From Protoeuglena noctilucae (Eukaryota): 64,000 bases of DNA. The notes below the pieces were generated by a model. That model was not told the origin of the DNA. It saw only the letters and a program-made list of their open reading frames with translations, and did not search any database. The stretch spans positions 372,001-436,000 of the forward strand of contig OY253679.1 of NCBI GenBank assembly GCA_958009085.1. Direction: 5' to 3'. This document shows, piece by piece, positions 1 through 64,000 of the stretch; position 1 is the first letter of the stretch; each line of letters begins with the position of its first letter. A program made the translations under genes and the position numbers.

Positions 1-544
1 GGTTCGCCCCCCTGTGCCCGGCGCTCTTGGCTGGTTATGATGACCCCGAAGCCGTGCTCAGTGTTCACGAGGGGTGTGCGCACCCTCGTGCCGCGGTTGA
101 CCCACGCTCTGACCCTGCCGGTGTCAGACGTGTTCGGGCTGAACCATGACGCCTTGAGTCTTGGGGGGGGGATCAACGCTCTCCCCCTGTCTCCGCAGAT
201 GCACGAGGCGCTGTGGCTGACGCTGGCCGACGCGCGTGCCACCGCATCGCACTGCTACTGGCTCGACCTCACCACGTGCCCCCTCCTCCGCAGGGACGGC
301 GAGCAGTGCTCCCACGACGACACGGTCGCCCACGCCTTCTGGGCCTGTGACAGGGCCCAGGAGGTGTGGGAGACGGACAAGGCGGCCGCGCGGGTTCCGG
401 CCCTCTCGGCGCGGGCGGTGTTCCACCTGGTCCCCCCTCCCTCCAGCCGTTTCGCGTCGACGGGTAGCGCCAGTCCTCCCGAAGCTCTTGGCGGCGCCTC
501 CAGATGAGCTTGAAAGCCGCGCCCACGATGACCGCCCACGAGTA
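1..544. mobile_element. Scrambled fragments of the L1/Tx1-like non-LTR retrotransposon also present at 6640-8800
   Basis: 1-150 is the reverse complement of ~6640-6789; 172-453 is the reverse complement of ~7757-8038 (zf-RVT coding part CPLL...HAFWAC..AQEVW); 454-544 matches 7660-7750 in direct orientation with a few substitutions. Confidence 0.85.
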
Positions 545-3123
545 CTGCGAGATAATATTTATCAAGAGTTACTGACATATAGCACTTGTTGCACAAAGTT
601 CACGCTCAGCTGCCCGGTTATAAGTTTTTTTTAAAGCACACCGAATTTGACATGAAATTCACTTTAACTTACTGGGTTTACAGAGGGTTTACAGAAAGGA
701 ATTGTCAGGCGAGGGCACCATGTTACCCAGCTTATCATCATTTGCAACATATCCAGCAAAGAGCTGAAGATGAGAGGCGCCGCAGATAGGATGGGCTTGG
801 ACAGCACAACACAAGCCACTGTAGCCTGGACTTCAGGCTAGTTGGCGTCGGTGAGCTTGTACAAGTACTTGCGCAGGTCCCGTGTGTTTTTGGAGCCCAG
901 GGGGAACGTGAAGCCCTTGCGGTCGAGGCTGTTGGGCCTGAGGAATGGCGTGCCGTCGTCCTTGGTCTCCATGTGCACGACCTTGGAGGGAGGGGGGGGG
1001 AGGGCGGGGATGGCGCCCTGAGGCTGGGCCTTGTTCGCGGCAGCCAGCCGCTGGACCTTGGCCATCTGGAGGGGGCTGAGGCGCGAAGAGGGGGAGAAGG
1101 CGTGCCCCTCGGGCGCGCCGTACGGGTGGATGGCGAGGCCCAGCACATGGTAGCCGTGCTCTTCCCACACCGCCTCGGCCACGCGCCTCGGGGTGACGGT
1201 GCCCCCGCAGCCACGCAGGCGCTGGGTAATGCACGCCTTGGCCTTCTGTAGCGATTGGAGAGGAGACAGGGCCGTTTGGCAAACTACATTGTGGGAGAGC
1301 GTGCTGGTACACATGATGCCCTGACGTTGCACTGCATCTCCATCCCACCCACTCACCCCTGCGTGCTCGCCATCGTCCTCCCTGCCGTCGAGGGTTGGCT
1401 TGAGTTGAGGGCATGCCAGGGCACGCGCGTGCACCTTGCCCTCGACGAGGTTGGCGATGCGAGCGCCGACACGCCCGCGCCAGAGCCCCAGGATCACTTG
1501 CAGCCCGCCCTGCCGCTTGAGAACAGTCTGGAGGGTAACGCCAGTTCCCAACGGTTCCCCGTCCTCAGACAGGAAGTACTTGTCGGCGAATGGCGTCAAG
1601 CCAATTTCGGTGAAGGCCGTCAGGGCTGACGCGACGCAGATGCTGAACTGCACGCTCTCGTATCCCTCGATGCTGTTGATGTCGTGAAGGTAGCTGATGA
1701 CGGCATCGGCCATCTCGTCAGCGAGGNNNNNNNNNNNNNNNNNNNNNNNNNNNNNNNNNNNNNNNNNNNNNNNNNNNNNNNNNNNNNNNNNNNNNNNNNN
1801 NNNNNNNNNNNNNNNNNNNNNNNNNNNNNNNNNNNNNNNNNNNNNNNNNNNNNNNNNNNNNNNNNNNNNNNNNNNNNNNNNNNNNNNNNNNNNNNNNNNN
1901 NNNNNNNNNNNNNNNNNNNNNNNNNNGACCGCCCACGAGTACTGCGAGATAATATTTATCAAGAGTTACTGACATATAGCACTTGTTGCACAAAGTTCAC
2001 GCTCAGCTGCCCGGTTATAAGTTTTTTTTAAAGCACACCGAATTTGACATGAAATTCACTTTAACTTACTGGGTTTACAGAGGGTTTACAGAAAGGAATT
2101 GTCAGGCGAGGGCACCATGTTACCCAGCTTATCATCATTTGCAACATATCCAGCAAAGAGCTGAAGATGAGAGGCGCCGCAGATAGGATGGGCTTGGACA
2201 GCACAACACAAGCCACTGTAGCCTGGACTTCAGGCTAGTTGGCGTCGGTGAGCTTGTACAAGTACTTGCGCAGGTCCCGTGTGTTTTTGGAGCCCAGGGG
2301 GAACGTGAAGCCCTTGCGGTCGAGGCTGTTGGGCCTGAGGAATGGCGTGCCGTCGTCCTTGGTCTCCATGTGCACGACCTTGGAGGGAGGGGGGGGGAGG
2401 GCGGGGATGGCGCCCTGAGGCTGGGCCTTGTTCGCGGCAGCCAGCCGCTGGACCTTGGCCATCTGGAGGGGGCTGAGGCGCGAAGAGGGGGAGAAGGCGT
2501 GCCCCTCGGGCGCGCCGTACGGGTGGATGGCGAGGCCCAGCACATGGTAGCCGTGCTCTTCCCACACCGCCTCGGCCACGCGCCTCGGGGTGACGGTGCC
2601 CCCGCAGCCACGCAGGCGCTGGGTAATGCACGCCTTGGCCTTCTGTAGCGATTGGAGAGGAGACAGGGCCGTTTGGCAAACTACATTGTGGGAGAGCGTG
2701 CTGGTACACATGATGCCCTGACGTTGCACTGCATCTCCATCCCACCCACTCACCCCTGCGTGCTCGCCATCGTCCTCCCTGCCGTCGAGGGTTGGCTTGA
2801 GTTGAGGGCATGCCAGGGCACGCGCGTGCACCTTGCCCTCGACGAGGTTGGCGATGCGAGCGCCGACACGCCCGCGCCAGAGCCCCAGGATCACTTGCAG
2901 CCCGCCCTGCCGCTTGAGAACAGTCTGGAGGGTAACGCCAGTTCCCAACGGTTCCCCGTCCTCAGACAGGAAGTACTTGTCGGCGAATGGCGTCAAGCCA
3001 ATTTCGGTGAAGGCCGTCAGGGCTGACGCGACGCAGATGCTGAACTGCACGCTCTCGTATCCCTCGATGCTGTTGATGTCGTGAAGGTAGCTGATGACGG
3101 CATCGGCCATCTCGTCAGCGAGG
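530..3123. repeat. 1197-bp direct duplication (530-1726 = 1927-3123) flanking a 200-N gap; probable assembly overlap
   Basis: Identical ORF translations at offset 1397; both copies abut the gap 1727-1926. Confidence 0.85.
1727..1926. other. Scaffold gap (200 N)
   Basis: Run of N. Confidence 1.
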
Positions 3124-5320
3124 CCCTGCTCCCATTGCTTCAGCTTGTCCTCCTGCAGTCAGCACACTGAAGCTTAGTAGCACTGCATTGGTCAATACTC
3201 AGCTACTGCATGGTTAGCCGGCCAGAATCATGTTCTTATATGGTTTGTGACTCTGCATGAGGCATGACGTGTCGAGCGGGGCAGAGGTGGTACCGGTGTC
3301 AGCTCAAACCCGCGTGCGCAGGGGGGTATCGTGACTGGCTCGACCAGGAAATAAAGCTTAACATTAAGACATCCGATTACTTTTGGACACCCGGCTTGTA
3401 TCTAAAACAGATGACGCAACAGCACATTACCTGAGGCCCACTCTCCCCAGGGCCAGCCTAGTAGCAGAGGCCAGAGTAGAACGTGTGCCATACCGCTCAC
3501 ATATCAAAGAACCACCATAAAACACTGCCATCTTTCAGTTGGGCTCACCTGGGCCTTGTCCAAGGGGGCCGTCAGCCGCGCACCGTACCACGACTTGTTC
3601 CTTCCCATATCCCCGCCTGCCGCACTCTCCCGTGCGTAGAAGTTCTCCATGCAAGTAGCAGAGAGCTCTGTCAGGAGATCCACCCCCGTCAGCGCGCCTT
3701 CGCCAACAGGACGAGTACACGTGTTTGCCTTGGGAATCAGGGTGCCGTTGCTGACGTGCTCCTTGAACTCGTCCACCGACAGACCTGCCAGCCAGTCCAC
3801 GTGGCCCCCGTGGATCCGCTCCGGCATGTTGAGGCTGGATTGCAGTGTCGGCGGCGGGACGTGGCTCTCCAGCTCACGTGCATGCAGCGCGATGAAGATC
3901 AGCCCAAGGTCCCGGGCAAACGCTCCGTCCTGCAAAATGACGTGGCGAGGCCTGCCACTGTCACTGGCCTTGTATCGCTCGTAGCAATCCCCTCAGCAAC
4001 ACCAAAATTGCAGCCTCCCCCCCACATGTTCTCCCCCTCAAAAGACAAGATCACGTAAAACCATGCAGCACGCTTGCATAGACTCGCCTCCTCAGATGCA
4101 TGGGAGCCCGTGCTGCACTTCTTGCTGGCCCACGACGCCTCCGACCTGAAGGAAATCGTCTGCTGCAACTGCCCTTCGCCCCCGAGCTTGACCGTCTTGA
4201 GCGAGAGGTCCACCCCCGCATATGGTGACGTCAGGTTCCCGCGTTTGGGGCACGCAGACAGGGCCACTCGGAGCTCGTCAATCCCTCGCGTCGCCCATCT
4301 CTCATCGCCCTTGAACGTTGCGTAGAACTGCGTCAAAACACGGGCAGCTGGATACTCTGCGTTCACCAAGCGGCAGTTCGTGCTCTTCTGTATGCCGAAA
4401 GACATGCATCGACGCACCTGCTCAGGGTAAGCGAGTTGCATCGTCCCCTCCTGTGACCCGCTGCCCAAGATGATGGTGGCGAGGTCAGCCATGACGGCTG
4501 CCCGCCTCTTGTCCTTGCTGCCCCCCACGAACTGGAGGCCGTGGAAAACGCGCCAGTAGCCGCTCTCGTAGACGATCTCGATGCTGTGCACCAAAAACGA
4601 AGGGCCTCCATTACAACACACCTCAACACACAAACAAGTTGTGCTTTAACGCCAAGTCGCGGTGCTGGCAGCCCCGGGGTCCACCTTCACATATTTGGTG
4701 CCGCGAAACAGAGAGCAGTAGCTAACCTGCTGCTGAGGGAGCCGACGCTGGACCCCACGACACTGTCAGCCGGGCAGGCGACGTCGGTGTCCTCCGGTGC
4801 CTGGAACGCGCTGAAATTGGGAGGGATGTCAATGGTCGATTGCAGGACCTCTTCCACGGCGTGGTCGACCATCTCCACCAGCTCCATGGCATCGGCTGAG
4901 CGAATGTTGACGTGGTTGCGTAACTTAATCCGCAGGGAGTTGTTCAGCCCGTCTTCCCTGCAAGTAATGACGCGCAATATACATGTCATGAATTGCCATT
5001 AGATCATAAAAAAACTCTGTGAAGTTTCTTAGCTAAGGCCATCTATTAGCTCGTCTCAAAGCGTGTCGAATGTTAATCGGAAACACTCAAGATGTTGACA
5101 CAGCCCTAGCGGGAATTGCGTCTAGCCCACTTACCACTCGTCAGCCCATTTCTCCTTGGCGGCCTTCGTTAAATCAGAAGGAAACGAGGCGTCGTTGATG
5201 ATGCCTTTCCAGTAAGTCTGTGGCTTGTTCTTCCCTCTGGTGTGTTTTGCCGCCAGCTCCTTTAAGATTTCGCAGTTGTCTTAAATAACGTGTGCGATTT
5301 TTCTTTTCTTCATGGCGCTC
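2235..5320 (-). pseudogene. Multi-exon orphan gene of unknown function with an in-frame TAA in an early exon
   Basis: Phase-compatible exons: ~5320-5135 (SAMKKRKIAHVI*DNCEILKEL...KWADEW|GTAAGT), 4957-4727 (EDGLNNSLRIKLRNHV...), ~4584-4088, ~3929-3549, ~3153-2235 (EDKLKQWEQGLADEMADAVISYL...KYLYKLTDAN*). Lower GC than neighbouring genes; no domain recognised; start uncertain. Confidence 0.5.
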
Positions 5321-6639
5321 TGCGAGAACAAAAACGCGTGCATTCCATCTGAATGCAACGCTGCCCGCCATCTCTCTGGTGGCATGTGCCAGGTACGTGC
5401 TGCCAGAGCGCACCAATCCATTATAGGCGCCAAGTCAAAAAAATGTAGCCCCCCTTGCCCAGCCAGCGGACCACATGCGAAGGGTACGCATGAGCAAGTC
5501 CGCGTGGGAAAAGTCCACCTCCCAACCGCCCGCCCTTCCGACCCGAGCCTCCTAGCGCGTGTCAATGGCACTTTGACGTGGCCAAGCCACCGCATTCCAC
5601 GCGCCAACCCAGCAATTTCACAGACGAGGCCCCAAACAATCCCGGACGAACCCGACAATATGGAGCCGCACTGAGCGGACCCCGAATACATTGGTAAAAA
5701 AACAGACATCGATATGCGCTCCGGCGGGTGCAGCGTCGACGAGGCGGGCGCAGCGGCACTTTGAAATAGCTTTGCGCGCGCAGGCGTCGGCGGGGGCCGC
5801 GCGACCACCCGACCGCGCATATGCGCACCTTCGTTTCGGGGAGCCGGTGTGCTGTTCTTGGACCGCGTGGGTGGCGCGCGACCGCGGGTTCGATGTCAGC
5901 TGGTGAGCGCAGGGCAGAGGAAACCACTTGGTGAAAACGACACAGCAACAATGACACGCATCAGTCACCATCCTGGGATCAGGAGTTCCCCTTGCGCACG
6001 CCCCGGACGGGTTTGTCTTACACGCCAGCGTCAGCCCGCGCTCGACGCCATGAGCGTCCAGGAGGCCGTCTTGAGGCATGCGGCGTTGCGTGCGCGTGGT
6101 TGTTAATCGCATTGAAGCAGAGGGTCGGTGATGTAGAGCATCGGGGGGCTGTGACGACGGCGGGGGGCGCGAACGTGCGGGGCGAGCGGATCAAAGCGAC
6201 CCCGCGGTTTTATGGGGCTGCGGAAGCGGCGCGGAGTCTGCGGACGAGATGGTCTGGTTGTCGGCGCGTGCGCTGGCTGGGGCAAGGCGCCACTCCGATG
6301 GAACGGCTGGCGCGGCGGGGCGCGGCAAGGACGGCCAGGCGTGGCAGCTGTGGGCGCTGCCCGGGGGGCTATCCGAGCGATGGCCGGCTGCGATGGTTTC
6401 AGACGTCAACAAAGATTCGAACGCGTGCAGGTTTCAGGGGTTCCGATGCCGTTGGGTGGCGCGCATTTCGCCCGCACTGCGCGCCCTCTGCGCGTCTCGA
6501 TGCTTGATGTGCAGCTTTGTTGCTGGCGCGACGTGGACTGCGATCAAATAAAAATGCGATGACGGTCCCCATGAAGCATTTCATCGTCAGCAGAGGCGTG
6601 GCGACATGCCCGCAGCGCCTGCTGTCAAGGGCCAATCGC

Positions 6640-8800
6640 GTAATGGTTCAGCCCGAACACGTCTGACACCGGCAAGGTCAGAGCGTGGGTCAACCGCGGC
6701 ACGAGGGTGCGCACACCCCTCGTGAACACTGAGCACGGCTTCGGGGTCATCATAACCAGCCAAGAGCGCCGGGCACAGGGGGGCGAACCCCCCCACTGGC
6801 CCCTTGGGAACCACACTCCCAGAGTGCGTGGGGGCTTTGCAAAGCGTCCCGAGGGCGGCAGCGTCGTTAGGCCACCTGAACGCGTGCGGTGAAGGCAGCG
6901 GCAGCCCCAAGGGACTGGGGGGACCGGATCTCGGGGACCTGGGTCCCCCGCTCTGTCCCACAAGGGGGCGCCAAAGCCGTACCAACACTCCGAACATGAC
7001 GTGAAACCCTCGGCCACCGCCCCCGACTCTGCTAGGCCCCCGCCCGCCGGCGCCCGCCCGAGGTTTCCTTGCGGGCACCCCGAGACGAGCGCCGACGGGC
7101 AGCCGGCTGTCCCGCGGGGCCGAACCCGGGCTTTAGAACCCTGGAGGGCCGGCGACCTTGAACTCCTGCACGTCCAGGAGATACCGCAATGTGAAGTGCT
7201 CACCACGTCCCGCGCATGCGGGAGCAGGCTACCCACACCATCACAGGAGTGCCATCTAGCAGACCCGGTGGGGCGCACTTTGCCGTGGCAGCCTATCACG
7301 CCCCCTGCCAGCAGAAGCTGCATAGCTGCGCCATGACAGAGCGATGCATGCACAGGGCGCCATGGGATACGCTGGCGAGCCCTCACCTGTTGCGGCCTCA
7401 CCTGGGACTTACCTGCGCGGCGGCTGCCACCGCCCCTGGGACACCCTCCCACGCGGACCTGCCATGCGGACCCTCACGGCAGATCACGCGGCAGCCGGGA
7501 AGCCTCCCCACTCGAACCTGCCGCCATCTGCGTGGGCGGGGACGAGCCGGTCCCCCCGCTCCCCCAGCAGAGCAGCAAGGCGCCCTGCCCCAGTGACAGC
7601 CAGAGTGTCTTGGACCTCGGCTGCCACGATGGTGCCAAGCTGGACATAGAGGCCTGCGGGCGCCGACGGGGAGCGCCAGTTCTCCCGAAGCTCTTGGCGG
7701 CGCCTCCAGATGAGCTTGAAAGCCGCGCCCACGATGACCGCCCACGAGTAATGCGTGAAACGGCTGGAGGGAGGGGGGACCAGGTGGAACACCGCCCGCG
7801 CCGAGAGGGCCGGAACCCGCGCGGCCGCCTTGTCCGTCTCCCACACCTCCTGGGCCCTGTCACAGGCCCAGAAGGCGTGGGCGACCGTGTCGTCGTGGGA
7901 GCACTGCTCGCCGTCCCTGCGGAGGAGGGGGCACGTGGTGAGGTCGAGCCAGTAGCAGTGCGATGCGGTGGCACGCGCGTCGGCCAGCGTCAGCCACAGC
8001 GCCTCGTGCATCTGCGGAGACAGGGGGAGAGCGTTGATGGTCTTGAGAGCGGCATGCATGCCCGCCGCCGTGACCCCGTCCGGCCCGTCCTGGGCCTCCC
8101 CGAGCGCCCCGGCCCGGGACCACTGCTCCACCTTGCGGGCGAGCCGCGAGGTGATGGTGGCCCGGTCGAAGGCCACCCCCACCGCATGTCCGACCGAGTA
8201 CTGCTTAAGCGGAATGGGGACGGGCACTTCAGTGGGGCGCCGATGAGGCTCGAGGACCCACTGCGTGGAGGGGGTGACAAGGGGCAGGTTGAGCTCCGCC
8301 CACCACGCGGGCTCGGGGGCCAGGCGGGGGTCGGAGTGCGCAGCGACCGGCGCAGCCTGGGGGCGGGAAGGACGGGGGAGGAGTTGAGAGTCCTGCTGCG
8401 CGCAGTAAGCCGCCAGCGTGTGCTCCGCCCTCGCCAGGTCTGCGGGGGAGGGGACCTGGCCTGCGGCAAGGGAGCGGAGGTGAGCAGGGAGGGAGCCGCA
8501 GGCCGCAGGGGAGAGAACCAGGCCCTGCCAAGGGTCCCACGCAACCAGGATACCCACGAGCTGCTCAGCCACGCCCTCAAGCACCACACGGCTGGCATTG
8601 GCACGGGGAGGCACAGGCGCGCCCACAACGCCCAGCCCCTCAAGCGCCTTGCAAACCTGGATTATTACCCTTTTGACGGGGTCCTTGGCCGACGTCGTGT
8701 CGCCCAAGCGAAGGTGCAGCAGCCGCTCCCAGCGCGTGCCCCACAGCCGCCCGCACCACGAAGCCTCCAGCACCTCCGAGGCCACGGCGCACACTAACGG
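6640..8800 (-). mobile_element. 5'-truncated non-LTR retrotransposon (L1/Tx1-like), ORF2 C-terminal part with zf-RVT plus long 3' region
   Basis: Intronless ORF 7484-8794 contains ALWLTL...CPLL...CSHDDTVAHAFWACDRAQEVW...FKLIWRRR, the zinc-binding zf-RVT pattern of L1/Tx1 ORF2; no RT core visible; second copies of parts at 1-544. Confidence 0.8.
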
Positions 8801-8968
8801 TTATATTTTGACATTGAGTGGGTCTCTGAGGGTGCTGGCGTAACTTTTGAGCACGCTGGGCGCCGGATTGGGGCCCAGCGCGGGCTCGCAGCAACGAATA
8901 TGGCCGGTGACAGTGGCCTAGTTTCATATACTTTCACGTCCTCTATCACTATCAGAGATCACCACCCG

Positions 8969-9042
8969 GCCGCCGTAGCTCAGTCGGCCAGAGCGCACGG
9001 CTCTTAACCGTGTGGTCGTGGGTTCGATCCCCACCGGCGGTG
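8969..9042 (+). tRNA. trnK-CUU: tRNA-Lys (anticodon CTT)
   Basis: GCCGCCG TA GCTC AGTCGGCCA GAGC G CACGG CT CTT AA CCGTG TGGTC GTGGG TTCGATC CCCAC CGGCGGT G: complete cloverleaf; TTTT at 9087-9090. Confidence 0.97.
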
Positions 9043-9132
9043 CTCACCTCCGAGCACACCCCGAGCTGTCACTCGCTCCCGGAACCTTTTGTCCCCGCCC
9101 CCTCTTTGCGGCGGCTTTGGGGAGGGCAAAAA

Positions 9133-9170
9133 GGACGCTGGCAGGATTCGAGCCCGCGACCTCCTGGTCA
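9133..9170 (-). pseudogene. Orphan 3' half of a tRNA-like gene followed by a T5 Pol III terminator
   Basis: Minus strand: ACCAGG AGGTC GCGGG CTCGAAT CCTGC CAGCGTC C TTTTT = anticodon-stem 3' strand, variable loop, T arm (C at 54), acceptor strand; no canonical D arm or anticodon upstream. Confidence 0.6.
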
Positions 9171-9707
9171 TGGAGGCGAAGCAGTGGCTGGGGAAGTCGC
9201 TCCTGCGTCCCCGGGGCACCTCCCCAGGGCTTTTGGCCGCTGTCCGTTTGCTCTTCTCATCATAGTCGACGCGCTGGCCCGCCCAGGGGGGGCGCGCCCC
9301 GCTCGATCGGGCAGGGGCTCGACACGTGCCGGCCGCGCGTTCCCAGCGCTGGGCCAGCCGGGGTGGCCTGGGGGCTGCCTGGCTGGCTGGTTGGCACTCC
9401 GTTCAGACGCGGAGAGGGGCAGGCAGTGGGGTTGAGGTCGTTGAGAGGCTGGCCCGCTACTGCGGCCTTCCCCAGGGCCCCAAGCCACACCGCTCAACTG
9501 AGGATCCCTACGTTGTCAGGCTTGAAGGCTTGCTGCCGGACAACCTCAGGCTTCACAACAACCAGTGTACGACTCAGAGTGGGGCGGAACGGAATCCCAT
9601 CGCGACAACATCGCTGGCGCAAAGGAGGGAGGGCTGGGTCACGGCGCCGCTCACTCACAGCAGTGGCTCGCTCACAGCCCATAGCTAGCACCACAGGCGC
9701 CGTCACG

Positions 9708-11196
9708 TCACTTCCTGCCGCCCGCACGCGAGGCGTCGGCCACGGTGGCCATGGTCTCGGCCCGCACGCGCCGCTCCGTGTACTGCTGCAGGATGGCCCC
9801 GATGTCGTTGGCCTGCCGGGGCGCGCCCCCGTCCGCGTCCGCCCCCGCCCCCATCCCCGCCTTCTCGGCCTTCTCCGCCACGTACCTCGCGATGCGCTCC
9901 TCGGGCGTGATGCTGGCCTCGATGGCCCGCAGACGCTCCTCCTCCACGTTCACCATGTTGAGGAAGTCCGTCACCGTCACCTCCGCGCTCTCCGTGACGC
10001 CCTGCCGCCGCAGGATCGCCTGCACTTCGCTCATCTTCTGCGGCGACACCCGGTCGCGCACCACCACCAGGACCTGGTACACCGGCAGCTTGCCCTCGGA
10101 CTTGAACGTCTTCTCCTCGAAGGCCCGCGAGATCTCGCGGCGCTCGTCCTCGTCGAGCACGCGGATGTCGCGCGGGGGCATGACGCTGGCCACCACGATG
10201 GCCAGGTCGCGCTTGCTCAGCTCCGGGTGCATGACGCGCACGATGTCAATGAAGTCGACGCTCTCCTTGCCCTCCCGGTCCAGCACGCGGTACAGGTCCG
10301 CGCTCAGGATCCGCGCCCGCTCCCGCAGCGCCCCGGACTCGGCCCCGGGCACGCGCGAGGCCACGTAACGCCGGAAGGCCTGCAGCGTCACCACGCCCTC
10401 CCCCGCTGCCCCCTGGATGTCGTTGAACACCTCCTGGAGGCTCAGGATCTCCGACTCTTTGACCAGGAACGGCGGGCCCGAGATCTTGATCCACCCGCCC
10501 TTGCGCTCCCCAACCTGGAGCGTGTGCACGTAGGCCAGCGAACCCTCGCGCGGGCCCCCGGGGGGCGCCGCCAGCGTGGACGTCCGGGGCAGCCCGCTGC
10601 CCGCGGGGGAGAGAGGCGAGGAGCCGGTCGCGTTCGCGGGCGGCGCGACGGGCGCGGGGCGCATCCGCCCTCCCCGGGAGGCGAGGTCGATGGACGTGGC
10701 GGCGCGGCTGCGGGGCTGCGTCGCGCCCGGCATCATCACGGGCGCCATGCGCGCCGCGCCGCCCTCCATCCCGGGACCCATCGGGGAGCGGCTCGAGGGC
10801 GCGTCGGGGCCTGCGCCGGGGAGGGGAAGGGGCCCGGTCAAATCAGGGCTGCGAGGTTGGGAGAGCGCGGCGGGGGTCATGCGTGTGCGCACGGAGAACA
10901 AGCCCTTAAAAAGGTCACCTGGAATTGCACCCGGTTTGCCTCCCCGCTTCGTTGGATCCGCGACAAACTCGGAAGCCCGGCGCTCCTGGGGGAAAGGGCG
11001 CAGCAGTTTCATGCTCTGTGCCCGCACACGCCCCGCCGGGTCCCCAGCGCGCCACCGCGGCCGCCCGGCGCCTCACCACAATCGTCTCGGTCAAATTGCG
11101 CTTCAGGTCGTCGAACCGGGCCCCCTTCTTCTCCGCGAGGCTCATCTCCATCGCCGCGAGTTTCTCCTCGAGCGAGAAGTCCTCATCCTTGCTCAT
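9708..11196 (-). CDS. EF-hand-like domain protein of unknown function (2 exons: 11196-11077, 11015-9708)
   Basis: MSKDEDFSLEEKLAAME... exon, 61-nt GT-AG intron in phase 0, long ORF with host codon usage; loop DREGKESVDFIDIV resembles an EF hand. Confidence 0.7.
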
Positions 11197-12102
11197 CGCT
11201 GCCCCTTCCCTCCCCGCGCGGGGCCTGCGATGCGACCGATGCGATAGGTCACTCGCGCCGGCATCCGCGCCCCCGCATGGGCACGCGACGCGGGTCGAAG
11301 GGGCCCATTGAGTTGCCCGACGAAAACGGATCCCCGGGTCAACGCGCATGGAGTTTCGGGACGTGGCTGACTGCAGAAGCATGACCAAAAAGCCGCGAAG
11401 GCAGCGCGCGGGCGGGCAAGCGCCTGTCGCGGGACCTAGCGCGGCTGGCATGGCGTCGGCAGAGCAGGGTGGCGCCGGGCCCGCGAGCCGGGCAAAAGGG
11501 GGCCAGAAAGGCGCAGAAGAGACATCCATCGCAGAGTAAGCCTACCTGGTCCCGAGGGCGCGCCAGAGCCTCCGCCCCGCGTCGGCGTCCCCTGCGGAGC
11601 GTAATCAGCGTCAAGACGAGCCCTCCCTTGCCTCGCGGAGTATCGCTGGACCTGCGCGTGCGACGCTCGAGGCGATCTATGTTGCAGGATCCACAGACCG
11701 CGGCACAGCATATTGCTAGTGCGCTGCTCCAGTGCCACCATCTGGTGGAGGCTCAAGCGGCTAAGATACGAGGCCGCAGGGCAGCGCCGGCTCAGCGACG
11801 CCGCCAGTAGCGCAGATACGACGGCAGGACCCGCCGATACGCCAGGGCGGGTCCGGGGCGTGCGATGGCCCTCCAAGCAACTCGTGTGCTGAGCGGCCCC
11901 CACCTGCGAGCCCCCAGTGCCGATTGCGTGAATGTCCGGAGTGTCGCGGTCGCGGCGGCGCCTTGACCGCCCCGCTGGTGACACAGCCAGTTCCGTGCTG
12001 GACCGGGCTGTCGAGGGCGGAGCCGGATGCCGACACCAACGCGTCGCCTGGGCACATTGCGACGACAACGTCGCCTGCGTCACCCGTGTGACCCAATCGT
12101 AC

Positions 12103-15100
12103 ATGCGCCTGAGCGGGTGGGCCGCATACCTAGCTTCGCTCCACCACGCCCTCTCCCGTGACGCCGCGAGGAGTTTTGGGCTGTGCCGCTGTTGTTCCTG
12201 GAATCTTTTCGTCGCACCATCCGCAACTCGCGCACTCGCGAGCATGGCCGGCAATGGCGCGGTGCAAGGTGCCCGCCGCGTCCCGAGCCGCCGAGCCGGG
12301 GGCCCTGTCGCGATGCCGTCCCGCGCTTTCGCAGTGAGACAGGGTCGCTCACGATGCGCGTTCTTATCTGCCCCCAGGGGACGCGGCGCAGTTCACGGAG
12401 CTGCGGGAGGGGCAGGCGCGCATCCTGCTGCAGGGAAACGAGGCCTTTTACAACAAGGCCCAGGTCCAGAACCGCGACCTTTCCATCGCCGTCATCCGCC
12501 AATTCGCCGAGCTCAGGTGCTCCCGCGCGGCTGTCCCCGCGCGGCGCGCGCAGGGCGCCGCTGCGGGCGGGCAGGCCGCACGCTTCAGCGCCGTGCCACT
12601 TGCCGCGTCTCGCGCCCGCAGGGCCGCGGAGCTCGACGCGGGGCGCGGTCCGCGACACCTCGTCTCCCGCCGGCAGCGCGCGCGTGCGGCGCAGGGTGCC
12701 TCGGACGACGGAGCGACAGCGGAGGGTCAGCCTGCGCTTGCCGATGCACCTGGCCCTTCCGGGCAGGCGGAGGGCTGCGGCGGGGATGGCGCCGAGGACG
12801 CCGGCGCTGCCCCGGATCGCCGGCTGCGGGTGCTGGAGGCCCTGGGCGCCACGGGGCTAAGGTCGATACGCTATGCGCTGGAGTTGGGCGACACGGTGGT
12901 GCGCGAGGTGGTGTGCAACGACATGTCCCATGAGGCGAGGACGAGGGGTGCGTGGTGGCGGGGGTTTTGAGTGCAATTGCCGTACCACGTTGCGGTGGCT
13001 AAGAGATGGTCTTGCTTAGACTAACGAGGGCCACGCCACCAGCTGCCACCTCTGCCCCATTCACGCCTTTCCCTCCCCGCCCTCTCTCTCCCCACCTCTG
13101 CCCCACTCACTCTCCTCCCTACCCCGCCCTCTCTGTCCCCACCTTTGCCCCACTCACTCGTTCCCTTCCCGCCCTCTTACCCCCCAGGCCGTGGCCAGCA
13201 TGCGCCGCAACATCGCCCACAACGGCCCCGCCGCCGAGCGCATCGTCACTCCCTCCCAGAGCGACGCCCGCGTCCTCATGCTGCAAGCTGCCAGCGAGGC
13301 GGGGAGGACCGCGACGCAAGAGGGACTGTTTGATGTCATTGACATTGACCCATACGGTGCCCCAGTGCAGTTCCTCGACGCAGCCGTCCAGGCAAGTTGG
13401 CGATAATGGCGGCGGCGGTGGTTACTGTGTTCGGCGGTGGTTCTGTTTTGTACAGAAAGGGACCTCGTGTCAGTGCAGTGCTGCTTGCCCCGTCACCCTT
13501 CCTCTTTTGTACCGAGCATCAACCATCTCTGTCCCATCATCGTCTCCCTGCCCACCTCCATGTCCCAATCGCCGTCTCCCTGTTCCCATTATCATTCCCC
13601 ACTCCCAAACCCCAGGCCGTGTCAGACGGGGGCCTCCTCTGCGTGACGGCGACCGACATGGCTGTGCTGTGCGGCAACACGGGCGAGGCGTGCTATGCCA
13701 AGTACGGGTCGTACCCCCTGCACCGGGCGTACGGCCACGAGCAGGGCATCCGAATCCTGCTTGCGTGCCTCGAGAGCAACGCCGCGAGGCACAAGAGATA
13801 CATCGTGCCGCTGCTCAGGTGAGACGTGAGCTTGTGAGGGTGCTTTGTGGAAGACATCGTGCCCGTGCTCAGGTGAGTTGCATGGCAGGGTGCGTGGTGG
13901 GTTGAGGAGTGCACCGTGCCGCTGCTCAGGTGAGCTGCGGAGGGTGCACAGTGCACCCGCCGTCTATGCCCATCAGGTGCTTAGCAAGCACTGCGAACAA
14001 ACACCATTGTCACTGCCTCAACCCACTCCATTCCTACCCCCCCCTCAGCCTCCACATGGACTTCTACGTCCGCGTCTTCGTTCGCATCTTCACCTCCCCC
14101 CGAGAGTCCAAGAACGCGGCGTGCAAGCTGGCGTACGTCTACCAGTCGCAGGGGTGCAGCTCCTTCTTCCTTCAGCGCGTGGGGGAGAGGCAGGGGAGGG
14201 GGCAGGGGACCAAGTACACGCCGGGGCACGGGTGAGGGGTGGGGCATGTGGGTAGAGTGGTGTGCAGGGATGCGTGGGGTGGGAGGGATGCTGTGGGTGG
14301 TTGTCAAGCCCACTATGCGCTCTGACACCCCCTCTTCCACACCCGTTCTCTCCATACCCCCCACCCCTCACGCCTCTCATACCTCTCACCAACACCCCCC
14401 ACCCACCCCCCTCCTCTCCCCAGCCCCGTGGTCCCCGAGCGTTGCCCCGAGACCGACGCCCCCTTCCTCATGGGAGGGCCCCTGTGGGCCGACCCCATCC
14501 ACGACATGGCCGTCGCCAGAAACGTGCTCTCTGACGTCGAGGCGCGCGGGGAGGGGCAATACCCGGCCGCCAGTCGGGTGGCGGCGGTGCTGACGAACGT
14601 GCTGGAGGAGCTGCCAGACACGCCCCTGTACCTAGACATGCACGAGCTCTGCCGGGCGCTGCGGGCGACGGCGCCGAAGGCGGACGTGCTGAGGAGCGCC
14701 ATTGTTAATGCGGGGTACCGGTGAGGGTGGAGGGATGCACAGGGGTGGGGCGTGGGGGAGCGGTGGGGGTGGGGGACTGGTGAGGGTGTGGAGTGGCACG
14801 GGGATGGGGTGGGGGTTACAGCTGCCATCACCAACCCATCCTTCGCTCTCTCTTTTGCGACATGTACCGCTTCAACCCATCCCTCTCTCCCTCTTTCTCC
14901 CCCCCCAGCGTCTCCTCCTGCCACGCGAGCCCCCTGGGCCTCAAGACCGACGCCCCCTGGCACGTCATTTGGGACATCATGCGCTGCTGGGTGCGGCAGA
15001 CGAGCGCGGCGGCCGGGTCGCGCCCCCCCGACCCGGGATCGTACATGGCGAAGCTGCTGTCCAAGCCACCCAAGGTGGAGGCTTCCTTCGCCAGAAACGC

Positions 15101-15702
15101 CGCGGCGCTGTCGGCCGCCAAGGCCGCCAGGAAGAACCGGTTCCCGCCCAACCCGGAGGAGCACTGGGGGCCGCAGGTGGGGGATAGTGTGGTGTGATGG
15201 GGAGTTGATCGGGGGAGCTGCAGGTGGGGGGTTGGGGAGAGTGAGGGTGCTTGTGATATGGGAGTTGATGAGGGGGTCGCGGGTGGTGGGAATTGATAAG
15301 GGGGGCCGCAGGTGGGGGGTTGAGGGAGTTGTGAGGGTGCGGGGGTGGGGCTGTATGAGCGATGGGCGGCAACGCTGTGGGCAGTCGCGCCAGTCCCTAG
15401 CAGGTAGCTGGGCCCATGCATTCTTTGTTTCTGAACCCTTACCGTCACCCTTTCTTATCTCCTCGTGTCCCTCTCAGCGTCGCCACGGCAGGCCCGCACT
15501 GAAGGGTCACGCTGTGGAGAAGGCGAGGAGCAAGGGGGAGGAGGGCAACGGGGTGACGGCAGATGGGGAAGCGACAGATGGTCAGGGCGAGGGGGCTGGG
15601 GCAGGCGCAGGGCCGGGGGTTGGGGCGGACGCGGGGGCGGGTGCAGGGACGGGGGATGGCGACGGGGAGCGAGGGGCCAAGCGGGCTCGGACGAAGGGGT
15701 AG
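12103..15702 (+). CDS. TRM1: tRNA (guanine26-N2)-dimethyltransferase, multi-exon
   Basis: Motifs FYNKAQVQNRDLSI, LEALGATGLRSIRYALE, FDVIDIDPYG, GGLLCVTATDMAVLCG, MDFYVRVFVR, GGPLWADPIHD, SCHASPLGLKTDAP, RFPPNPEEHWGP; ATGs at 12103 and 12244; stop TAG 15700-15702. Confidence 0.95.
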
Positions 15703-16072
15703 CGGGCACGGTGCTGTGGCTGAATGCGGTGCAGGTGCACAGGTTGAAAAGCATCCTCCTTTGGTGGGCTCCGCTGGTGCTGGTGCTGTTTCGGTGCCAG
15801 TGGAGCGGAAAGCCAGCAAGTGAGGCTGCCAGCGGCAGAAACTGGTCCACAGATGTGTTGTTGGCAAGCCGACCCACCAGCTCGGTTCAAGTCGAGGCCG
15901 GCTGCGCCATCACGCTTGTCTTCTCACCTGGTCCTGCCCCGTTCTCTCTCACCGCATTCGTTGGTGGTGACGCCGCCCGCTCGCCATCCTTTATTGATAT
16001 ACTCGCAAGCAGTGCGCCACAGAGGGCTCCAAGAGAAGGCGCCCGCGCTCGCGGAGGGTCGCGTGTCGAGCG

Positions 16073-16638
16073 ATGGTCATGAAGGGGATCATGGTGCTGG
16101 GCGGTGAGTGCCGCGGCATCACTCATTGGTTGTCAGATCACACGCTTTGCACGTCGCCTGCGCGCCGGCGCCTTTCGTATCCCGGCCGGGGAGCGGCCGG
16201 CGCGGACGAGGCGGGACTGCAACCGTGTTTTCCCCAGCGAGTGGCCCGCGAATGAGCGAGTTTCCCACCGCACCATCAATACTAGTATATTCTGCATGAC
16301 TCGGGATGGCAGGCGGGCCCTCATTCTCCTAACCTGCGCCAGAGCCGCCCCGTCCGCAGCGCTCGGCGCGGGGCTGTACTTCCTCGCGAGGTACGACATC
16401 CGAAGGAGCGGGCATATGTTTCGACAGAACGTAGGCGTCATAAAGAACTGGCTGGAGGAGGCGGGGAAGGCTGCGGAGAGGTGCGCGGCGCGCGGGCGGG
16501 TTTCGCTTCGCAGCACGGATTGCAAGCCGTGCGGGGGACTCATCCCGCCCCCTTGGCCGCCGCCGCAGCGCATCGAAGGACGTTAAGAAGCTGCCCAAGG
16601 ATGGGAAGGGAGATGGGGGCGGGCCAGGCTCCGGATGA
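16073..16638 (+). CDS. Small conserved single-pass membrane protein (3 exons)
   Basis: Spliced product MVMKGIMVLGALGAGLYFLARYDIRRSGHMFRQNVGVIKNWLEEAGKAAESASKDVKKLPKDGKG...; resembles an uncharacterised small green-lineage family (D.r.S...FrrNv..IrnWLEE). Confidence 0.7.
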
Positions 16639-16850
16639 CGTGCTTTTGGCAAAGGCTCTCGTTGCAGCTGATGCCAAAGTTTTGCTTATTACCTCGCGCT
16701 TTCTTCACTGGCCCTACCTCGTCCCTCGCCGCGTCGTTCAATCGGTCGTACGACTCGCCGCGAACGGCCTACCTCAGCGTGGGCCCTGGCAGCAGCGCTC
16801 CGGCACAGCCCCACGCGAGATGAAAGCACGCGCCCCTCACTTCCACACAA

Positions 16851-19138
16851 TCACACGGTGTCCGACAGCCCCTCAGCGAGTCCCTCGGCGTCAGTCATGA
16901 ACTGGAGTATCGAGCGGCCCAGCGTGGAGTCGACCGAAGCGTCCACCGCACCGCCCCTGGCAAGCGACCCTGGGTGTGCAAGGGCGAGACCGGTTGCCAT
17001 CACATCGTGACCCACCACCACCCCAAACATCCCATACATGCACCAATATCGCATCTGCGCCCAAGCCACAGCGGATCGCATCCCACGCCCCACGCCACCG
17101 CATGCCAATCCGCATCGCCCATACAGTCCCAACCCAACCGCCTCTAATGGCACGCGACATGAGAGGTGCCTCCAGTCGTGCGGCTCTACATCTGCCGCGA
17201 CTCACCGGGCAGCCCCAGCGTACCCCCCTCGCCGCCCTCCCCGGACCCCTGCTCCCCTTGCATGCGGTCCAGCACCTTCCCTACGATCTGCACGGCCCTG
17301 ACGCAGGCGTTACTCGCGGACTGGTCCGAGTAGGTGACCAGGCGGTGCGGCAGGATCTGCACGTTGGGCTGGTACCGCACCCACGCCTCGTCCCACACGC
17401 CCGAATTGGAGTCGAGGGTGGCGAGGTATGCCAGCTGCCCCGACAAGAGGGCGTGCTTCACGTCCACGTCATCCACCGCCACCTCGCAGGCCAAGAGGAT
17501 CTGGGAGACGAGGGTCGAGGCAATGATCGACGTGATGAGTGCATAATTACGACGGTCAAACTCATGTAGAGATTATACAGTGCACAGCACACGAGACAAG
17601 ACGGGGACGGCACGGTGTGAGGGAGCAGCTGCGAGCGTTACACAGTCCCCAATGGTCCCACTCCCCTCACCAGGATGGCACCCGCAGGCATCAGCCCCAG
17701 CGTCTCTGCCGTGATGAGCGGCGAGCCTGCCTCTGACCCCGGTCCCCCGGCTGCTGGGGCGTGTACCGACACCGCTGTGGCGCAGCTGAGGAACTCTTCC
17801 AGGCTGGATATGCACTCGACGAAGCCTGGGACCTCCTCTGCGGATAGAAAGGCGGGATAAAACGATGAGAATAGTGGCTATGCTGGTGCGCATTGTCAGG
17901 GACCTTGTTTGCATGGCCAGGGGCATTCGAAAGTAAGAACGACTAGAGACCCAAAAGCTGTGAGGTGGCACGTAGATGGTGGCATAGCGATGGTGGTAGA
18001 GTCGCAGCAGTGACCTGACCCATCGCACATCGCCCCGCTCACCGGGCGTGTCGGACAGGATAGCGGGAGGCAAAGAATCCGACCCTTCCCACGTGGGGTC
18101 ATATGCGACCACACGCATGTTGAACCCCTGAGCGCGGAGGGCCACACCCCTCGCAGACCGGTCCCAGCCCCAAATGCCCAGCGTCTGGCCCATGCACCGC
18201 CGCAGTCCCGACAGGCACCGGGCGCTGGGCATCACGGGGCAGGACGTGGCGCCGCCCGCCACGCTCTGAGACGGGATGCGCCTGCGGGGGTGGGGGTGGG
18301 GGTTGATCGTCATGCGCGGCCGTGGGCAGTGGGTGGCAGCGTTGGGCATACCAGACAGGTAACATCAAGCACATGCACGAGCCCTGAGCAGGAGCCTGGG
18401 CCTGACATGGCGTGAGTCCTCCAACAATAGCACCGCTCGCCTCATGAAGTTGAGCAGTACGGACATGATGGTGTCAGCGACCTCGTTGTGCGTGGACCTC
18501 TGCACCTGCAAGATGTCCCCGATGCCCACTTGCGATGCCACCTCGGCGTCCAGGTTTGGGTGCTGAGACTGCAGGGCGCGGGCGACTGGACTCGATGAAA
18601 GTGATACGGAACTCGCATCAGCGACGTTGCGAGAGTGTCGCCAGCCGTGCAGCGCACGCTGCGGCAGCCAGCCGTCGCGCGCTAGGAGAGGCATGCGAAC
18701 GCACCAGAGTGCACACGACGAGCTTGTCCGTTAGTCGCTTCTGGATGGATGGGTGCAGCTCGTAGACGCTGGGGACGATGACCGCGAACGACGCCTCCAG
18801 GAGCTCCTGGTCGACCTGCGCGGGATCGGGCCGGCGAGACAACTAGCACAGCTGCAAATCGCAGATGACGTCGGGGCGCACAAGCTCCAGCTGCGCTGGC
18901 ACGCCGGGGTCAGGACTGCGCGTAAACAGTTCAGGACGCCGCGCGAGATCCGGCGTTCCGCGCAACGGCGCTGGCAAGCCATGAGATGGATACGAACGAG
19001 ACGCACCTCCTCGGGGCACATGACGGTGCGCACGCCCTTGCGCTCGAGCAGCTGGAGCTCCACTTGAAGCCCCGGCGCCTCCAGACCGAGCACCATGACC
19101 GTCGGGCGGTCGGAGATCTGATCTAGAAGCGCATCCAT
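16851..19138 (-). CDS. AN: ANGUSTIFOLIA/CtBP-like D-2-hydroxyacid dehydrogenase-fold protein, multi-exon
   Basis: NEVADTIMSVLLNFMRRAVLL, GLRRCMGQTLGIWGWDRSARGVALRAQGFNMRVVAYDP, VDDVDVKHALLSG, WDEAWVRYQPNVQILP parallel plant AN motifs as I recall them (EEIADTVMALILGLLRR, GMRRCRGMVLGIVG, WMEAWVKEMPNVLILP). 3' end approximate. Confidence 0.8.
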
Positions 19139-19584
19139 GATCCCTCTATCGCGCACAAAGCATCACAGCGCGGCCGGCCCCGCGGCCAGAGAGTTCGTGG
19201 CCTCTACGCGCAGTGAGGGAGCAAAACTGCCTCGCGAGCCAATCAACAGCCACCCTCCGATCACGGCGAATGCCACACGTCAACACTGAACGCGTCGTGC
19301 GCGTTGCCGGGGTCAAGGCGATCGAGGCGCGACGGCGGGGCGACCTCGCTGCAAACGAGGGGATTCAAGCGCCTAGACGTGCAGACAGGCGGGGGGACGG
19401 CACGGCCTCTACCAGCCACTTACTCTCGGCATCACCTGCGCGTGAGACCCAACGGGGAAGGAAATCCGCGACAATCACCGACGCTGGCAAAGTGTAAGAA
19501 AATGCTCGTCGACGCTGAAGCGCCCGGGCCTGCGCGCCTCCCAGCCATTCACCAAGCGCTCTGCGGTGTGGGGTTGGACGCGAA

Positions 19585-20091
19585 ATGCTGACCCTCACCG
19601 CCACGAAGCTCACCCCCGCGAGGGCGGGCCGCCAGGGCCCCGTCGCGGTAACCTGCCGCGTGCAGGAGAAGGGGGCCAAGCACTTGGAGAAGAGCCGGCC
19701 GAAGAAGGTGGGGCGCGCGGCTGGGGACGCGCGGTCCCAGCACTGCGGAGGCTGGAGCCACGTGCGGCTTTATCCGCGGCCGCGGCGCGCTCCCCGGCCC
19801 AGGCGTCCAGCCGAGCGCCCCCACGTATGTGTTCGATCGCTGTCCTCACACAACTGCGTCGGGACAGCTCTGATGGGGGCGCCGGGACACGAGAGGGTCC
19901 CGACCAGCAGCAGCGGACGCCTGGCCTGAGAAACGGGCTCGCATCGTGCCTGGCCACGTGGCCCCCATCTCACGCTGCCCGTCCGTCTCCATCCGCAGAC
20001 GACGCCGGCCGACCGGAACCGGAAGCCCGCGCAGTACGCGCCGCTGCCGCCCGCCCCGCCGCAGTTCACTGTCAAGAGCTCGAGCAAGTGA
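19585..20091 (+). CDS. PSRP6: Plastid-specific 50S ribosomal protein cL38 (exons 19585-19707, 19999-20091)
   Basis: Transit peptide followed by KHLEKSRPKK|TTPADRNRKPAQYAPLPPAPPQFTV, the PSRP6 signature. Confidence 0.88.
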
Positions 20092-20829
20092 AGCCTCGTG
20101 TCCAGCTTTAGCCGGTGAGAGTGTGTCTGAACGCTGCTATGGTCCGGGGCTTTCAGAAGGCGTCGTGAACCAACGCTGCATACGATGAGCACCCTCCACT
20201 CGACCCCCGCAGGAGTCCGGGTGCGATGGAACGGGCCTGCCGTGACATGACCGTGCCTGGCTGTCCAAGATGACCTCCCGACTTCGACCTGACCCCAAAC
20301 CCCCTTCTTTCCCTGAGTAACCCTTGCACAGTGTTCGCCAGCTGCTAGCTGCCACCGCTGCGCCTGCCTGTTGTGCATACTGCACAGGCGCTAAGCTGGT
20401 TTGCTTTGGACCCCGTGAATACGTCCTACGGTATCCTCTGCGCTTTGCGTCGTCTCACGTGCCTTTCGGCATATGACACTAAGCCATAGCTGGGTGCGAG
20501 TCTGGCCTCAGAGACTCTAGTCCGAAACAGCGATGGTTATCGTCAGAGCCAAGGCTCGGGAAACACATCGCGTTCTCATCACCGGCCAGCTCCCGACACC
20601 ACAGCAAGTCGGCCACGCATCGGCCTCAGCCACCGACAGCCGTCGACATGGGCTGTGCCTACCCGCCCCCAGGGGCAGCTCCACGTCCCCATTCAAGGAG
20701 AGAGCCAGCAGGAGCTCCACACGCGCCCGTGACGGCGCCGGGACCCGCCAAGGCGATGCCCCCATACGAGCAAAGACGCAGAACCAAACACCCACAGCAA
20801 CTGTCGACAGAGATTGGGGCTCCGCCCGT

Positions 20830-21770
20830 TTACCCGCCCTTGGCCTTCTTCGTCTGCCCACCGATCTCGAAATGCTTGCACCGCTGCGGGACAAGAGCAC
20901 GATGGCCACGTAAGCGGCCCTGGCGTGGACGCGCTAGCTCCCACAATGCTCCCGCTGGCAACGTCCGCCGCCCCCACCTTGATAGGCTTGAGCGCCTGGA
21001 ACTTGCACACCGAGCACGTCAGACGGAGCACGATCTTCTTGGTCGTCTTCGCCTTCTTGTGGAACACGGGCTTGGTCTGCAGGCACGTGCAGGGCCACAG
21101 CGCGTCAGCGAGGCGGCGCGGACCGGCCCGGCGCAGCGAGGGAGCGTATGCACGCCTGGTCTGGCGCGTGGGCTCGCGGGCGGCGCGCGCACCTGGCCCC
21201 CATACCCCGACTGCTTGCGGTCGTACCGACGCTTCCCCTGGGCGTACAGAGAGTCCTTGCCCTTCTTGTACTGCGTGACCTTGTGCATGGTGTGCTTCTT
21301 GCACTCCTTCCCCTTGCAGAAGAACTTCTTGACCTTCGGGATGTTCACCTGCGGGGGCGGCCCGGGCGCACGGCTCATGCCCGCCCGTCCGGCACTCTCC
21401 CGTGCGCGGCGCCATGCCCGCAGCGCGTGACTTGGACACGACAAGCAAGACGGAGCCCCGCGGTCGCGCGAAGAAATCCACGGGCTCCGCAGGAGGAATG
21501 CAAGGGCCCAGCAGAGCAGGCGGCGCGCCATCGACCGCGAGATGCGCATTCTCGAAGTCATGGATTGCGCGCCGCGCCCGCACGGCCTCCCGCGATGCGC
21601 AGGGGCCCCGAACCCCGCCCCGCACTTCCGTGCCCTCGCGGGGGTCGGGGCGCGATCCCCGGGGCGGTCGCGGGGGCGAAATCATCCAACGGAGCATTCC
21701 GGCGGGCGCGGTGCCGCGGCCCGACCCCGCCCGCGACACCCGAGCCCCCCGAGCCCCCGTCCCTCACCAT
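20830..21770 (-). CDS. RPL36A: 60S ribosomal protein eL42 (L36a/L44); ATG-only first coding exon
   Basis: [71 protein letters not shown]...|[17 protein letters not shown] at 21770-21763. Confidence 0.97.
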
Positions 21771-22111
21771 CTCGGCCCCCCTTCCCCAGCGACTTCACCG
21801 ACAGGTGCTTGGGAAAAGGGCGCGTGAGTCGCGCGCCGAGGGACCTCGACGGCAGGCCTGCCCGACCCCTGAAACGCCAGTTGCAGCGCAGCACCGGGAG
21901 ACCGTCCCCGGCGGTTGCCCGATGCGGATTTCTGGCGCACTTGCCGTCGGTTTGTCTTCAATGCGCGCGGTCGCGGCGACTATAAGCTGGAATAAGCCTT
22001 TGTTCGCGCCACTGGCAGACCGCGAAAAGGTGTCAGTGAAACAAGCGCTTTTGCGCCTCGCCACGCGCTCCGGCCGTCCCCCCTGCCAGTTCCCCGGGTA
22101 TCGGCGAGAAG

Positions 22112-25100
22112 ATGTTCGCCCTCGCGGTCCACGCACCCGTCGCGGCTGCGCCGCAGCAGCGGGCTCCGGTCCGCCGGGCGACCCTTCGGGCCGCTCCCCG
22201 CGCCCGCAACGTCTCGGCCCGCGGGAAGGGCGCCACGTACACCGTGACCCCCGTCCAGGCCGACACCGTCAACGGCGTGAACCAGGAGCTCGTCCAGAAG
22301 TGCATCAATGCCATCAGGTGGGCCCGGGGCCCGGGGGCGATTGATCACGGGACGGCGTGGGGCCCCCGACCTCCGACACGTCGATTGCGGATCGGACGCG
22401 CTGCCGCAACGCCCCGCGCGCACCCGGGGCCCCCCCTTGCGTCCCCAGGTTCCTCGCCATCGATGGGGTGAACAAGGCCAACTCCGGCCATCCCGGGTGC
22501 CCAATGGGGTGCGCTCCGATCGCGTACGTTCTCTACAACGAGGTCATGAACCACAACCCGTCCAACCCCAAGTGGGCGAACCGCGACCGCTTCATTCTCT
22601 CGGCCGGGCACGGCTCCATGCTCCAGTACGCCATCATGCACCTCGCCGGCTACAAGTCCGTCGGGGTGAGTGCGCGGCGCGTGTCGGGGGGGCTCCGGGG
22701 GCCCCGGGGCGGGGTGCTGGAATCGTGTTCCCCCTTTCGCGGGGCCCGCCCGGCGCCCCCGGGGGCGATGGGGCGGCCTGGCCATCCGTGGACGCTGCCT
22801 TGGACGCGGATGTCGCCGCTCGGGGGGCGGAGGGAGGGCCAGGGGGTCCCGGGGCGACGCGCGGGCCCCGTTTCCCCGCCCCAGATGGACGACCTGAAGT
22901 CCTTCCGCCAGCTGAACTCCAAGACGCCCGGCCACCCCGAGAACTTCGTGACGGAGGGCATCGAAGTGACGACCGGTGCGTCCCCGTTCTGCTGCGCGCG
23001 CAGGGCCCGGGCGGCGGATAATGGCCGGCCCCCCTGGCTCCGGGACCGGCCGCGATGGCCAGGCATCGGGCCCGCCGATCGCGCAGCGCGCCGTGAATCG
23101 ATCTCGCGCGCGATCGTCCGCCCGCCGCAGGTCCCCTGGGGCAGGGCATTGCCAACGCGGTGGGCATGGCGCTGGCCGAGAAGCACCTCGCGGCCCGCTT
23201 CAACAAGCCGGGGATGGACCCCGTGGTCGACCACTACACGTACGTGATCATGGGCGACGGCTGCAACATGGAGGGCATCTCGTCCGAGGCGGCGTCGCTG
23301 GCCGGCCACTGGGGCCTGGGCAAGCTAATCGCCTTCTACGACGACAACCACATCTCGATCGACGGCAACACGGAGATCTCGTTCACGGAGGACGTGGCGG
23401 CGCGCTACGAGTCGATGGGCTGGCAGGCGATCCACGTCAAGGACGGCAACACGGACGTCAACGCCATCCGCAAGGCGGTGGAGGCGGCCAAGGCGGTCAA
23501 GGACAAGCCCACGCTCATCAAGGTCACCACGCTCATCGGCTACGGCTCCCCCAACAAGGCCGACACGCACGACGTGCACGGCGCCCCGCTCGGCGCCGAC
23601 GAGACGGCCGCGACCCGCAAGAACCTTGGCTGGGAGTACGGCCCCTTCGAGGTGCCCAACGACGTGTACGACGCCTTTAAGTTCGCCACCAAGAACGGCG
23701 CCGAGAAGGAGGCCGCATGGCACGCCAACTGGAAGAAGTACCAGGAGAAGTTCCCCAAGGAGGTGAGCTGGGGTGCTGGATGGGAGACAATTGAGCGACA
23801 ATGCGGACGAACGGGGTTGTGCTTTGAGGGGCACGGAGGGTGGCAGGGCGGTGGGTGATGGGGTGGGGGGGTTGGGCGATAGTCGGGGTGGCGCGAGAGT
23901 GGGCAGAGGGTGGCGGTGGCGCTAGGAGCGCGGTCATGGGCTGTCTGGGGTCAAAGCGGATGGTAGATACAGCGGGGACGCCACCCCACGCGCTTGCCGC
24001 CCACTCACTTGCTCAGCCCTGTGTGTGACCTGCGACCTGCCAACCCCGCAGGCGGCTGAGCTCGAGTCCATCACGACGGGCAAGTTCCCCGCTGACTGGG
24101 AGAAGGCTCTCCCGACCTTCACGCCCGAGGACAAGGGCCTCGCCACGCGCCTGCACTCCCAGGTGCGTGCGTGTCGTGGGTCCTTGCAGCCACGCGCGAC
24201 TGCGTGCAACAGCTGGGCGGCCCTCACTGTCGCCGAGTGTGTGCTATGCTTGACTGCGGCTCTTTCAGGCCCTCACTGCTGACGCGAGGCTGTCAATGAG
24301 TACCGCCCTCGTCGCCACTCCTTGAACTCCCCTAGTGCTCCGCGCGGCGTCTGCCACCGCTCCTCACCACCCGCACCCCCCTTTCCCGCAGACGATGCTC
24401 AACGCCCTGGCGCCCGTGGTGCCCGGCCTCATCGGCGGCTCGGCCGACCTGGCCCCGTCCAACATGACGCTCATGAAGATGTTCGGGGACTTCCAGAAGG
24501 ACACCCCGGCGGAGCGCAACGTGCGCTTCGGCGTCCGCGAGCACGCCATGGGCGCCATCTCCAACGGCATCGGCTTACACTCGCCCGGCTTCGTGCCCTA
24601 CTGCGCCACCTTCTTCATCTTCACCGACTACATGCGCAACCCCATGCGCATGGCCGCCCTCTCCGAGGTGAGACGTTATGCGTTACATCATTGTCTGCGG
24701 TGCGGCAGGACGTGGAACGCAGCCCGGAAGATGGGACCTGTTTGGGGCGAGCCTGCCCCACCTTGGCGATGCGTCGCAAGCGCACATGGTCTTGGCAAAT
24801 ATAAACGGACTTGGCCACTCACATCGAATTGCGCCGCACCTTGTCGCTTCTGTCGACTCGCTCTCGACACCACCCCGCCTCCCCCCCCCACCCGCCCCTT
24901 GCAGTGCGGCACGGTCTTCGTGATGACGCACGACTCGATCGGCCTGGGCGAGGACGGCCCCACGCACCAGCCCGTGGAGCACCTCGCGTCCTTCCGCGCC
25001 ATGCCGAACATGCTCATGATGCGTCCGGGCGACGGCAACGAGACGGCGGGCGCCTACGCGGTGGCGGTGGCGAACCGCAAGCGCCCCACGACCATCGCCC

Positions 25101-25543
25101 TCTCTCGCCAGGGCATGCCCAACCTCCCCGGCACCTCCGTTGAGGGCACCAAGAAGGGCGGGTACATCGTGCACGGCACGCCCGCGGGCCAGACCCCGGA
25201 CGTGATCATCATGGGGACGGGGTCGGAGCTGTGCATGGCGGTGGATGCCGCCAAGAAGCTCGAGGCGGAGGGCAAGAAGGTCCGGGTGGTGTCCATGGTG
25301 TGCTGGGAGCTGTTCGAGGAGCAGGATGCGGCCTACAAGGAGTCGGTGCTGCCCAAGGCGGTGCGGGCGCGCGTGTCGGTCGAGGCAGGGTCGTCTTTCG
25401 GCTGGTGCCGGTTCCTGGGGGACAAGGGGCACCACGTCGGCATCGACTCGTTCGGCGCCTCCGCGCCCGCCCCGGCGCTCTACGACATGTTCGGCATCAC
25501 GGTCGACAACGTGGTGAAGGCCGCCAAGGCCTCCATGGCGTAA
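22112..25543 (+). CDS. TKL: Transketolase, chloroplast precursor, multi-exon
   Basis: [40 protein letters not shown] (ThDP motif), [25 protein letters not shown]-terminal transit peptide. Confidence 0.98.
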
Positions 25544-26066
25544 AGGTGTTTCTGACAGACGGTGCTCTGACAGTCGGTGGGCAGGGCGATCGGGGGCCTT
25601 GCTGCAGGGAGCGAGGGGCTGGGGTGCAGGGGACGGCGCTGGGGCGAGGGGCCGATGTGGCCGACGCGCGCCGCGCAGTTTGATTGGCGAGCGCAGTGCG
25701 CGTGGGTGAGCCCCACCGAAGGCCGGCCTGGCCCTAGCGCTAGTTACGGCCGACTGCCGAGCTGCGTGCTCGCGCGGCCGCGTCCTCGTTGAACAGACAT
25801 GCGACTTGGCTGAAGCAGGGCTGCGTGGGCGCCAGCATTGGCGCACGGCTGGCGTTTCGCACGTGACAGCGAGGGACGGCACCTTTTGCTGGCCCGTGCA
25901 GACAGCCCCTGCCAATCCGTGCGGGTTCGCCAGTGTGACAGCCACTGCCGTGCGCAGAAGCAACCAGAGTGTCGTGACATTCTGCTACGAGTCAACACCC
26001 AGCTGCATTTGGATGCTCGAGCGAGCTTTCTGAGCAGCCCGCCGTGTCTGGCGGAGAGCGTTAGAC

Positions 26067-29000
26067 ATGGGGGACGAAGTCGCGTGCTTGTTCGCGCTCG
26101 GAGCGCAGCTGCGTGCGGAGAGGCGCCCGTTGCACGCCGTCAAGGCGTACGAGGCCATTTGCATCAGCAACAGGGCTCTTCCGAGGGACGAGGTGCGATA
26201 AGCGCATTTTGAACTCGACAAACTGTATGTTGCAGATATCGCGGCGGTCCAGATTGGGATACGTGCGATGAGCGAGGGGCCTGCGCTGGACTGTGGAGGG
26301 AAGGCCCGCTGCGCCTCTGCCGCAGGTTAGAGCACGCCTTCACATCGCCGACATCCTGCTTGAACACACATACAACGCTCTGGAGGCAAAGACGCATGCG
26401 GACCGCGCGCATCTGGTCAGGCGAGGGGCCAGACACGCAGGCACAAACGAGCTCGAGGCTGCGCACTCGGACCACGGCGTGTCTTGTGCTGATCACGTTA
26501 CATACAAACATTCGTTTGCAGCGTCGGGAGGTCGTCTGCAACCGTCCCGTGGAGCCTGCGGTGCTGGCTGGCGGATGTGCAGGGCCGGTGCTGCCGCACC
26601 GTGTGCTCGGGAGCGGAGGAGCTGCAGGTGCGCTTTTTCACTGAAACTAGCTTGCTTGGACCGACAACATGCTGGTTTGCTGCCTAGAGCTGCGCCATCG
26701 CTGTACAATCGGCGGCATCGAGGCAAGGCCGATGCCGCTGCCCATGCTGCGCACCCCGGCGCCGCACAGGCGCTCGAGCGGGGTCTGGAGGCGTGCGGAA
26801 AGGAGGATGAGACGTTCAAGATGCGGGACGTGGCGGAGTGGCGATGCCGGCTGTCTCTGCAGGCCTGCCGGGCCCACCTCGCCCCTTGCGATGCGAAGTC
26901 CGAAGCGTCCGCGTCGCGCGCGGCCGACCTGGCCGGCGCTGCAGCTGCAGAAATGGAGCGCGCAGGTCACACGGACCTCGCGGCCTTGGCCCGCGTCCAC
27001 GCCGCGCAGGCTGCGCTGGTGGCAGGGGAGCTGGCGGACGCAGCAGGGCATCTCACCTCCGCGAGCGACCTCCTGGCGTCCTCTCCCGTAGGCTCCGCAG
27101 CCATTAAGGCACACGTGGAGCTCGTGCAGAGGCGAGCGGGACGTGCAGGACGCTGGCCGTGACTGCTGCACCAGACCCGATCTGCGCTGCTAGTGCCAGC
27201 ACGCTGCGATCGCTGCAGCTGTCCTGGGCGATTTGTTGTGATGACGCGCTTTCCACTTGTCTCCTGCAGGTTGCTGCACCTGCTCCTGGCTCTGCAGGAC
27301 GGCACGGGCCGCGGGGCGCTGTCTGCGGCCGTGCGCAGTGCAGCAGAAGCGTGCGAGGCGGTGGTGGTGCTCTCGCAGGGCAGCGACGGGGCGCGCGGGA
27401 CGGAAGGGCCGTCGACGGAGACGTGGGAGTGCGTCCTGTACCTGGCATCGGCTGCCGTGGCGCTGCCCGAGGGGAAAGGCGAGCGACACGCAATGCCGGG
27501 CATACCGGTCACGGCACGTTCTCAAGCGTAGTATTGGATATACAAGCACCCCAGGATGTGCCGAGGACACGACTTGTAAGACCTATGACGTTATCCCTAT
27601 CACATTATATCTCTGATCACTTGCAGAGGGGACGTTGGAAAAAGCGGAGGCGGACGCCCAGCGGGGATTGGAGGCCAACACAGAGGGCCTGGCCAAGTTG
27701 GGCGTGGCCTGGCCCCCGCCCTCGCCACCAGCAGAGGTCCCCATGCACGACGGTCGCATCGGCGGCGAAGCAGGTGCGGTTCGCGGCTAGCTAACCGTGT
27801 CTTCTGCTTATCAGGGGACCCCAGAGCTGAGCCCCTTACGTGTGGGAGTGATTGCCAATGGGTCCTTAAGGGCTTCTGCGATCCTGATATGGGCCTGACC
27901 CCAAGTATTTACACTGAACCTAGCCTCACTTGCGATGCAGGCGATGCCGCCGTCGCCTCTCCCCACGCCTCCGCACCCGCGCCGCCATCGAACGGGGACG
28001 CCAGTCACCTCCGCAACGGCACGGCTTCTGTCAGGCACCCATCCCATGGCCTGCCGCTGCCAGTGCACCACCCGCGGGCGGGCGGCGCAGCGGTCCTGGC
28101 AGAGCTGCGCTTCTCTCTCTTGGAGATCCTGGCTCAGGCGCAGCTGACGCGGGTCGGCGTCAGGTGCGGGCGCCAGGGAGGGGAGCGGGGCGCGTGCTGC
28201 CAGTGCGACTGTGTGGGGTTGTGCGTGCCGTGCAGTGCCAGCCTGGGTTTGCAGAACGCGTAGCACGCTTGCACAACCTGTTTGCCACCCGCAACCCTCT
28301 TGCCATCCCCAGGGAAGCCCTTGGGTCAGTACAGGAGATGATGCAGCTGCTCTCGACCTTCCACCCCCCGCCGCCCCACCTCCTCGCCCGCCTGCACCTC
28401 GCCTGCGGCCTGCTGGCCCACACCGCGGGCCGCGTCCCCATCGCTACTCGGCACTTTGCGGCCGCCGCCCGCCACGCCCCGCCCGCCACTCGCCTGGGGC
28501 GCCTGGCCCGCGCTTACCAGGCCCTCGCACATCTGGAGTCAGGGCCTGACGGTCTGGGTCCCGCCATGGAGGGCCTGACTCAGGTGGCGTCAGCCGAGGC
28601 GGAGGGGGCGCCGAAGGGCCCGGACGATGGGCTGGCGGTGCTCTACGCACGGGCACTGGCAGCTGCGGTGCGGGAGGGGCGCGGGGGCGGCGGGGAAGGG
28701 GCCGGGGAGGCGGTGCGGCTGCTCAAGTGAGTGGCTTACACGGCAGGGGCATCGGGTGTGGCGATGCCTGTGGGTGGTGGTGGTGCATGGATTGCGTATG
28801 TGGTGCACCGACATTGCTGCATAAGCTGCATTCTGGTGCATGTCCGGTGTGTCCCACATATAACTCCTCATGTAATTTGGTTTCTCTGTCGAGATTGGTA
28901 CTTTGCACAAGGGATTGATCCATGCGCACACCCCTTCTTTCATCCTTGCAGAGAAGCCCTCAAGTCTGCCCACAAGCACCTGGGCGTGGCGCAAGTGACG

Positions 29001-29632
29001 CTCCACGTCATGACGCAGATGGCAGCCGTGGATTTGGCCAAGGGTAACGCAGCGGTGGCGCAGGAGTACGCCAAGACGGCCGTGCTGATGGCGGACCCCA
29101 AAGACATCCTCGGGCAGCTGGGGGCCATGCAGGTGACTGTGTATGACTGGGTGATATGCTGGGGAATGGGTGGTGGGGGTGCGATGCAGGCGACTGCGTT
29201 GTGGGCGTCCCATTCTAAATTGCCCTTGGCTGCTAATGATGGCTAGAAGTGTTGCGTTCCCATCGCGACAGCCATTCTGCTGTCCATCTCAGGTGGTGGT
29301 CCCTGCGATGGAGGCCCAGAAGGAGTCGCATGCAGCGGATGTGGCGAGCACACAGGTGAGCGGCGATGCTCATGGCAGCTGGCAAGGGTGGCAGCCCCAC
29401 ACAGCAACAGCCGTGGTGCCGACGAGGCCTGTGGTATTGTCAGTGCCTGCGTGCACTGGGCGTCACTCCATTCTGACAACCAACCCCTTTCGTGCTTCGT
29501 GCTCCGCAGGCGTGGGTGAGGGACCAGCGGTCCACCGTGGAGTCCTCGGTGGCGGCCGCACAGAGGGACGTTTACTGGCATGAGGTTCTGGCGTTTGGGT
29601 TGGGCGACGAGGAGGAAGAGAGCGACGGATGA
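26067..29632 (+). CDS. MAU2: Cohesin loader subunit MAU2/SCC4-like TPR protein, multi-exon
   Basis: N-terminus AVKAYEAIC...LPRDE|VRARLHIADILLEHTYNALEAKTHADRAHL matches the MAU2/SCC4 pattern; helical repeats downstream (ARLHLACGLLAHTAG...ATRHFAAA); internal exon boundaries partly uncertain. Confidence 0.82.
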
Positions 29633-29844
29633 GGGGGGGCATTTGGGAGGGGGCTCGGCCAGCTTAGATAAACGCAGCTGTGTGTGGAGGGGCACGTTTG
29701 TTTGGACTATCAGCGACAAATTGCCATCGCCACGCTGTCCGCTACACGCTTCACATTCAAAGGCCAGCCGCTTGCGGGGCACAACAACTGCTTCCACGCG
29801 TGCGCTGGCTTGTGATTAGCCAATTCCATTGACTATCGCCCGTC

Positions 29845-33803
<3,959 letters not shown>

Positions 33804-34160
33804 CTCGAGCCCTCAGTAAGTCGCCCGCGGGGTGGCCCCGGGAGTTTGCCGGCCCCGCGCGCCGGACGAGCCTGTTGCTCAGCAACGTCCCTGACCGTGA
33901 CGTATAGCGGGCGGCGAAGAGACCTGGTGTAAGGAATGGGTGCAATGGACGTCGCCTCACAAGCGGAGCGCGGCTGTGTGGGGCCCGGGGGGGCGGGGTG
34001 GCAGGTATAGGAAAGCCCGCCCTCCGGTTCAAACGACCATCTTACAGCTGACCCCGCCTGACTTCGCCGGCTCGTCTAGCGGCCCACACTCTAATGTTAA
34101 TGATAACTTGTTCCATCGCTGCGTCTCGACCGTTCCTCGGGGCCTGCAAACGGCGACGCT

Positions 34161-35682
34161 CATGGCCGCCCACAGTGCGCGCGTCAGGAGCGCGCCCGCG
34201 CGCGAAGACTCCGTTGATGCCGCCGCATTCCGGCCGACGCGAGAGGGGGCGCTTGTGCGCTTCGGCACCCGCATCGGCGCGGCCGTCCGCCACGTCGAGA
34301 GCCACGCAGCCCAACTCCAGTGCGTGGCCATGCGGACGGCGTTGCGGCGTGTCTGCGCGGAAAAGCCTGTCCATCCTTGGTCCTCAACCTCTGTAATGAC
34401 CCCGTGATGCAGGCTGCGGAGCGAGGGGCTGGAGGGTCAGCTGGAGGAGGCCCAGCAGCGGGCGCAGCGGGCGGAGAGGGAGGCGTTTGAGTGCAACGAG
34501 GCATTGGTCGAGCGCGACGCGTGCATCCGAAACCTGCGCGAACGACTAACGTATGCTGAGGCGGAGCTGCAGCGAGAGGCGGCTCAGAGGTGAGATGGGA
34601 GGCCCTCTGCCAGGGGCGGGGGCAGAGGCTTACGCGTGTGCTGAGCCATGACAAGCAGACGGCAGCAGCGCGCTCCCCTGCAGGGAAGCGGACCGCCGGG
34701 ACTTTGACCGCGAGAAGCAGCGCATTCTGAGCGAGGCTGCGTCCGCGAGCGGCCAGGCAAGCACGGCGGCGGAGGAGGCACAAAGGGTGACACGGGACCT
34801 GTGCCGCTTGTTGCGCGAGGACGGGGCCGGGGATGGGAGCGGGGGTGGTCTGAACTTGGTTCAGGCCGTCGTAGCGACAGAGCGGGCCATGAACGCTCTC
34901 ACGGCCCGCTGCGTGGCGCTGGAGGCATCCCGGGCCGACCACGAGCGGGCGCTGCAGCAGAGCGAGCGTCACGTGCAGCTCCTGCTCAAGCACAAGGGCC
35001 GGCTGCTGGACGAGGTCTCATCGCTGAAGCGTCAGGTGGCGGAGCTACGGCAGCGAGAAGCAGCCCGCGCCGCCAGGGCCTCCCTCGAGTCCCGTCGCAT
35101 GCGTGGGGCGGTTGGGCAGCACTTGCAGGAGCCGGGGGCACCGGTGGCGAAAGGCGCGGAGGGGTCTACGGCACCCAACAGCCCAGAATGCACCGTCCTG
35201 GAAGGTGAGGGGGTGATGCCCGTCGCTGATGCACACATGACGACGGTGCGCCCCGCCTCAGCAGATGCCCTGACTCTGTCGCAGATAGCCCAGCGGGCGA
35301 TGCGCCCTCGCCTTGCGTTCGACCTGCGGCGGAAGTGGGCGAGACGGGGAGCGACGGGGGAGCTGACAGCGTGGCAGGCGTGGCGAGGCGCGCAGAGCCA
35401 AGGGAGGTGCCGCGTGGCAAGAGGGTGCAGCAAATGGGTGTATCCGAGCACGGTGGGGAGCGAGCTGGGCCGGGGAAGGTCGCCGCCACGCACACGCGGC
35501 GGGCGGGCAACGGCGGCGACGTGGCTCGGCAGGCGCGGGTACGTGAGGCCATTGGCAAGGCGATGGCGTTGCGAGAGTTGCGGGCTGCGTCCGGCCAAGC
35601 CCCTCAGCCGCGCAGGGTGGCCGTGATGCTCGATCTCTTTGGGTGCAAGTGGGACGACGTGCTCACGTCAGACTCAGACTAG
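34161..35682 (+). CDS. Hypothetical coiled-coil protein, multi-exon
   Basis: Heptad-like ORF segments (ERAMNALTARCVALEASRADHERALQQSERHVQLLLKHKGRLLDEVSSLKRQVAELRQRE) with plausible splice sites; exon structure uncertain. Confidence 0.5.
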
Positions 35683-35882
35683 GCAGGGTGCATGCGTGAG
35701 GGGCTGCGTGACTGTTGAAGGTGCTGCGTGGGCCCAAAGGTCACCCTTAGCGGAGTGGTTTACATCTAGATCGTGTCTTCAACCCTCAGGCGCGATTGGA
35801 AGCCTAAACGACACTCACGCCAGGTCTCTCAATTTCTAGGGCCACAGTAGCATGGTAGCACGATATACAACCCCACGGTCGC

Positions 35883-37021
35883 TCATTCCTGGGTCAGGAC
35901 CCCTTTGGAGGACGCCACGGTGCCCTGCCGCCGGGGATCTGCCTCCGTGGCCTGCCGGAGCGCCCGCGCGAACGCCTTAAACGTCGCCTCGATGATGTGG
36001 TGCGTGTTGCTGCCCTCCAGCAGGTGGATGTGCAGCGTCATGCCCGAGGTGTTGACCATAGACTGGAAAAAGTGCTCCACCTGCGGGAGAGAGAAACATT
36101 ATTCGCGTAAAAGAGGTGCAGAAGACGATCGAGGTCTGAACGCGCGGTTCACGCCTCACCAGCTGCGTGTCGTACGTGCCGACGCGCTCCGTGGGCATGG
36201 GCACTTTGAACGTGAGGTGCGGGCGGCCGGAGAGGTCCAGCACTACGCGAACGAGCGCCTCATCCAGGGGTGCAGTGAAGTGCCCGAAGCGATTGATCCC
36301 CGCGCGGTCCCCCAACGCCTGGCTCAGCGCCGTCCCGAGTGCCAACCCGATGTCCTCGTTCGTGTGGTGGTCGTCAATGTGGGTGTCGCCCTGCAGTGCA
36401 GCAATGGGGGCGGCAGCTGAGAGTGTGGGACACCCGCGGAGGCAGCCTACACGCCCGGCTGCCAATCCGCAGCGCCAGGTAACAGGACGGAAGCGAAAAG
36501 CAGAGAATGCATCGCGGTCGGCGCGCGTCGCCGCCCACCTTGGCCGTCACAGTCACATTGAACAGCCCGTGCGAAGCGAGCTGGTCCATCATGTGGTCCA
36601 GGAACGGAATGCTCGTGTCCGCCGCGCAGATCCCCGTCCCATCGATGTTCAGCGTCACCTCCACGTCCGTCTCCTTAGTCGTGCGGCGCACGGTGCCCGT
36701 CCGCAGCCTCGATGCCGACGGGGCCGCGACTGCGGGATTGCGCGGGCGTGGGGAGCCATGCGACACAGGGTGAGTTAACAATACATAGAGTATCCCGAAT
36801 TCAGCACGGTAACGGAGTCCGAGCGGCTGTGTGGATGGGGAAGTCATGGAACAAGTCCAAGCACAAATCCCGCGCCCTGGGAGAGCCGTTCCGTTGCTCT
36901 CGCCTTTCTCCGCCTGCATGACCACCAAGGCTCGACTCCGCACGTAGCTGCTGGCCACGCCTCCCCGCGGTTTTGCGGATTTACACAGGCACACTCGGGG
37001 CGATTGCAACGCGGCCGACAT
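35883..37021 (-). CDS. IGPD: Imidazoleglycerol-phosphate dehydratase, plastid precursor
   Basis: [75 protein letters not shown]. Confidence 0.97.
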
Positions 37022-37501
37022 CGCCAATTCCTGCGACGTATGGGTCCCTGGAGCGGCGCACACGACTCCTCCACGACAAATCTGAGTGTCGAGGCCCGTG
37101 ACCGTGGATAGAAACAATTCCCCGCGCTTGCAGGGCGTGACCTACTGCCAGTCGCGCTCAGAGCGGGCGCGCGTCCGACCATCCGGCCCGTCTCGAGCAC
37201 CCTTCGTGTCTATGGTTACCGATTCTTTCGTCCTGACTGGCCGATCTGCAATCGGGTGCACAGGGCGGGAGGCGGTCGAATGCAGGCGCTTGCATCGAGG
37301 GCAGGTGCGATGGGCGCCTAAGGCGCGGTGTGTGGGAACTTGGGGCTGTTTGCGACTGGCCCATTCCTCCATCGGAGCTTTTCCACCCGGATCGGACCCG
37401 ATGTCTCGCTAACAGACCCCTGGACCGCTCCACGCCTTCCTCGCGTCCGTTTCGGCACCGCCCATTGTTCCTGTGACTTCATTGCATGTAGCTTTCCGTC
37501 G

Positions 37502-40386
37502 ATGGCCGCATCCATGCCGGGACGCCGCTGGTAGTGCGGCGGGGAGGCGTTGCGATGTGCAGACGTGGCCCCAGCGCCGGCGCGACGTGCAGCATATACA
37601 GTGGCATCACATTCGCGCCGTGTTGACATCGCAGGACCTCGGTCCGTGACCCAGCCGCGCGTCGCGAGGCTGCCCCGGGTGGTCGCCATGGCCAAGCCCG
37701 TCCCCGGCACTTTCGATATCGGCGCCGCGCCGATGCTGATCCCCGAGGGGCCCTGGAAGGTCATGGAGGGCAACTGCGCGTCTGTGAAGGGATTCAGGCG
37801 AGAGAGGTCGCCGCGATCCCGGCATCGGGTCAGGTTTCGTGCCCGCGACCCGCAGCGCGACAGAAGGGGCGCCTCCGCTCTCCGCAGGGCCGCCGGGATG
37901 AGCGCGGGCCTTCGCAAGCGCGGGGACAAGGCCGACTTAGCCCTGGTGCGTGTCCTGGTTCGATGGGTTGAATGCCTTGTGCGGGCCAGTGTGCTTTGAT
38001 GTCGGACGGGCGTCATGACTTTGCCTGTTTAGGACCATCCCTCGGCCGCGCCGCCCCCGCAGATCGTGGCGGATAAGCCCGCGGTAGCTGCGGGCGTCTT
38101 CACGACGAACGTGATGTGCGCCGCTCCCGTCACGTACTGCAAGCGTGTGCTGGACCGTCAGACCCACGCAGTCGCGGTACTGACGAACGCCGGGCAGGCG
38201 AACGCGGCGACGGGCGACCAGGGCGCGGCGGACGCGGAGCGGACGGCGCAGGAGCTGGCCAAGCTGCTGGGCGTGAAGAGCGATGACGTCCTGCTCATGT
38301 CCACCGGCGTCATCGGGCAGCGTATTAAGGTGAACACACCCAGGGGTGAACGCCGGGGGGCTTGTGCGCACACAGCGTCATCGGGCAGCGCATCAAGGTG
38401 AACGCACCCAGGGAGCCCCTGGTAGCGTAGACGCACATGGCAATCGAAAGGTGGTCTTGAGACCAACTCGAGGGTGCACGGGAGTGTGGCTGTCCCACTC
38501 GCCTGGTGTACCCTGGAGTAGGTTTGAGGACCATCCCTCGATCGCTCTGTGCGCGTCCCTGCCATGTCCCTGCTGTGTGGGCGTGGGTTGGCCACATGCG
38601 TGGCCCGCCGTGTGTAGTTGAGTGTGTTGGTGTGTCACTCTCAGGTCGACAAGCTTGTGGAGGGGCTGCCTACGCTGGTGGGGGCGCTGGGGCCGGACCG
38701 GGAGGACGGGCACCGGGCGGCAGGTGGGGCCATGGACTGACGATCTGTGACATGATAATGGTGGTGTTATCGTAATGATGTTACCATTGCAAGATGACAG
38801 TGGTGGGTAGTGTTGCCATGGCACGAAAGCACACCATGCCTTGACATCACGATGTCTTCCACACGTCGTTGCCCCTCTCTTCCCCCGCAGTGGCCATCAC
38901 CACCACTGACCTGGTGTCCAAGTCATGCGCACTCGAGACGCAGATCGGGGGCAAGACCGTCACAATCGGCGGCATGTGCAAGGTGCGGGGCAGGGGCGAG
39001 CGGTGACACAAAGCTGGGCAGGTGCACGACTCATTGCTGAGAGGTTTTCCATGCTCGCTCTGCTGCTCATTCCGCCGCTCATCTCCCACGACAGCATCGA
39101 CAATGGCGGCCGCGCCAGTGATGGTCGGCGCATGCTTCATTGCCTATTGCCGCGCTGCTCCCGCAGGGTTCCGGCATGATCCACCCCAACATGGCGACGA
39201 TGCTGGGGGTGCTGACGTGCGATGCGGCCGTGTCCCCCGACGCCTGGCGCGGCATGCTGCGTCGCTCCATCCGCGACACCTTCAACCAGATCTCCCTCGA
39301 CGGGGACACCTCCACCAACGACACCGTCATCGCCCTCGCGTCGGGCGCGGCTGGAAATGCGACCATCACCGACGCCGACTCGGAGGTGAGGGGGTGTGGA
39401 GTGTGGACATTAGGGTGACAGACAGGGAGGTGAGGGGCATTGATAACCCTGTTCAATGGACTTAAAGGCCACAGATAGGGAGGTGAGGGTCAATTTATGT
39501 GGACATGATGGGTCCAGACACGGAAGTGAGGGAGCGTGGAGTGTGGACACGAGGGTCACTGACACATCGGGTCCCCCTCTCCCCCCTCCCAGGACGGCAA
39601 GCGCCTGGAGGCGGCGGTGAAGGCGGTGCTGACGGGCATGTGCAAGGCCATCGCCTGGGACGGCGAGGGCGCCACGGCGCTCGTGGAGGTGACCGTCATG
39701 GGCGCGGCCACCGACGACGACGCCCGCACCGTTGCGCGATCCATCTGCTGCTCCAACCTGACCAAGGCGGCCATCTTCGGCCACGACCCCAACTGGGGCC
39801 GCATCGCGTGCGCGGCCGGGTACTCGGGCGTGACGTTCGACCCCGCATCGCTGCGCGTGGTGTTGGGCGACATGGTGCTCATGGATAAGGGGCAGCCGCT
39901 CGCCTTCGACGCCAAGGTCGCCTCGCAGGTGCGTGCGGGGAGAGCAGTTACGGCAGATGGGTGATTTATGCGAGGTGTAAGTGTAGACGGGGTGCGGCGT
40001 GGAATGTCGATGATTGTCGAGGGCCTGTTGGACAGCTTGTTGCCGCGGTTACATCTGCTGTACCTGGGCTATGGCTACCGCCTGCAGTCCACTTGCCCCT
40101 GCTGTACCATACCATGACCATCATCAACATGACCATCGCCAACAGTCCATCGCCCCACTGGGCCCCTGCTGTACCTGCACTACTGTGGCAGGTCACTATA
40201 ACTATGACTGTCGTCAACAGTATCTCTCCTTACTACTACCCCCCGCAGTACCTGAAGGACACCACTTCGGTGCACGGCACGGTGCGCATTGCCGTGAGCG
40301 TGGGCAGCGGCCCGGGCAAGGGGCAGGCGTGGGGGTGCGACCTGTCCTATGAGTACGTCAAGATCAACGCAGAGTACACCACGTGA
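37502..40386 (+). CDS. argJ: Bifunctional ornithine/glutamate N-acetyltransferase ArgJ, plastid precursor
   Basis: [34 protein letters not shown] (autocleavage Thr), [40 protein letters not shown]. Start codon uncertain. Confidence 0.96.
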
Positions 40387-40595
40387 TATATCTAAATTGA
40401 CTTTTGAACTCGAATTGGCGCTGTAGGACGACGCGTGCTTTGAAGGCATGCCGTGCGCCGCACTTCACTGTCGACCGCAAGCTCAAGTGGTAAGCTGTCC
40501 AAAACCCTTAGCACAACCACTATGACGCAGACGCTACTTAACATAATTGACACACTCCTCTCCCTTAATGCTACATCGCCCCACTGTCGCCCTCG

Positions 40596-41246
40596 TCACT
40601 TGCCCAAGTCACCCCCCGCCCCCCCCGCTCCTCTCTTCCTCTTTTTCTTCTTCTTCTCAACCCCTCCTCCCTTCCCATTCGACCTCCCCGTCAATCCCAA
40701 CAACATCGCCCGGCTGAAGCCTCCAGAATGAGGACGCCCCGCCCCCTTCACCCCTTTCACCGCCCCTCCGCCCTTCCCCACCGCCCCCGCCCGCCCCTCA
40801 TCCTCCTCGCCGCTGCTCTCCGCGTCGTTGCCCGCCCGCTCCTCCGCCACCCGCTTCTCCTGCGCGCGCCTAAGCTTGCCCGTGAGGCGAGCCTCCACGC
40901 CGCCCACCTCCGCCACCGCCTTGTGCGGGACGAACTTGGCCCCAAGCCCCAGCCGCGCGGGGCGGGGCTTAAACGTTCCCGGGTCCTCCGCGTCCTGCAA
41001 TTACACGCGAAGACAGTGCGGCATGGATGCGAGAGCGCGGAGAAGCGGGCGCAGGGCGGGAAATACACAAAAACGCATAGGTCATGACGCGCGAGGCGGT
41101 TTTGCGGCTCCAAACGCAGCGCTGTCTCGCATGCGATCAGCTCTCACCCGGTCATCGCCATCGCCCGGCCCGCCGCTCCCCGACAGCCACCCCTGGACCA
41201 GCCGCAGCGCTTCGCCCGAGGCCACGATCTCTTCTCCCTCGTCCAT
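40596..41246 (-). CDS. Small basic DUF3245-like protein (2 exons)
   Basis: MDEGEEIVASGEALRLVQGWL...|DAEDPGTFKPRPARLGLGAKFVPH...EEDEGRAGAV...KKKKKRKR; RPxRLGLGA motif. Confidence 0.7.
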
Positions 41247-41592
41247 CGCCACGAGCAGCCCCTCACTCTTCTACGTAGTCTTGCCAGTCGCAATTGCGAT
41301 GCTCAATCGTGGCAACTGTGCCTTTCAGCGGCCGCTGTGATGTGGAGGCTGGCCTTTCCGCGAGGTATGGCGCAGTTGGAGCGAACTTCTGCCACTGCTC
41401 TTGCTCAGGACAGATAGAAGTACCCGACGCGAGGCGAGTCGGAGACCAAAAGCCGCGAGAAGGGGCAGGGGTGCTGACCGGCGTGACAGAACATGGGCCA
41501 GACTGGACAAAAGGGCACAGCCTTGGCATCCCAGCGACACTCACGCGGTCGATGGCGGGTCGTTGATTGACGCACGACTTGCGCGGGCTTCC

Positions 41593-43430
41593 ATGGCGGG
41601 CAAGAAGGGCCCCCCGACCGGGGGTGCCGAGGAGCAGACGCGGGAGCCGCTGGTGGCAGTACTTTTGGCGGATACGTACAGCCAGGCGAGCGACAGTGTC
41701 CCTGGCAGCAGCGGGCGGAGCCGGCGGGGTCTCTCTGCCGAGGTTGCGGGTTCCCCGGCTGGTTGGAGGAAGGTCCTGACGATGAAGGCCGATTTCCGCC
41801 GGACCGCGTGATTCTATGCTAAGCATTCCGTGTATCATGGACAGGGCTGCCGCAATGCATGGCTCTCGCGCGTTCCTCAGCGCCTTGCTGCCTCTTTGCC
41901 GCCCCAGGCTCTGTGGCCGGTGACCATTGAGCAGCCGCTGGGGCTCCTGAACCTGGCGCACGCGCCGCTCATCGAGTACACGCTGGTGAGGCTGCCATCA
42001 GTGGCTTGCTGAGGAAGCGCGCGCGGGGAGCGCCGGAGCCTCTGCGCTTTGGTTCGTCTGCGCCCCCCCGCCCGCCTGCTTGCTGAGTCCTGGCGGCAGC
42101 CTCGCAGGCGGTCGTGACTGAACATTTTACCGCTCCCAGGAGTGGCTGGCGTCCGTGCCCGTGGACGAGATCGTGGTCCTGACCACGATGCACGCCCAGC
42201 GGATTAAGGAATACATCAAGGCCTCCAAGTGGTCCCGCGTCCTGACTCCACACGTCAAGATTCTTGTGGCGGAGGACTGCGGGAGCGTCGGCGACGCGCT
42301 GCGGACGCTCGAGCAGGCGGACATCATCAAGGTGCGTGTGGGGAGCAGCCACTGAACTCTGCACGCTCTCGTGGCTCGCGTTGGATACATATGTATCTCT
42401 CGCATCCCTGGTGCTGCGCAACATCCGCGTTGGATACATATGTATCTCTCGCATCCCTGGTGCTGCGCAACATCGCCGCCGCTTCTTCCCTCGTGCTGCA
42501 GAGTGACTTCATTCTCACGGCGGCGGACGTGGTGACCAACATGGACCTGGCGCCGGCGCTGGAGGCCCACCGCAGCCGCCGCAAGACGGACAAGTCGTGC
42601 CTCATGACGGTCGTGTGCCGCGGCAAGGTCTCGGCGGAGCAGCGCATCCGCATGGGCATCGAACCGCAGAGGTGAGGCGGGGCAGGGGTGGCGGAGTCGG
42701 GGCACTGCAATATGGTTTTACTTGAGTGCATTTGTGGTCAGGGGAATGGTGGAGGGGATGCCGAATGCCCAGGGGGCTGCTGGGCGCGCATAGCGTGACC
42801 ATAGTGCTGCTCGTCACAGTGGCACCGTCATTCCCTCCTGCAGCGTTCTGCTGGAGGAGCCGACCAAGCGCGTCCTCTACAACGACGTCGGGAACGTCGC
42901 CGCGCTGCGCCCCGTGCCGCTCTCGAGCGCCGCCGTCCGCAACGCCACGCACCGCACCGACCTGGCCGACGTGGACATCTACGTGTGCGCCCCCGAGGCG
43001 AGGACGTGCTAAGCGGCTCAATTCCATCGCGATTGTACCAACTGCGTCCCGCGCGGCTCGATCCGCAGCTCGGAACACCTCAGCTGCGCTCACTGCAGCT
43101 GCGATTGGTATAAGCATAAGCTATAAGCTTATCTCTTTCCGCAGGTTTTGATGGAGTTCGCCTCCAACTTCGACTACCAGAACATCTGCCAGGACTTCAT
43201 CGCGGGCGTGATCGCCGAGGAGGAGCTGGGCCACAAGGTGCACGTGTACGAAACGGCCGACAGCGCCTACTGCGCCACGGTCGGCAACTGGCGCGCCTAC
43301 GACGCCGTGACGCGGGACGTCCTGCAGCGATGGGCCTACCCCTTTTCTCCGGACACCAACTGCCTGGCCGCCAACCCAGCCAGGGGGCCCGCGCTCACCG
43401 AGTACAGGCAAGCAGGGTGTGTGTGAGTGT

Positions 43431-43463
<33 letters not shown>

Positions 43464-46306
43464 GTGGAGAGCGCAGCATGGTGCTTGCTGCGTGTTCGAT
43501 GTTTCATTTACCGCGTTGTTTGATCCATTGGCAGCAGTGGCAGCAACTCGTATCGTCACATCACAAACACTCTTCCCCTTTCCCATCGCCCGCTCCCTCA
43601 CCCACCTCCCCTCCCTGCCACCCCAGGCAGCGCCGCCGCAACCTGTACCAGGAGAGTTCCACGCGCGTGGGCCTGACCACCCAGTGCACCCGCGACTCGT
43701 GCATCGGCCGGGGCAGCGCCATCGGCGACGGCACCACCGTCCACTGCAGCGTGATCGGCCGCGAGTGCAGCATTGGCGAGAACGTGCTGTTGTCGGGTAG
43801 TGTCGTGATGGACGGGGCGGTGGTGGGGGACGGGGCGCGGTTGGAGTGCACGTTGGTGTGTCCGAATGCGGTGGTGCGGGAGGGGGCGGTGTTGGGCCCG
43901 GGGTGCATTGTGGGGTCGGGGGTGGTGATTGGGACGCACCACGCGGTCAAGAAGGGCACGGCCGTGACGCTGTGCCGGCGGGACGAGGGCGCGGGGGGGG
44001 CCAAGGGGGGGGATGAGTGGAGCGAGGAGGGGGGGGCGGGTGAGTGGGTGGGAGTGGGGGGTTGTTGCGAGTGAGAGCGGGGTGCTGCGATAGGAACTGC
44101 CCTGTTACTACGTTGCAGGAACACAGCATGCGATTCGGTTACATGATGTTACCCTGACGTTTGCTCTTTCTACGTGCGGCTGCAGAGTGGATCGAGTGTG
44201 CCCCCACCGACAAGGTCCTCCAGGCGGCACGAGCGGTGGCCAAGGGAGCCATCTTCTCAGGTGCGAGTCTATGCATTAATTCAATGATATTTTCTCTATT
44301 GACTGCGAATATTAACTGTGTGATGGCGACTGCTACAGTGCTGTTACTATACCCCCTCCCCCCCACCCCAGACGTGCTTTGGGACCGTGACGCGGTGGGC
44401 ACTGACGGTGCAGGGTTCTCGTGGCACGTTTCTGGCAGGTACGCCGCCCCCCGGTACGGCCTGCAGCCGCCGACCCCGGCGCTGGCGGTGGCGTGGATGG
44501 GGGGACTGGAGGCGGAATTGGCGGCACTGGAGGTGAGGGGGCAGTGGGGGTGAGGGGTGGTGAGGGGCTGTGGTGGCGTGTGGATGGGGGGACTGGAGGC
44601 GGAATTGGCGGCGTTGGAGTTGAGGGGTTGGGGATTAGAGTGACAAGTGACAGGGGCAGTGGGGGTGGTGTGTGTGTGGATGGGCGTGGTGGTGCGTTGT
44701 CATCCCTGACACTGACATCATAATTCTTTTCTTTCATCTCTCTTCATCTCACCCATCACCACCCCCCCAGGCATCCCGCAAGGGCGCGGGTGCGGAGGCG
44801 GACGACGCGGCGTCGGAGGGGCACGGGGCGGGGGACGACCCCGAGGCGCACTTCAAGCAGGAGGTGGTGGAGACGTTCCTCAGATGCGTGAAGGTGAGGG
44901 GTGATGGAAAGAGAGATGATCAGTCTTGCGATATGCTCCATACCCCCACTTCCACCCTGATCACCACCTGCACTGCCACCCCCACTGCTACCCTCACCGC
45001 CACCGTCACTGCCACCCCCATTGCCACCCCCACTGCCACCCTCAACACCACCCTCACCATCCTCCCAGGAGCGCTTTGAGTTGGCCAACGTGGTGGTGGA
45101 GCTCAACGGCCTGCGACTGTCAGAGAACCGATCGTTCGTCGACTGCGGCTCTTACATCTTCACCACCATTCTGGGTCTCGCACTGCCACCGCCCACCAGC
45201 GTGCGGTGAGCGATGCTGTGGCTATGGGATGACGATGCTGATGATTGGAGACATCGGAGACATTGCTGCAGAAAGTGTAACAAAGGCAACAGAGGCGCAT
45301 TTCTGGCTGCGCCAATGAAGCAATTACGATTCGCTGCAATTACCAATAATGACAAGTACATTATATGTGTATACAAACATGTACAGATATACAACCACTA
45401 CCCCCCCTTTGCAGCCCCTCCTACCACTCCCTGTACCCCACCGAGTTCGCGGACGTCAAGTCCAAGGCCGGCCGCATGCAGCTGCTTGCCAAGGTCATGT
45501 CCTTGATGAAGGAGTGGGGGCCGCTGCTAAAGAAATTCGTCAAATCTGAGGACGATGAGGTGGACATGCTGCTGACGCTGGAGGAGCTGTGCGGGGGGGA
45601 GGGGGTGTTTGAGGGGTCGGGTGAGAGAGCGATGGGGCGGTGGGGGGCAGGGGTGGGGATGTCGATGGGTGCGTAAGGGGGTGACGAGAGGGATTGTGTT
45701 ACTGTTGCTATGAATAGGTGTTTCTATTGTCACCATTGCTGATATTATTATCGACACGCACCATTACCATCTCCCCCCATATCTCCCCCATCCAGGCGAG
45801 CACGGCCGTGTGTTTGCGGAGGTCTTTGAGGGTCTGCTCCAGGTGCTGTACCACGACTCGGTCGACATTCTGACAGAAGAGGGCATACTCAAGTGGACGG
45901 AGGAGAAGGAGCACGCGGACAAGAGCGAGAGGTGAATATGACTATTGGTAGTATATATCGTCGATGGTGACTGTCGATGATAGTTGATGGTGGCTGTGAT
46001 AGTAAGTGTGCATGGCTCAAGTGGGCCGAGGAGAAGGAGCACGCCGACCGGAGCGAGAGGTGTTGTGATGGGGTGATGATGGATGTTATGATTGTACTAA
46101 ATTGATTGTTCATGGTAGTTGGTAGTGAGAGATCATGCTCAGTGCCCAAGTGAGCAGCCCACACTCGACCCACTTGTCATCATATGCCATCGTAACTTGT
46201 CTTTCTCCCCAGGGTGTACCTGGACAAGTGCCGCACCTTCATCGACTTTTTGAGGGCCGATGACGACGATGACGACGATGAGGACGACGACGAGGACAGC
46301 GACTAG
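41593..46306 (+). CDS. EIF2B5: Translation initiation factor eIF2B epsilon subunit, about 15 exons
   Basis: PLVAVLLADTYSQ, APLIEYTLEWL, SVGDALRTL, FASNFDYQ, DVLQRWAYPFSPD, hexapeptide beta-helix (SVIGRECSIGENV), VVVELNGLRLSEN, W2 domain (LYHDSVDILTEEGILKW). Confidence 0.95.
42377..42474. repeat. Exact 49-bp tandem duplication in an intron, containing the palindrome GATACATATGTATC
   Basis: cgcgttggatacatatgtatctctcgcatccctggtgctgcgcaacatc x2. Confidence 0.95.
43417..43462. repeat. (GT)n microsatellite in an intron
   Basis: gtgtgtgtgagtgtgtgtgagtgtgt... seen directly. Confidence 0.95.
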
Positions 46307-46554
46307 GATAATCGTTGGGATGAATGAGGATGGATGGGGTTACTGTGGCAGACGATTGAATCATCGTAAGGGGTGGGAGCCATCTCTGCTATGGGACCAA
46401 GCGTCCCTACTCTTTGTGATAAAAGATGGGTCTTTTGCTTCAAAGCAGCTGCCTGAGACACGACACATTGCCACCGCACCTACCCTAACCCGCATCGACC
46501 CTTCTTCCTTCCTCCCCCTCACGCACCCACACCCACACCCACACCCGCATTCGC

Positions 46555-49500
46555 TCACGCACCCACCCCCGCCTTCCCACCCAATCGCTTCCCCTTCCCC
46601 TTTCCCTGTCCAATTTCCCCCGGCGCCACCCCAACCCCCGCCGCCTTGCCCGCCCCATTCCCCACCCCTCCCGCCCCACCACCCCCACCCTTGCCGCCCC
46701 TCACCCCACCTTTCTTCACCCCACCCCCCTTAGCCACCCCACCCCCCTTCGCCCTGCCAGCCCCGTTCCCCGCCACCCCCGCCCCTCGCTTAGCCTTCAT
46801 TTGACTCTTGATGACCTCAGCCATTCGCCTCAACCTCATCTCTTCCCTAGTCAGTCGCTCCCATGTTGCCATCTGACGTGACAGGGCGAAGTGACGGCCG
46901 AACGCAGCCGAGAGGGCCTGGGGGGGATTGATATGGGGGAACAGGGTGAGGAGCTTTAAGTAAAGGGGATTGAAGCTAAACGGTGGGGTTCGAACCCGGG
47001 ACGCATGCGTCGGGTGGGGGTGGGAGACGGCGCCAGTAGCAATGGCGGGGGAGTTGGCACCGCACAGCACACAATCCACCCACCGCCCCAACCCCCCCCC
47101 CCCCCCACCTCCTCATCCCCCACATCCCCATCCCCCTCCTCCTCCTCTTTGCCCCCCGCCGCCTGGCGCATCCGCCTCCGCCCCTTGCCCCCGCCCCTCG
47201 CCACCCCGCTGTGGGGCGCGGGGCGGAATTCGCCCCTCGCCTCGGCCCCGTGGATTCTGGCAAGGTCCTCCGGCGTCAGAACCGGGTTAAGGTAGGGCAG
47301 GTGGGCGAGGTTGTTGGGGAATGCGCCGGATGCCGCTTGCATGAGGGAGAGGGCGTGCGCCATGCCTTGCACGTGGGGGTGGGGGTGGCGGGAGAGCAGG
47401 GAGAGCTCCCAGAGGTGGCTGCGGGAGTGGTGAGGGGTTGTGAGTGGGGGTGGAAAGGGTGGGGGTGGTGGGATGGTGCTGTGTGGTTCGGGTGGTGGTC
47501 AGCGATGGTGAGTAGCCACCAACAGAAAACCGTCCACCTAACAATCGCCCATCGTCACTCACCTGCGCAGTGCCCCCGCTTCATTCGGGTCCGGGCACGC
47601 GGGGTCGTACCCCCCCATGGCCCTGGCCACGGTGCGGGTGGCGGGGAGGGCAGAGACGGGCGCCCCTTCCCCATCATTCTCCAGCATCAGGCGCACGCGG
47701 CCGTTCTGCTTCTGCGGATTGCGGATAAATGTGGGGGGATATGCGATAAATATGTTATGTTACACATTCAGCTATATCATGCATCAGGCGCACGCGACTG
47801 TTCTGCTTCTGCGGAGGGTGCGTGAATTGGGGGATATATGTGGGCATATGATGTAATATAGCGTGTAATAACATAAGTAATTGTTTAGCTCTGATCTGCA
47901 TAAACAGACGCGGCAGTCGTGCTCCTGCGTCTTGGGAGGGTGACGTAACAACCCTACCATAACAAGCATTGCCATACGTATATATATCCTCACCAGCACT
48001 CCCTTGGCCACCGCCAGGCACCCCATGGCCAGCCCCGGCCGCGCCTGCATCGCCAGCCCCAACGCACGCTTGCAGAAGGCAGCCAGGCGAGGCTGGTCGC
48101 CCAGCCGGGACGAAAGGAGCATGTCCTGGGTGGGAGATATAGGAGATTATTATCATTGGCAATATCAATAACAATAGTAATAATCACGGCATCGTTACGA
48201 TTACTGAGCTTCAATCACTGTCCATCGCTGTCCATCGCTGCACCAGGTGGCACAAGTGACACGTGCATTCAACCACGATGCATTTGAACCACGATGCATT
48301 TGAACCTCATAACCCATGCCACCCCCCTTCCTCGCCTGCATGACGGTGACCAGCCGCGCCTGCTGAGTCAGGGCCTGCGTCAGGGGGGCGTCGGGCGACA
48401 GGGGGACGCCAGAAACGGCGGCGTCGGCGGCGCCGGAGAGGTCCACGTCGCCTGGGGGTGGGGATGGGGGTGAGGAGATGGGCATATGATGAGAGTTGTT
48501 AGTTAAAAAGAATTGTTAGTCATACAATATGGTAAAATACATCAACAACTGTGTATGATGCGATGGTGTGATGACGAAATACCACCAGTTATACCAGTAG
48601 CATACTATTGTTAGTTTATAACCACCACTAATACCATTCAACCCACTCACCCGTCTCGACGGCCTCCCCCGCGGCGTGCATTGGTTGACTCCATGGTAAT
48701 TATAACAGTTACCATGACAAACACTAACTGCATTCATCCAAACCACCTCGTTCCCTCACCCGTCTCGACGGCCTCCCCCACGGCGTGCGACGGCAGCAGG
48801 GGCTCCTTTGCAGCATCGAACATCACGTCGTACAGCACAGCGTAGAACTGGTGTCTGTCCACGCGCAGGGCGTCCATCTGGCGGCGCAGGATCTGCGGGG
48901 AGAGGGGTGGGGGTGGGATGGGTGAGAGGAGTGAGGAGGCATATGTAATGCAATTGTGATCACTGTGCACTTGCAATGGCATTACAATTACAAACAAGAT
49001 TGCTTGGACCAGTACTACTTACATCAATAGTGCCTGCACTATTAGTAGACTATGAAGGCTGATACGAACCCACTCCCCACCCCATTTCACCTGCGCCACG
49101 GCCGCCAGCACCTCCACCCTCGCCGCCCCCACCCAGCACAACCAGGCACATTCCAAACACACAATCAGCCACATTCCAAACAGTATTACCAATGTATATG
49201 GTACTTATTAACAATAACCCCACTCTTCTCGCCTGCGCCACGGCCGCCAGCACCTCCACCCTCGCCCCCACCCCCAGCCCCTGGTTGCCCGCCAGCCTGG
49301 CCAGCGCGGCCGTCAGGTCCTGGAAATACTCCACGCCGATGCGGTGCGCGTGGGTCGCGAGCACCCGCAGCGCGGGCATCAGCAGCGGCTGGGCCAGCTT
49401 GGTCTCAGGTGAGAGGGGACCCATCGGCCCTGCCCCTTGGTCGGTAACCATGGCATCGTCACCGTCGTTCTCGCTGTCGTTATTGTTATCGTTACCATTA

Positions 49501-52500
49501 CCATAGTTATCGTGTCCGTTATCGTTGATGCTTCGCTCGTCCCCCTCGTCGGCGTCCAGTCGCGGCAGGGAGCGACGCGCAACCTCCTCGGCAGCTGCAC
49601 AAGCGGGGAGAGAGGGAGAGTGATATGTGTGTCATATCTATGTAAAAAATATGTCGTGTAACCATTGTTGCATCTACATTATGATGAAACGGCACATCGA
49701 CACACACCACACCACATGCGCTACCACCTCACATCCACACCCGCACTATCAACCCCATTCAACCACCCATCCAGACCCCTCACTGCAGTCACCACTCCCA
49801 CACCCCACCCCACTTCCCCTCACTACCCCACCCACTCCCTAACCCACCCCACCCCACCCCCTCACCCGTGCCCCTCCCCGCCACCCCGCAGCAGGCCTTG
49901 ACGATGCGGAACAACGTCTCAAACATGGCCTCGAATGTCCGACTCTGCACCCGCCTCAGCTCCCCCGCGTCGTGGGTGGCAGCCGCGGCCTCGAAGGCAC
50001 GGTCCACCTCGTCGCGGCGCTTGCGCTTCTTCTCCTTCTGTGGTGAAATGGGAGTGATTGACAGTTGATTAATTGCATTGACTATATAAGTACTCGTAAA
50101 TGACTGTGACCAGGCACGGTCCACCTCGTCGCGACGACAGCCACCCCATCCCCCCCCCCCCTCACCTTCTGCCCCATCTTGCTCATCGCCCACTCTCTCA
50201 TCCCCACTCATTCATTTCTTCATCCCCACTCATCATCCCCCTCACCTTCTTCCCATCCTCACTCATCCAAACCCATCCTCTCAGCCACTCTCACCTTCTG
50301 CCCCTTCTTGCTCATCACCCACATCCCCACTCAACCCTTCACCCACTCATCATCCACCCACCCCCTCACCTTCTGCCCCTTCTTGCTCGTCGCCCTCCCC
50401 CCCTCCTCCTCCCCACCGCCCCCCTTCCCCCCCTCCTCTGCCACCCCCCCCAGCTCCGAATACTCCACTCCACTCAAACACTCCACGGATGAAGCAGGGA
50501 CGTGCCGCACGGACCGGGGAGTGACCCACTTGCCGTTGCGCTTGAAGGGCTTGGGGCGGGAGAGGTAACGACGCACCAGGTCGGCCACCAGCTGCACGGC
50601 CTCCGATTTCACACTGGGGGGAGCGGGGATGGGTGGTATGTTATTATTATAGCCTATATACACATAGTATATAACATTTAATATGCATACAGAGCGCATG
50701 GTGGGCAACCAGCTGCACGGCATCTGATGTGACACGGGGGGGGGGGGAATGGGTGGGTGTTAATATAGTGGATATGATATATGATATATAGAGCGCATAT
50801 GGTGGGCCAGGGTCGGCCACCAGCTGCACTGCGTCCGACCTGACGATAACACAGCCAAAGGGACGGTTGTGACCAGTTTATGAATGGAGGGGTGGCGTGG
50901 TGTGAGGCAGGTTACAAGGCGCTTATTATGCAATATTATAAGCATGAATGTGACTTGTTCATGTGCCCCACTCCAGCTCTCACCGGAAGTCCTGGCACTC
51001 CCTGAGGATGCGCGCCAGTGCCCTCCCCGCGATGTCAGAAACGGCGGCGTCGGAGTCGGGGAGCATGCCCACCACGGCCCTGGGGGGGAGGAGGGGAGGG
51101 GTCACGGTTGATGTCACGGTGTATGCAATAAACAGGTGATCGTTTTGTTTATAGTGAGGTATGAGTATAGATGGTGCATGGCATCAGTAGCCACCGCATA
51201 TGCAACACTGATCATAGTACATAGAACATAACATTAACACTGACAACTCACGTCAGCAGGTCCGACCGGTAGTTGAAGTGCCACAGCGACGCATGCCATT
51301 AAATGCAAGTCCCATCTCTGCCATCTCACCTCAGCAGGTCCGACCGGTAGTTGAAGTGCCACAGCGAGGCGGCCAGCTCCCCCAAGCACTGCGCGGCCGC
51401 CCTTCTCTCCCGGATCTGGCGCCTGGCGACTGACGTCAGGGAACCACGTGGCGCCTGAGTCAGGTCGGACGGGACCACGGGGCCGGGGGGGCGGGGGCCC
51501 AGGGCGGCGCGGAGGGGGTCCAGGTCGACGCGCTGGTTGGCGGCATCCGTCTGAGATGGTGGGGGGGGGGGTAATATGGGTGGCAGTAAGGTGGCAGTGG
51601 GGATGGCAGTGAGGGTGCAACACGAGGCGCAGAGCGTCGTCATTTCGTGCTCCGTGCTGCTCACCAGTGCCCTCAGGTACTGCTGGTACATGGCCACCAA
51701 TCCCAGCTCGAAGTTCCGCAGACGCTTCTGGTCCTGCGATTCAAACACAGGAAGAGGAAGGTAACAAATCACATCCAATCGTTACTTCAAGTATTCATAA
51801 TTTAGAATTCCCACCTGCCTCATCTTGTCTCACCTCGCACAGCTACCATAAGATTCAAATTCGCCCCATGCCCCTCACCTCGCACAGCTGTTTCATAATT
51901 CGAATCTGCCCCACCCCCTCTCCTCTCACCTTGGACAGCTGCCCCTCGGATTCGAATTTGCTGAGGGGCCGCACGTGGTAGCCTGGGGCCACGTCCCGGA
52001 AGACCTTCACCAAAGATGCCATGGCCAGGGCACGGATGCGGGGGTCCTTGTCACGACACAGGGAGACGACGGACCTGAAAGGGGGGGTGTGGCAACAGGG
52101 GTGAGTAGCATGGTGGTGTGGTAACAGGGGGGGTGGCCAGGAGATGACCAGCACAAACCATCACAACACCACCCATATACCCTCACCTCAGCTCCCCCAG
52201 TGCCTCTTCGGGCGCCTGCACCACCGCCTGGCACGCCGCGGCCATCTCCACCCCCAGCTGCTCCCGCCTGACGTCAGGGTCAGAAACGGCCATCGCGGCC
52301 TCGATGCCATCCAACTCGGGGCCGGGGTCGGGACGGGCGGGCTCCTGGGGGGAGGGGGAGGGGGGGTGTGGGGGGTGGTGAGGGTGAGCGTGTGGGGGTA
52401 GGGGCTCCTGGGGGGAGGGGAGAGGGTCTCTGGGGTGGGGGTTGTGTGTGGGTGAGGGGTGTGGGGTGAGGGTGGGGTGGAGTACCGTAGGTGTGAGGGG

Positions 52501-54158
52501 CAGGGAGATGCGTGTATATGGCATGCTGTGGTGAGTGATCATGGCAGATGCGGAGACGCGAGGAGCGAAGACGGCTCGGCACTCCGCACGTCCCTCCTCG
52601 CCCCACACCCCATCCCATCCACCAACCTCCACCCCACCCCCCGCAGTAGCGACATGCACCCCATCCCCGCACCTGTTCTGCCGCCCTCTGCTATCCCCAC
52701 CTGCTCTGCCGCCCTCTGCTATCCCCACCTGCTCTGCCGCCCTCCGCTCGCTGCGCTTCTGGGCCGCCGCCGCTTTCTTCTCCTCCTTCCTCCTCCTCCT
52801 CTCCTCCTTGAGCCTGAGAAGACGAGCGAAGATGTTACCAGATAAGACGGGTAAGATGGCAACACATAGCCCTCTCTCGTAGCCCCACCAGCCCAGCACC
52901 CCCGTGCCACCTCTCCCCATCCTCAGCCACCTGCCCCCATACACCCCTCCCACTCAGAGACCCCACTTTTATTCCCCATTGCACCACTACTCGCCTCTTC
53001 CTCTCCTCGTCCTTGGCCATCTGCTCTAATACACCCTCTCTGCACTGCCACTCACACACCCCACTCTCACTCCCTACTGCACCACCTATTCACCTCTTCC
53101 TCTCCTCGTCCTTTGCCATCTGTTCCTGCACCCGCGCCATCCGCTCGTCCTCCACCACCGTCACCCCCTCCACCGCCACGTCCGAAGCGCGAGCCAGCAC
53201 CGCGCGAGCGCGCGACGTCATCCGAGGAAGCCGCACCACCTCCCCGGCCATCGTCTTGACCGGCAGCGGCGCGGCTGCGTCGTCCTCATCCTCGCCACCC
53301 GCACCCGCACCCGTGCCCGCGCCGGCCATGCGCCGCAGATGGGCCGACTCCAGCCCACCCTCATCCCCGTCGGACTCGGAGCCGCTCTCCGCATCGCCGT
53401 CGTCGTCGCCGTCGCCATCCCCTGCGCTGCTCACGCCATCCCCTGCGCTGCTCACGCCATCCCCTGCGCTGCTCACGCCATGGTCAGTTGTTGCCTCCGG
53501 CCGGCGTCGCTTCTCCGCAGGACCGCGGTCCTCGCGCGGCTCGCTGAGGTACTTGTCGATCGCCTGCAGTAAGGAGATTGTCTCAGGTATCCACAGGGCC
53601 AGTAACGGTGCACATCGCTCGCCGGCGGGGCTCTGGGCGGCACCGCTTCGTCTCACGGAGCGTCGCGCGCCGCGCTGCACCCGCGACACGGGCGCTGCCG
53701 GTCGCGGAGTCGAGAGCAAGAGCATAAGAACCATGCGCCGTGACGCGGGGGCATATCGACGCGCGGGCGCGGCGGGAGGCGTCTCAATGGGACCTCGCGC
53801 CGCACCTTGCTGTCGAGGCGCTCGAGGAACGCGGCGGAGGATCCGTACTCTCGGAGAAACTCAAAGTCCTCATCGTCCACGTCCACGTCATCGTCCGCCA
53901 GCTGCGGAAGTGCCGGCGCGCGCGAGGGGCCCTTCCCCTGCGGGCGCCGAGTCGGAGCGGCTGCTGGAGCTGTCGGGGCCGCGGAGGACAGTGCGCAGCC
54001 CCAGGATGCGCGTGTCGGACTTCTCGCAGCGCATGTGTGACGCATGTGACCACCAGGCCGGCCCATGTCGCCCCAGGCGCGCGGCAGCGCCCGCGGGCTG
54101 CACGCGGCCCGGGCGCTGGCCGCACCTCGCGGGCCGCCTCCCTGGCCTTCTTCCCCAT
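46555..54158 (-). CDS. NOC3: Nucleolar complex protein 3 homolog, about 20 exons
   Basis: DVDDEDFEFL, LPVKT, SLVKVFRDVAPGYHVRPLS, LRNFELGLVAMYQQYL, HFNYRSDLL, EAVQLVADLV, FETLFRIVK, RLAAFCKR. Confidence 0.92.
53412..53480 (-). repeat. 21-bp in-frame tandem repeat x3 in a NOC3 exon (DGVSSAG)
   Basis: cgccatcccctgcgctgctca repeated on the plus strand. Confidence 0.9.
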
Positions 54159-54501
54159 CCCGGTGGTCTTCTTTCAATCCGTAAATATGGTCTGGATACC
54201 GGCGAGCGGCCGAGCTGATGCGAGCGAGGCGCGCCCGGGTGCACCAGGAGGCCTGACGGGCGCCCGAGTGCCAGAGCCAGGCCCTCACGAGGAGAGGCGC
54301 CCGGCCGCTGCCAGACCGCCTCAGTACGGCTACGCGCGTGTCAGGGCGGGAATTGCGAGCCGGGGCACAAGTGTCTCGCGCGAAGCTGCCGTGCAACCCT
54401 AATGTGGCCGCCTGGGTGCGCTACCGGGGCTCCGCTGCTTCGATAATTGCGGTTCACGGGCATCTCTTGGCCTGGCGTCCCCCCTGGTGACCCCGCTGGC
54501 C

Positions 54502-57500
54502 ATGGTCGAGCAGCGAGGGACCCCGGACGCGCAGGCGCAGGCGCAGGCGCAGGCGCAAGCGCAGGCGCAGTGGCATGCGCAAGTGTCTGCAGCCATGGCC
54601 ACCTACGGCCACCACCCCGCGCAAGGGCTGCCGGCCCAGCTCGGCGTCGCAGGCAAGGCTCCGGTCCCCGCGCGCGGGCGCCTCCGCGGGGGGTGATGCG
54701 TGTCGCGTTTTGATCGGGATCGGGAAGGGACGCGCATGTGCGATGGCATCGCGCAGGAGGGGCTTCGCAGGGCCCTTGGGTGCGTGGGGTTGTGCCCCGT
54801 TGCAGCCCGCTCTGCGGCGCAGCGGATCAGTTTCGTGGAGCTGTTTCGACACCCGCGGGGGGTCCCGGGAGGCCTGAGGCGCGGCCGGGCCCTCAGGCGC
54901 CGTCCGTCCAGTTCAGGGCCCGCCCGGGCCTTCCGGGGCCGCCTTTCGCTCCCGTGTTAGGTCCAGCTTAGATCGCGCGCGTCGGATCGCCCTACGCGCC
55001 TGCTGGTTGTGCCGGGGCGGCGCGGCTCGCCGGCAAGGGGCAAGTTTGGCGGGAGGCGCGCCCGGCTCGCATTTGGCTCGTCGACCGCCCGTGACGCTGC
55101 CGCGGATCGCGCATTTCGCCCGAGATGAGCAAGTGCGCACGCGGCGCGACCGTGTCTGTCAGGCGTCCCGTCGTCTTCCATTCGCAGGGGTTCAGTGGGT
55201 TCCGAACGCCGCGAGCGGCGCCTATGGAGCTCACATGCACGCACTGTCGTCCTCCTCGCACGGCCAGCAAATCGCCTACCAGGCGCCGCAGCTGCCGACT
55301 CAGGCGAGGGGACGGGCGTTCGACATTGCCATGCCACGCCGGCGCCGGGCGCGAGCGCGCCCCCGCCGCGCCCCGGCGCCGCCCGGCCCGGCATCCATCA
55401 CTCAAACGAAACCGCCCGACGCCCGCGTCTTGCCCGCAGGCCTACGCGATGGCCTCCGTGCCCGTGATGTCGCCGCTGGTGCTTGCGGCCCCCGGCGCAG
55501 GTGCGCTGCTCGGCCTTCGTCCCCCGGCTCTCTTCGCATCGTATATTCAACCCTTTCGCTCCGTCCAGCAGCCCCACAGACCTCCCCGCGAGCCCTTTCC
55601 GCAGTGTACAACCAGCACAACGCGGCCATGCTCGCCCAGGCGGGCGGCCACCCCGGCGCCGCGGCCTTCTACGGCGGAGCGTCCCAGGGCATCCCGATGA
55701 TGGCACCGGGCCAGTACGCCTTCGCACCGTATCAGCAAGTCGTGCACCTGGTCCCGCAAGCCGCCGTCTCGCAAGGGCAGGCCTCGGATCACTCCGCCCC
55801 GCCCTCCACGGGCAAGGGGCGCGCGTCTATCGGCGGATCCGACACCTCTGACGCCGGCCTGCGCACCACGCAGTCCGGAGACGCAGACGTCTACAAGTGA
55901 GCGCGGCATGCCCAGCATGGGGCGCTTTTGGCTGGAGAGAGATGGCGGGGGAATGGCTGATGTTGCGGCATGCCGCCTGTGCCGCCCGCCTCGCTACCCT
56001 CACCACCTCGCTCGTCGCCCTACATGTACCATTGCCACCCACTTCGCCACGCGCACCACCACCCCTGTCGCCTTCCCCTCACCACCGCCCCCGCCTCGCC
56101 ACCCCCGCAGCATGGCCGTCCTTCGGGAGTTACGCCGGTCGACCTCCACCGCGGACCGGTCCAACAGCAGCCACGCCTCCGCGCCGGGCCGGACCAAGGA
56201 GCACCACAGTGGCTCGGGCTTCACGCCCACCCCGCCCCCGCCGCCGCCCCCCGCCGGCCCTGCCCCGCCCGCTGCGCCCGCCCACGGCTACCCGTCGGCG
56301 TACCCCGGCGTCGGCAGCAACACCCTGCGCTACTCCGCGGTGCAGTCGGCCCGACAGTCCATGGACGGCCTCAACACCGACCCAGGGTCCCTCGACCCCA
56401 ACTACGGTGGCGCCGGCCCCAACCGCGCCCACCGGAACCCCTCAGGCTCCGCCGCCGCCACCGCCTCGGCGGTCCACACGGGGTGGCACGCGGGCCACGG
56501 GCAGCCCCGCGCGACGTCCTCCGCATGGCCTCCCTTGGCCGGGCTCCTGCAGGCGGCGGCCAGCCAGGGCGCGCCGGTGGGTCCGGGGGTGCCAGCCGCC
56601 GCCGGAGCGCCCGCCGCGTACGCCTACCGCCCCGTGCCGGCGGATGAGGACAGCTCCTCGAACCAATCCGCGCCCAGGGGCTCCGGGCCCGGCCGGTCGA
56701 GCCGCCGGGGGTCGGGGCACGGCGGCGGGCCCGGGAGGGAGGCGGCGACGGGCGGCGCGGCGTACGGGGCCGCGATGGGCGGGTCCCGGCACGCGCAGGG
56801 GGTGGGCGCGGGCCCGGGGACGGACTGGGGCTATGCGGGGGCGCATGTGATGGGGGCATCGGGTGGCGGGGCGGTCGCTGGGGCACCTGCCCCTGGCCCG
56901 GTGGGGATGCCGCACCCCGCGATGCACGCGCAGGCGACGCCGCAGATGCGCCCGCCGCCCCCGACGCAGCCGGCACCCCAGGCGCAGGCCCAGGGGGGTC
57001 ACTACGCAACAACACATGCAGCACCGCACGCCCCCGCTGCTGCCGCCCCGCCGCGGGCCCAGGCGCCGGCCGCCCCGCTGCCGCAGTCGGGCATGCCGGT
57101 GTCGTCGATGCCGCAGCGCGCGCCGACGCACGCCGCGCCTCCGCCGCAGCACCCCGGGCTGCAGCGCGAGTGGCAGGGCCCAGGGGGTGCAGGGGGTGCG
57201 GGGTCTGAGTGGCCGGCACCCGGGGCGACGAGCCCGGGGGCGATGGGCCCCGACAGCGGGGCGCAGGGCCAGGGGTGGGGCGGGCGCGTGAACGGCCGCG
57301 GCCGCGACCGCGCGTGGGGTGGCAACGCGGGGCACGGCAAGCGAGGGGGTGTGGCAGGCGCGGGCGGACCTCCCCCGGAGCCACGCATCAGCGGCGGCGG
57401 CAACGTACCCGGCGGCCCGTTCCCGCCCCCGCCACCTCCTCCCGGCCCCGCGTTTGGCGGCGGCTCAGCCCGCCAGTCCTTCGACGGCGCATCGACCCCA

Positions 57501-60469
57501 GCGGGCCCCAGCGCCCCCACCCCACCTACCTCCGCGCCGCCGGCCTACCCCCCGCCGATGGGCCCTGCTCCCGGCGCGGGGTCTGCGCCGGCCTGGGGTG
57601 CGCAGCCGGGGCCGGGCTACCCCCCCCGCCCGGGTGCGAACCGCCTGCCCCTGCCAGTCGACGCGACGCAGCCCCGGGGCGCCTACGCTGACGCCGGGAT
57701 GGGCGCCCGCAGTCCCGGGGCGGGGATGCGGGGGCCGGGGGGCGGCCCTGGGCCGGCTGCGTTTGGCGCGCCTCCCCCGGGGCACCCGGTGTTTGCGCCT
57801 GACGACCGCATTTCGAGCATGGGTGAGCGATGAGTGCTGGCGTGGTGGGGAGCACGAAGTCATGTCTGGGTTCTTGTCTGTGTCTCTTGCTGCCTCGTTG
57901 TGGGTGAGGGGGGTGGCTCGGCAGCCCCCCACAGCACCCTACGCTGCGACATGCACTGTAGAACCACCCACCGTCGCCCCATCCCTGCCGCAGTCGGCCA
58001 GGCCGGCCACCTCTCCGCCAAAATGTCCAAGACTCGCATCGGGCAGCACAGGCAGGACCGGATGAACCGCGGCGGGCCCAGGGGCAACGAGGGGCGGGGC
58101 GGGAGGCGCGACGACGCGGGTGATGGGCGCGGCGGGAGGGGCAGCTGGGGCGTGGTGGATGACAGGTCGAGGAGGGACGGTCAGATGGACGAGCCGAACG
58201 AGGCTGTGAGGATAAGCGAGGAGTTTGAGTCACGGATGTCGCATCCTGTCATAAGTCGCTCACTCACCCTCACACCCACCCTCGCTGCACCTCACCTCAC
58301 CACCCACCCTCACTGCACCTCACCCCACCCCATTCCCCCCACACGCAGGTCGAGAGGGCCCGCGAGGCCCTGGAGAAGGCCCGGGCCAAGGCCCAGGCGG
58401 AGTTCGGCAACCGCCGCATGCGCGCCAACCCCGCGGCCGTCGACGCCGAGCTCGCTTCCCTGGTCGCCGCGCTCGAGCCGACGGATGAAGACCGCCGGCG
58501 GCTCGCGGACGCCCACGGCGCCGTGCAGCGCATCGTGGGGTTGATCCTGCCGGGTGCCGAGGTGGCGGTTTTTGGGTCGGCCGCCAACGGACTGGGCGTG
58601 CGTTCCGGGAACGACATCGACCTCACCATCCTCGCCCCGGTGCTCTGGGCGCTGCCGCACGGCGATCCGGCCCCGCGCGCGAGCGCCGGGGAGGCCGTGG
58701 AGGTGCGGATGGAGGCGGTGGGGGCGGGGGTGGCGGTGTCGGTGCGCGCGAGAAACGGCGCGGGGGCGGGGGCGGCGGACGCCCCGGGCGGCGACGACGA
58801 GCGGCTGCGGTGGCCGGCGGAGGAGTTCGCGCGCGCGGTGCACCTGGCCGGGCACCTGCTGGCAGGCCACGTGCGGGTGGGCGACGTGGGCGCGGCGTCG
58901 GGCCCCGCCCCCGCGGTGTCTCCCCAGGAGGCCGCGGCTCTTGGGGGGATCGGGAAGGGCGGCCGCAGTCCCCGGACGGAGGGGCACGCGCGTCTGCTGG
59001 CGGCGCTGTTGGAGCGGCTCAGCCGGTGCGGGGAGATGCAAGTTGTGCTGGAGCTCATGTGAGTGACTGAGGGAGGGGATGGGGAGAGCGGCAATGCTTA
59101 ACTTGTACATGAGCCATGCTCATGTGAGTGACTGGGCAAGGAGGGTGGGCGGCACCTGCATTCCAAATACATGCTCACCACCCCTCCCACCTCCCCGCCC
59201 CCATACCTCCCCACCGCCTTTTCACCCCCTCCCCACCCCTCTCACCCCTCACCCACCCTTCCTTCCCCAGCACGGCCCGCATCCCCGTCTTGAAGCTCCG
59301 CCACGTCCCCACGGGCGTGACGATCGACCTGACGGTCAACAACTACCTGGCCCTTTCCAACACGCGCCTGCTCCACCAGTACACGTCGATCGACCCCCGC
59401 GCCAGGCACCTCTGCCTCATCGTCAAGCACTGGGCCAAGAGGCGGGCGGTGAACGAGCCCTTCCGCGGCACGCTGTCGTCCTACGCCTACGTCATCATGT
59501 GCATCCACCTGCTGCAGACGCGCCGGCCGCCCGTGCTGCCGTGCCTGCAAGACGGAGACCACGAGCCCGTGATGGTCGACGGGTGGGACGTCTGGCACAA
59601 GGCGAGGGGCTGCGCTGCGGGGAGAGGGGTGGTGGGGGAGCTGCGGAAGAGTGCTGGTACTGTCCTGTCACACATGTACCCTCACTGCCCTGCCACCCCC
59701 ACTGCCACCACCACTCTCACCCTCACCCTCACCGACACTGCCACCCCCGCTGCCACCCTCACCCTCCCTACTGCCACCCTCCCCTCCCCCGCAGCCAGCC
59801 TGCGAGGCCCTGGCCGCCTTCGACCCCTCCCGCAACACCCAGTCGCTCTCCTCGCTGCTGTTCGACTTCTTCAAATACTGGCACGTGGAGCACGACTACT
59901 GGAACGACGTGGCGACGATCCGCGTCCCTGGGGGGTCGCTGACCAAGGAGGCCAAGCGGTGGGACAGGCGCGTGGGTGTCGACAACCACCGGCTGTGCGT
60001 GGAGGACCCCTTCCAGCTCGACCACAACCTCGCCAGGGTCGTGGACAAGAGCAGTTTGAGGGCCATCCAAAGGGAGATCCGCAGCGCGCTGGCCGTCTTG
60101 TGGTGAGCCAGCGCCGTATAAGCGGGGTGACGGGAATGGGGTATGGTTACGGTGCGGTCGAACGGTGTTGTTAGTCATGTGGGGAGTGCCTGAAGGGCAG
60201 GGTGGGATGCGACGTGTTGCGTGGATGCCGGATGTATTGCTCGCAGGTAGTACTCCCCTTCTTCCCCCCTTCCTGCCCCACACCCAACGTCACCCCACAC
60301 CCCACCTCGCCCAACCTCTTGCCGCCCCCATCGCCGCAGTGACCTCGAGGACCCCCTCCCGAAGCTTTTTGAGGAGTTCGCCTTGATGCGGGGCCCCATG
60401 CACCACAACAACCACAGCCACAACCACAACCACAACCAAAACCGCAACGGCCAACGGTGGCAGTCGTGA
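54502..60469 (+). CDS. URT1: URT1/Cid1-type terminal uridylyltransferase with very long disordered N-terminus, about 10 exons
   Basis: [80 protein letters not shown]; last exon 60340-60469 ([13 protein letters not shown]...). Upstream P/G/A-rich exons join in compatible phases (joining inferred). Confidence 0.88.
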
Positions 60470-61537
60470 GAGAGGGGCTGCCTACGGGTGACGGTGGTGG
60501 TGGTGGTGGTGGTCTCGCCGGGCCGCGTCGATGAGACGAGGCAACGCCTCTCCGTCGTGTGACACCCACGGTGGCTCAAGCGTGCCCAGCCACGGCCTCA
60601 CGCCCGCATCGCAAGCTGCACCCCAGGAACAAGGGCCTGGGTGGTGGCGTGCCACGCCACCTCCCTGGCTCGCCCCACTCCCCCTGCCCCCTGGCGCGTG
60701 CTGTCCCTCACTTCGCCGCCCCACCCCGCCCGTCCCATCCTGCGTGTCCCTTCCTCCTAGCCCCACCCACGACCCCTCCTCTCGCGCTCCCGCCCCTCTG
60801 CCCTCCCCTCGTAGCCCCCAACGCCCCCCGCCCGGTCGCCAGTCCTCGGGGCCACCGTTCCCGTCTGGGTCAACACCCTGGTAGGGTAGGGGTGATCGTC
60901 CGTTGCCGGGTGCCGCCCACGCTCCCCGGGCCTCGACGGCCGTGGCATGATCCGGACAGCCTCGCCCCGTCGCTGGGCCCTTGCATTGGCCCGCGTGTGC
61001 CAGTGCGGTCCAACCCCGCGCTTTGCGCCCTTCCCGGCGGCCTGCGGTGGATTGCAACGCCCCCCGGGCCCCCGTCTATGCGGGCGCGATTGTGCGTGGC
61101 GCCCTCTATGCGGCTGCTAGTCTGCACCCGGTCCATTGACTGCGTCACGACGGGCGCCGGCTTCCGTGCCTCCATTGCCTGAGCCCCTTTCCCGTGTTAG
61201 CCCTTCGAGCCCTCTTGTTCCCCCATTGGCGGCAACAACAGCACGCAATTCCCACCCTTTCGTCGGCCCTACGTTCACTCCTCAAGCCATTGTGAATTTC
61301 ATCGAACCAGACAGCGTAACGGACCGCAGCGTTCAAACCTCCCCGGATCTCGATGCGAGGCGAGGGACGGGGAAGGCAGCACCGCAATGTAGCGTGACCG
61401 GCGCGTTGGCTGAAAGGTGGCGATAGGGAAACAGCAGCTCGGGGCCGTGTGCCAAACACGAGCGTCAAAGACAAAACATCCACCAATCGAGTTCAGCCCA
61501 GCGATGCCGGGCCACCCTTGTAATCAGTCAGACGCAC

Positions 61538-62749
61538 TCAGTAGGGGGCGTACCGCTGCGTGGTGCGGTGGCCGCCCATGCCCCGCCCAGGCGCACCGTA
61601 CGCGCCGTACAGGGGAGAGCCGTACCCGCGCCCAGGGCCCCCGCTGTGGGCGGGGCTCCCCAGGGCCGACCCCACCGGGCTGGCGCCCCCACTGCCCCGC
61701 GCCCCGCCACTCCCGCCCAGCGGGCCGAAGCTTCCCGGAGCCCCACGCGCGCCGCCGCGGCCACCGGGGCCAGGCGCGAGGCGCGCCCCCGTTCGGACCA
61801 GCAGGCCACGGTCGGGCTGCAGGAGGGGTGAACCCACACACTGGGCAACCGCGCTGGCGCCCAGGCCACGCGGGTGCGCGCGCCCGGGCCAGCCCCGTAC
61901 CGGCGAGGCGTCACTCGCAGCTCACCTTGGCCAGTCGGACCTGCACGGCGCACTCTCGCACGCGGGCCGGGTCGCGGGCGTGCGCCTCGACCGCGGCGAC
62001 GGCCGACGAGCGCTCGGCGAAGTGGACGAAGGCGAAGTCGGCACGCGGGCCGTTGGGCAGGGAGACGCGCTCGATGGCGCCGAAGGGCGCGAGGAGGGCT
62101 GTGAGGTCGGCCTCGGTCGTGCCGGCCGGCAGGCCCGACACGTGGACGGCGCGGACCGACTGTGCGGCGCGCTCGTAGGCGGCGGAGCGGGGCTCGGCCC
62201 AGTCGGCGGCGAGGGTGCGGCCGCCGGAGGCCACGGCGCCGGAGGCGAGGAGCGAGAGAGCGTGGCGTGCGTGGTCGGGCTGGCGGAACAGGACGAAGCC
62301 GCAGCCTCGGCTGCGCGCGCCGCCCGGCGCGAGGAGAACCTCAACATTCTCGATGCCATCGACACCGGCGGCCTCGAGCGCCGCACGGACGTCGGCGCTC
62401 TGTGGTGGGGCGGCCAGCGGCTGTGAGCCCGGGGCTCGCGCGCGGGCCTCTGCGTTCGGGCAAGCGCCCGCCGCCTCTGCGACGCCTCGCCGCACCTGGA
62501 AGGCGAAGGGCAGCGAGCGGACGAACAGCTTGCGGCCGCTCGACGACGCAGGCCCCGCGAAAGCGGGCAGGTCGCTCCCTACCGCGCCCACGCGGGCTTG
62601 CGGCACCGCCTGCAGCGTCAGGTGACTCAGCAATGGAGATGTCTGAGAAGGAGCAGGGCCCGGGCCGCGGGCGAAGCGCGGTCATGGGCGCCCACCTCGA
62701 GGCCGAACGAGAGGGCCGCGGCGGGCATGTTGACCTCCGTCAGAGTCAT
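61538..62749 (-). CDS. Two-RRM RNA-binding protein (hnRNP Q/R-like) with C-terminal PY-NLS-like end
   Basis: RKLFVRSLP, SRGCGFVLF, ADWAEP, VRAVHVSGLP, DFAFVHFAERSSAVAAV; ends QRYAPY*. Start uncertain, may lie further upstream. Confidence 0.85.
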
Positions 62750-63201
62750 GTCGTTCGCCTCAAACACCACAGGCCGGGCGGCCGGGTGGAACGGCGCTGG
62801 GCGCCACGAAACCACCGGCGTGCGATCCCCGGGCGCGGCGCTCGCAGACTCGGGGCCCGTGCGACGGGAGAAAGGTAACGCCTCACACCCGCAGCGGTTC
62901 GGGTGCGAGGAGGGATGGGGTGGGGAAAGTCGCCCAGGACGACACACACAGACAAGGTGGATCGCAACACCGACGCCAACCTATGTGTGGGGGAAGGCGT
63001 GCAATCGACGTGGGCGGCGACCGGCCGGGGGCTTTGGTGCCCGTCGCGACACACTGATCTGACACAGTCAGACTGACACTCGGGGCGCGACGCATTGACA
63101 ATGCCATTGTTCGCTCGATTGGCCGTCGCGCATCGCTAGAACAACGCATACTGAGACTCGCGGTATCCTCACTGGGGAGGAGAACATCTGCTCTCGACAA
63201 T

Positions 63202-63982
63202 ATGGCCGAGAAGGTCGAGCTGGACCAGGAGGCCAAGCTCCTGGCCAAATATGGTGGTCTTAAGCCCAAGAAGAAGACCGGCCTGATGGCGCAGGTGCCC
63301 CCTCGGTTTCACTGCCAAACCTGCGGTCAACGCCCTGCGGGGCCTCGCTCGCCCCCCATCGCGCCATGCCCGGGCTTTGTTTTTGTTATGCTCCGCCTGA
63401 ATCGCGCCCTTCTCGGGTGTCGGGGGCCTTCTGTGATCTGCCGCGGGGGCGCGTACGTGAGCGACGATGCCTCGAGCGGCACCGCTACACGCCACCTCCT
63501 GGCCCCCTGCTTATGCCCACAGGATCACAAGTTTTTCGACAGCGCAGACTGGAGCATGCAGCAGCAGCAGCAGCAGCAGCAGCCGGCCATCAGGCACGGT
63601 GACAGGTAACTTGGGCTTGCGGAGCCTCTCACGCGAGGGCTTAGCCGTCTCTCGGGCCGACGTTCTGCGACGTGACCCTTGCAGGGCCGAGGAGGCCGAG
63701 GGCGCCACGCCGAACAGCTCCACGCGCCCGTCCTACGAGCTCACCCGGCAAGACGCCGACGACGACGTCCTCGGCCGCACCGAGGTGAGCTGCCGTTTGC
63801 GTGGCTGCACGGCCGTCTCCACGAAACGCCGCCTGTGCTGCACCACCACGCATTGACATCCCTCTCCTGTCCATCCCTCGCAGTCCCTGGAGGTGCGCTT
63901 GGCGGAGATGCAGCGGGCGCGCTCGCGCCGTGGTTCTCTCGAGATGCGCCACGGGGCGCCACGCCCGAAGCTGGCCCCCTGA
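63202..63982 (+). CDS. ENSA: Endosulfine/ARPP19 family PP2A inhibitor (4 exons)
   Basis: EAKLLAKYGGLKPKKK...|DHKFFDSADWSM (FDSADW phosphosite motif); poly-Q (CAG)8; stop 63980-63982. Confidence 0.92.
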
Positions 63983-64000
63983 AGTCGCAGAATCGCGGGA

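Follow-up and report, generated by a model that had tools for sequence, protein, structure and literature searches.

Many introns in the 64-kb stretch of DNA analysed here (the window) contain additional, decaying versions of the exon end and splice site at one of their borders, which we call echoes. They are direct repeats, set 28-142 nt apart in tandem inside the intron that the junction bounds, and we believe that they are probably relics of small tandem duplications, with units of 28-142 bp straddling the splice junction. A preliminary description had listed 20 such junctions; they fall in 18 introns, so that about 18 of the 97 introns are affected. At thirteen of them the neighbouring intron holds a copy that clearly derives from the exon (13800, 38307, 44493, 45888, 47683, 48755, 49228, 49995, 50365, 50578, 51325, 52726 and 53090), while six are weak (15166, 29124, 39381, 51924, 52340 and 59053), meaning that the repeat array is real but includes no more than about 13 nt of exon, or shows only about 70% identity. 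The remaining one, in an MCM gene, is unsupported.

The 22 genes and 97 usable introns of the window were modelled with our own gene finder, which allowed GT donors only; it recovered 9 of 10 RNA-supported introns, the same 10 that had seeded its training and all of them outside the NOC3-like gene. Pfam profile positions continue across several predicted introns, and NOC3 homologues match eight exons of the NOC3-like gene in order. Pfam TRM matches the exons flanking intron 13819-14048, Pfam ArgJ and PAP_assoc match the ArgJ and Cid1/TUTase-like genes, and gene 9 (labelled MAU2 in the preliminary description) has no Pfam match. All coordinates listed in that description were read directly in the sequence. 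The window holds two 200-N gaps, one of which is flanked by a 1197-nt exact duplicate. For the probe test, the 30 exon bases next to each junction (end of the upstream exon or start of the downstream one) were compared with the adjacent intron, the 96 other introns serving as controls; a probe was called when it beat every control and scored at least 14. The junctions of the NOC3-like gene are as follows.

47678..47940, minus strand: acceptor and exon start of intron 47712-47993 (junction 47683), copied twice upstream (from 47781 and 47907) with AG intact each time; probe score 24; repeat family D12.
48641..48788, minus strand: donor side of intron 48452-48759 (48755), 29 exon nt and GTGAG, recurring 109 nt inside the intron; 33/34 identical (D20, 97%), rest of the unit near control level, spacer similarity p=0.045.
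49076..49275, minus strand: donor side of intron 48893-49223 (49228), about 55 exon nt plus the donor region, copied 142 nt in; probe score 23; D4, 84%. The working donor may be GC rather than GT.
49991..50136, minus strand: acceptor side of intron 50038-50369 (49995), exon bases +18 to +42 copied 117 nt upstream; the junction itself is unrecognisable in the copy; score 23 in a separate search.
50147..50395, minus strand: donor side of intron 50038-50369 (50365), three copies of exon end and donor, from 50290, 50241 and 50161; pseudo-donors 11.8-12.2 bits; probe score 22; D1; derived changes shared between copies.
50576..50858, minus strand: acceptor side of intron 50614-50983 (50578), pyrimidine tract, acceptor and exon start; two upstream copies in units of 111-121 nt, AG changed to CG in the nearer; score 20; D8.
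51238..51370, minus strand: donor side of intron 51080-51329 (51325), 41-46 exon nt plus donor, copied 78 nt in; probe score 29; score 45 in a separate comparison; D15, 92%. A NOC3 homologue matches both exon and echo.
51829..51945, minus strand: donor side of intron 51734-51929 (51924), two copies of exon end and donor in 45-51-nt units, period 45; probe score 12, one control equal; D19.
52340..52425, minus strand: acceptor side of intron 52345-52728, C-rich tract, CAG and 6 exon nt, copied 63 nt upstream; weak, of low complexity.
52664..52750, minus strand: donor side of intron 52345-52728 (52726), a 28-nt unit of 20 exon and 8 intron nt in 2.8 copies, 96% matches over the whole unit; probe score 18; D14; the youngest array.
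52987..53125, minus strand: donor side of intron 52814-53093 (53090), 29-40 exon nt, donor and 49 intron nt, copied 99 nt in with GT changed to GC; a second, weaker copy is present; probe score 27; score 52 over 78 nt; D6, 90%; spacer similarity p=0.006.

The echo of 49995 was missed by the probe because it derives from 18-42 nt inside the exon. At the first copy of the 47683 acceptor the gene finder placed a 15-nt exon, a wrong call. The other genes contribute the following.

13797..13937, plus strand: TRM1-like exon end and donor, intron 13819-14048 (13800), copies at 13854 and 13914 in units of 54 and 57 nt; probe score 16, 0/96 controls equal; echo donors 12.6 and 11.7 bits.
15166..15325, plus strand: TRM1-like, intron 15177-15477, a G-rich donor with about 11 exon nt before it, copied at 15214 and 15302; weak (G-rich, with little exon sequence); probe score 11, three controls equal; internal probes significant.
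29124..29205, plus strand: gene 9, intron 29133-29292, 13 exon nt plus donor; echo at 29180 with GT changed to GC; score 15; weak.
32017..32060, minus strand: MCM gene, intron 31909-32047; the claimed echo of 32046 at 32017 is unsupported (probe score 6, reached or exceeded by 88/96 controls; only about 10 similar bases).
38304..38415, plus strand: ArgJ, intron 38330-38644 (38307), 23-37 exon nt, donor and 15 intron nt, copied 68 nt downstream; probe score 20, no control equal; echo donor 8.9 bits.
39381..39560, plus strand: ArgJ, intron 39386-39592, four 44-53-nt units starting at the junction; copied exon part only 5-9 nt; three pseudo-donors of 12.2, 12.2 and 9.0 bits.
44492..44627, plus strand: eIF2B-epsilon, intron 44533-44770 (44493), donor and the 40-55 exon nt before it, repeated 87 nt downstream with GT changed to TT; probe score 26; D17, 94%.
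45886..46062, plus strand: eIF2B-epsilon, intron 45932-46212 (45888), donor and the 45-60 exon nt before it, repeated 128 nt downstream; probe score 24; D18, 89%.
59052..59142, plus strand: Cid1/TUTase-like gene, intron 59059-59270, 6 exon and 11 intron nt, recurring 65 nt downstream, where the pseudo-donor scores 11.0 bits; exon part weak.

On the donor side 10/97 probes passed, scoring at least 14 and above every control, and on the acceptor side 3/97; reverse-complement probes gave 0/97 and 0/97. One of the acceptor-side passes, in intron 52814, is a chance match of purine-rich sequence. The junction/echo pairs were recovered independently of the probe test by a repeat search, which found no dispersed or inverted copies of complex sequence in the window, and also by an annotation-free scan, in which control shifts of 1025-1200 nt gave 0-2 events and the arrays at 13800, 15166, 38307, 39381, 49995, 52726 and 59053 were among those seen. 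The preliminary description had called the echoes pervasive, which they are within this window, although mainly in one gene: 8/18 introns of the NOC3-like gene carry echoes vs 8/79 elsewhere (P=0.0016). Its proposed comparison with background duplication inside introns came close to overturning the claim, since exon-end probes passed in 10/97 cases vs 76/900 intron-internal probes with a second copy; most of these 76 matches sit within the junction arrays themselves.

The echoes are not an assembly artefact, because independent metagenome DNA contigs, from another sample, carry the copies: six arrays are present with 0-1 differences. DNA contig X5 covers 45029-46293, including the eIF2B-epsilon echo at 45888, with 0 differences, as well as 47457-49119 and 51338-52378 in the NOC3-like gene and the arrays at 39386 and 59059. 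In RNA contigs, it is the outermost donor that is joined in 4/4 echo introns with a listed joint (39386, 44533 and 59059 in contigs X10 and X11; 45932 in X8, X10 and X11).

The suggestion that introns grow by junction-spanning duplication is borne out by their lengths. Echo introns are longer than other introns (median 280.5 vs 162 nt, P=2e-6) and become ordinary once the extra units are subtracted (median 149 nt, P=0.38). Repeated duplication, also proposed earlier, is evident from inner units that have been re-duplicated, with shared derived substitutions in introns 52345, 52814 and 50038.

The inner copies decay neutrally. Mismatches in the exon-derived part are spread evenly over the three codon positions (18/220, 25/221 and 28/221; P=0.30), and the donor consensus has changed about as often (21/216, by hand count) as the exon-derived part as a whole (71/662). 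Spare splice sites are nonetheless left behind, as the preliminary description had it: GT is lost in 4/26 echo donors, a rate that fits their general divergence, and kept in 22/26, and 19/26 score at least 8 bits, against a median of 9.5 for working donors and an intronic GT background with a median of -0.1 bits and a 90th percentile of 5.5. Among 21 echo-donor extensions, 16 contain an in-frame stop, 13 shift the frame and one is open and in frame; the use of an echo donor would thus be predicted to be unproductive in 20/21 cases.

We suggest that each array began with a duplication whose unit would span the junction, the outer copy still adjoining the exon without a break. Use of the first donor, or of the last acceptor, would splice out the whole inner copy, and therefore the protein would be unchanged and the intron longer by one unit. 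Inner copies would persist as pseudo-junctions, decaying neutrally and sometimes being re-duplicated into arrays. Junction duplicates dominate the local repeats, probably because introns are short relative to the units, because duplications inside exons are purged, and because selection on the exon holds one partner of the pair fixed. The mutational mechanism was presumably slippage or template switching, and an extra process, for instance gene conversion from exon to echo, appears to keep a few echoes unusually fresh.

Geometry speaks for this reading. Our event list (used for lengths and geometry alike), which we curated ourselves and which omits the 28-nt (52345) and 16-nt (48126) arrays and low-complexity C-rich repeats, has 19 events whose units measure 40 nt or more. 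Of these, 16 span a junction vs 10.2 expected under uniform placement (P=0.003), a figure that becomes 12.9 when the detectable life of junction pairs is doubled (P=0.076).

Two observations count against tandem duplication in its simplest form. Junction arrays are over-represented among local duplicates: the annotation-free scan found 10-17 exon-edge/intron events, two intron-internal arrays independent of a junction (13046 and 42373) and no such arrays in 16.2 kb of intergenic/UTR sequence, where a rough target-size estimate made by hand would place about one third of events. The other observation is uneven decay within units, the exon-derived part being 0.83 identical (373/448) and the rest of the unit 0.61 (343/563), compared with 0.51 for unrelated intron starts and about 0.68-0.72 predicted for the rest of the unit by our own arithmetic of one-lineage vs two-lineage decay. 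Four events drive this gap (48452, 28/29 vs 0.56; 51080, 0.89 vs 0.57; 48893, 0.86 vs 0.51; 44533, 0.88 vs 0.61), and in about four cases gene conversion from exon to echo, raised in one-sided form in the preliminary description, is a possible cause of the better-kept exon part. In 51734, too, two inner copies have an identical 16-nt donor region but flanks about 59% alike (D19). Also unexplained by tandem duplication are the donor-side excess (10 vs 3 by probe) and the clustering in one gene.

A tentative extension, which we hold to be possible but rather less likely than not to be needed, is that tandem duplication founds the array and recurrent short-tract gene conversion from the exon copy then maintains the echo; this would supplement the duplication reading, not replace it. 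An exon copy frozen by selection would act as a one-way template, and junction arrays would therefore be far longer-lived than other local duplicates, in line with their excess over intron-internal and intergenic ones. Similarity indeed falls sharply about 5-15 nt past the donor, where the selected region of the first unit ends; the four echoes are 86-97% identical with flanks near control level, and some perfect cores are long, e.g. about 39 nt in 44533 and about 37 nt in 51080. However, the derived substitutions that inner copies in 52345, 52814 and 50038 have in common are lacking in the exon, so homogenisation is partial at best, and in 51734 the inner copies agree with each other more closely than with the exon. 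Flank identity matches simple decay in 4/11 events (38330, 50038, 51734, 52814), and 20-55 nt of homology is little for conversion in most organisms. We think it unlikely that exon end and splice site alone were inserted into the intron without duplication of a whole unit, through transcription-linked templated repair synthesis or template switching, for example at G-rich, R-loop-prone 5' intron ends. Such copying would suit the donor-side excess, the 16 kb of untranscribed/intergenic DNA lacking comparable duplicates, and the lost flank similarity in 48893 (p=0.36) and 51080 (p=0.47), with 48452 marginal (p=0.045); yet the intron-derived rest of the unit has kept its similarity to what follows the echo in 7/10 events at p<0.05, and in the youngest array, 52664-52750, whole units are simply repeated in tandem. 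The same genes also hold ordinary intron-internal tandem duplications (e.g. 42377-42474, 49 nt x2, 100%), inverted copies, frequent in repair-templated insertions, were not found in the window, and we know of no process whose template ends a few bases past the donor.

Selection on the echoes as RNA elements (decoy or helper U1 sites, recursive-splicing steps or unproductive-splicing switches) seems improbable to us. The 19/26 echo donors as strong as working ones stand well above the intronic GT background, each echo has the AG/GT form, and use of echo donors would yield stop-containing transcripts, as regulated unproductive splicing requires. But the donor consensus is no better kept than neighbouring exon-derived bases (about 10% changed in both, by hand count), the need for 20-55 exon-derived bases is unexplained, the AG follows GC-rich coding-like sequence and not a pyrimidine tract, the RNA joints listed use the outer junction only, and the host genes are unrelated housekeeping genes. 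Least credible of all is an origin of the echoes as target-site duplications, as pieces of mobile introns (introners) or as assembly artefacts. Introner families are known in marine green algae such as Micromonas, at least from the sections of PMC3879977 on these elements, and the window has its gaps, one beside the exact duplicate. All-against-all blastn of the 97 introns, however, returned only the gap-related duplicate and two 20-22-nt matches; the copies lie inside the intron and not at both ends, terminal inverted repeats are absent, the donors are GTGAG/GTGCG and intron density per gene is far above that in the Micromonas description (PMC3879977, same sections). The copies are, moreover, mutually diverged and present in contigs of an independent metagenome sample.

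Intron gain, which the preliminary description had also raised, finds no counterpart here: no echo has the layout of a duplication-born intron, and an introner family is absent. The Rogers model and Hellsten et al. 2011 reportedly deal with introns created when an exon segment containing an AG/GT proto-splice site is duplicated in tandem. Such an origin is treated by Lehmann et al. 2010 (PMC2891723), and in the parts of that paper that set out the model splicing neutralises a small tandem duplication in or close to coding sequence, much as here; the intron so created begins at the GT of copy 1, stops at the AG of copy 2 and mirrors, at its two ends, the exons on either side, whereas in our window the intron pre-exists and the copy brings its own donor or acceptor inside it, giving lengthening and not gain. 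The insertion-scar repeats of Rogers and Bendich 2025 (PMC11782384) are likewise short direct repeats at exon-intron borders, but, in the portion that defines them, are 4-30 bp long and pair the 5' with the 3' border of an intron, while the border's partner in an echo is an internal site at a distance of 28-142 nt, and arrays are frequent.

A close likeness is intron 7 of human F7, where a 37-bp minisatellite has a first unit spanning the exon 7/intron 7 border, and where the pseudo-donors, the same as the real one or nearly so, are silent and the upstream-most site is used (Borensztajn et al. 2006, PMC1557585, in its account of the repeat). Both show head-to-tail repeats, a first unit with exon end and working donor, and several intronic pseudo-donors. 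As described there, F7 is one locus with near-identical units and known copy-number polymorphism, whereas here about 18 introns in a 64-kb window are involved, donor and acceptor sides are both hit, units range from 28 to 142 nt, and most have decayed outside the exon-derived part. With Micromonas (Verhelst et al. 2013, PMC3879977, in its sections on introners) the window shares a marine green algal setting and many apparently lineage-specific introns, although introners form families of similar introns and those here have no shared sequence; a 61%-identical relative lacks 10/13 of the eIF2B-epsilon introns.

The splice-junction echoes of the window, that is, degenerate copies of an exon end plus donor, or of an acceptor plus exon start, inside the adjoining intron, are real: they are locally dense and represent a known type of tandem duplication spanning the junction, which lengthens introns and leaves strong splice sites that are not used. 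The sequence in which they lie is dense in introns and has a GC content of 56-78% (2-kb steps); donors read G/GTGAG or G/GTGCG, and acceptors have a C-rich tract followed by CAG. Gene models came from a hidden Markov gene finder written for the purpose, which covers both strands and was seeded from RNA contigs (10 introns and several exons). Constrained training gave 22 genes and 99 introns, of which 97 were analysed after a false 15-nt exon had been merged, one intron corrected to its RNA form and one dropped at the window edge; the finder recovered 9 of the 10 RNA introns, the same introns that had seeded its training. Pfam supplied the names TRM1, transketolase, MCM, IGPD, ArgJ, eIF2B-epsilon, NOC3p/CBF and Cid1-type nucleotidyltransferase, with profile positions continuing across the predicted introns; the label 'MAU2', given to one gene in the preliminary description, found no Pfam support. 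For the NOC3-like gene, an HMMER search returned 12 hits, five of which were taken into tblastn (a word search gave only the window's own fragment), and two full-length NOC3 homologues matched eight exons in order, the matches stopping at the predicted borders.

The false 15-nt exon (window 47794-47808) had been called by the gene finder at an acceptor echo, and we note as a practical warning that automatic annotation of this genome may hold similar errors. Two 200-N gaps are present in the window. An exact 1197-nt duplicate (530-1726 and 1927-3123) flanks the N run at 1727-1926 (200 N) and doubles one predicted gene together with its 111-nt intron; the likeliest explanation is an artefact of scaffolding, the alternative a tandem duplication of very recent date.

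Echoes were scored by aligning the last or first 30 bases of each exon with the adjacent intron, using the 96 other introns as controls and requiring a score of at least 14. Donor-side probes beat every control in 10 of 97 cases and acceptor-side probes in 3 of 97, one of these being a purine-rich chance match; reverse-complement probes rose above the controls in 0/97 and 0/97. The acceptor-side echo of the junction at 49995, which starts 18 nt within the exon, was found apart from this test. The same pairs were recovered by a repeat search, by TRF and by an annotation-free scan, for which control shifts of 1025-1200 nt yielded 0-2 events. When the coordinates of the 20 junctions listed in the preliminary description were printed and put to the probe test, 13 proved strong and six weak, and the MCM entry was unsupported. 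Marine metagenome runs contain the same DNA as the window. A transketolase exon has its best named relatives in green algae, at 84% identity or less, and we therefore take the window to come from a marine green alga none of whose close relatives has been sequenced. Contigs from X5, an independent DNA run of a metagenome, cover six arrays with 0-1 differences, and none of the differences listed for these contigs, compared at the contig level, is one of copy number.

All copies are direct and run head to tail, the outermost unit taking in the working junction. Their spacing is 28-142 nt, rising to as much as 209 nt in arrays; every copy lies on the intronic side of the junction from which it derives and includes the splice consensus together with 5-60 bases of exon. 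In 7 of 10 events the flanks are also alike (p<0.05; flank similarity is absent in the introns starting at 48893 and 51080), which suggests duplication of whole units in most events. Mismatches in the exon-derived part are spread evenly over the codon positions (18, 25 and 28 of 220, 221 and 221; P=0.30), and the copies are therefore not evolving as coding sequence; this rules out coding-like constraint or an alternative exon and, together with the stops and frameshifts that echo use would bring, alternative coding ends. By hand count, changes in the splice consensus within echoes are about as frequent as in the exon-derived bases. Echo sites are thus under no protection and are not specifically disabled; preferential loss or retention of GT was not seen among 26 echo donors. 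A decay biased towards AT was likewise rejected, a hand count giving 31 GC-to-AT and 22 AT-to-GC changes.

Median length is 280.5 nt in the 16 introns whose junction arrays have units of at least 40 nt, compared to 162 nt in the other 81 (P=2e-6); when the extra units are subtracted, the former value drops to 149 nt (P=0.38). Removal of the extra units restores ordinary length, and the whole of the excess is thus due to the duplications, in line with the earlier proposal that introns grow by junction-spanning duplication. Inner copies have derived substitutions in common, from which it follows that arrays also grow by re-duplication.

In RNA contigs, the outermost donor is joined in 4/4 echo introns with a listed joint (those starting at 39386, 44533, 45932 and 59059), these contigs coming from three runs of one study, giving joints only among those listed and hiding minor isoforms. 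As far as these contigs show, the inner pseudo-sites of the four introns are silent and the outermost site is used; NOC3 has almost no RNA cover, at low depth, with none of its introns among the listed joints, and the result on usage excludes it. The copies nevertheless look like donors: GT is kept in 22/26, and 19/26 score at least 8 bits, against medians of 9.5 bits in working donors and -0.1 in other intronic GTs (90th percentile of the latter, 5.5). The 'spare splice sites' of the preliminary description are thus borne out as strong pseudo-donors, with the RNA contigs joining elsewhere. Among acceptor echoes, AG is kept in three copies and lost in one. Use of an echo donor would introduce an in-frame stop in 16/21 cases and a frameshift in 13/21, one or the other in 20/21; the product is open and in frame in one only.

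Two further donors deserve mention. For the intron at 48893-49223 (minus strand), the donor in use may be GC, 9 nt upstream of the GT chosen by the finder (window 49218-49232); the GC donor was the assumption of the preliminary description, the echo has GT at that place, and the frame is kept either way. A (GT)n run at 43417-43463, ~23 units long and interrupted twice by GA, begins exactly at a predicted donor and offers many GTs in 2-nt steps, in an intron that has no joint among those listed.

The closest known case to the echoes is the 37-bp minisatellite of human F7 intron 7. The exon border lies within its first unit, and its functional pseudo-sites stay silent, the upstream-most site being chosen (PMC1557585). 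Both features recur in the window, as border-spanning head-to-tail copies and, in the four introns with listed joints, as use of the outermost site. Searches of full-text literature, largely outside the subscription journals, found no genome-scale account of junction-spanning duplications. If the echoes extend genome-wide, they would form a natural series of dozens of introns, each offering between one and three near-perfect pseudo-sites, donor or acceptor, whose distances are known. Such a series would be a ready-made test of first-site choice by a compact, intron-defined spliceosome, and a direct measure of the share of small duplications in intron length.

The echoes have no bearing on how introns arise, and the intron gain envisaged in the preliminary description is not supported by their layout. 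An intron born by duplication would start like the downstream exon, end like the upstream exon and be as long as the duplication, whereas exon-end echoes sit 28-209 nt from the donor, carry a donor of their own and are followed by 60-200 nt more of intron. A duplication model of intron gain with a layout other than that of the echoes was reportedly put forward by Hellsten et al. in 2011. Introners or other transposon-derived introns are also rejected: an all-against-all blastn of the 97 introns returned one gap-related duplicate and two 20-22-nt matches. A search for terminal inverted repeats over 41.5-54.2 kb met only low-complexity G-rich/C-rich arms, and target-site duplications are further ruled out by the echo pairs, which join a border to an internal site and not the two ends of an intron. 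Recursive splice sites would share the AG/GT that is present, but here it is preceded by GC-rich exon-derived sequence and not by a pyrimidine tract, and the introns measure only 160-384 nt. Tandem alternative sites of the NAGNAG or GYNGYN type do not fit the spacing of 16-209 nt or the stops and frameshifts of the echo-donor products. The duplication models of intron gain treated in PMC2891723 have another layout, and the Micromonas introners (PMC3879977) differ from the window introns, which have no common sequence.

A harder question is whether junctions are special as places of duplication. The preliminary description had named intron-internal duplication as the background that echoes should exceed, and by this measure they barely do so (exon-end echoes 10/97, internal second copies 76/900), but most of the internal matches themselves sit within junction arrays. 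In a placement model with units of 47-142 nt and introns of 100-250 nt, uniform placement predicts 10.2/19 junction-spanning events where 16 are observed (P=0.003); the expectation becomes 12.9/19 (P=0.076) on the assumption that junction pairs, one partner being unable to change, can be detected for twice the time. Junctions are thus barely special against the internal background and partly so by geometry, and a residue of excess stays. Only two independent intron-internal duplications were found, one at 13046 and one at 42373, which is a 49-nt unit x2 at 100%. The latter, at 42377-42474, lies wholly within the eIF2B-epsilon intron 42332-42501, which indicates that young whole-unit duplications occur away from junctions. 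Five parameter sets revealed none in 16.2 kb of intergenic/UTR sequence.

Decay within the units is also uneven. Identity is 0.83 (373/448) in the exon-derived part and 0.61 (343/563) in the remainder of the unit, with unrelated intron starts at 0.51, and similarity usually stops 5-15 nt beyond the donor, at the end of selection on the outer copy. The echoes of the introns at 48452, 51080, 48893 and 44533 are 86-97% identical, with flanks near control level. Judged from these alignments, gene conversion from exon to echo would give such uneven decay; against it, inner copies also hold common changes that are absent from the exon. A wider proposal, which we regard as rather unlikely, is that junctions are preferred, self-renewing sites of local duplication, where transcription-linked template switching at G-rich intron 5' ends, or exon-anchored one-way gene conversion, might create or refresh copies of exon end and splice site. 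It is favored by junction arrays exceeding all other complex local duplicates (16 vs 2, and 0 intergenic) and by several echoes being much fresher than their own flanks. Were it true, introns would expand as an indirect result of purifying selection on exons, which would also maintain a stock of near-perfect spare splice sites. We prefer tandem duplication across the junction, followed by decay of the inner copies; given the junction excess and how fresh some echoes are, exon-anchored conversion or a junction-directed process, both unproven, may also contribute.

Echo introns are concentrated in the NOC3-like gene (8/18 vs 8/79 elsewhere, P=0.0016; strong echoes 8/18 vs 4/79, P=1e-4), and as a group they are less GC-rich (0.54 vs 0.62). 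This may stem from low expression, from weak selection or from a local mutational hot spot. The stretch 44000-52000, with most of the strong echoes, has a GC content of 58-61% compared to 65-70% around it; its introns are 44-50% GC, AT-rich cores between GC-rich exons.

The NOC3-like exons hold repeats of their own. A perfect 21-nt unit x3.3 (100%; minus strand, 53413-53481), in frame and encoding a seven-residue peptide, is the sole exon-exon local duplicate found. One 10-nt motif recurs 32-63 nt into three exons (minus strand, 48410-48419, 51036-51045 and 52281-52290), two of which have about 16-18 identical bases in common; it may be a repeated peptide motif. Dispersed copying of patches is not indicated by it, the motif having 8 matches at one mismatch, a number reached in 9/100 shuffles.

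A metagenome scan with one NOC3 exon found no relative. The scan with one eIF2B-epsilon exon gave an intron-poor, 61%-identical relative (L001-L003) and three distant loci. None of the relative's six predicted introns stood out on inspection as having an exon echo; one has a 43-nt tandem repeat that stops short of the exon. Its eIF2B-epsilon gene (L001 453-3275, against window 41593-46306) has the first three of 13 introns at identical positions and lacks the ten downstream, and the 3' half of its ArgJ has no introns. It follows that the echo introns arose after the split or else were lost in the relative by 3'-biased loss; the relative is too distant and too intron-poor for echoes to be dated or polarised from it. 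Absence of the ten downstream introns is what 3'-biased loss would be expected to leave. Gene order near eIF2B-epsilon, followed by a small ribosomal-protein-like gene and ArgJ, is kept in the relative, with orientation changed.
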